Virus record (IMG/VR): IMGVR_UViG_2721755486_000001
Location: 32,001 to 96,000 of that record
Reading direction: 5' to 3' (one strand)
Length of the DNA: 64,000 nucleotides
Source: a virus
Taxonomy: Duplodnaviria > Caudoviricetes
Shown here: positions 1 through 64,000 of the stretch, piece by piece
How the letters are laid out: each line of letters opens with the position of its first letter
Position numbering within the stretch: position 1 is the first letter of the stretch
The notes under the pieces: model-generated
What the model was told of the DNA's origin: nothing
The model's database searches: none
The model's input: only the letters and a program-made list of their open reading frames with translations
Made by a program: the position numbers and the translations under genes

Positions 1-29
1 GGGCGGGGCAGATCATCGCGGCCCTAGCG

Positions 30-464
30 TTGAAGATCGAGGTGACGCGCACCAGCCAGAAGGAGTACATCCCGGGCCCGATGGTCATCCGCGACGGGAC
101 ATCACGCCACACGGGGACGTCGTACCGCACGTACACCCACAGCGGCACGGTGACCAACCCGACGCGCTACGGGGTGCACGCCAACATCGGCGGTTTGGGC
201 CTGGGCTACGGGATGGTGCCCGCCAACGGCTCGGTGAAAGCGTCCTCGGTGCCGGTGCGCCAGATCGCGAGCGACTGGTGCTCGAAGGTCGACGTCATGA
301 TCACCGACAAGGTGGTGAAGTCGCTGACGCCGAATGGCGTGGTGGCCGTGCCGATCGGCCCGGACCAGGTGACGGTGACGAGCGGCGACCCGCTGCCCTG
401 GAAGGTCATCGCCTGGGGCGTGGGGATCGTGGTCGTGCTGCTCGGGCTGGCGGTGCTCCACTGA
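30..464 (+). CDS. hypothetical protein with C-terminal transmembrane helix (start uncertain)
   Basis: 144-aa ORF with GC3-rich codons and a hydrophobic C-terminus (WKVIAWGVGIVVVLLGLAVLH); TTG start near the window edge. Confidence 0.6.
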   Translation: MKIEVTRTSQKEYIPGPMVIRDGTSRHTGTSYRTYTHSGTVTNPTRYGVHANIGGLGLGYGMVPANGSVKASSVPVRQIASDWCSKVDVMITDKVVKSLTPNGVVAVPIGPDQVTVTSGDPLPWKVIAWGVGIVVVLLGLAVLH

Positions 465-592
465 CCGCTCAGGTGCGGCCGGGCACCCGGCGGTCGACGA
501 GGGCACCCAAGGCATGGCTTAAGATGGCACCCTCTCAGGTGTAGGACCGTACCGCGCACGTAGGCCCTCGGACCGCGCGGTGTGTGTTTTGA

Positions 593-616
593 CGGCCCCG
601 CGCGGGGCCGCTTTTT
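593..616 (+). terminator. rho-independent terminator-like hairpin
   Basis: CGGCCCC-GCGC-GGGGCCG followed by CTTTTT, between convergent genes. Confidence 0.6.
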
Positions 617-619
617 CGT

Positions 620-1480
620 TCAGTCGCGGTCAGCGGCGCGGGCGGCGAGGGTACCCAGCAGCACGGCGAGGAGGGCCGTACCCGCCGCGATCCCGATCGC
701 CTTCAGCATCGTCTTCACCGCGCTTTCGTTTCCCATTTGCCTGGCATTCTCCGACACGTGCTGTTTCTCGGTTCCCTGCACGAACCCGAACTTGGCACGG
801 TCCGGCAGCGCCTCGACCATGCGATCGACCAGTTCGGTGAGCTGCCACCGGCGGGTGGCCGACACGGTGCAGACCTCGGCGTTTGGCAGGTTGAAAAGCG
901 CGCCCACGTCTGAGCGCTTCTGCTCGATGTTGGCGAGCTGCTCGGGGCCCGGGCGGCGTTCGTCGCGGATCCAGTCGTCGGTCGGTTCGAGCTTGTCGCT
1001 CTGGTTGACCACCACCAGGAAGGGCGTCGCGTTGCGCCCGATCTCGGGCTCCACGATGCTCTGGTAATACGCCTTGTCGGCGGCCAGGGCCCGGTCGTCG
1101 GCCTTCACCACCCACAGCACGAGGTCCAGCTCGGGCAGCACGCTCTTGTACAGAGCGCTGTACTCCACGTCACGCTCGGCGCTCTCGCCCAGGCCGGGCA
1201 GGTCCAGGAGGAACACCCCGGACAGGTCGCCCTGCATCTCGAGCAGGGCCTGCTGGGGTTGGCGGGTGCACGCCGACACGTCGCTGACCTCGGCGACGTC
1301 GTGACCGAACAGCGCGTTGAACAGGGCGGACTTGCCCACGCCCGTCTTGCCCAGCACGCCGATCCGCGGGACGTAGCCCAGGGTTTCTTTGATTTTCTCG
1401 ACGGTCTCTTTCGTGACCTCGACGCCGTGCTTGCGCAACACGTCGCCGAACGCCTTCACCAGGTTGGGATCAATGGCCAT
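620..1480 (-). CDS. YfjP/YeeP-like P-loop GTPase (MMR_HSR1-type) with hydrophobic C-terminal tail
   Basis: G1 GKTGVGKS, G3 DLPG, G4 NQSD; AGGAG RBS upstream of the ATG at 1480 (MAIDPNL). Confidence 0.85.
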   Translation of the reverse strand: MAIDPNLVKAFGDVLRKHGVEVTKETVEKIKETLGYVPRIGVLGKTGVGKSALFNALFGHDVAEVSDVSACTRQPQQALLEMQGDLSGVFLLDLPGLGESAERDVEYSALYKSVLPELDLVLWVVKADDRALAADKAYYQSIVEPEIGRNATPFLVVVNQSDKLEPTDDWIRDERRPGPEQLANIEQKRSDVGALFNLPNAEVCTVSATRRWQLTELVDRMVEALPDRAKFGFVQGTEKQHVSENARQMGNESAVKTMLKAIGIAAGTALLAVLLGTLAARAADRD

Positions 1481-1556
1481 GCGTGGTCTCCTGCGGGTGG
1501 TTGTTCGGGATGGTTGTTCTTGGCGGGGCGCCTGTGGTCCGGCGGCCCCCACAGGG

Positions 1557-2645
1557 TCAGCGGTCGAACGCTTCGATCATCCGGCGCTGGGCGTCGACGA
1601 TCGCCAGGGCGTTGCCCGGGTGCCAGTCGGCGATCGAGTACGGCAGGTTGAAATACGGGTAGCGGCCGAACGCGAACCGGGCGAGCGGCGGCAGCGGCCG
1701 GTCCGCCCACGGGTTTTCGAGCAGCACGACGTCCTCATGGAACACGAACAGGACGGCCGACAGGCGGCTCTTCTTTTTGTCGTCGAGGCGGAAACGCCCG
1801 TCGTGGCCCATGCGTTTCGGGGCGGACGGGTCCTCGAACACGGGCGCACCCTTCCAGCCGTAGACCCCGTACCACATGGCGCCGCTGCACAGCCCCCGTC
1901 CGTGAAACCCACGGATCAGCGGGGACATCTGGTGCGGCTTGAGCAGTTGGGAGGTGGTGGGGCCACCGAAGTGGGTGAAGTCGGCGATGAGCACGCACGG
2001 CCGGTCGGGGGCCACCTGGGTCTCGTCCGGCTTCATCGAGCAAACCTTGCTGATGAGGTTGGCCTGGACGCTGTCGCCTTCCTTCGTCGGGTCCGGTCGA
2101 CCGCCCGGGGTCAGCTCGGTCACGGCCATACGGAGGGTCCGCTCGCCCACCGTCGTTTCCGAGCGTTCGATCCCGTACGGGTGCTCACCGTCGGGCGTGT
2201 TGGCCGCGGCCATCAGCTTGTCCTGTTGCTTGTCCTGGTGCTTCGAGAACACCTCGACCGTCACCGGCCCGTCGCCGGCGTCCACGGTGAAGTCAGGCGT
2301 GGCGTCGCTCGCCCGGATGATCGGCGTGACGTCGAATCCTGCTTCGAGCAGGCCGCCGTACGCGCGGATCTCCGCCAGGGCCGACGACGCACCGCTGTCG
2401 TCCTGGAGGTTGCGCAGGCGGTCACCGAGATCCTTCAACCACGTTTCGCCGCCGGTCTCCTGGGCGATGGCCGGCACCGCCAGGCGGACCAGGTTGTCGA
2501 CCGGGCGCGGTTCCCGCGAGCACAGGGCGAACCACGTGGGGTGGCGCGTCCCGGTGGGTAGAAGCGGGGCCTTGTCGATCCCCTCGATCTCCTCGGGGGT
2601 GAACAGGTCGGACAGGCTCGCGATGGTGGGCGTGGTGGTGCTCAT
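1557..2645 (-). CDS. hypothetical protein, putative PD-(D/E)xK nuclease fold
   Basis: 362 aa; AEIRAY...TPDF...VEVFSK resembles a restriction-endonuclease-like core. Confidence 0.55.
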   Translation of the reverse strand: MSTTTPTIASLSDLFTPEEIEGIDKAPLLPTGTRHPTWFALCSREPRPVDNLVRLAVPAIAQETGGETWLKDLGDRLRNLQDDSGASSALAEIRAYGGLLEAGFDVTPIIRASDATPDFTVDAGDGPVTVEVFSKHQDKQQDKLMAAANTPDGEHPYGIERSETTVGERTLRMAVTELTPGGRPDPTKEGDSVQANLISKVCSMKPDETQVAPDRPCVLIADFTHFGGPTTSQLLKPHQMSPLIRGFHGRGLCSGAMWYGVYGWKGAPVFEDPSAPKRMGHDGRFRLDDKKKSRLSAVLFVFHEDVVLLENPWADRPLPPLARFAFGRYPYFNLPYSIADWHPGNALAIVDAQRRMIEAFDR

Positions 2646-2812
2646 ACGACGGATCCTTCAGCGGACGGGTGGGCGGGCAAGCGAACGATTGTACGGGGAC
2701 CGCAGGGCGATTGCTTGACCATCGGGAGGCGCCGGCGTGTCACCCGATCACCCGGGCTTGAACGGCGAACGGCCGCCACCCGGGCGACCGTTTCGACGCG
2801 TCCGAATCGGGA

Positions 2813-3229
2813 TCACCAACCGCGCGGCGGGAGCCAGTCCCGGGAGTGCTCGTTCAGGAACCGGCGGGTCCGGTAAAACGAGCGCAGGGTGGTCAGCGGC
2901 AGCGCCACCCCACGTTCTTGGGCGACGCGCAACGCCAGGTCCCGCATCTTGGCGGTCGGCGCACGCGGTCCGAAGATGAAGAACGGGTGGCGCAGGAACC
3001 GCAGGGCGGCCAGATCGGCCCGGGCCTCGTGGCTGAACGGTGCGCGCAGCAGGGCACGGACCAGTCCGAAGATCGCGGTCATGATCCAGACCCAGGCCAG
3101 GAACAGGAAGGACACGCCGATCGCGCCGGCGATCAGGGCAAGGACGATTTTAAGGCCGACCACGGTTCTCCTCCTGCTGGTCTGTTGGCGGTGTTCGGAC
3201 CAACTTAGCGGGTCATGGGGCGAAGTCAA
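2813..3229 (-). CDS. hypothetical membrane protein
   Basis: 138 aa with a long hydrophobic segment. Confidence 0.5.
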   Translation of the reverse strand: MTSPHDPLSWSEHRQQTSRRRTVVGLKIVLALIAGAIGVSFLFLAWVWIMTAIFGLVRALLRAPFSHEARADLAALRFLRHPFFIFGPRAPTAKMRDLALRVAQERGVALPLTTLRSFYRTRRFLNEHSRDWLPPRGW

Positions 3230-3231
3230 CC

Positions 3232-3283
3232 CCGTGCCCTGGCACGGCTCGCCGCTTGACGGGCCTGCACGACCTGCTAGGTT
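3232..3283 (+). promoter_or_regulatory. palindromic operator CCGTGCCCTGGCACGG plus TTGACG-N16-TAGGTT promoter
   Basis: Operator 3232-3247, -35 at 3256, -10 at 3278; the same architecture recurs across the window. Confidence 0.7.
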
Positions 3284-3333
3284 TCGGGCACGCGGTCCAC
3301 GTTCAGAGGCCGGACACGAGGAGGAGACCTGCG

Positions 3334-3693
3334 ATGCGGCTGTTCAAACCCATGGCCCTGGCCACCACGATCGGCATCTGCGCGATGACCGGTGGCGGCG
3401 ACGCCAACGGCAGCACCGGCTTCACCCTGCCGACGTCGCTGGCGGCCGTACGCCAGGACGCGACGGCGGTGTGCGACCGGATCCCGGGCGAGGCGGGGCA
3501 GGCGGGTCTGCCGGCGTTGGGCGCGATGTCGAACGGCTGCTACAACGCGGTGGCGTTCGTGAACACCAAGCTCGTCGCGGTGCTGGGCGACGGCGGGTCG
3601 GCGCTGATCGTCCCGGACGACGGCGGACCGATCTTGCTGCGCGTGGCGACCATGACCGAGGGCATCGGGGCCCGGGTTCGCAACGCGCGGTAA
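3334..3693 (+). CDS. hypothetical exported protein
   Basis: GAGGAG RBS; signal-peptide-like N-terminus MRLFKPMALATTIGICA. Confidence 0.65.
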   Translation: MRLFKPMALATTIGICAMTGGGDANGSTGFTLPTSLAAVRQDATAVCDRIPGEAGQAGLPALGAMSNGCYNAVAFVNTKLVAVLGDGGSALIVPDDGGPILLRVATMTEGIGARVRNAR

Positions 3694-3779
3694 GGCGCGC
3701 ACCGTGGAGCGACCAGGCGGCCATCAGGGCCGCCTGTTGCGTTATGCTGCTGATCCGCTCGATCGCACCATCGCACCGT

Positions 3780-4268
3780 ATGCCCATCCAACCCGAACGT
3801 CATCCACCCCTGGACCTTCAACCGAACACGGTGCTTTACCGCGGCGTCAACCGGGGCATGCACGACGACGGCCGGGGCTTGCGCCCGCGAAACCCGGACA
3901 AGCCGTTCGAGAAGCACGTGTACTTCGACGGCACGTGGAAGCTGGACGGCTCGATCAACTTCGGCACACCGCACGGGCAGGCGGTGCACGCGCACCAGTG
4001 GGACAGCGAGGGATTCAACGGCCCCGCGCTCTCGTTCACCACCATCGAGAAGGTCGCGCGGCGCTTCGCCACCACCGACGGGCTGGAGGACGGCGTGGTG
4101 TACGCGGTGACGGTGGCCGAGCTGGAAGCGGCGGGATGCAGCCTCCAAGATCCCAGGGTCTACACCTCGGGACTGCAGAACCCCGACGAGCACGAGGTGA
4201 TCGTGGTCCCACCGACCGGCGGTGAGCTGAGCCTCGACCGGGTGCGGGTGACCGAGGTGGTGGCGTAG
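3780..4268 (+). CDS. putative ADP-ribosyltransferase (R-S-E class) fold protein
   Basis: LYRG...LSFTT...A-x-x-FA...DEHEV motif order typical of ARTs; start may instead be 3744. Confidence 0.6.
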   Translation: MPIQPERHPPLDLQPNTVLYRGVNRGMHDDGRGLRPRNPDKPFEKHVYFDGTWKLDGSINFGTPHGQAVHAHQWDSEGFNGPALSFTTIEKVARRFATTDGLEDGVVYAVTVAELEAAGCSLQDPRVYTSGLQNPDEHEVIVVPPTGGELSLDRVRVTEVVA

Positions 4269-4482
4269 GCCTGGGCGATCGGTAGGGCTCGGGCGCGTGA
4301 AACCCCGCCTCCGGCGGCTTGGGCACCATCCCCGGCGAGTACCTGCGGTGACCGGGCCGGGCTCAACGCGGTGAGGAGCAGTGCACCTGGTTTCATGGGG
4401 GCGACCGCCGGCCGGGTGTCGCCTGCTGGTGGCAGGGCGATCGGGACCGGGAGGTGCCATGGCACGGGGATTCGCACCCGAG

Positions 4483-4705
4483 CATCCCATTCGGTTCGCC
4501 CCCCTGCGGGATCGTCGCCGGAGGTGTGTTTCGGTCGCGCGGCAGTGGTTCTGCCCGCTCATTCATCGACCTATGGGCCGCCAGGAGGCGGCAAACCACG
4601 CCATCAAGAGCATCGCGGCGGTACCACGGCGCGCGCTCTGCGGCAGAACATCCCATTCGGTTCGCCCCCACCAGCAGGAAAACATCCCACTCGGTTCCCA
4701 CCCCT
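4483..4705 (+). repeat. three isolated iteron copies
   Basis: CATCCCATTCGGTTCGCCCC at 4483 and 4649; degenerate copy CATCCCACTCGGTTCC at 4683. Confidence 0.75.
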
Positions 4706-4869
4706 GGCGTTGGCCCCGCCCCGTGCCGGGGGCAGGTGTTCGGGGCGCACGGGTTCCGGGGTTGAGTGCCAGGAGCCGCTAGGCTCCCAAAAGGTTTTGA
4801 CGTTCCCGGAGGGGATCGGTTGAACCACGCGCCGGAGGTGATGGCAAAACGTTATGTTCTTCGTTCGGT

Positions 4870-4996
4870 GGGTTCGGGTGAACCGCCAGAAAGGCGGGTT
4901 CACCCAGGAACCCCTTCACCGTTTTTCTCTAGAGTATTGCTGTTAGCTATCAAGCAGGGGGTGCGCGTCCGGAGGACGCACCCCTGCTTAATAGCT
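4870..4996. other. two inverted repeats and AT-richer DNA in the putative oriV
   Basis: GGGTTCGGGTGAACCGCC...GGCGGGTTCACCCAGGAACCC (~4870-4913) and AGCTATCAAGCAGGGGGTGCG...CGCACCCCTGCTTAATAGCT (~4945-4996). Confidence 0.6.
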
Positions 4997-5051
4997 TAAG
5001 AGCTTAAGGCGGGCTGGAACGCCCGTCTGTCAAGGCTTTCAGGGGGGGGGG

Positions 5052-5160
5052 CATCCGATTGGGTTCGCCCCTTCATCCCATTCGGTTCGCCCCTTCATCC
5101 GATTGGGTTCGCCCCCCATCCCATTCGGTTCGCCCCCTCATCCGATCGGGTTCGCCCCCT
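5052..5160 (+). repeat. iteron array (five 21-22 bp tandem repeats), plasmid oriV
   Basis: Units start at 5052, 5074, 5096, 5117 and 5139; consensus CATCCSATYSGGTTCGCCCC; ~200 bp upstream of the copG-trfA operon. Confidence 0.9.
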
Positions 5161-5355
5161 GGGGCGTCCCATGTGAAGGTCCTGCTGGTAAAGATTTTCG
5201 TAGGCAAGCCTTGACATGACCGGGGCCTGGAGTTGTACTGGACCAGAGCGCAGATGATCGCGCGCAACGTTCACGATGGGCCTGCCACGGCGGGCCATGA
5301 CCGACGCCTCTCGGACTAAACCCCGAGGGGCGTTTTTCGTTTACCGGAGATCACG

Positions 5356-5559
5356 ATGGCGTCCCCCTCGAAATCGTCGAAGAAGCAGATGGAGCAGCTC
5401 AACATGCGGCTCGAGACGGCCGTGCTCGCGCAGCTCGACCGCATGGCGGCGGAGCGCTCGACGACGCGGAGCGACGTGTTGCGGACGCTGTTGGCTGCAT
5501 GGATGCGCGATCCTTCCAGCGTGGTGGTTGGCTTCCCCGTGATCGGGAGCGCGAAATGA
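5356..5559 (+). CDS. ribbon-helix-helix (CopG-like) repressor
   Basis: 67 aa, QLNMRL...LDRMAAERSTTRSDVLR; GGAG RBS; stop overlaps the rep start (ATGA). Confidence 0.8.
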   Translation: MASPSKSSKKQMEQLNMRLETAVLAQLDRMAAERSTTRSDVLRTLLAAWMRDPSSVVVGFPVIGSAK

Positions 5560-6752
5560 ACCGGCGCCCGTTCCCGTTCCGCTACGCAGCGCAAGATCGT
5601 CAACCGGTCGTGGTGGTAGAACCGGCATCGGCACCGGTGACCGTTGTTGACATGCAGCGCGCCAAGACCACGATCGAGCCGCGCCAGGGCAAGAGCGTGA
5701 AGACCGGTGGTGAAGAAACGGTCGCCTGGCCGTCCCCGTTCACGCCCAACGCGCTGTTGCGCTTCGCTCTGTTCGGTGCTCAACGGGAACGGATGGCCGC
5801 CGCGAAGATCTTCCCGCGCCAATCCAGCACGACGGACGGGCGTTTCCTGATCGCGGAGACCGCGCACTACCGTATCGAGTACGACGGGGACGAGGCGCTC
5901 AACGCGGACGACCTGATGGTCCTCCTGGTGTGCTTTGCCATCGCACGCAACGCGGGTGACATGGGCGCCTACGTGCCGATCTCCCTCAGCGAATGCAACC
6001 GTTATCTTTGGAAGTCGCGCAGCGGCAAGAACACGCTCCTGTTCCGGCAATCGCTGATGCGCCTCTTCAAGGGCTACATCAAGATCACGGTCGACGGTGT
6101 GGGCATCAAGCGCCAGCGGTTCCTGGCGAACTACGACAACGACGACACGGACCCGAACAACCCTGTCTACTGGATCCGCATCGACAAGGGCATGGCCCCG
6201 TTGTTCGAGGCCGACGCCACCGAGATCGACGTGGTGCGGATGGCCCACTTGAACAGCTACCTGGCGAAGTGGCTCCACGGTTTCTACTCGACCCACGACG
6301 GCAGGAAGGATTACTCGGTCAGCGAGCTGCAGGAACTGAGCGGATCGTCGTACCTGCCGCTGTTCAAGTTCCGGGCCAAGCTCCGGGAGGCCGTCAAGGA
6401 GCTGATGGAAGCCAAGACGATCACCAACGAGAAGGGCGAGGAGAGGGCGATTCGCCCTCTGTTTGGCGCGGGCACGACCATCACCAAGGGCGACATGCTC
6501 CACGTCGTCAAGGCCAGCCGTTCGATGATGATCGGTCCGGCGAAGAAGGCCGCGGCGCAACCGATCACCGTGCCGGCAACCGCCGATGCGCACACGGAAC
6601 GGCGCGGGAACGTCCCGGCGGTGACCCTCCCGACGCAACGGGTGGACGACGCACCGTTCGTGTCTGCTGGCGCGGATCCGTTCGACGAGCGGGACACGCG
6701 CTCGCCAGCGGAGAGGGCTGCTGCACGCCAACGGGCCCGCGTTGCTCTCTGA
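5556..6752 (+). CDS. trfA: TrfA-family plasmid replication initiator
   Basis: PNALLRFALF, LAKWLHGFYSTH, YSVSELQELSGS and FRAKLREAVKEL match TrfA-family motifs; adjacent to iterons. Confidence 0.85.
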   Translation: MNRRPFPFRYAAQDRQPVVVVEPASAPVTVVDMQRAKTTIEPRQGKSVKTGGEETVAWPSPFTPNALLRFALFGAQRERMAAAKIFPRQSSTTDGRFLIAETAHYRIEYDGDEALNADDLMVLLVCFAIARNAGDMGAYVPISLSECNRYLWKSRSGKNTLLFRQSLMRLFKGYIKITVDGVGIKRQRFLANYDNDDTDPNNPVYWIRIDKGMAPLFEADATEIDVVRMAHLNSYLAKWLHGFYSTHDGRKDYSVSELQELSGSSYLPLFKFRAKLREAVKELMEAKTITNEKGEERAIRPLFGAGTTITKGDMLHVVKASRSMMIGPAKKAAAQPITVPATADAHTERRGNVPAVTLPTQRVDDAPFVSAGADPFDERDTRSPAERAAARQRARVAL

Positions 6753-6779
6753 TCAACGGCCCTTCGGGGCCGTTTCCCA

Positions 6780-7088
6780 TCACCCCCTGGCAGGACTCAT
6801 CCGGTACCGCGCGTGCACGTGCGGACGCTCGGCCGGCAGGTTGTAGCACCAGACCTGCGGCTCCCCCTCGGCACCCTGGCGCTCCCCCACCAGTCGGTTG
6901 AACATCCGCCCCACCTTGCGCCGCCACCCATGGGGCAGCGATGACCAGAGGGCGGCGTGGTGCGGGTCCCGCCGGCAGAGCTGGCGCAGGGTCCCGTCCT
7001 GGTGGTCGAGCCGCGCGAGCAGCCCGGCGAGCAGTACGCGGGCGATGGCGGCAGGGGTGGGGTCGAGGTCGAGCAGGGTGGTGGTCAT
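6780..7088 (-). CDS. small hypothetical protein, DUF1413-like winged helix
   Basis: LWSSLPHGWRRKVGRMFNRLV resembles the DUF1413 pattern; GGAG RBS. Confidence 0.5.
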   Translation of the reverse strand: MTTTLLDLDPTPAAIARVLLAGLLARLDHQDGTLRQLCRRDPHHAALWSSLPHGWRRKVGRMFNRLVGERQGAEGEPQVWCYNLPAERPHVHARYRMSPARG

Positions 7089-7257
7089 CGGGTTCTCCAG
7101 GATCGTTGATCGGACGCCACCCCGCGCGATCGCGTGATGGCTCTACATATATTGAAAAACCGCCCCTAACTCACACCGATTTCCCGAACTGTTACAAAAA
7201 AGTTGACCGCGCTCCCAGGCCAACCTTCCGTCCTGCACCACCACCCGACCTCCTGAT

Positions 7258-7308
7258 TTGACAAGCCTGTCGTACCTGCTACCGGTACGTACCCGTGCCC
7301 TGGCACAG
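7258..7308 (+). promoter_or_regulatory. topB promoter with downstream GTGCC-NN-GGCAC operator
   Basis: TTGACA at 7258; operator core 7295-7306; GGAGG RBS follows. Confidence 0.6.
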
Positions 7309-7325
7309 CTTGGAGGAGGCTCGTC

Positions 7326-9494
7326 GTGCGTTTGTGGATCTTTGAAAAACCGTCCATGGCCATGGCCGTGATCCCCCACCTGCCGAAGCCGCACACGCGG
7401 CACCAGGGGTACGTCGAGACGGGCGACGGCTACGTGTCCTGGCTGGCCGGGCACGTGATGGAGCAGGTGCAGCCGGGCGACTACGACGAGCGCTGGGGCA
7501 CGTTCCCCTGGAAGTTCGAGGACCTCCCGATCATCCCGAAGGACTGGAAGCTCAAGGTCTCGGAGGACAAGAAGGACCAGGTCAAGGTCATCGAAGGGCT
7601 GCTGAAAAAGTGCACGTCGATCGTGAACGGCGGCGACGCGGACCGCGAGGGCCAGCTCCTGGTGGACGAGGTGCTGCTGTACTTCGGCAACACCAAGCCC
7701 GTGGCGCGGATCCACCTGAGCGCGATGGACCCGACCAGCGTCAAGAAGGCGATCGCCTCGCTGGAGGACAACGCGACCTTCCGTCCGCTGTACGAGGCGG
7801 GCCTGGGCCGGCAGCGCGCGGACTGGCTGGTGGGCATGAACATGTCCCGGGCCTACACCATCCTGGCGAAGAAGCAGAACTACCCCGGCGTGCTGTCGGT
7901 GGGGCGCGTGCAGTCGCCGACCCTGGCGCTGGTGGTGAAGCGCGACCGCGAGATCGAGGCGTTCGTCCCGAAGGACTTCTGGACCATCGAGGCGCAGTTC
8001 CTCGACCCGGGCCAACCGGCGTTGCCGTTCTGGTCGCGCTGGCTCCCGCCTGGGCTGTCGCTGGAATCCGCCGAGAAGCAGGCGGACGTGGACGCCAAGG
8101 GCGAGGCCGACGAGGACGAGGAGGGCGATGAGCCCGACGGCGCGGACGGCGCGATCGCGGGTCAGCGCCCGGCCTGGCTGGACGAGCAGAACCGCATCGT
8201 CAACAAGGCGATGGCGGACCAGATCGCGGCGAAGGTCCAGGCCGCGGGCCAGGGCTCGGTCACGCGCTACGTGAACAAGCCGGCGGAGGAACAGCCCCCG
8301 CTGCCGTTCGAGCTGACGGGCTTGCAGACCGCGCTCAACGGGAAGTACGGCTATTCCGCGAAGGAGGTGCTCGACGCCTGCCAGGAGCTGTACCTCGCGG
8401 GGCACACCACCTACCCGCGCTCGGACTGCCCGTACCTGCCTGAATCGCAGCACGCGGAAGCACCGGACGTGCTGGACGCGATCGCGCAGGGCGCCCCGCA
8501 CATGGCCAGCCTCGCGACCAACGCCAACGTGACGATCCGCTCGCGGGTGTGGAACGACGCGAAGGTGAGCGAGCACCACGCGCTGATCCCGACGCGCCAG
8601 GCCCCGGACTGGTCCACCCTGTCCGAGATCAAGCGCCGCACGTACGAAATGATCGCGCAGCGCTACCTGGCGCAGCTCTACCCGAACTGCCAGGCCGACA
8701 AGGCCAAGATCGAGGTGTCGATCGCGGGCGAGCGTTTCGCGGCCAGCGGTCGCGTGGTGAAGGACCCGGGCTGGCGCGTGGTGTTCCAGGGCGAGGCCCA
8801 GGCCACGGACGCCAAGAAGAAGGACGCCACCCCAAGCCTGCCGGTGTTGACCGAGGGCGGTTCGGTGAACCGCCAGGTGGTGAAGGTGGACGCCAAGCGC
8901 ACCACGCCCCCGCCGCGCTACACCGAGGGCTCGCTGCTGACGGCGATGAAGCACATCCACCGCACGGTCAGCGATCCGGTCGAGCGCAAGCGGCTGAAGG
9001 CCCTGGACGGCATCGGCCGGTCGGCCACGCGCGCCGCGATCATCGAAACGATCATCAAGCGCAGCTTCGTGGAGGTGAAGGGCAAGCAGCTCGTGGCCAC
9101 CGTGGTCGGCAAGATCCTGGTGGACGCGCTGCCGGCCAAGCTCACGGACCCGGGCATGACCGCCCGGTGGGAGGCGCTGCTCGACGCGATCGCGTCCAAG
9201 AAGATCCCCCTGCACGCGTTCATGGCGAAGCAGGAGGAGGCGATCGTCGAGCTGGTCAACGAGGCCCAGGCCTCGACCCTTCCCACCATCCCGGCGGACG
9301 CGATGCCCGCTCGCACGCCGTACGCCGGTGGCGCGTCGAAGCCGCGTCCCGCACCCGAGGGCTCGAAGAAGTGCCCGAAATGCAAGAAGGGCTTCCTGGT
9401 CCCCCGGACGGTGAAGAACGGTCCGAAGGCCGGGCAGACCTTCCACGGGTGCAACAACTACCCGGAGTGCAAACACAGCGTCTGGCCCAAGTAA
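7326..9494 (+). CDS. topB: DNA topoisomerase III (type IA) with C-terminal zinc ribbon
   Basis: Toprim EKPS and GDADREG, SVGRVQSPTL, catalytic TYPRSD, GIGRSATRA, CPKC...GCNNYPEC. Confidence 0.95.
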   Translation: MRLWIFEKPSMAMAVIPHLPKPHTRHQGYVETGDGYVSWLAGHVMEQVQPGDYDERWGTFPWKFEDLPIIPKDWKLKVSEDKKDQVKVIEGLLKKCTSIVNGGDADREGQLLVDEVLLYFGNTKPVARIHLSAMDPTSVKKAIASLEDNATFRPLYEAGLGRQRADWLVGMNMSRAYTILAKKQNYPGVLSVGRVQSPTLALVVKRDREIEAFVPKDFWTIEAQFLDPGQPALPFWSRWLPPGLSLESAEKQADVDAKGEADEDEEGDEPDGADGAIAGQRPAWLDEQNRIVNKAMADQIAAKVQAAGQGSVTRYVNKPAEEQPPLPFELTGLQTALNGKYGYSAKEVLDACQELYLAGHTTYPRSDCPYLPESQHAEAPDVLDAIAQGAPHMASLATNANVTIRSRVWNDAKVSEHHALIPTRQAPDWSTLSEIKRRTYEMIAQRYLAQLYPNCQADKAKIEVSIAGERFAASGRVVKDPGWRVVFQGEAQATDAKKKDATPSLPVLTEGGSVNRQVVKVDAKRTTPPPRYTEGSLLTAMKHIHRTVSDPVERKRLKALDGIGRSATRAAIIETIIKRSFVEVKGKQLVATVVGKILVDALPAKLTDPGMTARWEALLDAIASKKIPLHAFMAKQEEAIVELVNEAQASTLPTIPADAMPARTPYAGGASKPRPAPEGSKKCPKCKKGFLVPRTVKNGPKAGQTFHGCNNYPECKHSVWPK

Positions 9495-9515
9495 GGCCGG
9501 CGCCCGACGTTCACG

Positions 9516-9549
9516 AAGCCTGCCTGGCGACCACCGGGCGGGCTTTTTT
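9516..9549 (+). terminator. rho-independent terminator
   Basis: AAGCCTGCCTGG...CCGGGCGGGCTTTTTT. Confidence 0.7.
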
Positions 9550-9587
9550 CATGGCCATCCACCCATTCCCATCCAGGAGGTACCACC

Positions 9588-10598
9588 ATGCAGCAGCCCA
9601 ACGCCCAGCGCGAAACGATCGTCGCGGATTCGCTCCCTCAACGCCTCGACGCCTACGACATGGCGCGGCTGCTGATCGAATGCGCCGAACGGCCGGCGAT
9701 CGGCATGCTGATGTTCTTCGCCGTGCCCATGGAAGCGCGTCTGGCCATGGTGGGCGCGAAGACCCCCGGGCAGGCCCAGGAGGTGCGGGACGAGTCGTTC
9801 AACACCGACATCTGGGTGTTGTCGACCGTCATGCGTGTGCTCGGCGAGCGGGAACGGCGTGGCCTGGGCGGCCCTGTCGGGGCGACGTTCACCCCGCTCG
9901 AGCTGAGCGCTCTGGTGGCGCACCTGAACGAGGTCGATGATCCGACGATCACGGCGTTCTTCCGGCGCGAGAACCTGAACGGTGCCCAGATCCTGAAGCG
10001 CCACGCTGACGCGTTGCGTGAGCTTCCGGAGGTCGAGCAGTTGATGCTCGCATCGCTCACCGCCGTCTGGCAGCGGACCGACAACCTGGACCTCGTGCGC
10101 GGGTTCCTCGACGAGTGCATCCAGGACGGCCCCGTCGCGGCCGCCATCGCAGCTCGACGGGCCGCAGGAGCGGGCGGGCGACGATCCACTGAAGGTGGAC
10201 CGATCGCCCAGCGTGAAGCGCTCACCCCGGTGGGCGCTTTGTCGTGCCGCAAAAAGTTGCCGGTTTTGCGCAAAAAGTTGCGGAACTTGCGCAACATCTT
10301 GCGGGTACGGCGCAACTTCTTGCCGAAGGCCGTGGCCCGGAGGGACCGGGGTTGGGCGGGGCGTGAGCCCCGTCTTTCCACCGTGCCAGGGCACGGCTAC
10401 GGGCCTCGCGACAGTCCGCGATCCCCGATGACATGCAGCGCTCCCGGCGCTGCTCGACCCCGAACGTCCAGGGCACCGCGGCATGCACCGCGGGGTGGTG
10501 CGTTCAACCGTGACGCCGTGTTTCCCGCATCCCCGTTTTCGATTCACCGCTGGGTGGCCCGCCCACTTCCTCGACGTGTAGCTCAACCGTGCCCCTGA
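9588..10598 (+). CDS. hypothetical protein; only the first ~200 codons look coding
   Basis: AGGAGG RBS and good codon bias to ~10190; the rest runs through regulatory repeats. Confidence 0.5.
   Translation: MQQPNAQRETIVADSLPQRLDAYDMARLLIECAERPAIGMLMFFAVPMEARLAMVGAKTPGQAQEVRDESFNTDIWVLSTVMRVLGERERRGLGGPVGATFTPLELSALVAHLNEVDDPTITAFFRRENLNGAQILKRHADALRELPEVEQLMLASLTAVWQRTDNLDLVRGFLDECIQDGPVAAAIAARRAAGAGGRRSTEGGPIAQREALTPVGALSCRKKLPVLRKKLRNLRNILRVRRNFLPKAVARRDRGWAGREPRLSTVPGHGYGPRDSPRSPMTCSAPGAARPRTSRAPRHAPRGGAFNRDAVFPASPFSIHRWVARPLPRRVAQPCP
10249..10323. repeat. four GCAA-N4-TTGC palindromes at 21-bp period
   Basis: Copies start at 10249, 10270, 10291 and 10312. Confidence 0.8.
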
Positions 10599-10800
10599 CG
10601 GGGGCAAGGCACCGCTGCGCTCGTTGTCCTCTCCCGTTCCCCTCGCTCCCTTCGGTCGGTCGGCGCGTGCGGCATCCGGCAACGGCCTGGCCCCCGGGGC
10701 AGGTCTCGCTTTCCCCACGACGAGGCGGCTCCACTGAGCAGTGAAACGAAACCCAACGGGGAGAGCAGGGAAATGGTCCACGGCGTCGAACACACCACCA
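10494..10800. promoter_or_regulatory. long imperfect hairpin, Frpo/ssi-like single-strand promoter candidate (copy 1)
   Basis: Nested complementary blocks GACGCCGTG/CACGGCGTC, TTTCCC/GGGAAA, TCCCCGTT/AACGGGGA, CCTCGACGTG/CACGACGAGG, GGGGGCAAGGC/GCCTGGCCCCC. Confidence 0.7.
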
Positions 10801-10898
10801 ACGGCAACGGCAACACCGCGGCGTTCCCCCGCACCCCCGAGGCTCACCACCGAGCAGGTAGCCGCACCACTCACACGACCACGAAGGAGAACAACAGC

Positions 10899-11297
10899 AT
10901 GGACGCGCAAGACATCATCAACGGCTTGGCCCGCTACACCGGCACGGAGAGCTATTTCTCCCTCGGTGCCATGTTCCGCAACGCGGTCTACACCGACGGC
11001 GTGCAGTTCCTCATCGAAAACGCCCAGTGCGCCTGGCTGGTCACCGATGCGATGGCCTGGGTCTCGCAGAAGGTGCCGGGGCAGAACTACGACGACGGGT
11101 TCATGACCGTTGAGCTGCACCCGAAGGAGGACAGAACCGCCGATCTGCTGATCACCGACGGCAACGGCACGACGCTCTACAGCCAGCACTACACCGCCCA
11201 CACGTTCCCGCTGCCGAAGGGGATCAAGTTGTACGCGGTCTGGGGCGAAACCTCGCGCGGCCCCTGTTGGATCTTGATGGTGACCAGCGAATATTGA
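10899..11297 (+). CDS. DUF6876-family protein
   Basis: TGTESY...YTDGVQFL...AWL...DGNG...FPL...SEY pattern; AAGGAG RBS. Confidence 0.75.
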   Translation: MDAQDIINGLARYTGTESYFSLGAMFRNAVYTDGVQFLIENAQCAWLVTDAMAWVSQKVPGQNYDDGFMTVELHPKEDRTADLLITDGNGTTLYSQHYTAHTFPLPKGIKLYAVWGETSRGPCWILMVTSEY

Positions 11298-11308
11298 TCC
11301 ACCCCACG

Positions 11309-11332
11309 CCCCGGACGCTACGGTTTCCGGGG
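11309..11332 (+). repeat. conserved intergenic hairpin (second copy at 12316-12339)
   Basis: CCCGGACGCTACGGTTTCCGGG is identical in both copies. Confidence 0.75.
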
Positions 11333-11359
11333 CTCCCGATCCCACGACCAAGGAACACC

Positions 11360-11719
11360 ATGAACCTCATCACCATCACCACGGGCGACCTGATCGGCCC
11401 CACGCTCGACTGGGCGGTGGCCAAGGCCATCAACGCCCCGTTCACCACCGGACCGTTTTCCACCGACTGGGCGCTGGGCGGCCCGATCCTCGAAATGCAC
11501 GGCGTCGGTTTCTTCCGCAACGGCAAGAGGGTGTACGCGAACGAGGCGAAGCGCTGGGAGGCGAACCGCATCGTGAACCTCGACGACGCGCCGATTCTGC
11601 GCCACGGCTACCGGGCCCTGGGCCCGACCCCGCTTGTCGCCGGCTTGCGTTGCCTCGTGCGCAGCAAGCTGGGCGAAACCGTGGCGGTGCCGGCGGACCT
11701 GATCAACACGGAGGCATGA
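11360..11719 (+). CDS. phage NinX/DUF2591-family protein
   Basis: LDWAVAKA...FSTDWALGGPILE...GPTPLVAGLRCLV-x-SKLG. Confidence 0.8.
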   Translation: MNLITITTGDLIGPTLDWAVAKAINAPFTTGPFSTDWALGGPILEMHGVGFFRNGKRVYANEAKRWEANRIVNLDDAPILRHGYRALGPTPLVAGLRCLVRSKLGETVAVPADLINTEA

Positions 11720-11720
11720 C

Positions 11721-12272
11721 ATGGCCAAATCGACCTTTCAGCGGCGCGGCATGATCGGAGGCGTGTTCGCGTGCGGCATCTGCGGCCGGCGGACGCGTCA
11801 CACCAACCAGGGCATGTCGCACCTGTGCCCCCAATGCGACGAGTGGACGGCTTCGGAAAATGGCATCAACGACGGCAACTACGCGGGGTGCCCGCCCGAG
11901 GACCTCGTGCAGGCGGAGGCGGCGATCCTCAAGCTCAAACGCGAGGCATGGAAGCGGGGCGGGGACGCCGCGAGCCTGGGGCTTACGCCCGACGGCACGC
12001 GCGACCTGCGCACCGAGATCAACGCCGTCACCATGGCCGCCGTCGTGCGCGGCTACCGCCTGGAAATCGCGGGCGGTGCGCTCCCGGGCGAGATAGCGCT
12101 GGTGGACGACCTGAACGGCGAGGCGGTGGAGGAACCGGACGAACCCTTGGCGGCCCTCGCCCAGCTCTACGCGCTGCTGGTGGACCTGCGCGAGGGTGTT
12201 ATCACCGCCCAGCAGTTCGACGACCTCGGCGGCAGCACGTGTCGCGAGATCCTCAAGCAGTCCCAGGCATGA
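11721..12272 (+). CDS. hypothetical protein with N-terminal zinc finger
   Basis: CGIC-x12-CPQC; GGAGG RBS. Confidence 0.7.
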   Translation: MAKSTFQRRGMIGGVFACGICGRRTRHTNQGMSHLCPQCDEWTASENGINDGNYAGCPPEDLVQAEAAILKLKREAWKRGGDAASLGLTPDGTRDLRTEINAVTMAAVVRGYRLEIAGGALPGEIALVDDLNGEAVEEPDEPLAALAQLYALLVDLREGVITAQQFDDLGGSTCREILKQSQA

Positions 12273-12361
12273 CCGGGGCCGGGGCGGTGGCCCCGCTACC
12301 ACGGTTGATCCCACGGCCCGGACGCTACGGTTTCCGGGCATGCCTCCCTCACATCTGGTAC

Positions 12362-12802
12362 ATGACCATGGAACGCTTCACCCACGTCACGACGCGCAAC
12401 AGCCCGACGAGCAAGACCTACCAGCAGCCCACGTACCGCGACCACCCGGCGGGGGCCGTGCCCATCACCGGCGAGTTCACCCTGACCGTCGACGAAGCGA
12501 TGTACATCCTCAGCGTGGCGGGCCAGGCCCGTCACCACCATTTCGACTGGGTGAAGCTCATGGACGCGCGCACGGTCTGGATCGGTTACGACCCGAGCCC
12601 GACGGGCGGGTTCACGGAGCGCCGCACGAAGACGGTGTACATGGACGCCGGGATCATGGTCTCCCCGGACAACTTCCACATCCAGGGGCGCGAGTCCAAC
12701 GACGGCCCGCTCCTCAAAACGATGCACATCCGGATGGACGACCTGGTGCGCGACTTCGCCCTGGTCCTGCGCGATCCGGACGCGAAGCTCAAGGCCGCCT
12801 GA
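12362..12802 (+). CDS. hypothetical protein
   Basis: Good codon bias from MTMERF; follows the second hairpin copy. Confidence 0.65.
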   Translation: MTMERFTHVTTRNSPTSKTYQQPTYRDHPAGAVPITGEFTLTVDEAMYILSVAGQARHHHFDWVKLMDARTVWIGYDPSPTGGFTERRTKTVYMDAGIMVSPDNFHIQGRESNDGPLLKTMHIRMDDLVRDFALVLRDPDAKLKAA

Positions 12803-13140
12803 CCTGGGCACGGGGCACGTCCCCGTGCGCGGGCACCGCGGCGGCTGTCCAGCGCCCACCTGCGCGGTGGGCGTGGTCCTGGCGTGCCCTGGCACCCTTC
12901 GGGCAACACCTCGCCGGAGGCGAAACGGCAGGTAACCCCGCCCGGCAGGCCTGCGGCACACGGCCGGGCCCCACGGCATCGAGACCGAGCGTTCCTCCGC
13001 TCGGTGGTCCGTTCGGATACCGCGTCCTTCCGCGATCCCCGATGAACGCAGCGCGTGCACCTGGCGCAGCGCGGCCCCGTACAACCGGACCCCTGGACGC
13101 CTGGGCGTCCTGAGCACGCCGCGCTCGCGCACGTCGTGCC

Positions 13141-13443
13141 GCCGGTTTTCAACCGTGATGCCGTGGCTCCGCCAGGTCGTCAGGCACGTGGGTCCGCTCT
13201 TGTCGGTCCGCCTTCTCCTTCGACGTGTAGCTCAGCCGTGTCCCTGTTGGGGCAAGGATTCGCGCGCAGCGCTCGTCGTCCTCTCCCGGTCCTTCCCGCC
13301 TGGTGGTCGGTCAGGCGTGCGGCATCCGGCGACGTCCTGGCCCCGGGCCCCGTCCGATCTCTTTCCACGCCGAGGCGGCTCCGAAGAGCAGACATCCACC
13401 AGACGATGAGGCGAACCATGAACCACGGCATCGAAAACCCGGC
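13141..13443. promoter_or_regulatory. long imperfect hairpin, Frpo/ssi-like (copy 2)
   Basis: Homologous to copy 1, with the compensatory change GATGCCGTG/CACGGCATC. Confidence 0.7.
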
Positions 13444-14023
13444 GAACAACAACGGCAACACCGCGCAGTTCCTCGCCCCCGAGGCTTCCAAAGAGCAGGG
13501 GTACAGCAACACCGGCGACTACTTCGCCCAGCCCTACAACACCTGCGTGGCAGGCTTCTACTTCTCGGACTACGAGGAGTACCAGGCAAAGGCTGCAGCG
13601 CTGCGCGACCCGTTCGGTTCCCCGGTGGAGGAGTTCGAGATTCAGGCGATCGACCTGGACCGCGCGCAAAGCGAGCTTTTCGACGCACTCAAAATCGACC
13701 AATCGACGCTCGAACGCTGGTTCGACGACGTGGTCGACCTCGACGAGCACGAGCTGGCGGTGGTGTTCTTTCTGGTGGACAACAGCGGGTACGACCTCGA
13801 CAGCGCGATGGACAAGAAGGACGATGTCTCCCTGTATCACGGCAACCTGCTGGACGCGGCCACGGAACTGTTCGACGACTGCTACGGCAGCTCGATCCCG
13901 GACAACCTTAAGTCTTACATTGATTACGAAGCCTTCGCCCGTGACTGCCGTTGCGGCGGCGACATGGTGGAGTTCGATTTCGGGGGCTCGACCTACACCT
14001 GCACGTCGGCGAACCACTGCTGA
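13418..14023 (+). CDS. ardA: antirestriction protein ArdA
   Basis: Highly acidic; FAQPY...GFYF...VEEFEIQ...YIDYEAFARD...GDMVEF. Confidence 0.85.
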   Translation: MNHGIENPANNNGNTAQFLAPEASKEQGYSNTGDYFAQPYNTCVAGFYFSDYEEYQAKAAALRDPFGSPVEEFEIQAIDLDRAQSELFDALKIDQSTLERWFDDVVDLDEHELAVVFFLVDNSGYDLDSAMDKKDDVSLYHGNLLDAATELFDDCYGSSIPDNLKSYIDYEAFARDCRCGGDMVEFDFGGSTYTCTSANHC

Positions 14024-14277
14024 CCACGTGCCCGGAGCCTCGCCCTCGGGCGATGCGCTTTGGGTCGGCGGGCAGTGCCAGGGCACCCCTCACCGCCCGG
14101 GTATCCAGCGGGACCCCACGCCGAAGGCTCAGGGCCCGGAGGGCGGGGCGGGCCCGTGGCCCGTTTCTCCGGGGTGATGGGATCACCCCATGACCGACGA
14201 CCGTCTGACCAGCTTGCCCGCGGGCCTGGACCGCTGGCACACTCCGATAACCGGCACCATAAGAAGGAAAGAAATAC

Positions 14278-15462
14278 ATGACTGACCAAAGCGTTAAGTC
14301 TTCGACTGGCGAGGGCGCGATCTGGGAGGACACGGTTATCCTAGCTTTCAGAGACCTGCAATGGTCCTACTGGTTGCGTGAGGAGGTCCAACTACGCTCG
14401 GCTAGCAAGCAGGATTTCGGGACGCTTTGGGAGAGTGGGCCGGCGGGTGCCTATAAACTTGACGATCGGGCTGAATCGGCGCTGGGCGATATGCTGGCCT
14501 CCAACAAGGGGCGGTACTTTTTGATGGAGTTCAAGGCGGAGCGAAGTGGACACTCCGATGAGCGTGGGAAAAGCATGTTCGAGCGCGTGGCGAACTTTCT
14601 CACAGAGCCAGACGACAAGACGGCACGGTTTCGCGAGATAGCAGATAAATGCCATTTCGGAGTCTTCGCGACGGACATTGATCCCACTTCAAAAGCGAAA
14701 AAGAACGCAAAGAAGATCGAAAAAGTGCCGAACAGTCGAATCCAACTGTGGCTTGGCGCTCATCCGTATCTGGACTGGGTCTATCTGAGCCTCAAAGAAG
14801 TGTTGGATGATCCAAAATCCAAGGAGAAAATCCAGAATCTGGTTGACACGAATAGTCGTGTCAACGGGTTTTTAAGTGATCTGGAATCCAATGTTTCTGA
14901 CAAATGGGAAGTGTTCGGAAGTACGCGGTGGGGGAAGGACACACTGAAACAGGCCTTTCTACGACAGAGGGTGAAGTCGAAGAAAGTTGAACTTGCTAAC
15001 TTAATCTTGGAACGCTTTGATTTGCTCGAGGAAGCGTTGAAGGGACGCGGCAACCTGTTCTATCACATTAAGCAGCGACTCCGTCACACACAGATTCAAG
15101 CCATCGACACGCTCCCGTTCGAAAAGATGGTGTTTGGCCCCCCGCCAGATCTGACGGAGGGTGACGAAAGGCTTCCAACCGGAGCTACGGCACAGGAGAT
15201 GCGTGAATACCTTCGGCTGCTGATCGGTATTTCTGGACCTGGCCAACCGCCGACACCGACCGGTGGGTGGCCTGGAGACGATCTTAGGTTTAACTTAGTA
15301 AGTGTGGATCGATCAAGTGGCCGGATGGAAGTCATTCTGACGGTTCTTACGGGTAAGCAGCTTTACGAGCAACTTCCCGATGAGGTTCAGGGCACGGCAC
15401 ATAAGGGCACATTGGCTGTGAACGGCAAGGGGGAGGAAAGGGAACATGAGGACGAGGTCTAG
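14278..15462 (+). CDS. lower-GC hypothetical protein, putative PD-(D/E)xK nuclease
   Basis: 394 aa; E...GDML...FLMEFK motif; codon usage differs from the flanks. Confidence 0.6.
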   Translation: MTDQSVKSSTGEGAIWEDTVILAFRDLQWSYWLREEVQLRSASKQDFGTLWESGPAGAYKLDDRAESALGDMLASNKGRYFLMEFKAERSGHSDERGKSMFERVANFLTEPDDKTARFREIADKCHFGVFATDIDPTSKAKKNAKKIEKVPNSRIQLWLGAHPYLDWVYLSLKEVLDDPKSKEKIQNLVDTNSRVNGFLSDLESNVSDKWEVFGSTRWGKDTLKQAFLRQRVKSKKVELANLILERFDLLEEALKGRGNLFYHIKQRLRHTQIQAIDTLPFEKMVFGPPPDLTEGDERLPTGATAQEMREYLRLLIGISGPGQPPTPTGGWPGDDLRFNLVSVDRSSGRMEVILTVLTGKQLYEQLPDEVQGTAHKGTLAVNGKGEEREHEDEV

Positions 15463-15553
15463 TACGTCGCGTGCGTTACAACGACAGATGACGGCTTGAC
15501 ATCACGCATTTTCTCACTAAGTTGGGATCTCGCACTCCCCACGCGAGATCCCC

Positions 15554-16009
15554 ATGAATACCCGCCTGATCAAACTGGACGCCACCCTTCGGCTCGTCCG
15601 TCGAGCGTTGCGCGAATCCTTCCCCCGCCACACCATCGACGCGTCGCCGAGCCCCACCGGGCGGTGCGGGATCCACGTCACCTGGAGCGACGGCCCCACC
15701 GTGGAGCAGGTGCAGAGGGTCCTCGACCCGTTCGGCTTGGGCGGCCACAACGAGGTGCATTGGCACAGCATGAACGGCTCGCCGGTCACGTTCCAGCCGT
15801 TCATGCGCGTCCAGCGCTCGACCACCGGAGAACCGGTCGACCCGGTGGCGCCGCAACCGTCGGCGACGCTGGCCAACATCACCACGTTCAACGAGTACCG
15901 CGCCTGGTCCGCCCACCTGCGGGAGCTGGACCTCATGCGTCGGAGCAAGCGACTGCTGCGCCGCCTGGAAGGGCAGAGCGCGATGGTCGAGGCGATCACC
16001 GCGACTTGA
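15554..16009 (+). CDS. LPD29-like domain protein
   Basis: LVRRALRESFP...IHVTWSDGPT-x-x-QV; upstream TTGACA-N16-TAAGTT (15496). Confidence 0.65.
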   Translation: MNTRLIKLDATLRLVRRALRESFPRHTIDASPSPTGRCGIHVTWSDGPTVEQVQRVLDPFGLGGHNEVHWHSMNGSPVTFQPFMRVQRSTTGEPVDPVAPQPSATLANITTFNEYRAWSAHLRELDLMRRSKRLLRRLEGQSAMVEAITAT

Positions 16010-16090
16010 CGGGCCCGCGGAACCCGCTAGTAATGGTTGGAGCACCGCGAGAGCGGTGCCGCCACCACTCGCACAGGAGAACCCGCCACC

Positions 16091-16672
16091 ATGACCATCG
16101 CTCAACCCGCCCGAACGCAGGCCCCCCGGACCTCCCCGCCGGGCACGATGGTGCGCTCCGAAGCGGCGGCCTACCTGGGCTGCAGCATCTACGCGGTGGA
16201 CCGCCTCTGCCGCCGCTACGGGGTTGAGCGCACCCGTGGCCCACGTGGCTACAACTACGTGACCCGGGCCGGCCTGGCCAAGATCCGGGCCCAGCTCGAC
16301 CACATCCGCAGCGGCACGCTGCTGACCGAACGCGAGGCCGCGGCCCGGGCGGGTGTGTCGTACGCGACCCTGCGGACCATCCAGGCGCGCGGCGAACTGA
16401 CGCTGGCGTTGCGGGCGCCGCGGGCGCGGTATTTCCACCCCGACGCCATCGACGCGATGGTGGCCCGGATGGATCCGGCTGGCTACGTGTCGACGGCCCA
16501 GGCCTGCGCGAAGCTCGGCTTGACGCGGCAGCGCGTGTCCCAGCTCGTGCTCCGGGGGCGCCTGCACCCGAACATCAACCCTCGGGGGCAACGGCGATTC
16601 GCGGTGGTCGAGCTGGACGCCTACGCGGCGCAGGATCCTGTCCAGGGGCATGGGGCTGCCACGAACGTTTGA
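16091..16672 (+). CDS. DNA-binding protein with three tandem excisionase/MerR-type HTH domains
   Basis: EAAAYLGCS, EAAARAGVS and QACAKLGLT repeats; AGGAG RBS. Confidence 0.75.
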   Translation: MTIAQPARTQAPRTSPPGTMVRSEAAAYLGCSIYAVDRLCRRYGVERTRGPRGYNYVTRAGLAKIRAQLDHIRSGTLLTEREAAARAGVSYATLRTIQARGELTLALRAPRARYFHPDAIDAMVARMDPAGYVSTAQACAKLGLTRQRVSQLVLRGRLHPNINPRGQRRFAVVELDAYAAQDPVQGHGAATNV

Positions 16673-16796
16673 CCGTGACCGTGCCCTGGCACGGCTTGAC
16701 CGACCGTAGAAACTTGCAAAGTGCATGGAAGTACGAGAGCTTGATCCGACCGGCCCGGCACCCGCAGGGCCTTCACATCGACAGGAGGGGAACCAC

Positions 16797-17348
16797 ATGG
16801 AGCAGTTGGGCAACACTTACGAGGACCGTTTCACCGACCCGGAAGACCAGGCGGAACCGGCGCTGGAGTTCACCGCGGACGCGCTGGGCACCGGCGCGAT
16901 GGGCGGCAAGGTCCCGGTGGTGATCCCGGTCGGCGACGACGTGGACCTGAGCAAGCCGCTGGCCCCGACGCACGACGAGAACAAGGGGTTCATGCGGTTC
17001 ATGCCGGCCCTGATCAAGGAAATGAACCGCAAGGGCGTGCCGTTCACCATCGACGGCAACACCGGGATCATCACCATCAGCGGGTTCTACAAGAACGGGC
17101 CGATGACGCTCGAGGTCGAGGCCAACGACGACATCGTGGCGATCGACAAGCGGGCCCGCCGCAAGGTCATGAAGACCTACGACGATTTGGTGAAGCTCAA
17201 CTTCTTCTGGTGGCAGCAGTCCACGGGCCAGGGCGTGCCCCGCAACCCGGACCGGCCGTGGCTGGACGCGTTCCTCGATAAGGGGTGGGTGCGCCGGTCC
17301 GTGATCTACCTGCCGAGCACGGACCAGGCGCCGGTGGACGACGAGTAA
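16797..17348 (+). CDS. hypothetical protein
   Basis: AGGAGG RBS and strong codon bias; operator at 16681 and TTGACC at 16696 upstream. Confidence 0.75.
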   Translation: MEQLGNTYEDRFTDPEDQAEPALEFTADALGTGAMGGKVPVVIPVGDDVDLSKPLAPTHDENKGFMRFMPALIKEMNRKGVPFTIDGNTGIITISGFYKNGPMTLEVEANDDIVAIDKRARRKVMKTYDDLVKLNFFWWQQSTGQGVPRNPDRPWLDAFLDKGWVRRSVIYLPSTDQAPVDDE

Positions 17349-17479
17349 GCCCACCCACTAGGCTGTCGGGCCAACGGTCGCTTAGGCGGCCGTTTTTCGT
17401 ACCGAGGCGTGGTGGGGCTGGGGGTGTTCACTCTTTGCTCGTAGAATCGTGCGGAACCGTTCCACCGCCACGCCGCACC

Positions 17480-18025
17480 ATGATCATCGACGAGACCAAA
17501 ATCACATCCTTCCAGAGCATTATCACCGTGGTGCTGCGCGAGCTGCGCGTGGCCCAAGGCATCCACCAGGCGGTGCTCTCCGACCATTGCAACAAGCCGT
17601 CGTCCTTCTGGGAGAAGGTTGAGGCAGGTAAGACCAAGCTCGACCTCGACACGTTGCTACGGGTGTGCCGTCCCCTCGATGCCTTGCCGTCCGAGGTCAT
17701 TTCGACGGCGGAGAAGTACCGCTGGGCCATGGAGCAGCGGGGTTGGTCCGTCCTGCTGTCGGACATCGGCAATGCCGATGCGCTGATGGACCTCGCACCG
17801 AAGTATTGGGCCTCGCCTGGCTACCGGTTCTGGCTTGCCAGCGCGTGGGTGGGGCGGACCATCCTCGACACGCCCAGGTTCTTCGACAACGGCTACGCCA
17901 AAGGGTGGTACGGTCTGGCGGCGGTCTTCGAGTTCGCGGTCGACGAGGGCTTCCGTGCGACGCAGCTCGACGAGGAACGCAATCGCCCGTTCATCGGCCC
18001 GCCGAAACCTGGTTTCAACTTCTGA
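17480..18025 (+). CDS. XRE-family HTH protein with C-terminal extension
   Basis: LRELRVAQGIHQAVLS...WEKVEAGK. Confidence 0.75.
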   Translation: MIIDETKITSFQSIITVVLRELRVAQGIHQAVLSDHCNKPSSFWEKVEAGKTKLDLDTLLRVCRPLDALPSEVISTAEKYRWAMEQRGWSVLLSDIGNADALMDLAPKYWASPGYRFWLASAWVGRTILDTPRFFDNGYAKGWYGLAAVFEFAVDEGFRATQLDEERNRPFIGPPKPGFNF

Positions 18026-18034
18026 ACGTCGGAC

Positions 18035-18670
18035 ATGGCTGATCAGATCGACGCCCCGCGTACCTTGCGCCACCCCCAGGCGATCGCTCAGCGCCGGGCC
18101 ATGCTCGCGGAGCCCCACATCGCCCCGCTGGCGCTGTACGTCGAGGGCCTGCGGGCGCAGCACCCGACCTGGGAGTTTCAGGACTTCGATCCCCTGGACG
18201 GCGGCGTGCAGGCGGACATGCTGTTCCTGCTCGAAAAGCCCGGGCCCATGACCTCGCCCAACGGCAAAAAGCAGGGTTCCGGGTTCATTTCCCGGAACAA
18301 CGACGACCCCACGGCCGAGGCCGTGTTCCGGTTCATGGAGGAGGCGGGCATCCCGCGCAAGCGCGCGGTCCTCTGGAACGTGATCCCGTGGTGGGACAAG
18401 TCGATCAAGTTCACGTCGGCGGAGGTCCGTCGCGGGATCGAGGAGCTGCGCAACCTGCTTCCGTTGCTCCCGTCGATCCGCACCGTGGTGCTGGTCGGTG
18501 GCCAGGCCCGTCGCGCGCTCCCCATGCTGCAGGCGCTCCGGCCGGACCTGCGGATCTGCACGTCGGCGCACCCGGGGCGGCAGGTGTACCGCTTCAACCC
18601 CGATCAGTGGAAGGCCATACCGGAGCAGTGGCGGGTGGCGGGGCTGGCGGCGCGGCTGGGCCTAGCGTAA
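18035..18670 (+). CDS. uracil-DNA glycosylase superfamily protein
   Basis: LFLLEKPG, WNVIPW, VVLVG and HPG motifs. Confidence 0.8.
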   Translation: MADQIDAPRTLRHPQAIAQRRAMLAEPHIAPLALYVEGLRAQHPTWEFQDFDPLDGGVQADMLFLLEKPGPMTSPNGKKQGSGFISRNNDDPTAEAVFRFMEEAGIPRKRAVLWNVIPWWDKSIKFTSAEVRRGIEELRNLLPLLPSIRTVVLVGGQARRALPMLQALRPDLRICTSAHPGRQVYRFNPDQWKAIPEQWRVAGLAARLGLA

Positions 18671-18833
18671 CCGAACCAGTAGACGACGGTCACTGGGCTC
18701 TTTTGCTGGTCTGGCCCGCCACGATGCTCTGCTCGTCTAGAAGGGTTTCGAAGATCGTCGATCCCGGGCAAAAATCTTTCCGCCCGGTTACGCGTCCCCT
18801 TAAAATAGGCAAAAGTCCCAACGGCTCAAGGAC

Positions 18834-20975
18834 ATGACTACAAACGAAGCTTTTTCCCGGGTGTTGATCGACGCGCTTCTCGCGGACCAGGGTTGGAAGA
18901 CCACCGACCCGACTCAGGTGCGGTATGAAGTGGTGATGCCGGACGGCACGCGTGCCGACTACGTTCTATGCGACCGGCATGGGCGATCGCTGGCAGTGAT
19001 CGAAGCCAAGCGCTTCACGACGAACCCGGCGGACGCGGCGGAGCAGGCCAAGCGCTATGCCGAGCATCTGAACGTCCCGTACGTCTTTTTGACCAACGGC
19101 GCCGAGCTTCTGTTTTGGGAGTGGCGGGCTCAAGCCCACCCACATCCGGTCAAAACGTTCTTCAAGCAGGACGACCTTGAACGCCGGTTCGCAAGTCTGA
19201 CGGTCCGTAAGGACCTGCTGTCTGTGCCGATCGACCTGAAGATAGTCGAGCGGGAATACCAGACCAAGGGCATCGACAAGCTCTGCAAGGAAATGCAGCA
19301 GGGCAGGCGCAAGTTGCTGGTGGAGATGGCCACCGGCACGGGCAAGACGCGCACGGCCGCAGCATTGATCAAACGGCTTTTCGAGGCCAACGCTGTGACC
19401 CGTGTGCTGTTCTTGGTGGACCGTATCCCGCTCGCGAAGCAGACCGAGGATGCTTTCGCCGAGCATTTGCCCGACTACCCGGCCTACGTGCTGCGCGCAG
19501 GACGTCGGTTCCAGGACGAGAAGCGGATCACCGTGACCACGTTGCAGAGCATGGTCAACATCTATTCGGAATACTCTTCCGGCTACTTCGACCTGATCAT
19601 ATCGGACGAGTGCCACCGCTCGATCTACGGCCAATGGTCCGGGGTTCTCAAATACTTCGACGGGGTGCAGATCGGACTGACCGCGACGCCCTGCGTCGCC
19701 AACCTGGACGATGCGCAGGCGGACGCGGACGACAAGCAGTTCGTGCGCGACACACTGCGATTCTTCGAGGTCGATGAGCCGACCTTTTCGTACAAGCTTA
19801 AAGACGCCATTTCGGAAGGCTGGCTCGTTCCATATCAAGTGTACGCAGCGCAGACCGTCAAGACGGCGGCGGAAGGCGGGTTCGAAGTCTACCGCAAAGA
19901 CCTCGATTGGTCGGCCATGGACGACGAGACGTCCGCTGAGTTCGAGCAACTGTTTGCCAACCGGGATCCGATCGTAATCGACCCGGCCGCGCTCGAGCGA
20001 AAGTTCACCATCCCGGAGCGCAACCGTGCCATCGTCCGAGAGTTCCGAGACGTGTTGCAGAACGGGTTCACGGACCAAAAGGGCGTGCTCCGGATGCCGC
20101 TGATCGGCAAGACCATCGTTTTCGCGGTCAACAAGAAGCACGCCGAGACGCTGGCCAATCTGTTCGACACCGAGTTCGCCGACAAGAAGCCGTCGCCGGA
20201 CGTGCGCTACGCCGACTACGTGGTGTCAGGCGCCGGGCCGGACGATACCGTTGACGCGATGGCGAAGATCAAGCGGTTCAAGAAGGAGCAGTTTCCTCAG
20301 ATCCTCGTGTCGGTCAACATGCTCGACACGGGTTTCGATTGCCCGGACGTCGTGAACCTGGTGTTTGCGCGTTTCACGCGCTCCGCCATCCTGTACCAGC
20401 AGATGCGCGGCCGTGGCACTCGCAAAGCCAAAAACAAACCAGTTTTCACCATCTTCGACTTCGTTGGCGTCGTGGCCTACCACGGTGACGAGGATCCGGT
20501 CGGAGAGGGCGGCATCGTGGTGTCGAAGACCCCTCGAACAAAGAAGTACGAACCGACACGCCTGCTGTCACTCGACGTGGACGACCACATCGACCCGACC
20601 ACGCGCGAATGGATCACCATGGACGAGGACGGGAACATGCAGTTCCCCGAGGCGTCTGCTCAGCGCGCCGAAGAACTGGGCGCACGGTTCGAAGCCTGGC
20701 GGTTGCAGCAGACCGTGAGCCCGGAGCAAGATCGCTGGCTGCGTATCCTCGGCGCGCAGATTCGCGCAAACGCCGACGATTTGACGGAGTTGTTTCCCGA
20801 GCACTTCGCCTACTTCCACACCTTTTCGCAGATGGGTGGCCTGAAAGAGGCCGAGCGCGTCTTCGGTTCGAGTGAGGCCGTACAGAGTCTGATCGGTTCA
20901 CTTAACGCCGCGCTTTTCCCGATCGACGATTCGGGCGCCCCCGACGCGCCAGCAGATCAGCCGGTCGCGCACTAA
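18834..20975 (+). CDS. hsdR: Type I restriction subunit R (compact EcoAI/EcoEI-like)
   Basis: ADYVL...IEAK nuclease motif, MATGTGKT, DECH, GLTATP, MLDTGFD, QMRGRGTR. Confidence 0.9.
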   Translation: MTTNEAFSRVLIDALLADQGWKTTDPTQVRYEVVMPDGTRADYVLCDRHGRSLAVIEAKRFTTNPADAAEQAKRYAEHLNVPYVFLTNGAELLFWEWRAQAHPHPVKTFFKQDDLERRFASLTVRKDLLSVPIDLKIVEREYQTKGIDKLCKEMQQGRRKLLVEMATGTGKTRTAAALIKRLFEANAVTRVLFLVDRIPLAKQTEDAFAEHLPDYPAYVLRAGRRFQDEKRITVTTLQSMVNIYSEYSSGYFDLIISDECHRSIYGQWSGVLKYFDGVQIGLTATPCVANLDDAQADADDKQFVRDTLRFFEVDEPTFSYKLKDAISEGWLVPYQVYAAQTVKTAAEGGFEVYRKDLDWSAMDDETSAEFEQLFANRDPIVIDPAALERKFTIPERNRAIVREFRDVLQNGFTDQKGVLRMPLIGKTIVFAVNKKHAETLANLFDTEFADKKPSPDVRYADYVVSGAGPDDTVDAMAKIKRFKKEQFPQILVSVNMLDTGFDCPDVVNLVFARFTRSAILYQQMRGRGTRKAKNKPVFTIFDFVGVVAYHGDEDPVGEGGIVVSKTPRTKKYEPTRLLSLDVDDHIDPTTREWITMDEDGNMQFPEASAQRAEELGARFEAWRLQQTVSPEQDRWLRILGAQIRANADDLTELFPEHFAYFHTFSQMGGLKEAERVFGSSEAVQSLIGSLNAALFPIDDSGAPDAPADQPVAH

Positions 20976-21002
20976 CATTCATAAATACGCAAGGTAGCAC
21001 CT

Positions 21003-22625
21003 ATGCCATTAACGCCGAACATGCGGCGGTCAATCGACCAGATTCGTGATTACCTCTTTGGAGGCGGCTATCCCGATCCAGTGTCGAACGCTGAACAACT
21101 GTCTTTCCTCTTCTTCTTCTACCTGATCGAAGGTATCGACGCCGAGAACACCATGAAGGCGCGGGTGCTGAAACATCCGTACCAAAGCATTTTCGTCGGT
21201 GACTGGGCGGTGAAGAACCCGCTCAACGCCGACCAGGGAAAGAACACCATTCCTCGTGATCGGTTCAAATGGTCGGTGTGGGCCAAGGCGATGTCTGGCG
21301 AGGCACTGGTGCGGTTCGTCCGTGACGAAGTTTTCCCGTTTTTTGCCGAGATGGGTGAAAGTGCTGCGCACAACTTCATGGACGGCGCGCGACTGAACAT
21401 CACGGATCCCACCGTGCTCACGCAGGTCGTAAACCTGGTCGATGGGCTGCGGCTCGATGCGGCAGACGCCGACACGAAAGGCGACCTCTTCGAACACGTC
21501 CTTCGTCAGATCAAGCAGGCAGGCGAACTCGGACAGTTCCGCACGCCACGACACATCATCCGCGCTATCACGGAGATCGTTGATCCGAAGATCGGCGAGA
21601 CGGTCTACGATCCCGCGGCTGGCACCGCTGGCTTCTTGGTCGCGGCATACAACCATATTCGCGTGGCGAACTCGTCGCCCAACGCGGTCGAGACGGTCGA
21701 GGTGGACGGCAAGGACCAACGGCGGGGCGCTGGCGACCGGCTCTCGATCGCCCAGAACACGGCCCTGCAAAACGCGACGTTCTTCGGGAACGACGTAGAC
21801 CCGAAAATGGTTCACTTGGCGACGATGAACCTGATTTTGCGTGGGCTGCCGAACGTTCGAGTTCGCCTGCGCAACGTGCTGACCACCACCATTGAGCGGG
21901 AGCAGAAGGAAACGCTTGGCCTGCCGGTGGATGGCTACCACGTGATTCTCGCCAATCCCCCGTTTGCGGGCCGGATCGACAAAGACCGGGTTGTCGAGGA
22001 TGTCAAGGTCGGGAACAGCACAGCCACAGAACTGCTGTTCCTCAAATACATGATCGATAGCCTTCGTCCAGGCGGCAGATGTGGCGTTATCGTCCCAGAG
22101 GGTGTGCTGTTTGGCACCACCGGAGCACATCTCGAACTGAGACGACAACTGCTTGAGAACAACCAGGTTGAAGCGGTCTTGTCCCTCCCGGGTGGGGTCT
22201 TTCAGCCTTATTCGGTCGTTAAGACGTCCGTCCTGTTTTTCCGGAAAGGCGGGCGGACAAGCAATGTCCTGTTCCTGCACGCGGACAACGACGGCTACAA
22301 AAGGGACGCGAATCACGATTTGCCTATCGAGGCCGACGATTTGCCTGCAGTTGTGCAAGGTTTTCGTGATCGCGAAGAAAGGCTCGCCGCATGGCAGCGG
22401 CGAGACGCCAGCACTGAATGGACGGAGAAATGGTGGTTTGCCGACGAGGCAGCGATTCGCGGCAACAGCCTACGGCTTTCAGCCGGTCAATATCGTCCTC
22501 GAAGCCAATCGATGGTCGAACACCGTAGTTCCATAGAACTCCTCGACGAGTTGGCGGCGCTCGAACGGGAAATCGTGGAAGAGGTTGAAGCGTTGAGGTT
22601 GATAGTGCGGAACGGCGAACAATGA
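21003..22625 (+). CDS. hsdM: Type I N6-adenine methyltransferase subunit M
   Basis: GQFRTP, DPAAGTAGF, NPPF, VPEGVLF. Confidence 0.93.
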   Translation: MPLTPNMRRSIDQIRDYLFGGGYPDPVSNAEQLSFLFFFYLIEGIDAENTMKARVLKHPYQSIFVGDWAVKNPLNADQGKNTIPRDRFKWSVWAKAMSGEALVRFVRDEVFPFFAEMGESAAHNFMDGARLNITDPTVLTQVVNLVDGLRLDAADADTKGDLFEHVLRQIKQAGELGQFRTPRHIIRAITEIVDPKIGETVYDPAAGTAGFLVAAYNHIRVANSSPNAVETVEVDGKDQRRGAGDRLSIAQNTALQNATFFGNDVDPKMVHLATMNLILRGLPNVRVRLRNVLTTTIEREQKETLGLPVDGYHVILANPPFAGRIDKDRVVEDVKVGNSTATELLFLKYMIDSLRPGGRCGVIVPEGVLFGTTGAHLELRRQLLENNQVEAVLSLPGGVFQPYSVVKTSVLFFRKGGRTSNVLFLHADNDGYKRDANHDLPIEADDLPAVVQGFRDREERLAAWQRRDASTEWTEKWWFADEAAIRGNSLRLSAGQYRPRSQSMVEHRSSIELLDELAALEREIVEEVEALRLIVRNGEQ

Positions 22626-23797
22626 GCAGCATGGTGAGAATACGCGATGTCGTGTCCCAGGATACAGGGACGAGGAATCCCACGCGCCAGCCGGCCGAGA
22701 GCTTCGAATATGTGGACGTTGCTGCGATCAACAACGAAAGCAAGACCATCGAAAGAGCGAAGACACTGTTGGGTGCGGACGCACCCAGCCGAGCGCGACG
22801 CCTAATCCAGGCCAACGACGTTCTGGTCTCAACGGTCAGACCAAACTTGAACGCGGTTGCTCTCGTCCCAGAACGATTGGGCGGGCAGGTGGCGAGTACA
22901 GGTTTCTGCGTGCTTCGCGCAAACGGTCAGGTCCTGCCGCAATATCTGTACTACTTCACTCGTTCTCACGGATTTGTTGAAAACCTGTCGCGCCTTGTTG
23001 CTGGGGCCCTGTATCCAGCAGTCACGGATGGGCAGGTATTGGATCAAGAGATACCGATGGTCTCTCCCGAGAAGCAGAGGGATGTGGTGGAGGCGCTGGC
23101 TGCGGCCGAAAGCATCGTCAGATTGTGCACCGAGGCGTCTGCAAAAACAGCGGAGCTTCTTCCTGTCATGTTCGTCGAAATGTACGGAGATCCGGCGACA
23201 AACCCGAAGGGCTGGCCGTTGCGGCAGGTATCGGATTTCGTCGAAAAGTTCGAGGGCGGGAAGAATCTTCTGGCGGGATCTGAGAACGGGTCACCGTTCC
23301 GTATCTTGAAGGTGAGCGCGGTCACTTCGGGGCGCTACCTGGAAGAGGAAAGCAAACCAACACCGGATGGATACCAGCCTCCCGACGCACACCTGGTGCG
23401 TGTCGGCGACATGCTTTTCTCGCGCGCAAACACAGAGCAACTCGTAGGCGCCACGGCTCTTGTCGAGAGCACGAACGGGCAAACGCTGCTGCCCGACAAA
23501 CTCTGGCGTATCGTGTGGTCCGAGCCGGCGGAGCCCGCGTATATGCACGCCCTGTTCCAATCGCGCTACGTACGTCAAGAACTGAGTCGGATCTCCACGG
23601 GTACAAGTTCATCAATGCGGAACATTTCTCAGGGGCGCCTTTTCGAACTGAGTTTGCCGGTGGCGCCGTACGACGAGCAGAGAGTGTTCGGCGAACGTGC
23701 GACAACGATCAGGTCGATTCAAAGTCAGCGCGCTGCCGCGCTGGAAAAAGCGCAGCAGACCTTTGATGCACTAATGGCAGCGGCCTTTCCGTACTAG
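22622..23797 (+). CDS. hsdS: Type I specificity subunit S
   Basis: Two TRDs joined by FVEMYGDPATNPKGW; ATGA overlap with hsdM. Confidence 0.9.
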   Translation: MSSMVRIRDVVSQDTGTRNPTRQPAESFEYVDVAAINNESKTIERAKTLLGADAPSRARRLIQANDVLVSTVRPNLNAVALVPERLGGQVASTGFCVLRANGQVLPQYLYYFTRSHGFVENLSRLVAGALYPAVTDGQVLDQEIPMVSPEKQRDVVEALAAAESIVRLCTEASAKTAELLPVMFVEMYGDPATNPKGWPLRQVSDFVEKFEGGKNLLAGSENGSPFRILKVSAVTSGRYLEEESKPTPDGYQPPDAHLVRVGDMLFSRANTEQLVGATALVESTNGQTLLPDKLWRIVWSEPAEPAYMHALFQSRYVRQELSRISTGTSSSMRNISQGRLFELSLPVAPYDEQRVFGERATTIRSIQSQRAAALEKAQQTFDALMAAAFPY

Positions 23798-24004
23798 GGG
23801 CGAAGCGGGTGGCTGGCATTGTGGAACGCGTGCCCTTCGGCCTGGTCAGGCTCCGAAGCGAGCCGAACCGATGGCGATCTTTCGAGTTTGATCGTCGATC
23901 GCCGCAGCGGTTCGACCGCGCAGCTACACCACGGGCGGAATCGCAACGCTGCGCTGGTCTTCAGGACGCGCATGGTCTACGGTACGTACTGCAGGACACA
24001 CCCC

Positions 24005-24271
24005 ATGAGGCCGCCCATGCTCACCGCTCGTTTTCTCCCCGCTGCGCTGCTCGCGGTTGGCATGTTGGCCAGCCCGTTGAGCTGGGCGGAGCAACCGATC
24101 AACACCACGAACATCAGCCCCGAGCTGTACGTCCCGAAGGTGCGCTCGCGCAACGGTCAGCCCCCACTGGCCCATTGCCGACAGATCAACCAGGAGGTGA
24201 ACGGGCACATGGTCTCGCGCCGGCAGTGCATCACCCCGGCGTCGATCCCACCGGACAGCGACGGGTCCTGA
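24005..24271 (+). CDS. small exported protein
   Basis: Signal-peptide-like MLTARFLPAALLAVG...SWA; paired cysteines; start uncertain. Confidence 0.5.
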   Translation: MRPPMLTARFLPAALLAVGMLASPLSWAEQPINTTNISPELYVPKVRSRNGQPPLAHCRQINQEVNGHMVSRRQCITPASIPPDSDGS

Positions 24272-24291
24272 CGGAACCGCACCCAGCAAGC

Positions 24292-24318
24292 AAAACGCCC
24301 GGCATGACCGGGCGTTTT
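24292..24318. terminator. bidirectional terminator
   Basis: AAAACGCCCGG-CATGA-CCGGGCGTTTT between convergent genes. Confidence 0.8.
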
Positions 24319-24337
24319 CACATGGGGCGATCGCGGC

Positions 24338-24766
24338 TTACTTCTTCAGGCACCCGCCGGGCTTTCCGCAATGCGAGGCGAGGAAGTCGGCCAGGCTGCG
24401 GGCCTGCTGGGCCTGGATGGTCCCCGGGGCCTTGCGTTCGACCTCGGTGGCCATCTGGTCGGCACCGGTGAGGACCTTCTCGCGCGTGGCGTCGAGCTGA
24501 GCCTGGGGCACCACCTGCGGCGGGGTCGGGAGGGGCACCGGTGCCGGGGGCTCGACCACCACGTTGGCGGGCGCGGGCTTCGGCAGCAGCGAGTTCAGCG
24601 CTACCACCCCGCCCACGCACACGGCCGTGACGGCCAGGACGACCCCCAGGATCTTGAAACGCCGGATCCGCTCCTCACGGGGGAGCAGCTTCATCGGCGG
24701 GAACCAGAAAAAGAAAAACACGATGGACCTCCCCCTGTTGTGGGCACCCGCGGGTGCGTTACTCAC
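24338..24766 (-). CDS. hypothetical membrane-anchored protein (start may be ~24693, MKLLPRE)
   Basis: Transmembrane segment ILGVVLAVTAVCVGGVVAL followed by a Pro-rich linker. Confidence 0.55.
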   Translation of the reverse strand: MSNAPAGAHNRGRSIVFFFFWFPPMKLLPREERIRRFKILGVVLAVTAVCVGGVVALNSLLPKPAPANVVVEPPAPVPLPTPPQVVPQAQLDATREKVLTGADQMATEVERKAPGTIQAQQARSLADFLASHCGKPGGCLKK

Positions 24767-24875
24767 AGCTTAAGACGGTGCGGTGTTGGGCGCAAAGTAA
24801 TAATGAGCCACTTCGCGCGAAGTAAATCTGAGCCACCTTTCAGTACAGTCAGCCTTTTGCGCGCAAAGGCTGGCG

Positions 24876-26674
<1,799 letters not shown>

Positions 26675-26902
26675 CGACTGGCTCAGTTTTACTTTGCGCG
26701 ATCAGGCGCGAAGTGGCTCAGATTTCAAATGCGTTTGACAGCGGCTCAACGTCAAGTACAAGCCGTGCCAGGGCCCGTCTTATGGGCCGTTCATGGGCGA
26801 TCCGTATGTAGGTTGACGGGTCGATGGAAGCTGCTAGATCTGGACGTGCGCGGCGATCGCAGGTCCCGCGTCCGATCAACCCACACCAGGAGGTACACCA
26901 CG

Positions 26903-27079
26903 ATGGAGCAGCGGTTCGGCAAAACGATGGAGAAGCTGATCACGACGGCCGAGGCGGCGAAACCGGCCCCGACGTCCTTCGAGCGTTTCGTCCTCCCGGA
27001 CGTGATGCGCAACTGGCCCATCCTGGACGATCGGGACCGCGTGCCCAGCCCGCCGTCGTATGGGACGTACGCGGACTGA
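26903..27079 (+). CDS. small hypothetical protein
   Basis: AGGAGG RBS; upstream TTGACG-N16-TAGATC promoter (26813). Confidence 0.5.
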   Translation: MEQRFGKTMEKLITTAEAAKPAPTSFERFVLPDVMRNWPILDDRDRVPSPPSYGTYAD

Positions 27080-27187
27080 TCCCCTCGTGAACCCGTGCTT
27101 GGGCGTGTGCCAAGGCACGGATTGCGTTCTGCTGGGGCCCTGCTAGGTTGGAAGTAGGACCTGCAACGATCGCCCGCGGAGGAGACC

Positions 27188-27622
27188 TTGAGCGACCCCA
27201 TGAACACCCAGGACTTTGTCCTGCACCCCACCCGAGGCTTGCTGAACCGTCCGGTGTCCCGGGTGGTCACCTTCGGGAAGCGTTCCTACCTGCCGCCCGG
27301 CATGCTCAGCGCGGCGGTGGAGGACCCGGCGCCCGTGCGAGCGGCACAACCCGCCCAGCCGGCCCCGGAGCAGGCGGAGTCGACCGTCCTGGACTTCTTC
27401 GCGGTGATGCTGTTCAGCCACGTTGTCGGACTGCTGGCCCACTGCCACCTGCTGGGCAAGGCGGTCGAGGTAGGCGTCGAGGCGAACGACGCGTACCGAA
27501 AAGGCCCGGGCAAGGCACCGGGTGCGGCAGCGGCGGCATCCCCGACGGGGCGCGTGGCGGTGTTCGGTCCGCGTCGCAAGGCGGGCCTGACGCGCTCGAC
27601 GGTCAGCTTCGGCCGGCGCTGA
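27188..27622 (+). CDS. hypothetical protein
   Basis: GGAGGAG RBS; operator at 27107 and promoter at 27122 upstream. Confidence 0.55.
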   Translation: MSDPMNTQDFVLHPTRGLLNRPVSRVVTFGKRSYLPPGMLSAAVEDPAPVRAAQPAQPAPEQAESTVLDFFAVMLFSHVVGLLAHCHLLGKAVEVGVEANDAYRKGPGKAPGAAAAASPTGRVAVFGPRRKAGLTRSTVSFGRR

Positions 27623-27635
27623 TCGAGACGACCCG

Positions 27636-27917
27636 ATGAACGCCCGTGAGACCGTCCGCGCTGAAAACCTGCACGTGCCGGCGCGGCTCCTGGACGACCT
27701 GCTCTGGACGGTGCAGCGCGGAGCGTTCGGGCCGGAGGTGGACACGGCATACAGCCGTGCGCTGATGGCAGGCATCCGCGACGGGCGTCTGGTGCTCGAC
27801 GGCAACACCACCGTCCTGTACGACGAACCGAACGGCGTGCTGCACAGCCTCGGCGAGCTGCAGGACGCGTGCGAGGCAGCGGGTGCGCGCCTCGTGGAGC
27901 TCGCGCAGATGCACTGA
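27636..27917 (+). CDS. hypothetical protein
   Basis: 93 aa, codon bias, co-oriented with the upstream gene. Confidence 0.6.
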   Translation: MNARETVRAENLHVPARLLDDLLWTVQRGAFGPEVDTAYSRALMAGIRDGRLVLDGNTTVLYDEPNGVLHSLGELQDACEAAGARLVELAQMH

Positions 27918-28053
27918 CCGATCGCTTGCGATCACCGGCGACAGCCCGATGCCCCACCGTCCCGGTGGGGTTTGTGTGTGGTGGGCCACCCGCGTCCAAT
28001 CGGTGTCCGGTCAGGCCCGCGCAGGGCACCCGAAGGGGCGCGGACGGTGGCGG

Positions 28054-30891
28054 TCAGCGCCGCGAGGTGGACGAGGCCGTGGGTCGGCGGTTGGTCTGGC
28101 TGGCCCGCGCTCCGTGGGTGGTCGCAGGCACTGGCGCGTTTCCCCGCTTCCTGGGCTTGTACTTGCAGGCGGGGAAGTTGGAACAGGAACGAAACTCCCC
28201 GTAGGGGCCGGTGCGCAAGACCAGAACCCCTCGTTTGCACGAGGGGCATTCCTCCTCCTGAACGACCTGGCCGTCGGTGTCGGTGATCGACACCGCGCCG
28301 TCCTGCACAAGTTCCCTCAAAAAGCTGGAGCACTGACCGCGTGCCGTGAACATGGCCACGCTGCGCCGTGCCCTGGTCAGGGCCACGTAGAACAGGCGAC
28401 GCTCTTCCCCGTTAGGGTAGTTGTCCCCGGCGGGCATGGCCAACGCCAGTACCGGGTCGTCGGCGCGCGTGTTCGGGAAGCTACGCCCGCGCAGCACGCT
28501 CAGCATTTCCGGCAAGATCACGTAGTCGGCTTCGCTTCCCTTCGATCGGTGGACGGTGAGGAACGACACGTCCACCCAGCGCTCGAAGCGGGCCTTGTTG
28601 GCCGGGACGTACTGCCGATCGGCGTTGTAGCGCCCAAGCACGAAGACCGACACTTTCCCGTCTCGCCCAGGTGGGATGCTGCCGTCTTGGACCCCATGGG
28701 CCAGTTTCATCACGAACTGGGCGATGGCGTCGGCCAGCTTTTCCTTGTTGTCCACTTGGAACGCTTGCAGCATGGGTCCGATGGGCGGGGTGACCGACGT
28801 CACGCGTTTGCTGATCTGCGTTGGGTTCTTCGACACGAACCGGCTGGACACGTCGCACAGCGCCTGGGGGCAGCGGAACGTCTGTTCGAGCTTGAGCACC
28901 TGCCCGTGGCCGAACCATTCCCGGAAGCCGGTCATCACCGACACGTCCGCGCCGGCGAAACGGTTGATGGACTGCCAGTCGTCGCCCACGGCGAACAGGT
29001 ATCGCCCGGGCTTCTGAACCAAGGCGCGGCACAAGCGGGCCCGAGCCCGGGAGGCGTCCTGGAACTCGTCGGCCATGACCAGCTCGTAGGGCGCCTCGTA
29101 ACGACCACTTTCCAGATACTCGGCCGCCAGGTTGAGCATGTCCTCGAAGTCGATGCCGTCCTCGGCCGCCAACGCGGCGTCCCACGCTTTGATGATGGGC
29201 TCGGCGATGTCGAGGAAGAGGCGGTGCCGGTACTTGAACGCATCGTCCGGCAGGGCGTCCAGGCGTTGGCGCAGCGCCGCCGCGTTCAAGCAGTTGCTTT
29301 TGGCGTGGCTGATGAACGTTCTCACCAACGTCACCAGTTCCGCGGGTTCCATGGGCTTCTGACCGCCCGAGGGAATCTCGCGATCCGGGTTGGGGTCGAG
29401 TTCGACGCCCCGGCGGGTCAGCTCGTTGGCGAGGTGCTTGAACACGTCGCCGGTGCGTACCTGGTGCGACGTTGTTTCGATCAGCGCCGTGCCGCGTTCC
29501 CGATGCAACGTGCGTTTCCACTCGACGCCGGCGAGGTAGTCGCCAAAGTGTGGCGGGGCCTTGCCGTTGGCGTCCAGGGCGAAGTGCTCGTGGTACAGAT
29601 CAATGCCCGGGTAGAAGAAGTCCGGGCGGTATTGGCGATAATCCTCGTCGGCGGTCTTGAACTTGTACCGCTCCTCGTAGAGGTAATCCACGCCGTTGTA
29701 AAAGAGCCAGTTGGAGAGGGTGGCCTCTTCTTGGCTGCGCACGCGCTTCCCGTCGGCGGTGAGGGTTCGACCGTTGCCTTGCTCGTCCCAGACGTCCGGT
29801 GTGCCGTTCGATCCGAACGTCGGCAGATCCTTGCCAAACACGAACCGGAAGAGGTCCCATTGCGTTCGGAAGGTGGCGGAGCGGTCCTTGAGCTGATCGA
29901 CGATCTCGGTCAGCTTGCTGATGCCGCCGGCGGCGTCGGTGGCCCAATCCGGGACGTCGGGCTTTTCCTTCGTGGCCTTGCCGATGATGTGAAGGCCCAG
30001 GGCGTGGAAGGTTGAGGCTTCCACCGCGACGTCGTCCATGCCCAGCCGCTCGAACGATTTGGCGGCACGCTCCGCCAGTTCGACGGCGGCCTGCTTGTTG
30101 AAGGCCAGCATGACGATCCGCTTCGGTGCGACGAAGCCCCGGTCGATCGCATAGGCGGCTTTTGCCACCATGGTGGACGTCTTACCCGAGCCGGCCGACG
30201 CAACGACCTGCACGCGGTTGTCGAAGCAGATCACGGCCCGCGCTTGCTCCTCGGTCAGAGGCTTGCGCTCCACCCGGTCGAACAGGTCCTTGCACGCCGT
30301 CAACTCGCGCTTCGTATGGGCCGCGTTGAGGGCGGCCCAGTAGGGGCGATGGTCGGTTTCCCATTGGACGAGGGAACGCTCCATCTCGGCAGCTTCCTGG
30401 CCGAGCCTGGCGTTCACGTTGGCCTTCGTCATGCGCGCACGAATGGCCTTCACGTCGATGGATGGTCGGGCCGCTTCAATGGCCGCCTGGACCTCGTGCG
30501 TGATCCATCGCCGACCGGCTTCTGCAGTCTGCTCTTGCTGGGCCTTGTGGTCCAGCCAATCGAGCACGGTTTGATGAGCGTCACGTAGGAACGCCACGTC
30601 CTCGCGGATTTGCTTCTCGACCAGCGCAGCTTCCACAGCACTGGTCAAATCGGTCCCTCGGGCGTTGGGCAACCCGTCCACCTTCACGACCCGCGAGGGG
30701 CCTGGGTGGAGCGTGACGTCGGTCCAGAACACGCCCGGATTCACCCGGTACGCGCCAGCGTCGTCGATGTTGACGGCGTGCGTTTTTCCATCCACCGTCA
30801 ACGACAGTTTCAAGCCTTCAAGGAAGAGGCGCCAGTCCGGCGATCGTGTCAGTTTTCGGCCCCACGTGGAGGGAGCCCATTCTTTTTTCAT
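28054..30891 (-). CDS. UvrD/helicase IV-like SF1 helicase with inserted nuclease-like domain and C-terminal topoisomerase-type Zn ribbon
   Basis: ASAGSGKT, DEFQD, VGDDWQSINRF, TVHRSKGSE, EERRLFYVALTRAR; insert RSQEE...YRPDF...YHEHF; CPSC...CSNFPAC. Confidence 0.9.
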   Translation of the reverse strand: MKKEWAPSTWGRKLTRSPDWRLFLEGLKLSLTVDGKTHAVNIDDAGAYRVNPGVFWTDVTLHPGPSRVVKVDGLPNARGTDLTSAVEAALVEKQIREDVAFLRDAHQTVLDWLDHKAQQEQTAEAGRRWITHEVQAAIEAARPSIDVKAIRARMTKANVNARLGQEAAEMERSLVQWETDHRPYWAALNAAHTKRELTACKDLFDRVERKPLTEEQARAVICFDNRVQVVASAGSGKTSTMVAKAAYAIDRGFVAPKRIVMLAFNKQAAVELAERAAKSFERLGMDDVAVEASTFHALGLHIIGKATKEKPDVPDWATDAAGGISKLTEIVDQLKDRSATFRTQWDLFRFVFGKDLPTFGSNGTPDVWDEQGNGRTLTADGKRVRSQEEATLSNWLFYNGVDYLYEERYKFKTADEDYRQYRPDFFYPGIDLYHEHFALDANGKAPPHFGDYLAGVEWKRTLHRERGTALIETTSHQVRTGDVFKHLANELTRRGVELDPNPDREIPSGGQKPMEPAELVTLVRTFISHAKSNCLNAAALRQRLDALPDDAFKYRHRLFLDIAEPIIKAWDAALAAEDGIDFEDMLNLAAEYLESGRYEAPYELVMADEFQDASRARARLCRALVQKPGRYLFAVGDDWQSINRFAGADVSVMTGFREWFGHGQVLKLEQTFRCPQALCDVSSRFVSKNPTQISKRVTSVTPPIGPMLQAFQVDNKEKLADAIAQFVMKLAHGVQDGSIPPGRDGKVSVFVLGRYNADRQYVPANKARFERWVDVSFLTVHRSKGSEADYVILPEMLSVLRGRSFPNTRADDPVLALAMPAGDNYPNGEERRLFYVALTRARRSVAMFTARGQCSSFLRELVQDGAVSITDTDGQVVQEEECPSCKRGVLVLRTGPYGEFRSCSNFPACKYKPRKRGNAPVPATTHGARASQTNRRPTASSTSRR

Positions 30892-31067
30892 CGTCTACCC
30901 TGCAATAACCCCGGAAACCGGTCTCGGTCATGCCAGAGACCCGGTCGCGCCATGATAGCCTGACGCTGCTTTGCAGGCGGGCGACGGACGCCATGGTCAT
31001 GCAATGAGCATCTACATCGCTCGTGGCCACAGCATCGAAGGTTGGGTTTTTCGGTTCCTGGCAGGTG

Positions 31068-31742
31068 TCAACCCGGACCGTACAGCCTCTCCTCAATGGC
31101 CGCGTCCAGCCCGGCGACGAAGCGCTCCACGGTGTTGATCGTGGCTTCGAGGGAGGCCTGGCTGACGTGCACCATGGGCGGTGCCAACCAGGTCTGCGCG
31201 TCCGGGTCCAGGCGATCGAGCAGCTCCACCTCGCGGGCGTCCAGGAACACCGAGCGCGCGGCGCCCGGTTTCCGGTCGGCGTGCTTGGGCCGGTTGGTGG
31301 TGATCTCCAGGTCGTGCTGGATGCTGTTGCGCGTCAGCACGATGTCTTCCAGGACGGCGATGGGCACCGGGCCGTCGGCGAACGGGATCTTGAACGCCTC
31401 GGTAAAGATCGTGTCGTAGCCCCGCACCCAGCCCTTCCTGAACACGCGTTTGCGGTCCTCGGGGCTCAGCTCTTCGCAGTGGAGCCTGACGCGCGTTTGC
31501 AGGTACGCCTGCAACGCCGACGCCAGCATGCACAGGCACGCATGGCCCAGGACGTCGATCGAATCGTTGGCCTCCTGCCATTCGACCATGAACGCGGGTT
31601 CCGGGTCCTCCGAGTACGGCGGTACAAAGGGCTCTTCCTCGTTCTCGATCTTGGTCCGGCGTTCGACGAAGGGCGCCGACGAGCGGGCGTAAAGCTGCCG
31701 GATGAAATCCAGGCGTTGGTTCAGAAACCAGGCCACGTCCAT
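31068..31742 (-). CDS. hypothetical protein with HEPN-like RxxxxH motif
   Basis: 224 aa, helical, LTRNSIQH. Confidence 0.55.
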   Translation of the reverse strand: MDVAWFLNQRLDFIRQLYARSSAPFVERRTKIENEEEPFVPPYSEDPEPAFMVEWQEANDSIDVLGHACLCMLASALQAYLQTRVRLHCEELSPEDRKRVFRKGWVRGYDTIFTEAFKIPFADGPVPIAVLEDIVLTRNSIQHDLEITTNRPKHADRKPGAARSVFLDAREVELLDRLDPDAQTWLAPPMVHVSQASLEATINTVERFVAGLDAAIEERLYGPG

Positions 31743-31813
31743 GGCGGTCCCCCGATTGCATGAGTTCGAAACGTTGCGCCCGGCACCTTGACAGCACCGG
31801 GTGCCGTGTCCGC

Positions 31814-33340
31814 TTACGCGGTTGCGCGCGCCTTCTTTTTCTTGACGTATTCGTCAACGAAAGCCTTGATGCCCTCGCTTCGTGGGAAAGCCTTCTTCGC
31901 CTCGGCGGGCGCGACGATGCCCGCGTCGAGGAGACTGGCCAGCCCATCCTTCCACCGTGTGAGGAGTTTGTCGTTCAGGAACTGTTCGATCTGCTCGAAC
32001 GTGGCCACGTTGTCGATCGGCGCGCTGGTAGCCACGTACAAATCGGCGACCACCTTGTTCCCATCCTTGGACGGGAGGGGTGTGGTGGCTGCAATGGCGA
32101 TGATGCGGGCCAGCAGGTCCGCCTCCATGTCCGTCCCGCCACCCGCGCGCATGGTGCTCATGAACACGTTCATAACGTCGGCGCCATACGTGCCGCAAAT
32201 CAGCAGCGCGTCCTCGCTGTACTTCAACAACAGTTCGGGTTCGGTGTAGCTGGGATGGTAGATCAAGCGGCGATAGCCCTGGGCGTAGGCGCTCTCGATC
32301 GACGGCAAGAAGGGCAGTTGCCGGATCGCTTCTGGCACGTCCCAGTCCTTCGATGGCGTCGAGCGGTGGCGCGCCATGATGCGGGCGGCCGGACCGGCGT
32401 GCTCGGTCAGCGCCAATGAGGCCGCCACGAGGTCCATCGCGGAATGTTCGGCGATGACGGCGGACCCGAACAGCAACAAGCCGTTCGTACGTTCGGCGAG
32501 CGCATCACGCAAAGGTCCAACGAGCGGCGTCGGCAAAGCGTCGGCGGTTCCCGCCGGCGTGACCGGTTCTATCGTGGGCCATGCTCCGGAGAACGGCACG
32601 CGCGCTTGCAACTCGCCCTCGTCGGTGACGACGCCGATCAGTGCCGTTTCTTCGTCCACGTGCCCGTCCCTGGACGTGACCATGAGCCGAACGTCCTCGT
32701 GGAGCATCTCGGGCGTCGGGGTGTCGAGCAGTACCGCGACACGATGCCCCGAGTCCAGCGCGTACCGGCAAGCGGTTTCAAGACGGCTCGCAGTTCCATC
32801 CCAGGATTGCTGGTCGAGTTCGAGAGGGCCGACCACCAGCAACGTACCGCTGGGCACACGATCCAGGCCGGACGACCAGAGGCCGTATTCGCCCAGGTCG
32901 ATGGCGCTGGACCATCCGTTGCCGGCGCGTTCGGCGTAGAGCAGCGCGCCGTCGGTGGCGTCCTCGTACACCTCCAATAGGGCGTCGATCGCCTTCTGGG
33001 AGGTCGCGATATAGACGCCGGGAACGGGACCCGACGGCCAGATCTGCGGGGCCCCGCGGGCGACGACCGCACCGGGCGGCGACAGCGCGACAAGCAACTC
33101 CTGCGGCGACATGTCGACCGCGAAGCGCTTCTTCAGGCGGAACGCCAGGCGGCCGGTTGAGGTGGTGTCCAGCTCGGCGGCGGCGACGCGCTCGGGGAAC
33201 GCCATCACCTCGGGCCAGTTACGAAGCCCGGGCAGCGCTGCGATCAGGTCGAGCGCCTGGCCATGACCAAGGGAGGGGTGCGTGGGCTGCAAAAGGCCGC
33301 GGACGAGCCCGGCCAGCAGCTTCAACTGCTGCGTATCCAT
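31814..33340 (-). CDS. Glyoxalase_8-like N-terminal domain protein, possible degenerate P-loop/PilT-like C-terminus
   Basis: LGHGQALDLIAALPGLRNW N-terminus; GGAG RBS; no intact Walker A. Confidence 0.6.
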   Translation of the reverse strand: MDTQQLKLLAGLVRGLLQPTHPSLGHGQALDLIAALPGLRNWPEVMAFPERVAAAELDTTSTGRLAFRLKKRFAVDMSPQELLVALSPPGAVVARGAPQIWPSGPVPGVYIATSQKAIDALLEVYEDATDGALLYAERAGNGWSSAIDLGEYGLWSSGLDRVPSGTLLVVGPLELDQQSWDGTASRLETACRYALDSGHRVAVLLDTPTPEMLHEDVRLMVTSRDGHVDEETALIGVVTDEGELQARVPFSGAWPTIEPVTPAGTADALPTPLVGPLRDALAERTNGLLLFGSAVIAEHSAMDLVAASLALTEHAGPAARIMARHRSTPSKDWDVPEAIRQLPFLPSIESAYAQGYRRLIYHPSYTEPELLLKYSEDALLICGTYGADVMNVFMSTMRAGGGTDMEADLLARIIAIAATTPLPSKDGNKVVADLYVATSAPIDNVATFEQIEQFLNDKLLTRWKDGLASLLDAGIVAPAEAKKAFPRSEGIKAFVDEYVKKKKARATA

Positions 33341-33554
33341 TGCTTTCTCCAGGGCGGTAAATCCGGTGCACGCTTTGCGGACCGCCCATCGAAAACAAGG
33401 ACTATGGAATGGGGTGGGTGCGGTGGAACATCGTCTTCGTCATGCCCCGGAGGGCGCGTGCGGCAGGCGACGACAGCCTGGGCACACTATAGCAGGAAAA
33501 ATGCGCCCATCCGCACCGCTCAAAGGTGCTCGCGCACGCAACGCCGGCATCGGT

Positions 33555-34835
33555 TCACCGTGCCGTCGGAAGCCCCTCCCACTCGGTCGTGTAGCTGGGC
33601 GTTTTCGCGTTCTGGCTCATGTGCCAAGCCTGGTGACCCTCGACGTTCCCCACCCGCAGGGTCCCGCGTCCGAAGCGATCGTTCACGGCGTCCAGCGCGG
33701 CCATCAGGCGCTCGCGTCGTGGCGCGGGCCCGGCGAACAGGTCGGCTTGCTCCACCGTTCGGTCCGTCAGGTCCAGCAGCATCACCCCCGCCTTGGCGTA
33801 CTTGAAGCCCGGCTTGTACAGGCGGGCCAGGCCGGCCAGCGCGGCCTCCACCAGGCGCAGGGTGTCGCCCACCGGGACGGCGAGCGGCACCACCACCGCG
33901 GCGCTGTACTGCTTGTCCTTTTTGCGAAACGCGGACGTCTGGATGAACACGTGGACCTGGCCCGCCTTTAGCCCCTGGCGTCGCAGGCGCTCGGCCGCGG
34001 TGGCGGCGAAATCCCGCACCGCGATCGACAGGTCCTCCTGGGTCAGCACCGGGTGGCCGAACGACCGGGAGCAGATGATCTGCTTTTGCGGCTGGGCCTC
34101 GGCCTCGAACCCGTAGCAGGCGATCCCGTTCAGCTCGTGCACCGTGCGTTCGAGCACCACCGAGACGGTGGACCGGACGAACGACGGGCTGGCCCGTTTC
34201 AGGTCCAGCGCGGTGGCGATCCCGTCGGCGACCAGGCGCTCCCGCAACCGGCGGCCGACGCCCCAGACCTCGCCGACCTCGACCAGGCCCAGCAACTCGT
34301 CGCGATCGCGCTCCGGTAGCGCGGTCAGGTCGCACACCCCCGACCACGGGCGCCCGACGTTCTTCTTCGCGATGTGGTTGGCCATCTTCGCCAGGGTCTT
34401 CGACGGGGCGATGCCCACGCAGGTCGGAATCCCGATCCAGCGCAGCACGCGCTCGCGCATCAGTTGGCCGTAGACCGTCAGGCTCCCGGCGAGGGTGCCC
34501 ATCCCGGTGAGGTCCACGAAACACTCGTCGATCGAGTAGACCTCCTGCACCGGGCTGAACTGGCCGAGGATGGCCATCATCCGGGCGGACATGTCGGCGT
34601 ACAGGGCGTAGTTGCTGCTCAGCGCGACCAGGCCGGCCTCCTGCACCAGGTGGCGGATCTGGAAGAAGGGCACGCCCATTTTCACGCCCAGGTCCTTGGC
34701 CTCCTGGGACCGTGCCACGGCACAGCCATCGTTGTTCGACAGGACGATGAGCGGGCGCCCCACCAGGTCCGGGCGGAACACCCGCTCGCACGAGCAGTAG
34801 AAGTTGTTCCCGTCGACGAGGGCGAAGGTCGGCAT
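33555..34835 (-). CDS. umuC: Y-family DNA polymerase V subunit
   Basis: ALVDGNNFYCSCE, VLSNNDGC, SSNYALY, YSIDE, GIAPSKTLAK, C-terminal TPSYTTEW. Confidence 0.95.
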   Translation of the reverse strand: MPTFALVDGNNFYCSCERVFRPDLVGRPLIVLSNNDGCAVARSQEAKDLGVKMGVPFFQIRHLVQEAGLVALSSNYALYADMSARMMAILGQFSPVQEVYSIDECFVDLTGMGTLAGSLTVYGQLMRERVLRWIGIPTCVGIAPSKTLAKMANHIAKKNVGRPWSGVCDLTALPERDRDELLGLVEVGEVWGVGRRLRERLVADGIATALDLKRASPSFVRSTVSVVLERTVHELNGIACYGFEAEAQPQKQIICSRSFGHPVLTQEDLSIAVRDFAATAAERLRRQGLKAGQVHVFIQTSAFRKKDKQYSAAVVVPLAVPVGDTLRLVEAALAGLARLYKPGFKYAKAGVMLLDLTDRTVEQADLFAGPAPRRERLMAALDAVNDRFGRGTLRVGNVEGHQAWHMSQNAKTPSYTTEWEGLPTAR

Positions 34836-34838
34836 GGC

Positions 34839-35288
34839 TCAGGCCCGCACGCGTACCCGGGTGGCGAGCACCTGGCGCAGGTTCCAGGTGACCACGCCCC
34901 ATACGGTCATTTCCTGGGCGTCGGAGAACACGATGGGCGCGTAGGCCGGGTTGGCCGCCACCAGCTTCACGATCCCCCCGCGGCGGTACAGGCGCTTGAC
35001 CGTGAACTCCCCATCGACGCACGCGAGCACGATCAGGCCGTGCTTCGGCTCGATCGAACGGTCCACCACCAGCTTGTCCCCGTCCCAGATCCCGGCCCCG
35101 CTCATGCTGTCGCCCTCGACGTTGAACAGGAAGGTCGACAGCGGGTTGAGGACCAGCACGTCGTTCAGGTCGATGCGACGCTGGGCGTGGTCCTGGGCGG
35201 GGCTGGGGAAGCCCGCCGGCACGCGCGAAAGCGCCTCGACGATGAAAAGAGCGGCCGGGTCCTCGGCGAGGGGGACGGGGTGGTTCAT
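34839..35288 (-). CDS. umuD: UmuD/S24 peptidase subunit
   Basis: VPAGFPSPAQD, VEGDSM, FTVKRL. Confidence 0.95.
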   Translation of the reverse strand: MNHPVPLAEDPAALFIVEALSRVPAGFPSPAQDHAQRRIDLNDVLVLNPLSTFLFNVEGDSMSGAGIWDGDKLVVDRSIEPKHGLIVLACVDGEFTVKRLYRRGGIVKLVAANPAYAPIVFSDAQEMTVWGVVTWNLRQVLATRVRVRA

Positions 35289-35301
35289 GGTGATGCAAAT
35301 A

Positions 35302-35317
35302 CTGTATGGATATACAG
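35302..35317. promoter_or_regulatory. LexA (SOS) box
   Basis: CTGT-ATGGATAT-ACAG, 13 bp upstream of the umuD start. Confidence 0.9.
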
Positions 35318-35517
35318 TCTAGCAGGTGAGGTTGCCGTTGGGGAGGTCGACGTGATCGCGACATCCCTGTGGCACCGGGGCTTTTGATTACAATCGTCGG
35401 ACATAGGGTGGGGCTGACGACACGGCTTGGCAGCCCCGCAATGCGTGCCGTTGCGCGAGGGCGGGAGAATCCTGTGCGCTGCGGTGGCGCCCAAAACGAC
35501 AACAGACGGGAGCGGTT

Positions 35518-37368
35518 TTGAGCATTCAAACGGTTTCGGGGTCGCAGTTCGCCAGAATGTTTTGCCTTCGCCCAACGCAATACGCATGGCTTTTGGGGGC
35601 GGGTGCTTCAGCCGCTGCGGGAATCCCCACCGGCTATGCGATGATCACCGACTTCAAAAAGCGGATTTTTTGTGATCTGTCCGGGGCCAAGCTCAAGGAG
35701 GTTGATGCTGACGATCCGCTCTGGATCCAACGCATCGACACGTTCCTTGCGTCACGCTCGGTCCTCCCGCCGCCGAACGATCCCACGGAGTACGCCGCGG
35801 CATTTGAGGCGGTCTACCCAACACCGCAGGACCGGCGAAACTACATCAGCCTGGCGGTGCAAAAGGGCACGCCGTCCTACGCGCACCGGGTGCTTGCAGG
35901 GTTGATCACCACCGGTCGCGTCCCTTGCGTGTTCACGACCAACTTCGACAGCCTAGTGGAAACCGCGGCGACGGTGACCGACCAGCTCGTGGCTCCCGAT
36001 GACCGCGCTAACCTGTCGGTGTCGGGGATCGACAACGCGGAACGTGCGATGCACGCCCTCGGCGAGAGCCGCGCGCTCTTGGCGAAGATCCACGGCGACT
36101 ATCAGTCGGTCAGCCTGAAGAACACCACCGACGAACTGCGTGAGCAGGACGCGCAAATGCGTACGGTCCTGACAAGTGCTTGCGGTCGGTATGGCCTGAT
36201 CGTGGTCGGCTACAGCGGGCGCGACGCTTCCGTGATGAATGCTCTGAACGATGCCCTGGCCCAGCCCACGCCGTACCCCGCGGGGATCCATTGGGTAACC
36301 CGATCGACCGACGGATTGTTGCCGGACGTCCGGGCCTTTCTCGAGGCCGCGGCGGCCAAAGGCGTGCGGGTCACGGTCGTCGAGTGCCAGACGTTCGACG
36401 AGTTGGCGGCAGACATTGCCGATGGTTCGACGTGGCCGCAGCAGCTCGACGCCCACATCGGGTCGTTCGCTCCGCCCAGCGTGGTTAGACCGGTGCCGTT
36501 GCCAACCAAGGAGCACAGCGCTTTCCCCATTCTTCGTTGCTCGGCCATCCCAGTGCTGGAGATGCCGAGGGTGGCGAGGCGCATCACGCTGGAGCGGAGC
36601 GTGACCACGCCGGATGCTCGTCAGATGCTGAGGGACGCCGACGTGTGGGCGATCGTCGCCAGCAGAGGAAAGGAAATAGCCGCGTTCGGGAATGACGAAG
36701 AGCTGGCTCGTGCCTTCGGACCAGCGGGCGGGCGGCTCGACGGTACGGTCAACCTGGCACCCGCCGACGACAGTTGGGCGCTCGGACTGCTATACGACGC
36801 TTTGACGCGAGCCGTCTGCCGAAATCGTCCGCTGAGGGTGCGCTGGCGGCGCAGTGGTCATGCGGTGATGGTTCGAGGTGACTCGGACAAGGAAACGCCG
36901 CAAGCGCGCGAGACGCGGTTGGCCCGGCAGGCCAGACTGCGGAACGCGTATTCGAGCGCGCTATACGGGAAGACGCCTCAGGGGTACCCCTTCCAGGAAG
37001 GGGTAGAGCTTCACCTGGAGCAGGCTGCCGATCGCTGGTGGTTGACGTTCGAGCCGGCCACGTTCGTCGACGTCCCTTATCCCGAACCCGCACAGGATCG
37101 CCCAGACACCGAAACTAGCCTTGACCGTCCGCGCTTCGTCGACCCCACCATCGACTGGCGGCGGGAGCGATGGGCTCAGCGCTACAACCACGTTTGGTCG
37201 GCCATCATCGACGCGTGGGCCGATACGCTGGCGGGCGATGGGAGCCGCGTTCTGCTGACGACGGGCGTTCCCCAGGACGAAGGCATCGACGCCGTGTTCA
37301 AGGTTTCGCCCATCACGGCGTGGAGCCGTCCGAGCCATGAGCATGCGTACTTCCAAAGGAACCAGTGA
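35518..37368 (+). CDS. SIR2-APAZ NADase effector of a short-pAgo system (SPARSA type)
   Basis: LLGAGAS...GIP, TTNFD, KIHGDY and VGYSGRD sirtuin motifs; ~280-aa C-terminal region; stop overlaps the pAgo start; TTG start with GGGAG RBS. Confidence 0.88.
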   Translation: MSIQTVSGSQFARMFCLRPTQYAWLLGAGASAAAGIPTGYAMITDFKKRIFCDLSGAKLKEVDADDPLWIQRIDTFLASRSVLPPPNDPTEYAAAFEAVYPTPQDRRNYISLAVQKGTPSYAHRVLAGLITTGRVPCVFTTNFDSLVETAATVTDQLVAPDDRANLSVSGIDNAERAMHALGESRALLAKIHGDYQSVSLKNTTDELREQDAQMRTVLTSACGRYGLIVVGYSGRDASVMNALNDALAQPTPYPAGIHWVTRSTDGLLPDVRAFLEAAAAKGVRVTVVECQTFDELAADIADGSTWPQQLDAHIGSFAPPSVVRPVPLPTKEHSAFPILRCSAIPVLEMPRVARRITLERSVTTPDARQMLRDADVWAIVASRGKEIAAFGNDEELARAFGPAGGRLDGTVNLAPADDSWALGLLYDALTRAVCRNRPLRVRWRRSGHAVMVRGDSDKETPQARETRLARQARLRNAYSSALYGKTPQGYPFQEGVELHLEQAADRWWLTFEPATFVDVPYPEPAQDRPDTETSLDRPRFVDPTIDWRRERWAQRYNHVWSAIIDAWADTLAGDGSRVLLTTGVPQDEGIDAVFKVSPITAWSRPSHEHAYFQRNQ

Positions 37369-38816
37369 CCATGGACTACAACCTTTCGAAGGCGCCATCG
37401 TTTTCCTTGCTGGACGAGCCGGCCCTCACGTTTAACAGCGAAGACACAGACCTCGACGAGAACCCGCTGCGCGGCCTTTTGCGTTTCGGTGCCTACAACG
37501 GCAAGACGTTCGAGGGCTACACCCCGAAGCTTCGTGTCGCGACAATCGCCCCTGCATCAGGTTGGCCGAAGCTCAAAGGCTTGGTGGACACGATCCGATC
37601 AGGTCACGAGGCGAGCGACCGGCGCAACTACGTGCCGTCGTTCCCCGGATTTGAAAACCTGTTTCGCGTTCCGCTCGTCGCGGGGCCGAAGGACGTGCAC
37701 ATTAAGTGGCCCGACGATCTCATGGCCCTGGCGCGTACTGGGGCGCCCCATGAGCGGTTGTTTTCGGCGATGTCGGAAGCCATGGCGCGTCTCGATGCGT
37801 TGCACGATCAGTTTGATGTCGTCTTGGTACATCTCCCTGATGCGTGGGCAACGGCATTCACGGCCAACGGATTCGACGCCCACGACGCGTTGAAGGCCCT
37901 TGGAGCCCGGTACGCCATCCCAACGCAGGTCATCAACGATCGCGTTTTCACATTCCGGCTCAAGGCGTCGTTGGCCTGGCGCCTGGCCATCGCGCTCTTC
38001 ACCAAGGCGGGCGGCATTCCCTGGAAACTCGCGCCGATGGTCGGTGTACCAGAAGACACGGCCTATATCGGTCTCGCCTACGCGTTGCGCGGGGACCCCA
38101 AGTCCGCGCAGTTCGTCACGTGCTGCTCGCAGGTGTTCGACGCGGACGGCGGTGGCATGCAGTTCGTCGCTTTCGAGGCCAAGGAGCAGGTGGCGGATCC
38201 GCGCGAAGCCAGACGGAACCCGTTTCTCAGTCGGAGCGACATGCGGGCGGTAATGGCACGTAGCCTGAGCCTCTACCTTGGGCGTAATGGTGGACGGCTG
38301 CCGCGACGTCTCGTCGTCCACAAAACGACGTCGTTCAAGGACGAAGAACTCCAAGGCGTTTTCGACGGCCTGTCGACGGTTCCAGAGGTGGAGTGCATCG
38401 AGATCGGCAGCAGCGCCACATGGCGTGGCGTGTGGCTGAAGCAGGGAAAGAAGGGCGGACCCAAAAGTGTGCCTGATCGAGCGCCGGTGCCGCGGGGAAC
38501 TGTCCTCACGCGAACGGACCGGTCGGCGCTGTTGTGGGCATCGGGCAATGCCCCGTCGGCAGCGCTCAGCGGTGCCTTGTTTTTCCAGGGAAGCAAGAGC
38601 ATTCCGCGCCCGCTCAACATCATCCGTCACGCGGGCAGCGGTCCGCTGGAAGTTGCTGCGTTGGAAACCCTCGCGCTGACCAAAATGGACTGGAACAACG
38701 ACGCGTTGTACGACCCGGTTCCGGTGACCATTCGCTATTCGCAACGGCTCGCACGTACCATCGCGAATGTGCCAGATCTTCCGGGGCATGCGTACCCCTA
38801 TCGCCTCTTCATGTGA
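37365..38816 (+). CDS. ago: short prokaryotic Argonaute (MID-PIWI, catalytically inactive)
   Basis: 483 aa; HDALK...IPTQ...KAGGIPW MID signature; YIGLAY and VVHKT replace the catalytic Asp motifs; RGT, LTKMDWN, PVTI, YRLFM end. Confidence 0.92.
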   Translation: MTMDYNLSKAPSFSLLDEPALTFNSEDTDLDENPLRGLLRFGAYNGKTFEGYTPKLRVATIAPASGWPKLKGLVDTIRSGHEASDRRNYVPSFPGFENLFRVPLVAGPKDVHIKWPDDLMALARTGAPHERLFSAMSEAMARLDALHDQFDVVLVHLPDAWATAFTANGFDAHDALKALGARYAIPTQVINDRVFTFRLKASLAWRLAIALFTKAGGIPWKLAPMVGVPEDTAYIGLAYALRGDPKSAQFVTCCSQVFDADGGGMQFVAFEAKEQVADPREARRNPFLSRSDMRAVMARSLSLYLGRNGGRLPRRLVVHKTTSFKDEELQGVFDGLSTVPEVECIEIGSSATWRGVWLKQGKKGGPKSVPDRAPVPRGTVLTRTDRSALLWASGNAPSAALSGALFFQGSKSIPRPLNIIRHAGSGPLEVAALETLALTKMDWNNDALYDPVPVTIRYSQRLARTIANVPDLPGHAYPYRLFM

Positions 38817-38821
38817 CTGCT

Positions 38822-39595
38822 ATGTCGAGCCTGACCTCACGTGATCGCCGTTGCCTAGAACCGTTCCTCGACATGGGCAGCGGTCTCGTGCTCAACTTTT
38901 CCGACCGAACGATGGGTGAGTTCTTCCAGGAACAGGTTGGCCTCAACATCTACGACGAGAAGTACCAGTTCAAAGGCACGTCCAAGGCCAAGCGGATGCG
39001 TGCCTTCTGGGAGCTGGAGTCCGACCACACGGTCGCTCGGGCGCTCGACGCGCTGATCGAATGGGGTGAGGAGTTTCGATGCTTGCCGGACGACCCGCAA
39101 CAGCGGGCCGCCGTCGAGGCGATCATTGCCCGGCTGAAACTCAGCAGTCCGGTCCCCGAGGTTGACGCCTTTACGGCGAGCGTCAACGCTCTGGACTTCA
39201 CCGCTGCGGCGAAGCACATTCGGGCCGCGATCGAGGCGAACGAGCCCGCCACGGCTTTGGACCGCGTACACGTCTTCATGATGAAGTTCTTGCGGACGCT
39301 CTGCGAGCGACGCGGCATTGCCGTCACGCGCGAGAAACCGTTGCACAGCCTGATGGGTGAGTACGTGAAGCACCTGCGTGGCTCCGGTCAGATCGAAAGC
39401 GAAATGACCGAGCGGATCCTCAAGACCAGCATCTCGACCCTGGAAGCGATGAACGCGGTTCGCAACGACCAAAGCCTGGCGCACGACAATCCCATGCTGA
39501 ATCACGACGAGGCCGTTCTGATCGTCAGCCACATCGGTGGCCTTGTCCGTTTTCTCAAAACCATCGAAGCGAAGACCCAGGCCAGCCAGTCATGA
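38822..39595 (+). CDS. abortive-infection family protein (AbiJ-like N-terminus plus Abi_C/HEPN C-terminus)
   Basis: MGSGLVLNFSDRT...GTSKAKRMRAFW; VRNDQSLAHDN (Rx6H); starts 5 bp after the ago stop. Confidence 0.75.
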   Translation: MSSLTSRDRRCLEPFLDMGSGLVLNFSDRTMGEFFQEQVGLNIYDEKYQFKGTSKAKRMRAFWELESDHTVARALDALIEWGEEFRCLPDDPQQRAAVEAIIARLKLSSPVPEVDAFTASVNALDFTAAAKHIRAAIEANEPATALDRVHVFMMKFLRTLCERRGIAVTREKPLHSLMGEYVKHLRGSGQIESEMTERILKTSISTLEAMNAVRNDQSLAHDNPMLNHDEAVLIVSHIGGLVRFLKTIEAKTQASQS

Positions 39596-40113
39596 CCACC
39601 CAGAAGACCTCCAAACGCGGCGAGTTCAACCCCAACTGGCCAGTGCCCGACGATTACCTGCTCGAACTCGGGCGCATGGTGAGCGTGTGGGGCTCCCTCG
39701 AATCGACGACGGCGGTCGCGATCTCGAAACTGGCCGGCTACGAGTCGCCGACCGACATCCGCGCGTTGGCGATGGTGGCGCACAGCAACTTCCAGCAGCG
39801 GGTGGACATCGTAAGCTCCCTGTGTGGGCAGCTCGTGGATCAGGTGCCTCATTTAAAGGACTACGAGGCCGTCATCAAGAAGGTACGGGCGGCCCAGGCG
39901 GGGCGCAACAAGTACGCGCACAACGCGCTTTCTCTGGACGAGGATGGTCTGGTTCACATCGCATACATGTCGGCCCGCGGCACCTTCAAGACCAACGTTG
40001 AGATCGTGCGGGTCGCCGACATCAAGGAGGTCACCGCCAAGATCCACGAAGCGGCGGTGGCGCTGCATGGATTGATCACCAATACCGCAACCAAACCCAT
40101 GTGGGAGCGCTGA
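39592..40113 (+). CDS. stand-alone HEPN-like protein
   Basis: LGRMVSVWGSLE...GRNKYAH (Rx4H); ATGA overlap with the upstream gene. Confidence 0.65.
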   Translation: MTTQKTSKRGEFNPNWPVPDDYLLELGRMVSVWGSLESTTAVAISKLAGYESPTDIRALAMVAHSNFQQRVDIVSSLCGQLVDQVPHLKDYEAVIKKVRAAQAGRNKYAHNALSLDEDGLVHIAYMSARGTFKTNVEIVRVADIKEVTAKIHEAAVALHGLITNTATKPMWER

Positions 40114-40152
40114 GCGCAGGTTGGGCAACAGCGTTGGCGGCTTGGGCGGAGG

Positions 40153-40869
40153 TCATCGGCGTTTGCTCAAGCGCAGCGTTCGAAGGCAGCGCCTCCACCA
40201 GGCCCTCTTCGGGTAGGGGGCCGGCAGGTTGCGGAAGCGGAAGGGGGTCCCGCTCTCGGGGGCTTCCAGGAAGATCCGCAACCCGATGTTGCCTGGGCGC
40301 GGGTCCGTCTCCTCGAAGATCCGCTCGAAGTCCGCCTGCGCCACCGGGTCCGGGCGACCGTCGGGCCACTTCGCGAACGCGTGGACGATGACCGCCGAAT
40401 GCGGTTCGATCCCGCCGGTGCGCTGGGCCCGGGGGACGGCGACGGGTTCGCGGTAATAGGTCGGCTGGTGGTACGCGTCGCCTTGGAGCGCGAGGTAGAA
40501 CAGGTTGCGCCAGTGCTCCTCGTGGTCGTCGGCGATCCGGCGGTGGACCTTCACGCCGATCTCGCGCTTCAGCGCCTTGTACGTTTCCAGGTTGCGGGCG
40601 GCCGTCAGCCAGTTCAACCGGTTGGGCGGGACCGGGGCGGTCTGGGTGCCGTCAACGGTCAGGGCGTTGTACGCGCGTTCGAGCGCTCGCACGGCCTGGT
40701 CGAGCAGCGCCGCGCTTTTCTGGTAGCGCAACGGGCGGGTGATGGCGAAGACCGAGATGAGCACGGTCACCACCGGCACGGCACCGGCCAGCAGCCGCAG
40801 CTCGCCTTCGGTGAGGTGCTCGATGAACGACATCACCGCCGTCCACGTGTGCGACAACCACGCGATCAT
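40153..40869 (-). CDS. hypothetical protein with N-terminal membrane anchor
   Basis: GGAGG RBS; ATGA overlap with the upstream nuclease; TM segment LLAGAVPVVTVLISVFAI. Confidence 0.65.
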   Translation of the reverse strand: MIAWLSHTWTAVMSFIEHLTEGELRLLAGAVPVVTVLISVFAITRPLRYQKSAALLDQAVRALERAYNALTVDGTQTAPVPPNRLNWLTAARNLETYKALKREIGVKVHRRIADDHEEHWRNLFYLALQGDAYHQPTYYREPVAVPRAQRTGGIEPHSAVIVHAFAKWPDGRPDPVAQADFERIFEETDPRPGNIGLRIFLEAPESGTPFRFRNLPAPYPKRAWWRRCLRTLRLSKRR

Positions 40870-41711
40870 GCCCGACCTCCGGGTGCGGGCACGCTCAGCG
40901 CGACGGGCGCGAGGTCCACGCTCAGGCGGTACTCCATGAGCTGAACGCGCGGGGCGACCTTGCCGGCGTATTTCAGCTTGTCGGAGATCGAGTTCGCCAC
41001 GATCACCCCGGACACGGTCTTGCCCTTGGCCACGTGGTGCTCGATCCACCCCATGTAGCGCTGCACCTGACCCAGCGCGGCGTCCGGCCCCCGGCCCAGC
41101 TTCAGCTCGAACACCACGAAGTTCCCCTCGCGATCCAGGAACACGAGGTCGGCGGGCCCGCAATCGGTCTGGTACTCCACGCCGTCCCGTCCGTCGGCGT
41201 CGACGAACAGGGTGAGGGGGCCGTGCGTGGTGGTGCTGGGCGGGTTCCGCGCCAGGTAGTCCCGCAGGTGGCTCTCGAGCGCGAACGCTCCACCGCCGAA
41301 CCCATCGTCCACCGGCTCGGCGGTGTCGATGTCGGGCGTGGCGGGCACCTCTTCGGTGGAGTCGTCCACGCGGCGGACCTTCAACCCCTCGGGGGTCTCC
41401 TCGATCGACCACAGGCCGTGCTTGTCAGGGTCGTACCAGACGACCTTGCCGCGCCCGGTGGCGTAGAGGAAGTCGTACGGCCCGTTGGCCAGGCGGGGTT
41501 TCTTGTTCTCCGGGTAGTGCACCCGGCTCGGGCGGTTGACCGTGCAGATGACGATCTGACAGTTCACCGTTCCCACGTTCAGGTCGGGGTAGTCCTGAGC
41601 CAGGATCTGCCGGATCTCGGCGTTGCTGATCTCACGGCCCAGGCCGAGCGGCTTCACCGCGTCGCGGATCAGTTGCCAGATGGGCGGGCGGTTGGTGGGG
41701 GTGGTGCTCAC
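40866..41711 (-). CDS. NucS/EndoMS-like PD-(D/E)xK endonuclease with N-terminal winged-helix-like domain
   Basis: ESHLRDYL...GVEY...GPADLV...VVFELK...GQVQRY; GTG start with GAGGG RBS. Confidence 0.8.
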   Translation of the reverse strand: MSTTPTNRPPIWQLIRDAVKPLGLGREISNAEIRQILAQDYPDLNVGTVNCQIVICTVNRPSRVHYPENKKPRLANGPYDFLYATGRGKVVWYDPDKHGLWSIEETPEGLKVRRVDDSTEEVPATPDIDTAEPVDDGFGGGAFALESHLRDYLARNPPSTTTHGPLTLFVDADGRDGVEYQTDCGPADLVFLDREGNFVVFELKLGRGPDAALGQVQRYMGWIEHHVAKGKTVSGVIVANSISDKLKYAGKVAPRVQLMEYRLSVDLAPVALSVPAPGGRA

Positions 41712-41864
41712 GGCTCGGGTCCCTCGCGTTGGTCTTGTCGCTGGGCGCCACGCCCAGGCAGGCACCGATTGAACCACGTCGCATCGTGCGGGCACCAGCG
41801 GAAAAGTGTTGCTCTCGGTCGCTGCGCGAACCACCCCCGGGGCTGGAGGCCCGGGCGGGGACAA

Positions 41865-41923
41865 CCGGTGCTGACGCCGATGAGGCCGCAGGCGGGGTTC
41901 GTGCGCAGGAGCCCCCGGCTCCG
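41865..41923 (+). repeat. structured intergenic repeat, copy A (B at 51671-51732, C at 54063-54123)
   Basis: GTGCTGACGCCGATGRGGCC-GNA-GGC...GGAGC-loop-GCTCC. Confidence 0.8.
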
Positions 41924-42006
41924 AGGTCTTGCACGGGACACCGTCGACCCGGACGGAAGAGGGGTGCCGTTGCACCCCTTAGCCCCGCGCCCGGCGAACC
42001 GCTGGG

Positions 42007-44529
42007 CTACACCGTCGTCGGCACCGCGATCACCGGCGGCACCACCGGCGTCACCGTCACGACCTCCGGCACCATGCGGAGCTGGTTCGGCGTGAACGTC
42101 CGGTAGCGTCCGGTCCACAGCTTGCCGCGACGGTAAAGGAAGCGCCACGTGCTCGGCGCTGCCAGCAGGGCCTTGACCCGGTGGTGGTCGGCCGGGTTCT
42201 TCGCACGCACCACGAAGCCCGACGCCCACAGGAAGCGCCCACCGAGTTGCCCGGGGGTCACGTCAACCGGCGTCATCGGGCCGTCCACCATGCACGGCAC
42301 CAGCAGCAGACACTCGTTCGGGTCGAACGCGTAGAGCCCCTGCTTGCGCCCGTAGGCGTGCCACGCCTCGTAGCCGCGCAGGTCGCCCCCGTCGCGTGCG
42401 TGCAGCAGGTCCGAGTGGCCACGGAACCAGTCCAGCACCTCGGGATCGAGCTGCGCCTCGGGCACCACCTTCAGCTCCGCGTCGTACGGGCAGAGCATGC
42501 GGTGGGCGTGCTGGACGTCGGCGAGCGTCTCGGTCTTGGTCAGCTTCAGGAACAGCGGGGCGTCCTGCAACGGCAGGCGCACCTCGCGCCCGTGGCGGTT
42601 CGTCGCACGCACCGCGTCACCGTCGACCGTCCAGTTCTCCACCACGTACGCCCCGTTGGCGTTGGTGTTCACCCCCACCAGCACCTCGGCGAGTTCGTCC
42701 AGCGTGGTGGCGTCGGGGTCGATCGCGTCCCCGGGCATCGCCGGGTCCAGCGCCCACGCAGCCGGGCCCATCGCTTCGTCGCTCTGGCGGAACGCGACCG
42801 TCCACGGGGTGTCGCTCTCGTGCGGCATGTCCGTGCGGAACAGCACCGGTGCCTGGGTGGCCGGGCCGGTCACCACGATCGCGGTCAGCACGCTCGCCCC
42901 CAGCGGCCCGAGGAAGACGCGGCGGTGCTCGAAGTCCACCACCGAGCGGACACGCGGGCGCAGCAGGTTGCGCAGGGCCGTCCCGGCCTTGGTGCGCATC
43001 CACGCGTTCGGGGCGATCACCACCGAGCGGTCCGACTGGCTCTGCGCCTGCTCGATGAAGGCCTGGTAGAGGTCTGCCATTCCCTTCGCGCAGGTGCTGA
43101 ACGACGCGCGCACGCGCTTTGCGTAGTCCTTCGGCAGCTTGCCCAGCCCCACGTACGGCGGGTTGGCGATCGTCACGGAGAACGTGCCGGGCCAGCCGTC
43201 GAACAGGGCATCCCCGACGCGGGCGTTCAGCTCCGACGTCACGCCGTGCTCGGAGAAGAACGTGCGGTAGAGCGTGCGGAGATCTTCGACCGCCTGACCG
43301 TCCAGATCACCGACGAACAGCTTCTGCTCGCAGTAGCGCGCGACCTGCTCGTGCGTCAGGCCACGGGCCAGCCAGTGGGCGACGATGGCGAACACGATCG
43401 ACCCACGGCCGCACGACGGCTCCAGCACCGTTTCGTGGGGCTGCAGGCGGGCCAGCTCGACCATCGCGCTCGCCAGCTCGAACGGGGTGTAGACGACCCC
43501 GCCGACCATGCGCCCCTGGGCGTCCATCCCCGACGCGCGGACCAGCTCGGCGATGCGCTCGTACACCGCCGGGATCGTCATGGGCGCGACGGCAGGCTCC
43601 GCCACCGGCTCGGTCGGCGAAACGGCGGCCGGTTCCTCGACGGCCGGCTGGACCACCACCTCGGCGACGTCCGCGAACCAGTCGGTGGCGGCGAACAGGC
43701 GGTCGACCACGGCGGTCTCGTAGGCCCGCACCATCTCGCCGTTGGCGATGCTCGGGTTCCCGGCGACGCAGGCCTTGATCGGGGACCAGTCCACGGCTTC
43801 GAAGAGCGCGCGGACCTCGGCGACCCGGTTGCGGTCGGTCACGCGCACGAGGCGGTGGGAGTTCTTGCTCAGGTGCTTGGCGTCGAGGTCCTTCACCGCG
43901 CCGGCGTTCACCCCGATGCGCTGGATCGCGAAGTCGGCGGTGTCGCGCTGGGCGTACGGCACGAACGCGAAATCCGCGTGCGTGGTGGGCAGCACGATCA
44001 GCGCGCGCTGCTCGTCGCGGCGCTCCCACACCTGGAAGACCGTGGGCACCGCGGCCGGCTGGCCCTCGAAGATGAACGCGTCGAGCGGCAGCACCTCCTC
44101 GTGGACGAGGTGGAACGCGCGGGCGAGCTTGTTCTGGACCGACGGTTTTTGCCACGAGCGCGGCACGATGAACGCGATGCGTTCGGCGCCCAGCTCGGCG
44201 CAGCGGTTGAAGAACGCGACGTCGTGCTTGAACGGCGGGTTGCCCACCACCACGAGCGGGCGATCGTCACCGGTCGGGGGCGTCCAGTTAAGGAAATCCG
44301 CCTGAACGGCCCCCGGGCACTTCGGGTCGAGGTCCACCCCGAGGGCGTCCTCGGGCAGCAGCGAGAGGAATGCCCCGGTGCCGCACGACGGCTCGAGCCA
44401 GCGCACGCCGTGCGACCAGCGATCACCGAGGTGGTCGGCGATCAGCTCGTCGAAAAGGCGTTGAGCCAGTTGGGGGTTGGTGTAAAACTGGTCGAGATCA
44501 CGACCGATGGAGTTGCGTTGGGTCTTCAC
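42007..44529 (-). CDS. orphan tandem DNA amino-methyltransferase (two MTase domains plus TRD-like region)
   Basis: Domain 1: DQFYT, LEPSCGTG, GNPPF. Domain 2: GVVYTP, LEPSCGRG, ANPPY. No nuclease motif seen. Confidence 0.85.
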   Translation of the reverse strand: MKTQRNSIGRDLDQFYTNPQLAQRLFDELIADHLGDRWSHGVRWLEPSCGTGAFLSLLPEDALGVDLDPKCPGAVQADFLNWTPPTGDDRPLVVVGNPPFKHDVAFFNRCAELGAERIAFIVPRSWQKPSVQNKLARAFHLVHEEVLPLDAFIFEGQPAAVPTVFQVWERRDEQRALIVLPTTHADFAFVPYAQRDTADFAIQRIGVNAGAVKDLDAKHLSKNSHRLVRVTDRNRVAEVRALFEAVDWSPIKACVAGNPSIANGEMVRAYETAVVDRLFAATDWFADVAEVVVQPAVEEPAAVSPTEPVAEPAVAPMTIPAVYERIAELVRASGMDAQGRMVGGVVYTPFELASAMVELARLQPHETVLEPSCGRGSIVFAIVAHWLARGLTHEQVARYCEQKLFVGDLDGQAVEDLRTLYRTFFSEHGVTSELNARVGDALFDGWPGTFSVTIANPPYVGLGKLPKDYAKRVRASFSTCAKGMADLYQAFIEQAQSQSDRSVVIAPNAWMRTKAGTALRNLLRPRVRSVVDFEHRRVFLGPLGASVLTAIVVTGPATQAPVLFRTDMPHESDTPWTVAFRQSDEAMGPAAWALDPAMPGDAIDPDATTLDELAEVLVGVNTNANGAYVVENWTVDGDAVRATNRHGREVRLPLQDAPLFLKLTKTETLADVQHAHRMLCPYDAELKVVPEAQLDPEVLDWFRGHSDLLHARDGGDLRGYEAWHAYGRKQGLYAFDPNECLLLVPCMVDGPMTPVDVTPGQLGGRFLWASGFVVRAKNPADHHRVKALLAAPSTWRFLYRRGKLWTGRYRTFTPNQLRMVPEVVTVTPVVPPVIAVPTTV

Positions 44530-44584
44530 GAGGTCCGCTCCGAAGTGGATGGACCTCTACTTTTTTCTCCCACACCTCCGTAGC

Positions 44585-44626
44585 TGAGTCGCTCCCCGCA
44601 CGGGGCCTGGACCGCTTCGCGACTCA
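44585..44626. promoter_or_regulatory. TGAGTCGC-N26-GCGACTCA site (1 of 5)
   Basis: Inverted repeat between the divergent MTase and 448-aa genes. Confidence 0.7.
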
Positions 44627-44711
44627 CTTCCCGTAGCCCCGCGTCCCGGAAGGGCTGCCGCCCGTCGGGCTACAATCCCTGGAACAACACGACCAGCACA
44701 CCGGGGGCGGG

Positions 44712-46058
44712 ATGGCGACGGGCAAGGCAGCAGGGAAGGCGAACGCAACGACCAAAACGAAACGATCGGACGAGCGCGCGGACGACTGGAAGACCGTCCG
44801 GGGCAAGGCCTGGTCGCGCACGATGCGCTCGACGGTGGAGCGGGTGCTCAACCGGTCGGAGGACCTGCCGCCCCGGCTACGGGAGCCGCGTTTTCGCGCG
44901 CACCTGCTGCTGTCGTTGAAGCACCTCACGGGGGACGGGCGCGACGTGGACGACGCCCCGGACAAGGTGTGGATGATCTCGGGCCGGCAGATGGACAAGC
45001 TCAACGAGGCGCAGCGCGAGCAGCAGGGCGGTACCACGGGCAACGCCTGGACCCGGTGGGAGAACGGGGCGAACGTGCCGTCCGAGGACAAGATCCGCGG
45101 CACCTTCGGGCTGTTCCCCGGACACGAAACGGTGCTGGGCACCGACCACGACGGCAAGCCCTTTAAGGCGATCGACGTGGGCTTCGCGGAACTGTACTGG
45201 TCGGTCGGCCCGTGCGCGGACGACACTGTGACACCCGTACCGCTTTGGGCGATGATGGGCGGCGACACCTCGATCGCGGCCCTCTGGGTCCCCGTTCTGC
45301 GCTACCACGACGGCAGCGGCTTGGAGGGTCACGCGGTCGCGGACCACTTGGACACTGGCGTGGCGTTCGTCCGTTCGGACGTGCCGGCGGCGGGATCCGG
45401 GGCGAAGCATTCGATGTTCCCCAAGCCTGGCTTCACCCGATCGCCCGACGCAGCACCGTCGGCGTTCGACGGCCCGGCGCGCGCAGCGAACCTGCGTCTG
45501 AACCGGCGCCCGTTGCTCAACCCCGACCTCTCGCCGGCGGATCAGGTCACCCTCCTGAAGGCGAATACCAGCCACCAGGCGCAGCAGCTCGCCGAGCTGG
45601 GTGCGGATAGCTTTCTGCACCTCATGGGCGTCAGCAGCACCGAACGTGCGGGTGAGGGCAGCGCGCTCAGCGTGGGCGACGTAATCGTGCTGGCCTTGGC
45701 CACGATCTTCGCGAAGGGTGAGCGGGGCGACCTGCGCAGCCGGCTGGAAGACCCGGTCTTCACGGCGCTGCGCGAGCGGCACCGCGCGATCGTCCGGTGG
45801 GCCGCTCCGTTTGGGATCGAGGCCGGCGTGCGTCGCTGGTTGCGCACGCTGCACGGCGATTACCTGGACCGCAACGGCTACGCGTTCCTGCCGGTGGAGA
45901 CACCGGCACGGCCAGACGAGGAGCTGGAGTACGACCGGGACGACCCGGAAGCGGAGTACCTGGCGCACGAGGACAACGTGCCCACCGTCACCGCCGAGCG
46001 CGCCCGTCAGGGGCGTTTGAGCGGCGATCAACGGCTTTCCCGTCGGCGCAAGGCCTGA
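44712..46058 (+). CDS. hypothetical protein with XRE-like HTH segment, candidate regulator
   Basis: 448 aa; AWTRWENGANVPSEDKI resembles the XRE recognition helix region. Confidence 0.55.
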   Translation: MATGKAAGKANATTKTKRSDERADDWKTVRGKAWSRTMRSTVERVLNRSEDLPPRLREPRFRAHLLLSLKHLTGDGRDVDDAPDKVWMISGRQMDKLNEAQREQQGGTTGNAWTRWENGANVPSEDKIRGTFGLFPGHETVLGTDHDGKPFKAIDVGFAELYWSVGPCADDTVTPVPLWAMMGGDTSIAALWVPVLRYHDGSGLEGHAVADHLDTGVAFVRSDVPAAGSGAKHSMFPKPGFTRSPDAAPSAFDGPARAANLRLNRRPLLNPDLSPADQVTLLKANTSHQAQQLAELGADSFLHLMGVSSTERAGEGSALSVGDVIVLALATIFAKGERGDLRSRLEDPVFTALRERHRAIVRWAAPFGIEAGVRRWLRTLHGDYLDRNGYAFLPVETPARPDEELEYDRDDPEAEYLAHEDNVPTVTAERARQGRLSGDQRLSRRRKA

Positions 46059-46167
46059 CGTTCATCGGCTCCGCACCCTGGGGCCGGCCACCGATCGGTA
46101 CCCCGGCTTCCTGCCCGGGTTCCCCGGGGTTTGTTGCCACGGGACCGCTGACCCCATTCCCACCACG

Positions 46168-46234
46168 TGAGTTGCGCGGCGTCCAAACCGCGACGCTGGC
46201 GTAACTCAGCCTGGGCGCCCCCCCCACCCACACT
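46168..46234 (+). promoter_or_regulatory. inverted-repeat site (2 of 5) plus -10-like hexamer
   Basis: TGAGTTGC-N25-GTAACTCA-N20-CACACT. Confidence 0.65.
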
Positions 46235-46267
46235 GGTCTCCGTCGAAACAACTTCACGGTGACCGGC

Positions 46268-46564
46268 ATGACCCAGCAGACCCATACCTTCGCATTCCCG
46301 GGCAAACGCGCCCACCCGATGGTGGACGTCAAACCGCTGATCGAGCAGTCCTGCACCCACGTCCCGGCGTGGGTAGCGCAGGTGCTCGTGCCGCACGACA
46401 CGTTCGAGGAATGCGGCCAGCAGATTGACCGCAACCTCCCGATCGCCAGCCCGACCTACGCCGAAGCCCTCTGGTGGTCGCTTTTGCTCCGCATCCTCCG
46501 GGACGGCTCGGGCCGCATCGTGGTGCGGATGCCGCTCGACGACATCGGCCCGATCGACGGCTAA
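46268..46564 (+). CDS. hypothetical protein
   Basis: 98 aa, directly downstream of site 2. Confidence 0.6.
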   Translation: MTQQTHTFAFPGKRAHPMVDVKPLIEQSCTHVPAWVAQVLVPHDTFEECGQQIDRNLPIASPTYAEALWWSLLLRILRDGSGRIVVRMPLDDIGPIDG

Positions 46565-46608
46565 GGAGGATGGTCGACGCCTAACCCCTCTCCGCATCGC
46601 CCAGCGCT

Positions 46609-46720
46609 TGAGTCGTCCACGGTGCTGGGCGACCCCGCCTCACGACTCACCCAGAGTGGCCCCCCTCGCGATACTGAACCCATCGACACCACACACCCAC
46701 GGAGCAACCCCATGACCACC
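46609..46720 (+). repeat. inverted-repeat site (3 of 5) within a ~78-bp promoter/RBS/start duplication shared with 47816-47928
   Basis: TGAGTCGT-N25-ACGACTCA-N20-GATACT...CACCCACGGAGCAACCCCATGACCACC. Confidence 0.8.
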
Positions 46721-47788
46721 ACGAACATCGCAGCAATCCGTCGCCCGATCACGTCCATCGACCAGTTGATGAAGGAGGCCGATGCCCTGATCCAGCGCTA
46801 CTTCAAGAACGAAATCTCGCTTGAAAAGGCACGCTGCGTGCTGGACAAAACGTTGATGTCGGCGGCGCTGGAAACGATCGGGGGTCCCGACGCCGCCACC
46901 GCTGTTCTGGAGGCGGCCGTGGCGCTAGACCACCCGGCGTTCGTGAGGGAACTGCTCGATGCCGGTGCGAATCCCGACGGTCTCAAGTTCGACGGGTACG
47001 GCCCGGAAAGCAATGGCTGCCCCCTCGCTACTGCGATCTTCGACATCTATGAAATCAGCAGCGCGTTCATCATCAACATGCTGCTGATCGAAGGGGCAAC
47101 GCCGGACCGTCGCCGCACCGGGGACACCCTTCTGCACGCGCTCGCACGCGGCGGAGATCTGCTGGGCGCCGACCCGGACCGCGCGCAATGCTTCCATTGG
47201 ATGGTCGCTGCCGGTTGGGTGGTGAACGCTCGCAACGACGACGGCGCCACCCCTCTGATCGAAGCGGCCAATCTGGGGAACCACTACGCGGTCGCGGCAC
47301 TGATCGCGTTGGGCGCCGACGTCCACGCCGTCGACGTCTATGGGTACAGCGCCCTCGATATGGCACTGAAGAGCATCGATCAGAACGGGGTCGCGGCCTG
47401 CGTTGAAGCGCTGGTCGGCGCTGGGGCGAAACCGTGCAAGCCGTGCGGCGACGATTACTACGAAGAACGGGAACGCCTGCGCGGGGAGTATGACCAGATC
47501 ACCCAGCGTATCAAGACCAACGGCGATCTCACCGAGCTGGTCCAGATCCTCGACAAGGGGCAACACCTCGAATCCCGGGTGGACAACGAGGGCGCCACGC
47601 CCCTGATCGTCGCGGCCAAGCATGGCAACCACAAGGTTTTGACCTTCCTGATGGGGTGTGGGGCAAACATCAACGCGGTGGATCACGACGGCCTGAACGC
47701 TCTGGACCATGCGGTGGGTGCGGCACGCCAGTGCCGCACGGAGCTGCTGCTCAGCGTGGCGATGGCCACGCAGCCGGTAGGTGCGTAG
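46712..47788 (+). CDS. ankyrin-repeat protein
   Basis: GDTLLHALA, GATPLIEAA...LGADVHAVD, GATPLIVAA...GANINAVD. Confidence 0.9.
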   Translation: MTTTNIAAIRRPITSIDQLMKEADALIQRYFKNEISLEKARCVLDKTLMSAALETIGGPDAATAVLEAAVALDHPAFVRELLDAGANPDGLKFDGYGPESNGCPLATAIFDIYEISSAFIINMLLIEGATPDRRRTGDTLLHALARGGDLLGADPDRAQCFHWMVAAGWVVNARNDDGATPLIEAANLGNHYAVAALIALGADVHAVDVYGYSALDMALKSIDQNGVAACVEALVGAGAKPCKPCGDDYYEERERLRGEYDQITQRIKTNGDLTELVQILDKGQHLESRVDNEGATPLIVAAKHGNHKVLTFLMGCGANINAVDHDGLNALDHAVGAARQCRTELLLSVAMATQPVGA

Positions 47789-47815
47789 CGCCGTTTGCAG
47801 GCCGGCCGGCACGCG

Positions 47816-47928
47816 TGAGTCGCGACACCCCGGGGGTGAGCTCGGGCTCGCGACTCACCCAGGGCGGCCCCCCTCGCGATACTGAACTCATCGACACTAC
47901 CCACCCACGGAGCAACCACATGACCACC
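47816..47928 (+). repeat. inverted-repeat site (4 of 5) and duplicated promoter/RBS
   Basis: TGAGTCGC-N26-GCGACTCA-N20-GATACT. Confidence 0.8.
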
Positions 47929-48324
47929 GGCATCGCCAACGCCTCCCTGTGCGCCGCGGCGTTTCTCGGCGACCTCGATGCCATCCGCGCGCACCTCGAC
48001 GACGGGGCGGACATCAACGGCACGACGACGAACCACGCCGGCGAAGCGCTCACCCCGCTGATGTGGGCCAGCGCCGGCGGCCGTATCGAGGCGATGTACA
48101 TCCTGCTCGCGCAAGGCGCATCGCCCACCTACACCGACCCGCAGACCGGCGTGACGGCGTTGCACTGCGCAGCGATGGCCAACCAGCCGGAAGCGGTGGC
48201 GGTGCTGATGGTCCATGGCGCGGACCGTCATGCGACGGCGGACCACAACCAGGGCACCGAGCTTGTGAAGCCCATCGACCTGACCCGACCCGGAACGGCG
48301 GCGCACGCGCTGCTGAGCCGCTGA
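47920..48324 (+). CDS. ankyrin-repeat protein
   Basis: GADING, LTPLMWAS, GVTALHCAA. Confidence 0.88.
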   Translation: MTTGIANASLCAAAFLGDLDAIRAHLDDGADINGTTTNHAGEALTPLMWASAGGRIEAMYILLAQGASPTYTDPQTGVTALHCAAMANQPEAVAVLMVHGADRHATADHNQGTELVKPIDLTRPGTAAHALLSR

Positions 48325-48373
48325 ACCCTGAATCGTCCCAACCACCCGTTTTCCACCACCAAGGAGCTTGACC

Positions 48374-48934
48374 ATGGCCACCCAGATCCAATGCACGTCC
48401 GCAGAACTGCCGAACCTCATGCCGTTGCTCGCTACGCTGACCGATTTCACGTTGAACGTGATCCCGGCGGCGATCACCACCGCCGCGCAGGCCGCTCAGG
48501 CGGTCGTACAACCGGCGGTTCCCACTCCGGTGGCGCAGGTGGTGGCACCCACTCCTGTGGCCCCGGTGGCTTCCGTGGCTCCGGTGGAGGACTCGGCGAC
48601 CATGAGCACCGCGGAGGTGATGGAGCTGTTCGACTACGCCACGCCGCAAGCGGTGGCGGACCTGATGCAGCGCGCCGAGATCCCTGCGGTTCAGCGCGGG
48701 CGCAACAACTATTACGAGCGTGCCAAGGTGCTGGCCCTGAAGAAGCTGTACAGCGAGACGTTCAGCCTGTCCGAAGCCTCGGAGCTGGTGGGCTACAAGA
48801 ACCCGTCGGGCCTGCTGCTGCACATCGGGCAGCGCCGCATCACGCCGACGATGGTGGCGGGCCACATGCGCTTCCGCGTGAAGGACCTCGAGCAGTTCGA
48901 GAAGCTGCGCGGACCGGTCCGCCGCCGCTGGTAA
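48374..48934 (+). CDS. DNA-binding protein with two excisionase-type HTH domains
   Basis: MSTAEVMELF and FSLSEASELVG...RFRVKDL; AAGGAG RBS. Confidence 0.7.
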   Translation: MATQIQCTSAELPNLMPLLATLTDFTLNVIPAAITTAAQAAQAVVQPAVPTPVAQVVAPTPVAPVASVAPVEDSATMSTAEVMELFDYATPQAVADLMQRAEIPAVQRGRNNYYERAKVLALKKLYSETFSLSEASELVGYKNPSGLLLHIGQRRITPTMVAGHMRFRVKDLEQFEKLRGPVRRRW

Positions 48935-49113
48935 GCCCGGCATCACCACTCGCATCACCGCAGTTCCAGCACCACCCGCACCACCCGCAACACCCAGCGC
49001 CACGGCGCTCCTCCTCGCGACACGTCCGGGCCCCACCGGAGAGATCGCCCCGGTTCGTCGGGGGCTTCCACCGTTCCACGCATCCCCCCAACGCCAACCA
49101 CCGGGAGACCCCC

Positions 49114-49659
49114 ATGGCCATGCAGAACCGCGTCCTCGGCACGCCGTACGCGCGCCGTCCGATCGACCCGATCGCCGTCCAGGCGTCGGCCGCTCGCTCC
49201 GTTTCGATCCCGATGCCGCCGCACGGGGTCCCGTACGACTACTACGCGGCGGCGTACCTGCTCGCGGTGCAGACCGCCAACCAGCGCGGGGCGGTGCTCG
49301 CCCTCGACCTGGTGCGCAAGGCCCACACCGTCGACCTGCTGGGCATGGCGCTGCTGGGCGACCTGGCCGCCGGCGAGATGGTGGAGGTGCGCGAAACCCT
49401 GTCCTCGCCGTTGGCGGTGGAGCACCTGCACCGCGTGCGCTACCACCAGGACGACCAGGGCGGGGCGTTCGTCGCGTTCAAGGACCTCACGCCGCTGCAC
49501 GTGGTGGCCCTGCACGGCATGGCGAAGTTCGTCCGCCCGTTGCTCAAAGTCGGGGTGAATCCCCGTGCGCGGACCGCGTGCGGCAAGACCGCTCGCGACC
49601 TGGCGGAGCGCCGCGGCCACCACGCGGTGGTGAAAGCCCTGACCGCCCGGGGCGCATGA
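49114..49659 (+). CDS. protein with C-terminal ankyrin repeats
   Basis: LTPLHVVALHG...GKTARDLAERRGH. Confidence 0.75.
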   Translation: MAMQNRVLGTPYARRPIDPIAVQASAARSVSIPMPPHGVPYDYYAAAYLLAVQTANQRGAVLALDLVRKAHTVDLLGMALLGDLAAGEMVEVRETLSSPLAVEHLHRVRYHQDDQGGAFVAFKDLTPLHVVALHGMAKFVRPLLKVGVNPRARTACGKTARDLAERRGHHAVVKALTARGA

Positions 49660-49672
49660 GCACCGTTCCCGT

Positions 49673-49739
49673 TGAGTCGCGCCGTGCGTTTTCGACGAGC
49701 GGTCGGCGACTCAGCGGGGGAGGCCCGAGCCTGGACACT
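49673..49739 (+). promoter_or_regulatory. inverted-repeat site (5 of 5) plus -10-like hexamer
   Basis: TGAGTCGC-N25-GCGACTCA-N20-GACACT. Confidence 0.7.
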
Positions 49740-49773
49740 GGACCGGTCTCAACCAACCCACGAGGACACCACC

Positions 49774-50121
49774 ATGGGATTCATTCCGGAACTGATTGAC
49801 ACGCAATCCCCTGACCACTTGGACGGCGCCGGCTGGCTCACCTGTCCGGAACGTATGGACGACGCGGGCCGTCGCAACCTCCCGACCGTCAGCCGCTTGA
49901 TCTGCGAACTGGGCGAGGAGCTGGACCAGGAAATGCCGCCGCGGGCGTGGATGGCAGGACGCTTCCAGACGGTATTGAAGCACCTCGCCGCTGGGTCGCA
50001 GGACCACTACGTCATGGGCCCGCTGGTGCTGCGCGCGAGCGCGACCACGTGGGCATACGTGGCCGCGTTTTACCGCAACGGCGAGTGGGTGGCCCAGCTC
50101 CACGTCGGCGGCACCTTGTAA
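49774..50121 (+). CDS. hypothetical protein
   Basis: GAGG RBS; 115 aa. Confidence 0.6.
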   Translation: MGFIPELIDTQSPDHLDGAGWLTCPERMDDAGRRNLPTVSRLICELGEELDQEMPPRAWMAGRFQTVLKHLAAGSQDHYVMGPLVLRASATTWAYVAAFYRNGEWVAQLHVGGTL

Positions 50122-50166
50122 CCCGACCCCCTGACCACCGCATCCCAAACCCACCAGGAGAACCGT

Positions 50167-51012
50167 ATGGCCCGCAAAACCACCACGAGCACGACCACCA
50201 CGACGAAGGCGTTCACCGACCGTGTGGAACGCTTCGCGCAGAACAACCCGATCCGCTCGGGCGTGAAGGCGATCCTTGACGACATCATCCAGTTGCAGTT
50301 CAACGTGTTGTCGGTCACGGCCCCGATGATGTACGCCCTGACCGCGGGCGCGGCGTGGTTCAACAAGGATCACCTGATCGCGCTGGACGAGTACCGCGGC
50401 CACCCGCAGGCATGGGCGGAGCAGTTGGCCCTTGGCGCGATGTACTTGGAGCTGGTGAAGACCTCGGCACCGTTCACCGACGTGCTGGGGGACGTCTACG
50501 GGTCCGCAATCGCACCGAAGCAGGCCAAGGCGATGGGGCAACACCTGACGCCGGCCGGTCTGGCGGACGGGCTCGCGCGCTTCGCGGCCCAGATGGGCCA
50601 GGGCGCGACGACCGGGGAGGCAAACCGGCCGTTCAACGCCAGCGAAGGCCAGATCGTATGCGACCCGGCGTGCGGCACCGGCGCGTTGCTGCTGGCAAAC
50701 CTCCGTCAGGCGTTCGCGGCCCACGGGAAGGAAGGGGTGGCGCGCATGTACGTGTTCGCGAACGACATCGACCCCGCCATGGTGAAGGCCACGGTGGTGC
50801 AGATCGTGCAGTCCAGCATCCTGCACAACGTGCCGTTTGGCGGGCTGCGGGTGCATTGCTCCGACCTGATCCGCCACTACCACGACGCGACGGCCGACAC
50901 GGTGGCGGTTCAGATTTGCCCGAACCGTGTCCGCAGCGCGGAGCACGCCTGTGACGAGACGGCCCGCAAGGAGGCGAAGGCAGGTCAGGCGACCACGAGC
51001 ACGGTGGCTTAA
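50167..51012 (+). CDS. N6-methyltransferase-like protein lacking the catalytic NPP(Y/F) motif
   Basis: GQHLTP, DPACGTG and NDID present; motif IV absent. Confidence 0.75.
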   Translation: MARKTTTSTTTTTKAFTDRVERFAQNNPIRSGVKAILDDIIQLQFNVLSVTAPMMYALTAGAAWFNKDHLIALDEYRGHPQAWAEQLALGAMYLELVKTSAPFTDVLGDVYGSAIAPKQAKAMGQHLTPAGLADGLARFAAQMGQGATTGEANRPFNASEGQIVCDPACGTGALLLANLRQAFAAHGKEGVARMYVFANDIDPAMVKATVVQIVQSSILHNVPFGGLRVHCSDLIRHYHDATADTVAVQICPNRVRSAEHACDETARKEAKAGQATTSTVA

Positions 51013-51079
51013 CCGATCCGAACCCCGGGGCGCGATGGGCGCCCTGTTCAACGCACAAACAGCAAACTTGGAGAACTGC

Positions 51080-51658
51080 ATGAACGACAAGCCGTACGCC
51101 AACGGGGCGATGATCAAAATGCTCGTCAACGTGTTTGAGGTGAGCCGGAACGAGTACGAGAGCGAACACGAGCAAACGTTGCTCCACTACGCGGCCTGGG
51201 CAGGAAATGCCGAAGCCGCGCATGCGCTGATCGAGCTGGGGGCGGAGGTCGATGCCAAAACGCTCGACGGGCACACGCCGCTTCTTTTTGCCGTGCAGCA
51301 GCGCTCGGTCGACACCGTACGGGTGTTGATCGAGGCGGGTGCTGACGTGAACGCAGAGGACGAGTCGAACCGTTCCATTCTCGATCACCTCTTTTTGGAC
51401 AACATGGTTGAGACCACCCGTCGGAACGATCTGCGCGTGATCCGGCTGCTGCTTGACGGTGGGGCCGATCCGACGTTGGGCCTGACCTTTGCCCTCGGCG
51501 AAGACCATGGCTTGGGCGTGCGCGCGACGGTGCGCGCCGGCGCCGACGTACAGGCCGCATGCGCCGACGCGGGCGACCAAGCTGGGGCATGCGCACTCCG
51601 GCAGATCGACATCCTCCGTGCGCGGCGTGAAAAAAAACCGACGGACAACCGGGGCTGA
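51080..51658 (+). CDS. ankyrin-repeat protein
   Basis: QTLLHYAAWAG, GHTPLLFAV, AGADVNAED. Confidence 0.88.
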   Translation: MNDKPYANGAMIKMLVNVFEVSRNEYESEHEQTLLHYAAWAGNAEAAHALIELGAEVDAKTLDGHTPLLFAVQQRSVDTVRVLIEAGADVNAEDESNRSILDHLFLDNMVETTRRNDLRVIRLLLDGGADPTLGLTFALGEDHGLGVRATVRAGADVQAACADAGDQAGACALRQIDILRARREKKPTDNRG

Positions 51659-51897
51659 TGGGGATCGAAACCCGGTGCTGACGCCGATGGGGCCGAAGGC
51701 CGGGGTTCGCGCCCAGGAGCCTCCGGCTCCGGTGGGGTTGCGACGTGCGAACGCAGGGCAGAAGGTGGGTGCCAGGGCACGGGTCGACCGTTCGTCCGAA
51801 GGGCGGCCCCACGGCTTGACGGGCCACCTGGACCCGCTAGGTTAAACGTATAGGGTACGCGCCAACGCAAAGCCCATTCACCCCCGGAGACCACATC

Positions 51898-52149
51898 ATG
51901 TCCACCCATGCCCCACACAATCCGCTCTCCCGCCTCGAAGGGCTCACGCCCGAGGAGGTGGCCGAAGCGTTGACGCACATCCGCTCCATCCGCCCGGAGC
52001 CGGGCTACTTCGACACCATGGCCGAGAGGGCTTATGCCGTCCTTTTCACCCGTCTGGGTGCTGAGCGTTGTGCTTCCACCGAGGCTGAGGTTGACCCCGT
52101 GCTGCAAGAGCTGGACGCCGGCGACCAGGATTCTGGCCTCACCGTCTAG
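51898..52149 (+). CDS. small acidic hypothetical protein
   Basis: GGAG RBS; operator at 51769 and TTGACG-N16-TAGGTT (51816) upstream. Confidence 0.65.
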   Translation: MSTHAPHNPLSRLEGLTPEEVAEALTHIRSIRPEPGYFDTMAERAYAVLFTRLGAERCASTEAEVDPVLQELDAGDQDSGLTV

Positions 52150-52250
52150 CTGTGCCACGGCACATCCAACGCAGCGCCCCGGCCCGTACTTGACGGGCCG
52201 AAAGTACCCACTAGCCTGGACCGCGTCCGACCCGATCCAGGAGGTGCGCC

Positions 52251-53027
52251 GTGCCCATGCTGATGTTGAACGTCCCCTTTGCGCAAAAGGAGGAGGCCAA
52301 AGCCTTGGGGGCGCGCTGGAACCAGGCCGAGAAGAAATGGTACGTCCCCGACCACGTGGACCCGGCGCCGTTCCTGGCCCGGCCCGAGTGGACCGACCCG
52401 GAGTATGTCCCGCCGCCGCAGGTGCCCGGCAAGGGTCCGAAATGGCCGCTGTACGTCGACCTGATCCCGCGCACGGCCTGGTTCTCCAACCTCCGGTCGG
52501 AGCTGAACGAGGCCGAGTGGACGGCGTTGAAGCGTCGGACGTTCGACGCCGCCGGGTGGGTGTGCGAAGTCTGCACCTGCAAGGGGCCCAAGTGGCCGGT
52601 GGAGTGCCACGAGCGGTTCAACTACGACGAGGAGACGGGAGTCCAGACCCTGACGGGCACCATCGCCCTGTGCCCGTCCTGCCACGAGAGCACGCACATG
52701 GGGTTCGCCCGCACCCGGGGCCGCGAGGCTGAAGCCATGGCGCACCTCATGGCGGTCAACGGCTGGACCGATCCGGAAGCACGCCAGCACGTCCAGGAGG
52801 CGATGCGCACGTACGGCCGGCGCAGCGCACGGGACTGGCAGTTCGACGCCCGCTGGTTGCTCGGCCGGCTCGACCTGTCAGAGGAGACTCGGGAGAAGAT
52901 CATGGGGCACGCGGAAGGCCTGGCCCCGCGGATCGTCACCGAGGAGCAGCAGGGGATCCGGGACGCCCACGCCTACGAGGGGCAGGACAACGGGCTGTTC
53001 GACGACTTCTTTCACCAGCCCAACTGA
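52251..53027 (+). CDS. DUF5710-domain HNH endonuclease
   Basis: LNVPFAQKEEAKALGARWN...KWYVP; CEVC...ECHE...LCPSCH. Confidence 0.8.
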   Translation: MPMLMLNVPFAQKEEAKALGARWNQAEKKWYVPDHVDPAPFLARPEWTDPEYVPPPQVPGKGPKWPLYVDLIPRTAWFSNLRSELNEAEWTALKRRTFDAAGWVCEVCTCKGPKWPVECHERFNYDEETGVQTLTGTIALCPSCHESTHMGFARTRGREAEAMAHLMAVNGWTDPEARQHVQEAMRTYGRRSARDWQFDARWLLGRLDLSEETREKIMGHAEGLAPRIVTEEQQGIRDAHAYEGQDNGLFDDFFHQPN

Positions 53028-53150
53028 TTGGCCTACGCCCGTGCCCTGGCACGGGCCTATTTTTGGCCGGGTGGTTGACAGGGGACCAGGACCCGCTAGG
53101 TACAAAGGAGAGGCCCCGGCCTGGGGCCATCAATAGGAGGGGGATCTACC

Positions 53151-53513
53151 GTGCACATCCTGCAATCCTTCGTTCACATCGAGGTGTGGATCGCGATCTT
53201 CAGCCTGGCTCTGGCCATCGTTTGGCGGGCCACGCTGGGCGTGGCCATCCTCAGTGCGATGCACCGGGGCGAACGATTCGACGACCGCACGCTGAGCGGC
53301 CAAGCCATGAGCGTTGTGGGCACGCTCTGGACCTCGATCAAGCTGGGAGCCTGCCTGTACATCGTGACCGTCATTCCCGTGCCGGCGCTTTGGTTGAACA
53401 TCCTCCTGGCCCTGTTCCTGCTCGGCGACACGCTCCTCGGCATCCGGAAGATCGTGGGCCTGACCCACCTTGCGGGGCGCCTCGTGGTGGCGAAGGTGGT
53501 CCCCAAGCGCTGA
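53151..53513 (+). CDS. membrane protein
   Basis: Several TM segments; AGGAGG RBS; operator at 53041 and TTGACA-N16-TAGGTA upstream. Confidence 0.7.
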   Translation: MHILQSFVHIEVWIAIFSLALAIVWRATLGVAILSAMHRGERFDDRTLSGQAMSVVGTLWTSIKLGACLYIVTVIPVPALWLNILLALFLLGDTLLGIRKIVGLTHLAGRLVVAKVVPKR

Positions 53514-53574
53514 TCAATCACCAGGTTCATGAAAGCAGGCCCCAGCCTGGGGTCACCACACGGAGGAGACGGCC

Positions 53575-53793
53575 ATGCTCATCACCCTCGGAATCGTTCT
53601 GGGGATCCTGCTCGCAGCGTTCCTGCGGCCCATCGCACGGAACACCCTGGCGATCGACTGCTTGACCAGCGCGAGCACGGTCCTGGTGGTCGCGTGCCTG
53701 CCCATCCGGGGCCTGCTCGTGAGCATGATCGTCGCGTTGGGCCTTCGGTTGGTCTGGGCCTGGCTCATCAACGGCACGGCGGTGCGACCATGA
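53575..53793 (+). CDS. small membrane protein
   Basis: 72 aa, hydrophobic; GGAGGAG RBS. Confidence 0.65.
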   Translation: MLITLGIVLGILLAAFLRPIARNTLAIDCLTSASTVLVVACLPIRGLLVSMIVALGLRLVWAWLINGTAVRP

Positions 53794-54002
53794 CCACCGT
53801 AACCACCGACAGCCTCAACCTGGACCTGCTGAGCTTCGCCGCGGCCGGCAACGCCCTGGGCATCCGGTTCGCGCTGCACTACGGCGCGGACCTCCACGCC
53901 ACCGACGGGAACCACCGGACGGCGGTACAGCTCGCGGAGCAGAACGGCCACACCCGGCTGGCGCAGTGGCTCCTCGACATGCGGGCCCCGCGCTCCGCGT
54001 GA
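53790..54002 (+). CDS. minimal (two-repeat) ankyrin protein
   Basis: AAAGN...YGADLHATDGNHRTAVQLAEQNGH; ATGA overlap. Confidence 0.75.
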   Translation: MTTVTTDSLNLDLLSFAAAGNALGIRFALHYGADLHATDGNHRTAVQLAEQNGHTRLAQWLLDMRAPRSA

Positions 54003-54268
54003 GGGTGGTGGGGCTGGAGCGGGGTGAAAACCCCACCTGGCCGCGGAGCGCCAGGTCGCAACACCGTGCTGACGCCGATGGGGCCGGAGGCACGGGGTGA
54101 CCGCCCAGGGGAGCTTTGGCTCCCCATTTGGTTGGCGCCACAGCGGCGTATCAATCCGTGCCACGGCACACTCTGAAATCCTCCCCGTCGGCGTTTGACA
54201 AGCACGCGGTACCTGCCATGTTGTTCCCACGGCCATCCGGCCGCAGCCACCCACCATGAGGAGACCCG

Positions 54269-54826
54269 ATGCAATACGCCCTGATCACCCTGAAGGACAA
54301 GCAGTTCATCATCGACGCCCACGAGTTGAGCGCGCTGGACAACTTCCGCGACGGCATCGCCGACGTGGAACCGAAGCCCAACGAGAACGGCCCGCTGTAC
54401 GTCGCGTACGGGGTCTACAAGCCCCAGCCCGGCATCGAGTGGGAGGACGCGATGGGCCACCTGCTCGAACGCCAGGACGTCTGGCTGGGCCACATCGCGG
54501 GAGAGCGCTGCCATACCCTCGGCTTCCACGCGGTCGAACCGCTCCCGCCGGTCCAGCAGGGCATGTCGTTCAGCATCCCGTTCGCGGCACTGATCCACGC
54601 GCACCCGGATCTGATCGAGCAGATCGGCGACCACGACCGGATCCAGGCCTTCACGGCCTTTGTGCGGTTCTGGAACATCAGCCCGGCGGACAATATTTTC
54701 AACCGCAAGGGCCTGCTGGCGTTCAAGGGCATCGAACGCCGCGGCACCACCACCGTGACGAAGGAAAACTGGCGCGAGCGCATCGACATCGAGCGCGCCG
54801 TCCTAACCGCGTTGCGGATCCACTGA
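54269..54826 (+). CDS. hypothetical protein
   Basis: GAGGAG RBS and strong codon bias; operator at 54158 and TTGACA at 54195 upstream. Confidence 0.75.
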   Translation: MQYALITLKDKQFIIDAHELSALDNFRDGIADVEPKPNENGPLYVAYGVYKPQPGIEWEDAMGHLLERQDVWLGHIAGERCHTLGFHAVEPLPPVQQGMSFSIPFAALIHAHPDLIEQIGDHDRIQAFTAFVRFWNISPADNIFNRKGLLAFKGIERRGTTTVTKENWRERIDIERAVLTALRIH

Positions 54827-54893
54827 CCCGGGCCGCCTCACCAGCACGTGCGACCGTCACCCCGTGGGTGACGGTTCACTTCAGGCGGTGGTT

Positions 54894-55772
54894 CTACCTG
54901 GCTTCGCTGATCTGAGCTTCGATCAAGCCGGAAGCGTTGAGCAGGCAGGCGATGTTGTATTTCAGCTTCAGGTTGAAGCTGTTCTTGGCCGTGAAGGTTG
55001 AGGTCACCCTGGTGTTGCCATTCGCTCCGTCGGAGACCGCCACGTCCAACACCCGGGAGAAGTCCACGGTGCTGGGATGGGCCGCGTGAGATTTGGCGTA
55101 GCCCTCGCACAGCGCGACCGCCTGCCCATGGTCGATGTTGCGCGGCGCTTCGAACGGCTTGCGGCTGGCGACATCTTGGGGCGTGAAGAACACGTTGAAC
55201 ACCTGGGTGCCCTTGCCGCAGGTGACGTAGAACGTCGGATGCGCCTTGGTGCTGGTCGAACTGAGTGACGCGGAGGACGGGTCGATGTCACCACATCGGG
55301 AGTTCTCCCGGTGGATGCGATTCACCCCATCGATGATGGTCTTCTTATAGGGGAGGGTGGACTTGTCGAACTGAAAATCCGCCTCGGTGAAAACCCGTTG
55401 TCCCGACGCGTCGACCTGGGGCTTTCGCAGCGCGGTGGACGGCACCCAGCCGATGTGTGTGTCGTGCAGGAAATCCGGATCGGTGACCTGTACGCGGGAC
55501 CACGATCCTTGGGTGCACTGCTCGTTCACGGTCACGGAGTTGTCGATCGCCATGTACTGCGTGGTGTGCATGATCGCCGTGGCTTTCTCGTTCACGAGCT
55601 TCGAGGCCCCGGTCTTCGGAGCAGCCAGGAGCAGGACGTTCTGGCCGTTCACGCTGTAGCTTTTCCCGGTTGCTGTGCTGCCCGGCCCACAAGGGGCCGC
55701 GGTCTCTGCGTGAGCGACGTTCAAAAGGGCGGACGTGGCGAAAAGCCAGCCGACAAGAAATACCCGTTTCAT
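54894..55772 (-). CDS. exported protein, possible SH3-like domain
   Basis: Signal peptide MKRVFLVGW...AHA; WSRVQV...GWVPSTAL; AAGGA RBS. Confidence 0.7.
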   Translation of the reverse strand: MKRVFLVGWLFATSALLNVAHAETAAPCGPGSTATGKSYSVNGQNVLLLAAPKTGASKLVNEKATAIMHTTQYMAIDNSVTVNEQCTQGSWSRVQVTDPDFLHDTHIGWVPSTALRKPQVDASGQRVFTEADFQFDKSTLPYKKTIIDGVNRIHRENSRCGDIDPSSASLSSTSTKAHPTFYVTCGKGTQVFNVFFTPQDVASRKPFEAPRNIDHGQAVALCEGYAKSHAAHPSTVDFSRVLDVAVSDGANGNTRVTSTFTAKNSFNLKLKYNIACLLNASGLIEAQISEAR

Positions 55773-55824
55773 GGTGGTCCTTCGTTGTTTTTGGTGGCCG
55801 TGATGGCGTGGAAGCCCGTGCGGT

Positions 55825-56268
55825 TTACGCAGCTCCCGGTGCTCCGTGAAAGTAGCCGCTGAGGAGGACCGGGGTCCGTGCCTTCCCGGTGTAGAACTCA
55901 AAATACTCCTCGCCACCGGCCTTTTGCGCGGCGTCGAACGCGGGATCGCCTTGCAGGCGCAACGATTCAAGCGTGTACCCGGTCGGGTCAGGAACGTCCT
56001 TGGCGAGAAGCTGGGCATGGCCCATGAGCATCAGGGCGAAGAACTGCTCATCCCCTTGAACCTCGATCCCAGCGCATTGCAGCGCCGCGTCGAAGAAACC
56101 GATGAAATACCCACGGACGAACGGCGAGTGGAGCTTGGCTTGGTAGTTGTCGGCCGAGCGACTGATCATTAGGGCTAGCTCCAGGAGATTCGCGGCCCCG
56201 TGAACAATACGACCGTCGGGCGATGCCGTCGCCGGCGCTGGCGGTTTTTTCTTGAAAAATCCAAACAT
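55825..56268 (-). CDS. hypothetical protein
   Basis: Starts MFGFFKKK after an AAGGA RBS. Confidence 0.65.
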   Translation of the reverse strand: MFGFFKKKPPAPATASPDGRIVHGAANLLELALMISRSADNYQAKLHSPFVRGYFIGFFDAALQCAGIEVQGDEQFFALMLMGHAQLLAKDVPDPTGYTLESLRLQGDPAFDAAQKAGGEEYFEFYTGKARTPVLLSGYFHGAPGAA

Positions 56269-56680
56269 GCAGCGTCCTTGATGTTTTGGTTTTGTAAGGT
56301 GGGAGCCTAGCATAGGTGTCCCGTGCGCGCGACCGCGCTTGGCCCTCTCGGGCATCCCGGAAAGCGCCATGGGGGCGGAGAAGGACCCGTGGCGACTTCT
56401 GACCTGTCACCGGAACTCCACGCGATCGCAGACGCAGAAGCCTCCGCACCCGTCGAAGCGCGCGCCCGGCGTCGCCTGTAACCGCCGGAGGGGAAGCACC
56501 TCACCCGCAAGCGATGGCCCGGAGGGCGAGTGGGGCGCGAGCCCCGTTTCTCCTGTGCCCTGGCACGATTAGGTCGTTCTTCGGAATCCCGTCCCGGACG
56601 GTTGACGAGCGACCAAGACCCGCTAGGTTGTACCCATAAGCCGCGCGTCCGCATCGGCCATCCAGATGAGTCGCCCCACC

Positions 56681-57178
56681 ATGACCGACACCACCAGCAC
56701 CGCCCCCTGCTACCCGCTCGACGACTGGGCCTTGGAAGCGGCCATCAACGCGGGCAACACCGACTGGGTAGCCCAGCTCGTCGCCGCCGGCGCAGATCTG
56801 ACGCGCCCACGGTCCGACACGTACGGGCGAGGTGGCGTGACCCCGCTGGGCCTGGCGGTCCACTTCGGGAGCCCCGACATCGTGGAGCTGCTGCTCGACG
56901 CGGGCGCTCCGGTGAACCAGGTCGCGGTGCGGTGGGGCGGTACGGCGCTGCACATGGCCGTGGTGGAGAGCGTGGGCGATGGCGTGGTGGAAATGCTGCT
57001 CAAGGCCGGGGCCGACCCACTGCTGACCGACGGGAAGGGGCGGCGCCCGCTCGACTACCTGGGCTGGGCCGTGGCCGAGCACCTGTCCGACGGCGACAAG
57101 GACCTGGTGCGCATCGCCACCCGGCTCGCGATCAACACCGCGAAGTTGAACGGGCAGAAACGCCCGAAGCGTCACTGA
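56681..57178 (+). CDS. ankyrin-repeat protein
   Basis: GVTPLGLAV, GGTALHMAV, AGADP...GRRPLD; operator at 56555 and TTGACG-N16-TAGGTT (56602) upstream. Confidence 0.88.
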   Translation: MTDTTSTAPCYPLDDWALEAAINAGNTDWVAQLVAAGADLTRPRSDTYGRGGVTPLGLAVHFGSPDIVELLLDAGAPVNQVAVRWGGTALHMAVVESVGDGVVEMLLKAGADPLLTDGKGRRPLDYLGWAVAEHLSDGDKDLVRIATRLAINTAKLNGQKRPKRH

Positions 57179-57197
57179 CTTGGAGGGAGGAGACCTC

Positions 57198-57815
57198 ATG
57201 CGCAACCCTGACGCCCGCTTTTTCAACGCCTTTCTGATCGGCATGCTCTCGACCAGCGTGCTGGCGATCGCCGTCCTGTTCACCACGGCCGCGATGGCCC
57301 CGCGGGCCCATGCGGCGGGCGTGGGTACGACCGTCCCGACGAACATCGCGGTCCCGGTCGGGCTGGAGCACCACACGGTCATCGACGGCGTGAGCCTGGG
57401 GTCTCCGCTCGCGGCGATCGGTCCGGCGTGCAAGGGCAACCCCGATCGTGCGACGGTCCCGTGCGTGGTCCGTGAGACGCGCACGCCACCACGGACCGAT
57501 GCGATTCCGGGGGACGGCTTCTACGACGTGCACGGCATGACGCTGCCGAAGGGGACCACGGACCTCTCGGTGGAGGTCATCCGTGGAGAGGTGCAGGCCG
57601 TCTCGTTCACGCTCGACCATCCGTACGGCGAGGACGCATGGTCCTCGGCCATCGCGGCTGCGTTGGGCTCGGTGGCGTTCGTGCCCGCCTCGGCCGCCCG
57701 GTATAGCTGGGAACAGGCCCATTGGGTCCTGCCGGACGGCTACCGCCTGACCGTCGGGCCGGAATGGGCATTGATCGGGCAGAGCACCAGGGTGACGGTC
57801 GAGAGCGGCCTCTGA
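57198..57815 (+). CDS. exported hypothetical protein
   Basis: GGAGGAG RBS; signal peptide ending AHA. Confidence 0.65.
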   Translation: MRNPDARFFNAFLIGMLSTSVLAIAVLFTTAAMAPRAHAAGVGTTVPTNIAVPVGLEHHTVIDGVSLGSPLAAIGPACKGNPDRATVPCVVRETRTPPRTDAIPGDGFYDVHGMTLPKGTTDLSVEVIRGEVQAVSFTLDHPYGEDAWSSAIAAALGSVAFVPASAARYSWEQAHWVLPDGYRLTVGPEWALIGQSTRVTVESGL

Positions 57816-57944
57816 CCCGGATCGTGCTGCGTTTGACGGGCGAGCGGTTACTTGCAAGTCTGTAACGCTCCACCCGGACCCGTGCCAGGGCACGGCAAGC
57901 ACCACCGCTTCCGCGCCTGGGTCTGACCGCACCAGGGACCCACC

Positions 57945-58424
57945 ATGCGCAACACCACCGGCGGCGATCGGCCGCAAACCTCGACCCCGCGAGCGGGGAT
58001 TCGCACGGCCCATTTCTGGGCCGCCCTCTACGCGGGGCTGATGCTCATCACCCTGATGGTCTGCGCGCTCGGCGCGAGAACGTTCTTCGCCCGGTACGAC
58101 GACAATGCGCTGGTCATCGGCCTGGCGGTGCTGGCCTGCACGCTGTTGCTCGACCACGCGGACCGAAGGCTCCGCGAGCAGGGCCGTCGACTGCACCGCG
58201 TGAACGCCTACATCACCGGCTTCTCGAGCCCGATGCTCATGGGCGTTCTGGCATCTTGGCTCGTCGCCCCCCAGGCCATACACCTGGCCGCGGCGGGCTG
58301 GTCGGACAACCTGCACCTGCTGGTCGCCAACCTCGCGGTGCTCTGGACCGGCGTGACGGTCGTGCGGCTGTTGCAGGACCCGCACCCGGACCTGCGGGGC
58401 GGGTTCTTCCGGACGGGACGTTAG
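57945..58424 (+). CDS. membrane protein (about four TM helices)
   Basis: Hydrophobic segments; operator at 57882 upstream. Confidence 0.65.
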   Translation: MRNTTGGDRPQTSTPRAGIRTAHFWAALYAGLMLITLMVCALGARTFFARYDDNALVIGLAVLACTLLLDHADRRLREQGRRLHRVNAYITGFSSPMLMGVLASWLVAPQAIHLAAAGWSDNLHLLVANLAVLWTGVTVVRLLQDPHPDLRGGFFRTGR

Positions 58425-60271
58425 GCCTCGGCGGAGGCCGCGTCGTCCATGTTCGGGGCGGCGACTGGGGTGACCGGGCCCTTCGCCAGCAGCGGCGGGG
58501 CGCTGTCGTAGATCTTCGTGGTGATCCCGTCGAGCTTCTTCTCCAGCGCTTCGAGCACCAGGTCCAGACGCGCCTCGATGAACCGCACCAGCGCGTCCGG
58601 TGGCAGTTCCGTCAGGGTCTCCTGCCATTCCACGATTTCCGTGGGCACCAGATGCGATTTCAGCACGCCAAGGAACGCCTCGCGGGCCCAGGTCGAAAGG
58701 CCCACGTACGACCCGAGGTAGTCCAACGGGTTCTTGTTGGAGATTTGCAGGTTCGTGAGCTGCGGCAGGTAGGCGATGTTCAGCAGGCTGTCCGACAGGT
58801 CCTTGTGGTCCAGGTTCGACTTCGCCACAAAATCGCTCGGGAAGATGTGGTGGAGGTTCGGCCGGTCGGTCAGCGTGTAGTAGACGGCGTTGAGCACCGG
58901 CCCGTGGCCTTGGCCCCAGTCGCGCGGATGGTGGTGGGCGTAGAACGCCAGCAGGGCACGCGCACGACCACCACGCGTCGAGTATTGCGTCAGGCGCAGT
59001 GCGTTGCGGTCCAGCGTGAATCCCTTGCTGAACACCTTCGAGCCGTCACCGTCCCTGAGCTGATCGACGTGCTCCCAGAGGCCCGTCGTGTTGCTCAGCA
59101 GGTCGCTCTGGTGGAAGGATGAGAACCAGAAATAGCGCTGGGCCAGATCGAGGCTCGGCGCCGGGTTGTCGAAGAAGTAGCCCGTCAACGTCATGTAGAC
59201 GTACCGGTACGGGATCAGGTTCGGCCCATTCAGGTCGAGCGTGTTGTCCAGGAAGCCCAAGGTCTTGCGGATCGCCGCCTGGGCGCCTTCCCACACGGCC
59301 TCGATGTCCTCGGCTTTCAGCTCGTTGAGGTACTTGTCGGTGATGTTCAGCACGGTGGCGCGACCGTGCACCTTCTGCTGGTGGATGCGTACGCACACCG
59401 CCACCATCTGCAAAAAGGTCCAGTCGTCCAGCAGGGCGTAGTTCGACGTGCCCAGGCTGGTCCGGAAACCCTGGATCAGATCGCGCAGGTAGAACCCGGT
59501 GATGCCCGCCTCGGGGTTCGCCACGCGGTAGGTCTTCGCCACCACGATGTCGAAAATGTTGAGGGGGCGCCCGGCCTGGTTCACCCGTTCGAAGATCTGG
59601 CAGACCTCCGAGACCTCGATCCCGTGCAGTTCGATGAACGAAAGGCGGTAGTTCGCCAGGATGCTTTGCATCTGGCGCAGGCGCTGACGCTCGGGGGCTT
59701 CGTAGGGGAGGTTCGACAGCTTGCTGTCGAGCTTGCCGAAGTCGAACACGATGTCGCGCAGGGAGACGATCAACCCCTGGGTGTACCGCATCTGGCGGCC
59801 CTTGTTGCGGATCAGGGCGCCGTCCTTGTCGTCGATCTCGTCCCAGAACAGGAAGCGTTCGCGGTAGCTCTCGTCGTCCGTCGGCCCTTTGAGGGCGATG
59901 GACAGGTCGACGTAGACGCTGGGGTCGGTGGATTGCCCCTCGATCGTGCCGCCATAGATCGACGTGTAGAGCGAGGTCGTGCGCTGCTGGCCGTCCAGGA
60001 TGTAGCGGTACTCGGCGGCGTTGAGCGGCTCGGTCAGGACGTGACCGCCGATGCTGCGGTGGCTATGGAGCGGCAGCGGGGTACGCCAAACCAGGATGCT
60101 GCCCAACGGGTAGAACTTGTACACGCTGTCCCAGAGCAGCTTGACGTTGCCGCGCTCCCACACGACGTCGCGCTGGAACGTCGGAATCTGGTAGGACCCG
60201 GCCTGGATGTTGCCGAGATACGTCTGGATGCCGAAGTCAACCGGTTTGATCCGGTCTTGGTAGTTGCTCAT
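58421..60271 (-). CDS. GmrSD-like Type IV restriction enzyme (DUF262 plus C-terminal HNH/DUF1524-like domain)
   Basis: IPTFQRDVVW, LDGQQR, IFERVN; HHIFP...LNIAYL...N. Confidence 0.85.
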   Translation of the reverse strand: MSNYQDRIKPVDFGIQTYLGNIQAGSYQIPTFQRDVVWERGNVKLLWDSVYKFYPLGSILVWRTPLPLHSHRSIGGHVLTEPLNAAEYRYILDGQQRTTSLYTSIYGGTIEGQSTDPSVYVDLSIALKGPTDDESYRERFLFWDEIDDKDGALIRNKGRQMRYTQGLIVSLRDIVFDFGKLDSKLSNLPYEAPERQRLRQMQSILANYRLSFIELHGIEVSEVCQIFERVNQAGRPLNIFDIVVAKTYRVANPEAGITGFYLRDLIQGFRTSLGTSNYALLDDWTFLQMVAVCVRIHQQKVHGRATVLNITDKYLNELKAEDIEAVWEGAQAAIRKTLGFLDNTLDLNGPNLIPYRYVYMTLTGYFFDNPAPSLDLAQRYFWFSSFHQSDLLSNTTGLWEHVDQLRDGDGSKVFSKGFTLDRNALRLTQYSTRGGRARALLAFYAHHHPRDWGQGHGPVLNAVYYTLTDRPNLHHIFPSDFVAKSNLDHKDLSDSLLNIAYLPQLTNLQISNKNPLDYLGSYVGLSTWAREAFLGVLKSHLVPTEIVEWQETLTELPPDALVRFIEARLDLVLEALEKKLDGITTKIYDSAPPLLAKGPVTPVAAPNMDDAASAEA

Positions 60272-60391
60272 TTGGTCCCTCGTGCGAGCCTGTTTTTCAG
60301 GGCGATTTTCGATCGCTACTATACCAGTGGCGCTCCCCGGAAAGGCTCACCATCGCTCCCGAAAGGGCTCACCGTTGGCGTGGCGGAGGCA

Positions 60392-61111
60392 TCACGGTTG
60401 TGGTTTCGCCTGCTCCCCCAGCAGATCCAGGAGGCGGTTGGAAGTCTCAATCAGTTCGGGCAGTTTGTCGGCTGCCCGCGACGGGATAAAGCCGCCGTAC
60501 TGTTTTCGAATCGCAAGGATCAGATCGGCTGCGACCAGGCCGGCCTGGCCACATTCCCAGAGGTCGACCTTCAACCAATGGTCGTCGTCAAAATCGAAAT
60601 AGCTCGTATAAATGGCGGCATTTTCACCGCCAACGAACTCGAAGTTGTGGAAACTGTTGTAGACGTTTGCGTGGGCGGTTTGCTCGTTGATCAGATCCTT
60701 CATCCGTTTGATCTCGTCGGATTGCGCCTTGAAATGCTGACCGAGCCAGGCGTAGGCAGCTTTCGAAGCCTTTTGCGGGTCGTGCTTCTTGCCGTCCGTC
60801 GTATCGAAATAGTTCGTTGTGTCGACGTGGACCAGCGAATACGCCGCGTGTACGGTCGATTCGAGAAAGTAGCGCAAGACCATTTTGGCCTGAATCCGGT
60901 GCTGCCTCACCAGCGACATCAGGCACAGCGTGTGACCCTTCTTCATCTGCGAAAGAAAGCGGATGAAGATGTCGCAATCCTTGGTCGGCCACGTCATGAT
61001 GTTCGAGAGCAGCAGGCTTACATCACGAGCGTTGGTGAAGAAATCGCCATAACGCTCTTCGGCACCAAGGACCATCTGATGCTCGATGTGGGAGAACTCC
61101 TCGATGCTCAC
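60392..61111 (-). CDS. lower-GC hypothetical protein (possibly DUF5677/HEPN-related)
   Basis: 239 aa, helical; LRYFLE...TAHAN; co-oriented upstream of GmrSD. Confidence 0.55.
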   Translation of the reverse strand: MSIEEFSHIEHQMVLGAEERYGDFFTNARDVSLLLSNIMTWPTKDCDIFIRFLSQMKKGHTLCLMSLVRQHRIQAKMVLRYFLESTVHAAYSLVHVDTTNYFDTTDGKKHDPQKASKAAYAWLGQHFKAQSDEIKRMKDLINEQTAHANVYNSFHNFEFVGGENAAIYTSYFDFDDDHWLKVDLWECGQAGLVAADLILAIRKQYGGFIPSRAADKLPELIETSNRLLDLLGEQAKPQP

Positions 61112-61443
61112 GGTGGGTGCCTCTCTCTAGTTGAAGTCGTTGACCGATAACCCGGGCCGAGCCGGTCAACGACGACTATACATTGGCCACACGGGGTGCC
61201 CACCCTCGACCACAGCACAGCCGCCCCTTCGCAAGAACCGTAGGTCTTGCCCAGGCGGCACGGTAGGACAGCGCGCGGCCCTTGCTCGCCAACCGGCTGA
61301 TGGACGGCGTGGACAACGCGCCGTCGCGGTGAAACGGGCAGGGCGCCGTCGGTCCCACCTAAATCACCGCCTGCTGAGTCGACCTGCATAGCAAAGCGGG
61401 GCATCGGCCCCGCTTTCGCAGTCCTGCGTGGCCAAGGCCACGA

Positions 61444-61950
61444 TCAGCCGGCGCGCGCCCGGGACCGCTTCGCGTAGTTTTCCGCCCACTCGGCGCGCAT
61501 TTGTCGCACGGCCGCCATCGCCGCGATCTTGCACTGCAGCTTCTCCTCCGGCGTCAACCCTCCAATGTGCAGCGCGGTGTCGGACACGAGATCCTGCCGG
61601 CCCAGGCTGATCATCTTCTCCTCGATCGCCTCTTGCACAACCATGCGCTCGAGCGCCTGGGGAGGCTGGCTCATCCTGATGGCGACGTACGTGAACAGGC
61701 GGTAGGCGGCACCGCCCGCGTAGAGGCCCCACCACGCGGCCAGTACGGTGACCAGCACCGCACTCACCGAACCCGGCACGGGCGGCGAGAACAGCGCGAC
61801 GGACGTGGTGACGAGGGCGATGATGCGCGAGATCGGCCCGGCGATCTGCGTGACCGGGTAGGCCCTGCTCAGGAAGAACAGATTGACGAAAAACAGCCAG
61901 CCGACGATCAGCAGGCCGGCGTCGAGGTACATGCGAAAGGTCCAGTCCAT
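61444..61950 (-). CDS. membrane protein
   Basis: Three TM segments; GGAGGAG RBS. Confidence 0.7.
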   Translation of the reverse strand: MDWTFRMYLDAGLLIVGWLFFVNLFFLSRAYPVTQIAGPISRIIALVTTSVALFSPPVPGSVSAVLVTVLAAWWGLYAGGAAYRLFTYVAIRMSQPPQALERMVVQEAIEEKMISLGRQDLVSDTALHIGGLTPEEKLQCKIAAMAAVRQMRAEWAENYAKRSRARAG

Positions 61951-62164
61951 GGGGCTCCTCCAGAGGGTGGCCCCAGGCAGGGGCCGGTGCCCTCAACCAA
62001 GCAGATCCCTGGCAGATGTCAAGCTGTGCCCAGGCACACCTGCACCCCGTCCGGGCACTCCGCGCCCGTGAGGGGTTGTCACCCCGACACCGTTTGATCC
62101 CTCCACCCAGGGTGCTGAGCACCTGAACGATCGCGCACGTACACCGTGCGCTCGAACCCCCACG

Positions 62165-62436
62165 TGCGTGCAGGGCTCCCCCGTTGTGCGCCGATCCATC
62201 CTCGTCGTGAGGTGCTTTCGAACCCGTCGGTTAAGCGACGCCTGGCACAGGGCCACCCTTGATGCGCAATGGTCCGTGAACCCCGTCCTCACCCGATCCC
62301 TTGCGGGCGTGCGGCCTCCGGGCGGGCCATTGCGCCGGGTGTCCCCGTGCTGCTTCAGGCGCACCGACGGCTCCGAAAAGCACCCACTTCACGACGAGGG
62401 AAACACCATGATCAGCGCACAACAGCCCAGCACGCA
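62165..62436. promoter_or_regulatory. long imperfect hairpin, Frpo/ssi-like (copy 3)
   Basis: CCTCGTCGTGA/TCACGACGAGG, GGTGCTTT/AAAGCACC, CCGTCGGT/ACCGACGG, GCGCAATGG/CCATTGCGC; loop shares GTCCTC...GCGTGCGGC-N-TCCGG with copies 1 and 2. Confidence 0.7.
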
Positions 62437-63088
62437 AACCCGGAACGGCAACGTCCCGACTCACCAAAAAGCACGGTTGAACGGCCACACCACGGCACCG
62501 GCCACGGCGACCAGCCCGGAAGCTCTGAAAACCGTGTTGACGCTGGTGGAGACCGCCCAGCTCGTCCAGAAGGTGTTGCGCGAGGCGTTCCCGGCCACGG
62601 GGTTCTACGTGAAGACCCAACGCGATGCGAACGGCGCACGGCTCCACGTCGAGTGGACGGACGGCCCCCGCGAGCAGCAGGTGAGCAAGCTCCTGCTGCC
62701 GCTGCAATCGTCGACCCCGGGCCAGTGGGGCGGCAACACCCCGGTGGAGCACTTCCGACTGACCGCGCAGGGCCCGCAACGCGTGCGCCTGGGCGCGGAC
62801 CGCATCACCCTCAAGCGCAAGTTCTCCGACGGCCTGGTGGGCAACGTCCTGCAACGCCTGGCCCACCGCCACGTCGGTCGCCTGGACCCGGAGACCCGCA
62901 AGCTCCTGACGGTCGAATCGTTCAAGAAAGGCGCCCTGATGGCGGTGGTGCTCTACGGCGTGCACTTCGGTGGCAACACCCTCCAGCACGACGTCGAGAC
63001 GGCGCTTCACGACCACACCGAGGTGCAGGGCTTCCCGCGCAGCGCCACGGCCGCCGGCCTGTTCGTTCGCAAGCCCCTGAAAGCCTGA
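62408..63088 (+). CDS. LPD29-domain protein
   Basis: ETAQLVQKVLREAFP...LHVEWTDGPREQQV. Confidence 0.75.
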   Translation: MISAQQPSTQTRNGNVPTHQKARLNGHTTAPATATSPEALKTVLTLVETAQLVQKVLREAFPATGFYVKTQRDANGARLHVEWTDGPREQQVSKLLLPLQSSTPGQWGGNTPVEHFRLTAQGPQRVRLGADRITLKRKFSDGLVGNVLQRLAHRHVGRLDPETRKLLTVESFKKGALMAVVLYGVHFGGNTLQHDVETALHDHTEVQGFPRSATAAGLFVRKPLKA

Positions 63089-63149
63089 CCACGCTGGGGC
63101 CGCACGCTTCGGTTTGTCGGCCCCGCACCCATCCTTGGAGATCCGCACC

Positions 63150-63461
63150 ATGGCCTACAAAAGCACCAACCCTTACCTCGAGGCGCGCTGCACGTTCGTC
63201 CTCGCCAAACTTGCGCTGATCGGCGCCCCCGACGAGGAAGACACCACGTACGAGGCGATGATCGAGGCCCAGTGCCTTGGGCACCGCGACGCCGAGGTGT
63301 CTGCGGATACGGGCGAGACGATCGACTGCTCGCTGTTTTTCGCCGACGTCCCCGAACTCCAACGGGAATGGATGTTCGGCTGGAATCAATACTTCGAGAT
63401 GCGTGAGATGGAGGAGTGCGGTTCGTGCAACAGCGGCAACCCGTGCCCCATCCACGGGTGA
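63150..63461 (+). CDS. small acidic protein with C-terminal CxxC-x5-CxxH
   Basis: GGAG RBS; CGSCNSGNPCPIH. Confidence 0.7.
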   Translation: MAYKSTNPYLEARCTFVLAKLALIGAPDEEDTTYEAMIEAQCLGHRDAEVSADTGETIDCSLFFADVPELQREWMFGWNQYFEMREMEECGSCNSGNPCPIHG

Positions 63462-63481
63462 GCGGCACCCACAGCAAAACG

Positions 63482-63502
63482 AAGCGGCCCGTTGGGCCGC
63501 TT
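63482..63502. terminator. terminator-like hairpin between convergent genes
   Basis: AAGCGGCCC-GTT-GGGCCGCTT. Confidence 0.6.
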
Positions 63503-63508
63503 GTCGCT

Positions 63509-63859
63509 TCAGGTGGGCTCGACGACATGGACGGCGATCACGCCGGGGCCGTCAGGGTCGTGGTTTTGCACGTGGACGTCACCGTGTTCATCGTGGTGGT
63601 GGGAAAGCAGCTCGGCGAGCCGGAGGGCGTTGTCCACCACCTCGGCATGGTCCTTTCCCACGCCGGCACGCACGAGCTTGTCCAGGAGCACGGCGTCGAT
63701 CGGCATCATCGACTTCAGCACCATGACGTAGCCGCCCGATGGGTTCGGCTCGGCGACACGTCGCTGGACGGGGTCGTTCCCGATCGCGGCGATTCGACGG
63801 TTGCGCTCATCCATACGACGATGCAACTCGTCGACGGTGAGCTTCGGAGGATGCGGCAT
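63509..63859 (-). CDS. hypothetical protein
   Basis: GAGGAG RBS; 116 aa. Confidence 0.65.
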   Translation of the reverse strand: MPHPPKLTVDELHRRMDERNRRIAAIGNDPVQRRVAEPNPSGGYVMVLKSMMPIDAVLLDKLVRAGVGKDHAEVVDNALRLAELLSHHHDEHGDVHVQNHDPDGPGVIAVHVVEPT

Positions 63860-63870
63860 GGGGTCTCTCC

Positions 63871-64000
63871 TCAGTGGCGCGTGGCGTCGCCGATCAGCGG
63901 GTTCGCCAGGGCGTCGCGCACGGCCTGGTCCGCTTTGGCCTTGTTGGCCTCGGCCGCAGCCACGGCGGAGGCGCGACGGACGGTCTCCGCTTCGAACGCC
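63871..64000 (-). CDS. 3' end of a gene running off the window
   Basis: Open frame ...AFEAETVRRASAVAAAEANKAKADQAVRDALANPLIGDATRH*. Confidence 0.5.
   Translation of the reverse strand, partial: AFEAETVRRASAVAAAEANKAKADQAVRDALANPLIGDATRH

Follow-up and report, generated by a model that had tools for sequence, protein, structure and literature searches.

Single-strand promoters explain how anti-defence genes can be expressed from incoming conjugative DNA before it is made double-stranded. Those validated so far come from enterobacterial IncF and IncI plasmids alone. Three classes are known, of which class 1 includes Frpo of F and ssi1-3 of ColIb-P9 and class 2 includes ssp2 of F, upstream of ardB/klcA, and the ardA and klcA promoters of the IncI1 plasmid pESBL (PMC12672017; bioRxiv 10.64898/2026.01.09.698686; PMC13478746). 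In these papers, ssp2 is located upstream of ardB (NAR 2026, PMC13478746), 5′ RACE defined where transcription begins in class 2 promoters (Wen et al., NAR 2025, PMC12672017), and it is stated that such analysis could still be done for integrative elements (PMC13478746). We found no paper linking ssDNA promoters with Burkholderia: none of the ssDNA-promoter papers listed in a literature search names the genus, and Samuel et al. (2024) do not mention it in their main text; the supplements of Wen et al. (2025; class 2 sequences and boxes) and of Samuel et al. (2024; candidate Frpo list) may hold relatives. By the comparisons presented here, one of these classes would also occur in chromosomal islands of betaproteobacteria.

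The window, a stretch of 64,000 nt, belongs to a chromosomal mobile island with a MOBF relaxase from a member of the Burkholderiaceae. The initial annotation described here a family of three hairpins (10494–10800, 13141–13443, and 62165–62436), interpreted as Frpo-like ssDNA promoters, and folding of both strands as ssDNA bore out one long interrupted stem for each of them. The fold energies of copies 1, 2, and 3 are −84.4, −68.3, and −87.8 kcal/mol on the + strand (z −5.67, −1.89, and −8.63) and −90.9, −86.0, and −100.1 kcal/mol on the − strand (z −5.41, −4.67, and −10.18), the latter being the presumed transferred strand, where the long stem-loop thus reaches z −4.7 to −10.2. A covariance model retrieved copy 1 (C1:1916156–1916340, 145.8 bits), copy 2 (150.2 bits), and copy 3 (122.4 bits), together with four copies located 8–44 kb to the right of the window; the genome therefore holds seven copies and not three. 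All seven face the same way, as had been noticed for the original three, which precede + strand genes. The same model found some 35 further copies in Burkholderiaceae, and the searched part of a class-level sample of 150 other families yielded no match with E ≤ 1e-4. Against Rfam 15, nothing in the window reached the gathering score, and six loci carrying copies had no match with E ≤ 1.

Two motifs of the apical bubble, GTCCTCNCCCGNTCC and GCGTGCGGCNTCCGG, are exact in the three original copies, as initially reported for the loop; in copy 1 the conserved core, at 10626–10679 on the − strand, is made up of the two motifs plus a variable apex that separates them. Perfect matches to both motifs are confined to the three copies in a scan of the window, and with up to two mismatches these copies account for three of the seven matches of GTCCTCNCCCGNTCC and three of the eight of GCGTGCGGCNTCCGG. 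These 15-nt motifs lie upstream of the −35 position described below, and between Burkholderia and Yersinia no other part of the element is as well conserved. Speculatively, a conserved host factor, for instance a subunit of RNA polymerase or SSB, may read them as single strands.

Sequence and profile comparisons connect this core to plasmids. The core of copy 1 is 82% identical over 83 nt (E 1.6e-15) to a sequence from an IncI-like plasmid of Yersinia ruckeri (L050:12001–12082), whose leading region contains five covariance-model copies of the same polarity; each of these is matched by the Burkholderiaceae model or by half-profiles, and they occupy a classical leading region, adjoining mobA-traI, with cores upstream of ardA, DUF1281, and DUF932. 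Three more copies, also of the same polarity, occur in a plasmid of P. aeruginosa. In turn, the hairpin upstream of the Yersinia ardA aligns to both arms of a hairpin from F (L049:4421–4720; E 1.4e-8 and 3e-4), which is also the best F match, weak at E 0.014, of a half-profile built from Burkholderiaceae only. This F hairpin is ssp2: the published ssp2 primers (bioRxiv 10.64898/2026.01.09.698686) map immediately beside it, and the texts of the papers support the identification. Homology to the validated ssp2 is supported as a chain via Yersinia, the direct match being weak. Conversely, the two F Frpo hairpins (Frpo1 and Frpo2, L049:6191–6490 and 11561–11860) gave no match with the model at E up to 1 or with nhmmer half-profiles at E up to 10. 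The proposed kinship with ssDNA promoters is thus sustained by the strand bias of the fold, the co-oriented relaxase, the Yersinia leading-region cores, and the link to ssp2, but the relatives are those of class 2 (ssp2, ardA/klcA) and not the Frpo/ssi elements of class 1. With the latter, the hairpins have in common the principle, the size class, the position before establishment genes, and the strand bias, although no sequence relationship was detected at the Frpo hairpins of F.

With class 2 elements, these hairpins share a GC-rich structure of around 300 nt directly upstream of anti-restriction genes, greater stability on the template strand, here the presumed transferred one, the apical core with the TTGC and T-A elements, the presence of several copies per element, and the lack of a strong sigma-70 consensus by a simple scan. 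There are also clear differences. The elements reside in a Burkholderiaceae island that is chromosomal and encodes a MOBF relaxase, and not in an enterobacterial plasmid; the seven copies occupy about 100 kb, as against a leading region of 13 kb. For the majority of copies, the non-template arm is the one with additional spacer nucleotides, whereas by our own reading of the F sequence it is the template arm in F; additionally, the −10-like element here has one extra base. The apex is shorter, with 8–25 nt vs. about 87–89 nt for both ssp2 of F and the ardA copy of Yersinia, and the stem covers the Shine-Dalgarno (SD) sequence and the start codon, while that of F ends about 35 nt before the ATG. 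Finally, the downstream genes share an in-frame leader that holds a duplicate of a stem segment, R1. We conclude that the hairpins probably constitute a betaproteobacterial, island-borne branch of the class 2 family, with putative promoter activity.

Covariation supports the base pairing. The compensatory change reported between copy 1 (GACGCCGTG/CACGGCGTC) and copy 2 (GATGCCGTG/CACGGCATC) is present; the CCTCG..CGTG/CACG..CGAGG helix attributed to copy 3 also exists, but alignments place it nearer to the stem base, in a position that is not homologous to that of the look-alike helix of copies 1 and 2. In a model-based alignment of 42 distinct copies, 91.9% of the cells were paired and 21 of the 26 pairs showed double changes, a level matched by none of 500 shuffles and well above the 27–48% paired in slid controls. 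From plain MAFFT alignments, RNAalifold detected no more than the apical half of the stem, since the basal arms cannot be aligned by sequence; we therefore used per-sequence folds and the covariance model.

The fold is more stable on the template strand of the downstream gene than on the gene strand, first in 18 of 18 copies and then in all 42. Accordingly, G·T pairs numbered 259 on the template strand vs. 92 on the gene strand in the 42 copies, and the 26 consensus pairs included 74 G·T vs. 13 A·C. The same bias is seen in the four ssDNA-promoter hairpins of plasmid F, by 5–11 kcal/mol, and in 10 of 10 copies from Yersinia, Pseudomonas, and F. For copy 1 the difference (−4.8 kcal/mol) is within the background of the window (−0.5 ± 5.2 kcal/mol over 244 windows), and its z-scores are equal on both strands. 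Shuffled − strand sequences fold around 5 kcal/mol better, and part of the bias is therefore due to base composition. Contrasting G·T with A·C pairs in this way offers a simple computational means of separating ssDNA elements from RNA leaders, and could help to find other classes of ssDNA elements.

The absence of a canonical promoter, pointed out in the initial annotation, was corroborated by a sigma-70 consensus scan of both strands of 10300–13700, which found no site; the same simple scan finds none in the validated ssp2 of F either. Within the stem, nevertheless, a −35-like TTG is conserved in 38–39 of the 42 copies, and a −10-like T-A keeps its T in 34 and its A in 39. These two elements are separated by 17–19 nt on the template arm in 33 of 36 copies, and by 18 nt or 21–24 nt on the other arm. 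The −10-like element reads T-A-N-N-C-G-T, with its T one position late and the second hexamer lacking a T at position 6. Readings of the conserved blocks as sigma-54 or ECF-type motifs fitted poorly by eye and were dropped. In the covariation-supported consensus of the class, the apical bubble, TTG, T-A, and helical spacing stand out as invariant across bacterial classes.

We observe a long stem with covariation, strand bias, and consistent genomic polarity, linked in sequence to a validated ssDNA promoter, and consider it probable that the hairpins all serve as single-strand DNA promoters of class 2 (the ssp2 family). During conjugative transfer, the − strand, which serves as template for the relaxase gene as well as for every hairpin-linked gene, would enter the recipient as ssDNA. 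Some 300 nt of this entering strand would snap into the long imperfect stem, rebuilding a duplex promoter in which the TTG and the partly unpaired T-A lie on the non-template-acting arm at a near-canonical helical distance. Host RNA polymerase, with a putative sigma factor, would start within the stem, presumably near R1 in copy 1, leave it through its base, and read the anti-restriction or establishment gene while the complementary strand is still missing. In double-stranded DNA this promoter geometry would be lost, the linear spacer being 4–7 nt too long in most copies. Any read-through RNA with both arms would fold over the ribosome site and the start codon, and we propose that the genes therefore fall silent. 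Predicted folds are in line with this: the transcript with both arms reaches −158.6 kcal/mol (z −6.0), and for one starting within the right arm the predicted structure does not exceed that of shuffles (z +1.2).

The + strand of the island carries all seven copies, the MOBF relaxase gene, and the T4CP gene; the check on gene orientation named in the initial annotation thus gave a relaxase co-oriented with seven of seven copies, the transferred strand being deduced from this arrangement since no oriT or nic site was found for this island. Relaxase and hairpin are also co-oriented in six of the seven genomes having a hairpin and a TrwC relaxase on one contig, a count that leaves out two genomes of uncertain contig identity; in the exception, G005, the hairpin genes are opposite to the sole TrwC relaxase on the same contig. 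Relative to the relaxase gene, the copies range between about −86 kb and +8 kb, so they cannot all be leading. No VirB4 (PF03135) was found in the genome, and AAA_10 gave below-cut-off matches alone, on contig 3; the island would accordingly depend on a helper element for its transfer. A tRNA scan of the window and the surrounding 240 kb was negative, so no tRNA marks the island end. The island encodes its own UvrD-like helicase and topoisomerase.

The hairpins could instead be mainly structural on the entering strand, as priming sites for complementary-strand synthesis or as roadblocks that delay it. The evidence from the template-strand fold fits this explanation equally well, and the helicase and topoisomerase of the island would suit it; however, a pure priming or stalling site needs neither a constant orientation nor a fixed distance to the ATG, and the ATG follows the core motif by 91–112 nt in 18 of 18 copies. 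The primase-dependent site of phage G4 resembles the hairpins as a structured element working on ssDNA, but the model found no similarity in the G4 complementary-strand origin, its best score anywhere in G4 being 7 bits (E 0.45). Moreover, G4-type sites have no such link to a start codon. We thus regard a mainly structural function as unlikely. A priming or roadblock role is anyway compatible with promoter function because ssp2 does both: as described in the corresponding preprint, ssp2 of F stalls complementary-strand synthesis at the stem end and Frpo transcripts can prime DNA synthesis (bioRxiv 10.64898/2026.01.09.698686).

Pfam searches verified the identity assigned to the genes downstream of the three hairpins. 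Copy 1 precedes a DUF6876 gene (10773–11297, + strand; PF21781, E ~3e-24, 3.2e-24), whose first ATG and ribosome site are inside the stem and which has an internal SD and ATG at about 10886–10902. Copy 2 precedes an ArdA-like anti-restriction gene (13418–14023, +; PF07275, E 9e-10 to 2e-9), with an alternative ATG at 13406, and copy 3 an LPD29-domain gene (62408–63088, +; PF18847, E 4.5e-10 to 8e-10). Among 30 downstream ORFs scanned there were five DUF6876, three LPD29, one ArdA, and one ParB-like. The stem spans the ribosome site and the start codon, and the genes share an in-frame N-terminal leader; the similar N-termini of the products following copies 1 and 2 agree with the translations given initially. 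Two long ORFs upstream of these copies (9588–10598 and 12196–13113) are mutually unrelated, have no Pfam match, and are probably not genes.

This arrangement also invites the interpretation that the hairpin acts in the mRNA, as a 5′ leader hiding the ribosome site and the start codon until a trigger arrives, by translational control or attenuation. The + strand RNA is indeed very stable, as indicated above, and in 32 of 40 copies at least 6 of the 10 nt of the SD region pair with the far arm. Among public reads, one DNA run contains the entire window and may be its source. Contigs from two RNA libraries of a related organism cross the region, including hairpin 1, at a depth of 3–16, but they lack strand and end information and could derive from DNA carry-over, and are therefore uninformative on expression. 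In turn, the template-strand bias and the G·T excess argue against an mRNA leader, because wobble pairs favor the opposite strand and the gene strand folds less stably in every copy; additionally, there is no Rfam family match and the enterobacterial relatives are proven ssDNA promoters, which makes a role purely as mRNA leader quite improbable.

Transcription of the − strand into a structured antisense RNA of around 300 nt, repressing the 5′ end of each anti-restriction gene, would also produce the strand bias and would place its promoter at the conserved R2 segment, but it is very improbable: 10300–13700 contains no promoter-like site on the − strand and its sole − strand terminator-like site (13464–13452) is on the promoter side of hairpin 2, the wrong end, a near-perfect stem of more than 100 bp sets the element apart from known antisense regulators, and the F and IncI1 homologs act as ssDNA promoters.

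Returning to the single-strand promoter, it is possible, although doubtful, that the Burkholderiaceae version is more than a bare promoter, namely a portable expression cassette with two states. Such a cassette would fire on the entering single strand and, once in duplex form, its read-through mRNA would fold over its own ribosome site, with the translated leader fused in frame to whichever gene comes next. R1 (10721–10741, +), identified in the template-strand fold ladder and in the R1/R2 comparison, is the right-arm segment of copy 1 that pairs with the left arm, and R2 (10838–10857, +) is its near-duplicate within the coding region of the N-terminal leader. R2 could pair with the left arm as an alternative to R1, which might give a second start or a switch. 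When compared with R1 segments, R2 had a self score of 12, ranking first among 27 partners; R2 co-varies with R1.

The three hairpins described by the initial annotation, at 10494–10800 (copy 1), 13141–13443 (copy 2) and 62165–62436 (copy 3), lie in a window with 65% GC that corresponds to C1:1905597–1969596 of a 7.95 Mb genome in three contigs. Each interval folds as single-stranded DNA, on both strands, into the long interrupted stem claimed for it: energies for copies 1, 2 and 3, respectively, were −84.4 (z −5.67), −68.3 (z −1.89) and −87.8 kcal/mol (z −8.63) on the + strand, which is the gene strand, and −90.9 (z −5.41), −86.0 (z −4.67) and −100.1 kcal/mol (z −10.18) on the − strand. The genes 3′ of the hairpins are, as annotated, those for DUF6876 (10773–11297), ArdA (13418–14023) and LPD29 (62408–63088); likewise, the apical motifs common to the three copies have mismatch-free matches within the window only at these copies, and the compensatory change from C/G to T/A between copies 1 and 2 is readable in the sequence. 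One detail had to be corrected, because the CCTCG..CGTG helix said to be kept in copy 3 occupies a position that is not homologous to that of the look-alike helix in copies 1 and 2. Two stretches of around 0.9–1 kb located 5′ of copies 1 and 2 (9495–10493 and 12273–13140) contain no convincing gene, are predicted to fold strongly (−82 to −93 kcal/mol per 300 nt) and share a 25-nt block ending in TGA (10407–10431 and 13021–13045); they may hold small genes or more structured elements.

The genome contains six exact occurrences of the core motif, all of them on the + strand, and the genomes with exact copies of the motif pair bear the names Burkholderia and Paraburkholderia. A covariance model of the complementary strand, built from 18 copies, retrieved seven copies in this genome (at 1.916, 1.919, 1.968, 1.978, 2.010, 2.012, and 2.013 Mb of C1), all of them with their gene on the + strand. 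The model also matched 6 of 77 other genomes of the same genus and, in a family-wide sample, 8 of 150 other genomes, which gives 8 of 29 genera when this genome is included; there were no matches in 150 genomes sampled from other families of the class, and no Rfam family matches the hairpins. In an alignment of 42 distinct copies, whose fitting to the covariance model somewhat favors the structure, standard pairs make up 91.9% of the cells and both partners have changed in 21 of the 26 pairs. None of 500 shuffles attained the pairing and covariation values of the hairpin, and pairing fell to 27–48% in a control with the partners slid by 1–3 columns. The compensations in the basal arm, visible by hand, agree with the fitted alignment: most copies have GGCGGCTCC opposite its pairing partner GGTCCGCC, and those designated own6 and L006 have GGCGAAAAC opposite CTTTCGCC.

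The Watson-Crick stacks of a stem are identical on both strands, whereas a G·T wobble on one strand is an A·C mismatch on the other, and the strand selected to fold can therefore be read from the wobbles. Using DNA parameters, the template strand (complementary to the genes) was the more stable in 18 of 18 copies and in all 42 model matches extended to the full hairpin; the extended copies contain 259 G·T pairs on the template strand versus 92 on the gene strand, and their 26 consensus pairs comprise 882 Watson-Crick, 74 G·T and 13 A·C cells. This bias is partly due to composition, since shuffled − strands of copies 1–3 also fold around 5 kcal/mol better than shuffled + strands. The background strand difference in this region was −0.5 ± 5.2 kcal/mol (mean of 244 windows of 300 nt), and with such dispersion the differences in the hairpin windows (−4.8, −18.0, and −12.5 kcal/mol for copies 1, 2, and 3) make the bias evident in copies 2 and 3 and in the family at large, though not in copy 1 taken by itself. 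In a positive control, four intergenic hairpins from the leading region of plasmid F, 5′ of a methylase gene, an antirestriction gene, ssb and the gene preceding DUF932, were each 5–11 kcal/mol more stable on the transferred strand, and the gene strand is the better folder in many of the F coding-region windows listed. The strand bias argues against the hairpins being mRNA leaders and is as expected for an element that works on the template (transferred) strand.

The core of copy 1 retrieved 11 plasmids from PLSDB (six from Yersinia, three from Burkholderia glumae and two from P. aeruginosa); three model copies are present in one P. aeruginosa plasmid and, running the model without filters, five in the Yersinia ruckeri plasmid p17Y0412.1. 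The latter are in one polarity and each is around 80–110 nt 5′ of a + strand gene (for a hypothetical protein, DUF1281, a second hypothetical protein, ardA and DUF932); beyond them are ParB-like, psiB and psiA genes and, at the end, mobA-traI, all co-oriented. This hairpin region is a textbook leading region. Copy 1 aligns to a Yersinia copy with an E-value of 1.6e-15, and both arms of a hairpin from plasmid F (L049:4421–4720, within a leading-region locus) align to the hairpin upstream of the Yersinia ardA gene (E 1.4e-8 and 3e-4); the top F match of a half-profile from Burkholderiaceae only is also inside this F hairpin (E 0.014). Judging from primer positions and from the texts of the papers, the F hairpin is ssp2, the validated class 2 ssDNA promoter: the two ssp2 primers printed in bioRxiv 10.64898/2026.01.09.698686 map just to its left, and a further report places ssp2 5′ of ardB (NAR 2026, PMC13478746). 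Class 2 is defined as the ardA and klcA promoters, with start sites from 5′ RACE, and is conserved in F, according to Wen et al. (2025, PMC12672017). Relatives of the Yersinia ardA-type hairpin occur in 4165 PLSDB records, the majority from Klebsiella. The initial annotation had proposed a family of Frpo-like ssDNA promoters; the promoter reading is supported, and its refinement is that the relatives are class 2 (ssp2), while neither the covariance model nor the half-profiles matched the two Frpo (class 1) hairpins of F. The covariance model did not match the phage G4 origin either. The hairpins are quite probably island-borne betaproteobacterial relatives of class 2 (ssp2) ssDNA promoters, with a distinct architecture, and homology, polarity and strand bias point to promoter activity.

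A weak, specific match to the apical core (18 bits, E 0.003–0.016; half-profile E 0.039) was also found in F, at L049:661–826 (around 52.66–52.83 kb). It coincides with a transferred-strand hairpin (z −3.5) directly 5′ of an SD and ATG, and the corresponding ORF, starting with MPNWCSNRMYFSG, is absent from the PLSDB gene table; for comparison, one of the copies from the Yersinia plasmid precedes the DUF1281 gene. This may be an extra class 2-like element, situated at the distal end of the leading region of F, a plasmid for which the ssDNA-promoter papers cited here count four ssDNA-promoter operons.

A simple scan of positions 10300–13700 retrieved no canonical sigma-70 site, as previously annotated; the same scan was also blank for the validated ssp2 of F, so that this result is not evidence against promoter function. 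The putative non-template arm has a TTG kept in 38–39 of the 42 copies and, nearer to the stem base, a T-A (T in 34/42 and A in 39/42) that is located in a small asymmetric internal loop and followed by N-N-C-G-T. On the template arm the distance from TTG to T-A is 17–19 nt in 33 of 36 copies, indicating a constant helix length near that of a 15–17 bp spacer, and the other arm shows either 18 nt (13 copies) or 21–24 nt; the linear (duplex) spacing is 4–7 nt too long in most copies. The hexamers of the enterobacterial relatives (TAAGAT, TACAGT, TACGTT, and TAACGT) are each 15 nt past TTGCNN, whereas the Burkholderiaceae copies contain one base more (TACACGT). From these sequence patterns, it is plausible that TTG and T-A constitute a −35/−10 pair. 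The most conserved part of the hairpins consists of two motifs of around 15 nt that are face to face in an unpaired bubble at the apex, upstream of the putative −35 position.

The stems from F stop before the SD, whereas those from Burkholderiaceae reach across the ribosome site and the start codon: in 32 of 40 copies, 6 or more of the 10 nt of the SD region pair with the far arm, and the ATG is often bulged, with at least 2 nt paired in 16 of the 40. The predicted RNA containing both arms folds with −158.6 kcal/mol (z −6.0), and the structure of an RNA beginning inside the right arm is not above that of shuffles (z +1.2). From these models we infer that read-through transcripts would be translationally closed and stem-initiated transcripts open.

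The hairpin-linked genes have in common an in-frame N-terminal leader, comprising a Thr/Ser/Asn-rich stretch and then a motif such as GVPPAPPEAHQRA, often with an internal SD and ATG; the domain is in frame with the first ATG in all ten Pfam-matched ORFs. The leader coding region includes R2, a 20–35 nt near-copy, around 105 nt downstream, of the right-arm stem segment that pairs with the left arm (R1; 10721–10741 in copy 1). R2 is found at 10838–10857, 13476–13494 and about 62449–62468, as well as in all related loci, and co-varies with R1 (mean score 12.1 within a copy vs. 9.1 ± 1.9 between copies); of 27 copies, 13 have their own partner at rank one and 19 have it at rank one or two. The reading frame of the upstream part of R2 varies from copy to copy, which suggests a constraint on the nucleic acid; R2 may be an alternative partner for the left arm or the relic of a cassette duplication. 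In public DNA runs from related strains, assembly contigs break or join at the leader (R2 region, 10806–10857) and at the apical core (13265–13332), as expected if these segments are multi-copy repeats also in those strains.

To the right of the window, a TraD-like coupling protein gene and a MOBF (TrwC) relaxase gene lie on the + strand, followed by a ParA gene and an integrase; no other TrwC relaxase is encoded in the genome. Hairpins are located about 86, 83, 34, and 24 kb upstream of the relaxase gene, and the rest 4–8 kb downstream; the arrangement is syntenic in Burkholderia anthina and Paraburkholderia sp. BL21I4N1. Leaving out two unresolved genomes and two without a TrwC relaxase, relaxase and hairpin genes are co-oriented in six of the seven genomes with both clearly on one contig, and opposite in the remaining one (G005). 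Leading genes, oriT and relaxase genes share one orientation in both F and the Yersinia plasmid and, by analogy, the − strand would be the one transferred in this island, in agreement with the fold bias. Neither the oriT nor the nic of the island was located, and the genome gave no VirB4 match; a helper element may be needed to transfer the island.

A topoisomerase III-like gene lies directly 5′ of copy 1 (7326–9494), and the − strand of the island carries a gene for a UvrD-family helicase with a C-terminal topoisomerase-type zinc ribbon (28054–30891) and a umuDC pair (33555–35288). The ssp2 roadblock in F is reported to be resolved by the recipient UvrD (bioRxiv 10.64898/2026.01.09.698686), so the island-borne UvrD may be relevant. 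Defense genes are dense between the hairpin-linked anti-defense genes (18834–23797, 35518–37368, 40866–44529, and 58421–60271), and include type I restriction-modification (R, M, S), a SIR2-like protein, an Eco57I-type methylase with a NucS-like nuclease neighbor and a GmrSD-type nuclease. Just past the last hairpin gene, the region L018:4794–10139 (C1:2014390–2019735) contains a PAAR/VRR-NUC pair accompanied by a TsiV immunity gene, an SRAP gene and, adjoining an HTH gene, a fusion of a reverse transcriptase to a trypsin-like protease. The + strand of the island also encodes several ankyrin-repeat proteins (46622–47788 and 56666–57178 in the window, and L016:4675–7400), which are unusual in a bacterial mobile element.

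Follow-up and report, generated by a model that had tools for sequence, protein, structure and literature searches.

The SPARSA system of Geobacter is biochemically complete with two genes. Its SIR2 domain relies on N142 and H186 for catalysis, and its short pAgo holds the 5'-phosphate of the guide through H166, I182 and a cation that N434 and the C-terminal M473 coordinate, and reads a 5'-A through F158 and D164 (PMC11452484). Short pAgos are described as devoid of the DEDX tetrad (PMC10474274). HEPN genes, according to the survey in PMC3710099, often lie within other defence operons, and the exemplar of the AbiJ NTD1 domain given there comes from a Burkholderia. A single HEPN protein is reported to be able both to sense and to kill (PMC13043305).

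We analysed a stretch of 64,000 nucleotides (the window; G000:C1:1905597-1969596), in which four co-oriented ORFs lie head to tail at positions 35518-40113. They encode a SIR2-APAZ protein, a short pAgo, an Abi_C/AbiJ-type HEPN protein and a small protein with an RNKYAH motif (g1 to g4, Table 1). In our reading, to which we assign a probability of about 0.6, they are stacked defence modules, i.e. SPARSA, an AbiJ-type Abi gene and a solo HEPN Abi gene, which are co-transcribed and mechanistically independent. We prefer stacked modules to a four-part machine because the g3-g4 cassette is separable and is also found without an Argonaute.

Table 1. Features of the four-gene locus and of its left flank, in window coordinates
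Feature	Position	Strand	Description
umuD	34839-35288	minus	divergent from g1
SOS (LexA) box-like palindrome	35301..35319	.	in the 229-nt spacer between the divergent umuD and g1
g1, SIR2-APAZ, 616 aa from TTG start	35518..37368	+	NADase effector of SPARSA
g2, short pAgo, MID-PIWI only, 483 aa	37365..38816	+	guide-binding sensor of SPARSA
g3, AbiJ-type abortive-infection protein, 257 aa	38822..39595	+	Pfam Abi_C
g4, 173-aa protein	39592..40113	+	from a family without annotation, whose members are small and mostly stand alone; probably HEPN-superfamily RNase

Reading of the sequence confirmed the layout, coordinates and junctions described in an earlier note on this DNA. The first two genes overlap by 4 nt (GTGA, 37365-37368), g2 and g3 are separated by 5 nt (38817-38821), and g3 and g4 overlap by 4 nt (ATGA, 39592-39595); possible other starts are an ATG at 35557 for g1 and at 37371 for g2. 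None of the junctions leaves room for a separate promoter. A scan of positions 35000-40600 was uninformative, with no promoter-like site and with 5 terminator-like sites where 4.7 were expected. Contigs from metatranscriptome RNA libraries span the ago/g3 (38487-39236) and g3/g4 (39542-39801) junctions. As these are contigs, which carry neither transcript ends nor levels, give no meaning to uncovered stretches and may stem from DNA carry-over, they are only a weak hint that the genes, as we presume, share one transcript. The LexA box-like palindrome falls within the left margin of the block in which the four genes travel, and a CTGT-N8-ACAG motif was found approximately 205-218 nt upstream of g1 in 5/8 four-gene loci versus 0/7 of the other SPARSA loci checked.

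The earlier note had called the locus plasmid-borne, which is wrong: the window belongs to the largest contig (4.38 Mb), which carries dnaA, the single strong DnaA match (214.8 bits). The four-gene locus is part of a mobile, ICE-like defence island on the chromosome, and the argument that an anti-plasmid system on a plasmid implies self-tolerance does not hold as it stands, the replicon being the chromosome.

The identification of g1 and g2 as SIR2-APAZ and short pAgo was borne out by PADLOC, in which g1 matched Aga_SIR2-PNTD1-PNTD2 (3.7e-212, residues 15-606) and g2 matched pAgo_I (1.8e-203, residues 8-483). Moreover, g1 matched Pfam SIR2_2 (4.3e-13) and PDB 8in8_B (1.6e-53, residues 8-573), and g2 matched the Geobacter short pAgo, 8in8_C, over its full length (1.7e-99). 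The SIR2 Asn and His, claimed to be intact, are indeed present, as N142 and H192 of g1 fall opposite the Geobacter residues N142 and H186 in the alignment. From its full-length similarity to the Geobacter protein, taken together with the general statement in PMC10474274, the PIWI domain of g2 would be expected to lack the DEDX tetrad. In an alignment mapped by hand, the Geobacter pocket has counterparts in g2 at H173, V189, N444, the C-terminal M483, F165 and D171, and R190 has no clear one. With most pocket residues retained, g2 appears to be of the 5'-phosphate-guide type.

This bears on the idea that g3 or g4 is an RNase that supplies the short pAgo with guides cut from transcripts, in the way Agap-HEPN serves AmAgo. 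A precedent exists in this HEPN RNase, which is co-encoded with a pAgo and required for guide loading, and the biogenesis of short-pAgo guides is called unstudied in the same source (PMC11162769). However, HEPN cleavage leaves 5'-OH ends, for which AmAgo, as described there, is specific, whereas the retained pocket suggests that g2 is not adapted to such guides. Because the pAgo keeps its 5'-phosphate pocket, guide generation is disfavoured, and no HEPN gene is conserved beside this pAgo clade (g3 in 4/80 and g4 in 5/80 relatives); we consider it very improbable.

As the earlier note had proposed, g3 proved to be an AbiJ/Abi_C-like protein with the motif RNDQSLAH. The Abi_C domain scored 52.5 bits in Pfam, where the cut-off is 24 (5.3e-14, residues 175-245), and the motif begins at residue 214 (R214-N215...H221), its R214, N215 and H221 being invariant in the family alignment of 27 sequences. 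The HEPN domain presumably acts as an RNase. In the AF2 model (pLDDT 81.9) two helical domains were predicted, an N-terminal one (approximately residues 1-107) and the C-terminal Abi_C HEPN domain. No Pfam match was found in residues 1-170, no PADLOC model matched g3, and a Foldseek comparison of the model with the PDB gave nothing at E<=0.001, the weak rows including HEPN proteins. The homologues form 564 clusters and, where named, are called 'abortive infection family protein'.

The RNKYAH motif of g4, also pointed out in the earlier note, begins at residue 105, and R105, N106, K107 and H110 are invariant in the family alignment of 26 sequences. An R-x4-6-H string alone is no evidence, because it occurs 4 times in g1 and 4 times in g2. 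No Pfam, NCBIfam or PADLOC family matched g4 above threshold, the only sub-threshold matches being Csm6 and CARF_HEPN (E 0.012 each), and among 40 of its relatives Pfam gave 5 weak, sub-threshold matches, four of them to HEPN families. The AF2 model (pLDDT 90.4), with a three-stranded insert at residues 112-138, retrieved nothing from the PDB at E<=0.001 with Foldseek, and the family profile retrieved a single chance-level row (E 0.11) from the PDB sequences. VIA-align against HEPN chains gave Z values of 5.4-6.7 (2hsb 6.7, 1wwp 6.7, 3o10 6.2, 4rgp 6.2, 7ae2 5.6, 9oik 5.5), a range common for helical bundles and below the safe level. Based on the motif, these modest structural scores and the sub-threshold sequence matches, g4 is probably a HEPN-superfamily RNase. 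Its homologues form 95 clusters, every named one being 'hypothetical', and a profile search extended the family to 720 representatives. A relationship with pP_pnuc_1/2, the 'pPIWI-associating nuclease' of locus L076, was considered, and hhalign found nothing.

We checked 80 loci of pAgo relatives for g3 and g4 by tblastn, and the profile HMMs of both families gave identical counts (4 and 5). Both genes were present in 4 loci, g4 only in 1, and neither in 75, of which 10 have less than 1.3 kb downstream of the pAgo and are too short to judge. The question raised by the earlier note, whether the HEPN genes follow close homologues of this pAgo, thus has a divided answer. Every relative with at least 90% identity carries them, as do further copies of at least 90% identity beyond the 80 loci, but those at 88% and 78% identity lack both. 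Elsewhere the genes after the pAgo are heterogeneous and include HamA, a reverse transcriptase, an OLD-like ATPase, nSTAND3 and pP_pnuc.

The four genes travel as a block that spans approximately positions 35.2-40.1 kb of the window and whose homology begins at 35161-35255 and stops exactly at the g4 stop codon. This end is seen in three downstream contexts (5/8, 2/8 and 1/8 of the four-gene loci), and therefore selection may hold the four genes together. The block is kept across about 80-94% nucleotide identity within one Burkholderiaceae clade. In the pAgo tree, a nine-row clade (100/99) holds all four-gene loci and also L006, which lacks both HEPN genes. In the g4 tree, L088, which has SPARSA, is sister to L090, which has not (100/99), with the free-standing pair L129 branching at the base of the clade. 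In L009, g4 lies directly 3' of SPARSA across a 27-nt gap, without g3; the pAgo of this locus falls outside the window clade and its g4 clusters with solo copies (94/88). Apparently, SPARSA and the rare g4 were juxtaposed twice independently, in the window clade and in L009.

The interpretation of the earlier note is partly supported. With no HEPN genes beside the pAgo in 75 of the 80 relatives, and with the pair and the single genes existing without SPARSA, the locus is a lineage-specific operon fusion and not a general four-component SPARSA.

Separability is also seen in the loci without SPARSA. L129 is a free-standing g3-g4 pair whose ORFs overlap by 4 nt as in the window, and L115 contains g3 and a fragment of g4. 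L090 has the island backbone of the window, with a STAND-like ATPase and a 349-aa gene in place of UmuDC and SPARSA; its homology to the window starts exactly at the g3 start codon, and an IS3-type transposase gene lies between g3 and g4. Each HEPN gene is mostly found alone. A search of the ESM Atlas returned unnamed clusters only, the nearest named one being MtlR (0.79, too low for more than a lead).

HEPN enzymes generally work as dimers. It might be supposed that g3 and g4 form a regulated pair of toxin-antitoxin-like or heteromeric HEPN type, with g4 holding back or completing the RNase of g3 and SPARSA being a mere neighbour. The shared overlap in the window and in L129 would fit such a pair, as would the recurrence of the pair or its remnants without SPARSA (L090, L115, L127). 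However, the transposase gene of L090 splits the two, g4-family genes mostly occur without g3, and g3-family genes match 400 plasmid records with no g4 beside them (g4 itself being matched by only 8). The two family profiles also show no similarity (hhalign probability 0.3%). We regard a regulated pair as improbable. On a Pseudomonas syringae plasmid, the upstream gene proved not to be a g3 relative.

Still another possibility concerns g4. The gene is rare (10/397 genomes of the family; 1/401 of the order, that one being the window's own) and occurs alone in 3/9 family genomes; most of its 29 metagenome loci lack both SPARSA and g3. Its neighbours in other loci are mutually unrelated and include OloA/OloB (Olokun), PDC-M02A/B, a type IIG RM fragment and PDC-S68. 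As they share no similarity across loci, g4 has no conserved partner. It is conceivable, although we hold it to be doubtful, that g4 represents an undescribed, portable solo HEPN RNase family (720 representative clusters) docking on the ends of diverse defence operons, i.e. SPARSA at least twice independently, Olokun, PDC-M02 and restriction-modification, and serving there as a generic fail-safe triggered by a state that the primary system either brings about or does not avert. At SPARSA, a collapse of NAD+ could be the trigger, or the undoing of that collapse by NAD+-restoring enzymes of a phage.

A functional extension of SPARSA would mean that g3, g4 or both act downstream of the pAgo complex or together with it, e.g. 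as a second abortive effector when NAD+ depletion has been countered or has begun. Such a back-up role is compatible with our data and with the published view that operon-embedded HEPN RNases act once the primary defence fails (PMC3710099). The tight coupling of all three junctions, the RNA contigs across two of them as a weak hint, the inheritance of the block over its range of identity and downstream contexts, and the second, probably independent junction in L009 speak for it. Against it, 75/80 relatives have neither HEPN gene, among them the ones at 88% and 78% identity, and both the cassette as a whole and g3 and g4 singly are found where there is no SPARSA. In addition, the adjacency of g4 is not SPARSA-specific, because g4 adjoins several unrelated defence systems. 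We find a functional extension possible, but rather unlikely.

In the preferred reading, the locus would be a composite, horizontally mobile chromosomal defence operon with three self-sufficient immune modules on one transcript. In SPARSA, the short pAgo with 5'-phosphorylated RNA guides would sense invading DNA, upon which SIR2-APAZ would deplete NAD+. In the AbiJ-type protein, the N-terminal domain is the presumed sensor and the HEPN domain would be a suicidal RNase. The small solo HEPN-like protein would most likely work in the manner of HepS and other abortive-infection systems that consist of a single HEPN protein. We suggest that the g3-g4 cassette came first and that SPARSA, with the umuD-proximal promoter region, joined it upstream in one Burkholderiaceae lineage, start codon to stop codon, and that the four genes have been inherited together since then.

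Should the modules be independent, the locus would clearly exemplify how, in nature, defence genes are shuffled with breakpoints exactly at gene boundaries and come to be stacked in one transcript on a mobile island, and the unannotated, probably HEPN, g4 family would be flagged as a candidate single-gene defence. If they cooperate, RNase accessories would be seen here for the first time in a short-pAgo system, with a bearing on the back-up of NAD+-depleting systems against phage counter-measures. The two cases are directly testable with two-, three- and four-gene constructs.

Among the known systems, the SPARSA of Geobacter sulfurreducens (PDB 8IN8/8Y80) resembles the locus in its full-length matches to both proteins, overlapping genes, SIR2 Asn and His and most of the guide 5'-end pocket residues; it differs in that the window has two more co-oriented genes after the pAgo. 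A limited search of the literature on pAgo, HEPN and SPARSA gave no sign of such an extension, and supplementary lists of pAgo-associated genes could already include such operons. AmAgo with Agap-HEPN, compared here by its description, likewise couples a pAgo with a co-encoded HEPN RNase. However, AmAgo is a long, catalytically active nuclease specific for 5'-OH guides, whereas the pAgo of the window is short and apparently of the 5'-phosphate type, and Agap-HEPN is conserved across the AmAgo clade, whereas the HEPN genes of the window are limited to one shallow clade (PMC11162769).

HepS, the single-HEPN Abi protein of the prophage Gifsy-1 (PMC13043305; PDB 9oik), resembles g4, itself probably a HEPN protein, in being small and stand-alone and in lying on a mobile element. 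The g4 model aligns with it at Z 5.5, a value common for helical bundles, with an rmsd of 3.7 over 106 residues and 15% identity; there is no detectable sequence relationship, and g4 has its three-stranded insert. The AbiJ family, as described in PMC3710099, shares with g3 a C-terminal Abi_C HEPN domain, the invariant R-N-x5-H and a separate N-terminal domain. In contrast to AbiJ genes that are solo or restriction-modification-linked, g3 takes the third place in a pAgo operon, and its N-terminal domain has no Pfam match. The g4 family could not be matched by name to any of the HEPN families in that survey. The HEPN genes of R-M, Pgl/BREX and TerD operons (PMC3710099) likewise ride on defence operons, as do the g4 relatives beside Olokun, PDC-M02 and RM genes, but here the host operon is an Argonaute system.

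The four co-oriented ORFs described in the earlier note are present on the plus strand at 35518-40113, and their junctions are as claimed: g1 (SIR2-APAZ) and g2 (short pAgo) overlap by GTGA, 5 nt separate the g2 stop codon from the ATG of g3 (an Abi_C/AbiJ-type HEPN protein), and g3 overlaps g4 (the 173-aa RNKYAH protein) by ATGA. An in-frame ATG at 37371 is an alternative pAgo start. The G+C content of the four-gene region is 62-64%, versus 68% for the replicon. A consensus scan of the operon region detected no internal promoter-like site, and the count of terminator-like sites was not above the shuffle expectation.

The source genome consists of three contigs (4.38 Mb, 3.39 Mb and 177 kb), and the window occupies C1:1905597-1969596 on the 4.38-Mb contig C1. 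As C1 carries the only strong DnaA match of the genome, the locus is chromosomal and not, as had been supposed, plasmid-borne. The whole window (1-64000) looks like the cargo of a large chromosomal integrative conjugative element. Besides the features collected in the table it contains UmuDC and ankyrin proteins; a VirD4/TraG-like gene is located 31 kb past the window end (C1:2000834), and a tyrosine integrase lies 23 kb further on, ~55 kb past the window end (C1:2024231). IstB-type matches with identical scores were found at C1:1931809 and C1:3108521, one of them being the IS21 copy of the window, which suggests that the chromosome has at least two copies of this IS21-type element.

Features of the four-gene locus and its surroundings (window positions)
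Feature	Position	Strand	Remarks
NarE-like domain	2889-4268		
Toprim topoisomerase	7326-9494		
ArdA	13055-14023		
Type I R-M system	18834-23797		
IS21	24876-26674		
GajB/UvrD-like helicase	28054-30891	minus	
g1	35518-37368	plus	616 aa
g2	37365-38816	plus	483 aa
g3	38822-39595	plus	257 aa
g4	39592-40113	plus	173 aa
NucS_C/DUF7669 protein (PADLOC PDC-S02, 5.7e-25) and 840-aa Eco57I-type methyltransferase	40866-44529	minus	converge on g4
GmrSD	58421-60271	minus	

The genes g1 and g2 make up a typical SPARSA (SIR2-APAZ plus short pAgo). Both match PADLOC (3.7e-212 and 1.8e-203, respectively) and align end to end with the Geobacter SIR2-APAZ/Ago complex 8IN8 (1.6e-53 and 1.7e-99). The SIR2 N and H residues are indeed intact, as N142 and H192 of g1 align with the Geobacter catalytic residues N142 and H186 (PMC11452484).

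It had been proposed that the HEPN proteins generate guides for the pAgo, for which AmAgo with Agap-HEPN provides a precedent (PMC11162769). AmAgo is a long, active pAgo requiring 5'-OH guides, the kind of end that HEPN cleavage gives (PMC11162769). In the Geobacter SPARSA, H166 and I182 hold the guide 5'-phosphate together with a cation that N434 and the C-terminal M473 bind, and F158 and D164 recognise the 5'-A (PMC11452484). Counted along the alignment, the corresponding residues of g2 are H173, V189, N444, the C-terminal M483, F165 and D171; R190 has no clear counterpart. Thus g2 appears to retain most of the 5'-phosphate pocket, whereas the precedent demands 5'-OH guides. Guide generation by g3 or g4 is therefore highly improbable, and the least likely of the ideas put forward in the earlier note.

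The g3 protein matches Pfam Abi_C with 52.5 bits (cut-off 24). Its family comprises 564 clusters of proteins of 250-285 aa, named 'abortive infection family protein' wherever the source gives a name, and none of R214, N215 and H221 varies among 27 aligned members. The structure model, which combines a helical domain at the N terminus with a helical bundle at the C terminus, agrees with the AbiJ layout of a variable N-terminal domain followed by a HEPN domain, an architecture read as a sensor domain joined to an RNase (PMC3710099).

No family in Pfam, NCBIfam or PADLOC matched g4 above threshold; the weak sequence matches include Csm6 and CARF_HEPN. A word-seeded search collected relatives in 95 clusters and a profile search 720 representatives, nearly all of them 160-180 aa long; 'hypothetical' is the sole name given to any of them. 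R105, N106, K107 and H110 are invariant in the family, as are E37, D55, R57, H64, Q68, Q69 and R70. The model (pLDDT 90.4) is confident and consists of a helical bundle into which three strands are inserted. Foldseek returned no significant match for it; an exhaustive aligner placed many HEPN domains in the top rows at Z 5.4-6.7, values which unrelated helical bundles often reach likewise. Among 40 relatives, four of the five weak Pfam matches were to HEPN families. We consider that g4 probably represents an unannotated HEPN family. At two loci a g4 relative, itself preceded by an unannotated ~173-aa protein, lies 8 nt upstream of OloA/OloB (Olokun) (L130 8001-11960, L089 8001-10065), and at a third a g4 relative follows the candidate defence system PDC-M02A/PDC-M02B after a 13-nt gap (L091 4172-6345).

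The occurrence of HEPN genes behind close homologues of the pAgo was checked in 80 loci with 10-kb flanks, whose pAgo is 62-99% identical to g2. By tblastn, the expectation that they accompany it held for the nearest relatives, four loci (L002-L005, pAgo 90-99% identical) having g3 and g4, and one further locus (L009, 72%) having g4 without g3. It failed for the remaining 75 of 80, where neither gene was found, although 10 of these have <1.3 kb downstream and are not judgeable. Profile HMMs of g3 and g4 run on six frames recovered the identical 4 and 5 loci. Elsewhere, the genes 3' of the pAgo are a mixed assortment of other defence genes. In a Bradyrhizobium SPARSA (L076 7211-8083) the gene after the pAgo bears Pfam pP_pnuc_1 and pP_pnuc_2 ('predicted pPIWI-associating nuclease'); it has no similarity to g4 and constitutes a different third gene. 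Three alphaproteobacterial loci that were scanned (L054, L062, L064) have a HamA-domain gene (Hachiman) ~110-165 nt after the pAgo stop, and L065, L069 and L072 have ORFs of that size (288 aa) in the same place.

The g4 gene was found in 10 of 397 family genomes, including that of the window; the nine others comprise three with SPARSA-g3-g4, one with SPARSA-g4, one with a free-standing g3-g4 pair, one with g4 and a g3 remnant, and three with g4 alone. Two of 29 metagenome g4 loci contain all four genes, one lacks SPARSA and carries g3 followed by an IS3-type transposase gene and g4, and one is a 1-kb contig with a g3 end; the remaining 25 show neither SPARSA nor g3, 15 of them with <3 kb upstream. 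Relatives of g4 on Pseudomonas syringae plasmids likewise lack both in the context of two records. Plasmid records matched by g3 number 400, those by g4 only eight, and in one annotated plasmid context the strand run ends with the g3 relative. A regulatory pairing of g3 with g4 is improbable.

Nucleotide comparison showed that the segment common to the window, L004, L005 and L085 extends from 35161-35255 to 40113-40115, where the g4 stop codon lies. L004 and L005 are copies from Paraburkholderia panacisoli and P. silvatlantica. The downstream flanks of the eight four-gene loci are of three unrelated types (5, 2 and 1 loci), and it follows that the four genes are inherited as a unit within the clade. 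The NucS_C/DUF7669-methyltransferase pair lies downstream of the block in five of these eight loci, and also downstream of g3-g4 in L090. On either side the latter locus keeps the island backbone of the window (30237-33498 and 40151-44566), with UmuDC and SPARSA replaced by a STAND-like AAA ATPase of 467 aa and a 349-aa protein, a stretch of which faintly resembles Csx3 (L090 3337-5923). This pair ends 22 nt before g3, and it is precisely from the start codon of g3 onwards that L090 is again homologous to the window. The g4 tree joins L090 and L088, which has SPARSA, as sisters (100/99) and places the free-standing pair L129 at the base of the entire Burkholderiaceae g4 clade. In the pAgo tree, Massilia L006, without both HEPN genes, falls inside the 9-row clade (100/99) holding every four-gene locus, and L007 and L008, also without them, form its sister group. 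The most economical history is that SPARSA was gained upstream by a g3-g4 cassette which already existed, and that the two have since been separated again at least once.

In assembled contigs of rhizosphere RNA libraries, where DNA carry-over is possible, one contig spans 38487-39236 (ago/g3 junction) and another 39542-39801 (g3/g4 junction), both at ~94-97% identity, which would fit with the genes being co-transcribed in a relative. An SOS (LexA) box-like palindrome lies at 35301-35319, next to the umuD start and ~217 nt upstream of g1. The pattern CTGT-N8-ACAG occurs upstream of g1 in 5/8 four-gene loci, among them loci without detected UmuD, versus 0/7 other SPARSA loci, and the operon might thus be under SOS control.

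We favour the view, with a probability of about 0.6, that the locus consists of three stacked modules, in which SPARSA, g3 and g4 would share a transcript and each would work by itself. That g3 and g4 instead extend SPARSA functionally, as the earlier note proposed, seems unlikely, even though the junctions are too tight for separate promoters and the block stays intact across about 80-94% nucleotide identity. In L009, g4 starts 27 nt after the pAgo stop; its pAgo is separated from the window clade by a 100/99 branch and its g4 clusters with solo copies (94/88), which makes two independent SPARSA-g4 junctions more parsimonious than one. This is notable for so rare a gene, found in a 401-genome sample of the order only in the genome of the window. 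However, the argument is weakened because g4 relatives also abut the Olokun and PDC-M02A/B operons, a type IIG R-M fragment and PDC-S68; g4 seems to have a general preference for the edges of defence operons. The preference for self-sufficient modules draws on HepS, a single HEPN protein which constitutes a complete sensor-effector system (PMC13043305), and on the sensor-RNase architecture of AbiJ.

In the literature covered on pAgo, HEPN and SPARSA together, there was no sign of a SPARSA operon with a HEPN extension. SPARSA itself is already known, and the locus is a variant of it with HEPN genes added; the g4 family is a more interesting by-product than the operon variant. HEPN genes also sit within R-M, Pgl and TerD operons, where they have been interpreted as back-up effectors (PMC3710099), and the suggestion that g3 and g4 may act in such a role agrees with this published interpretation.
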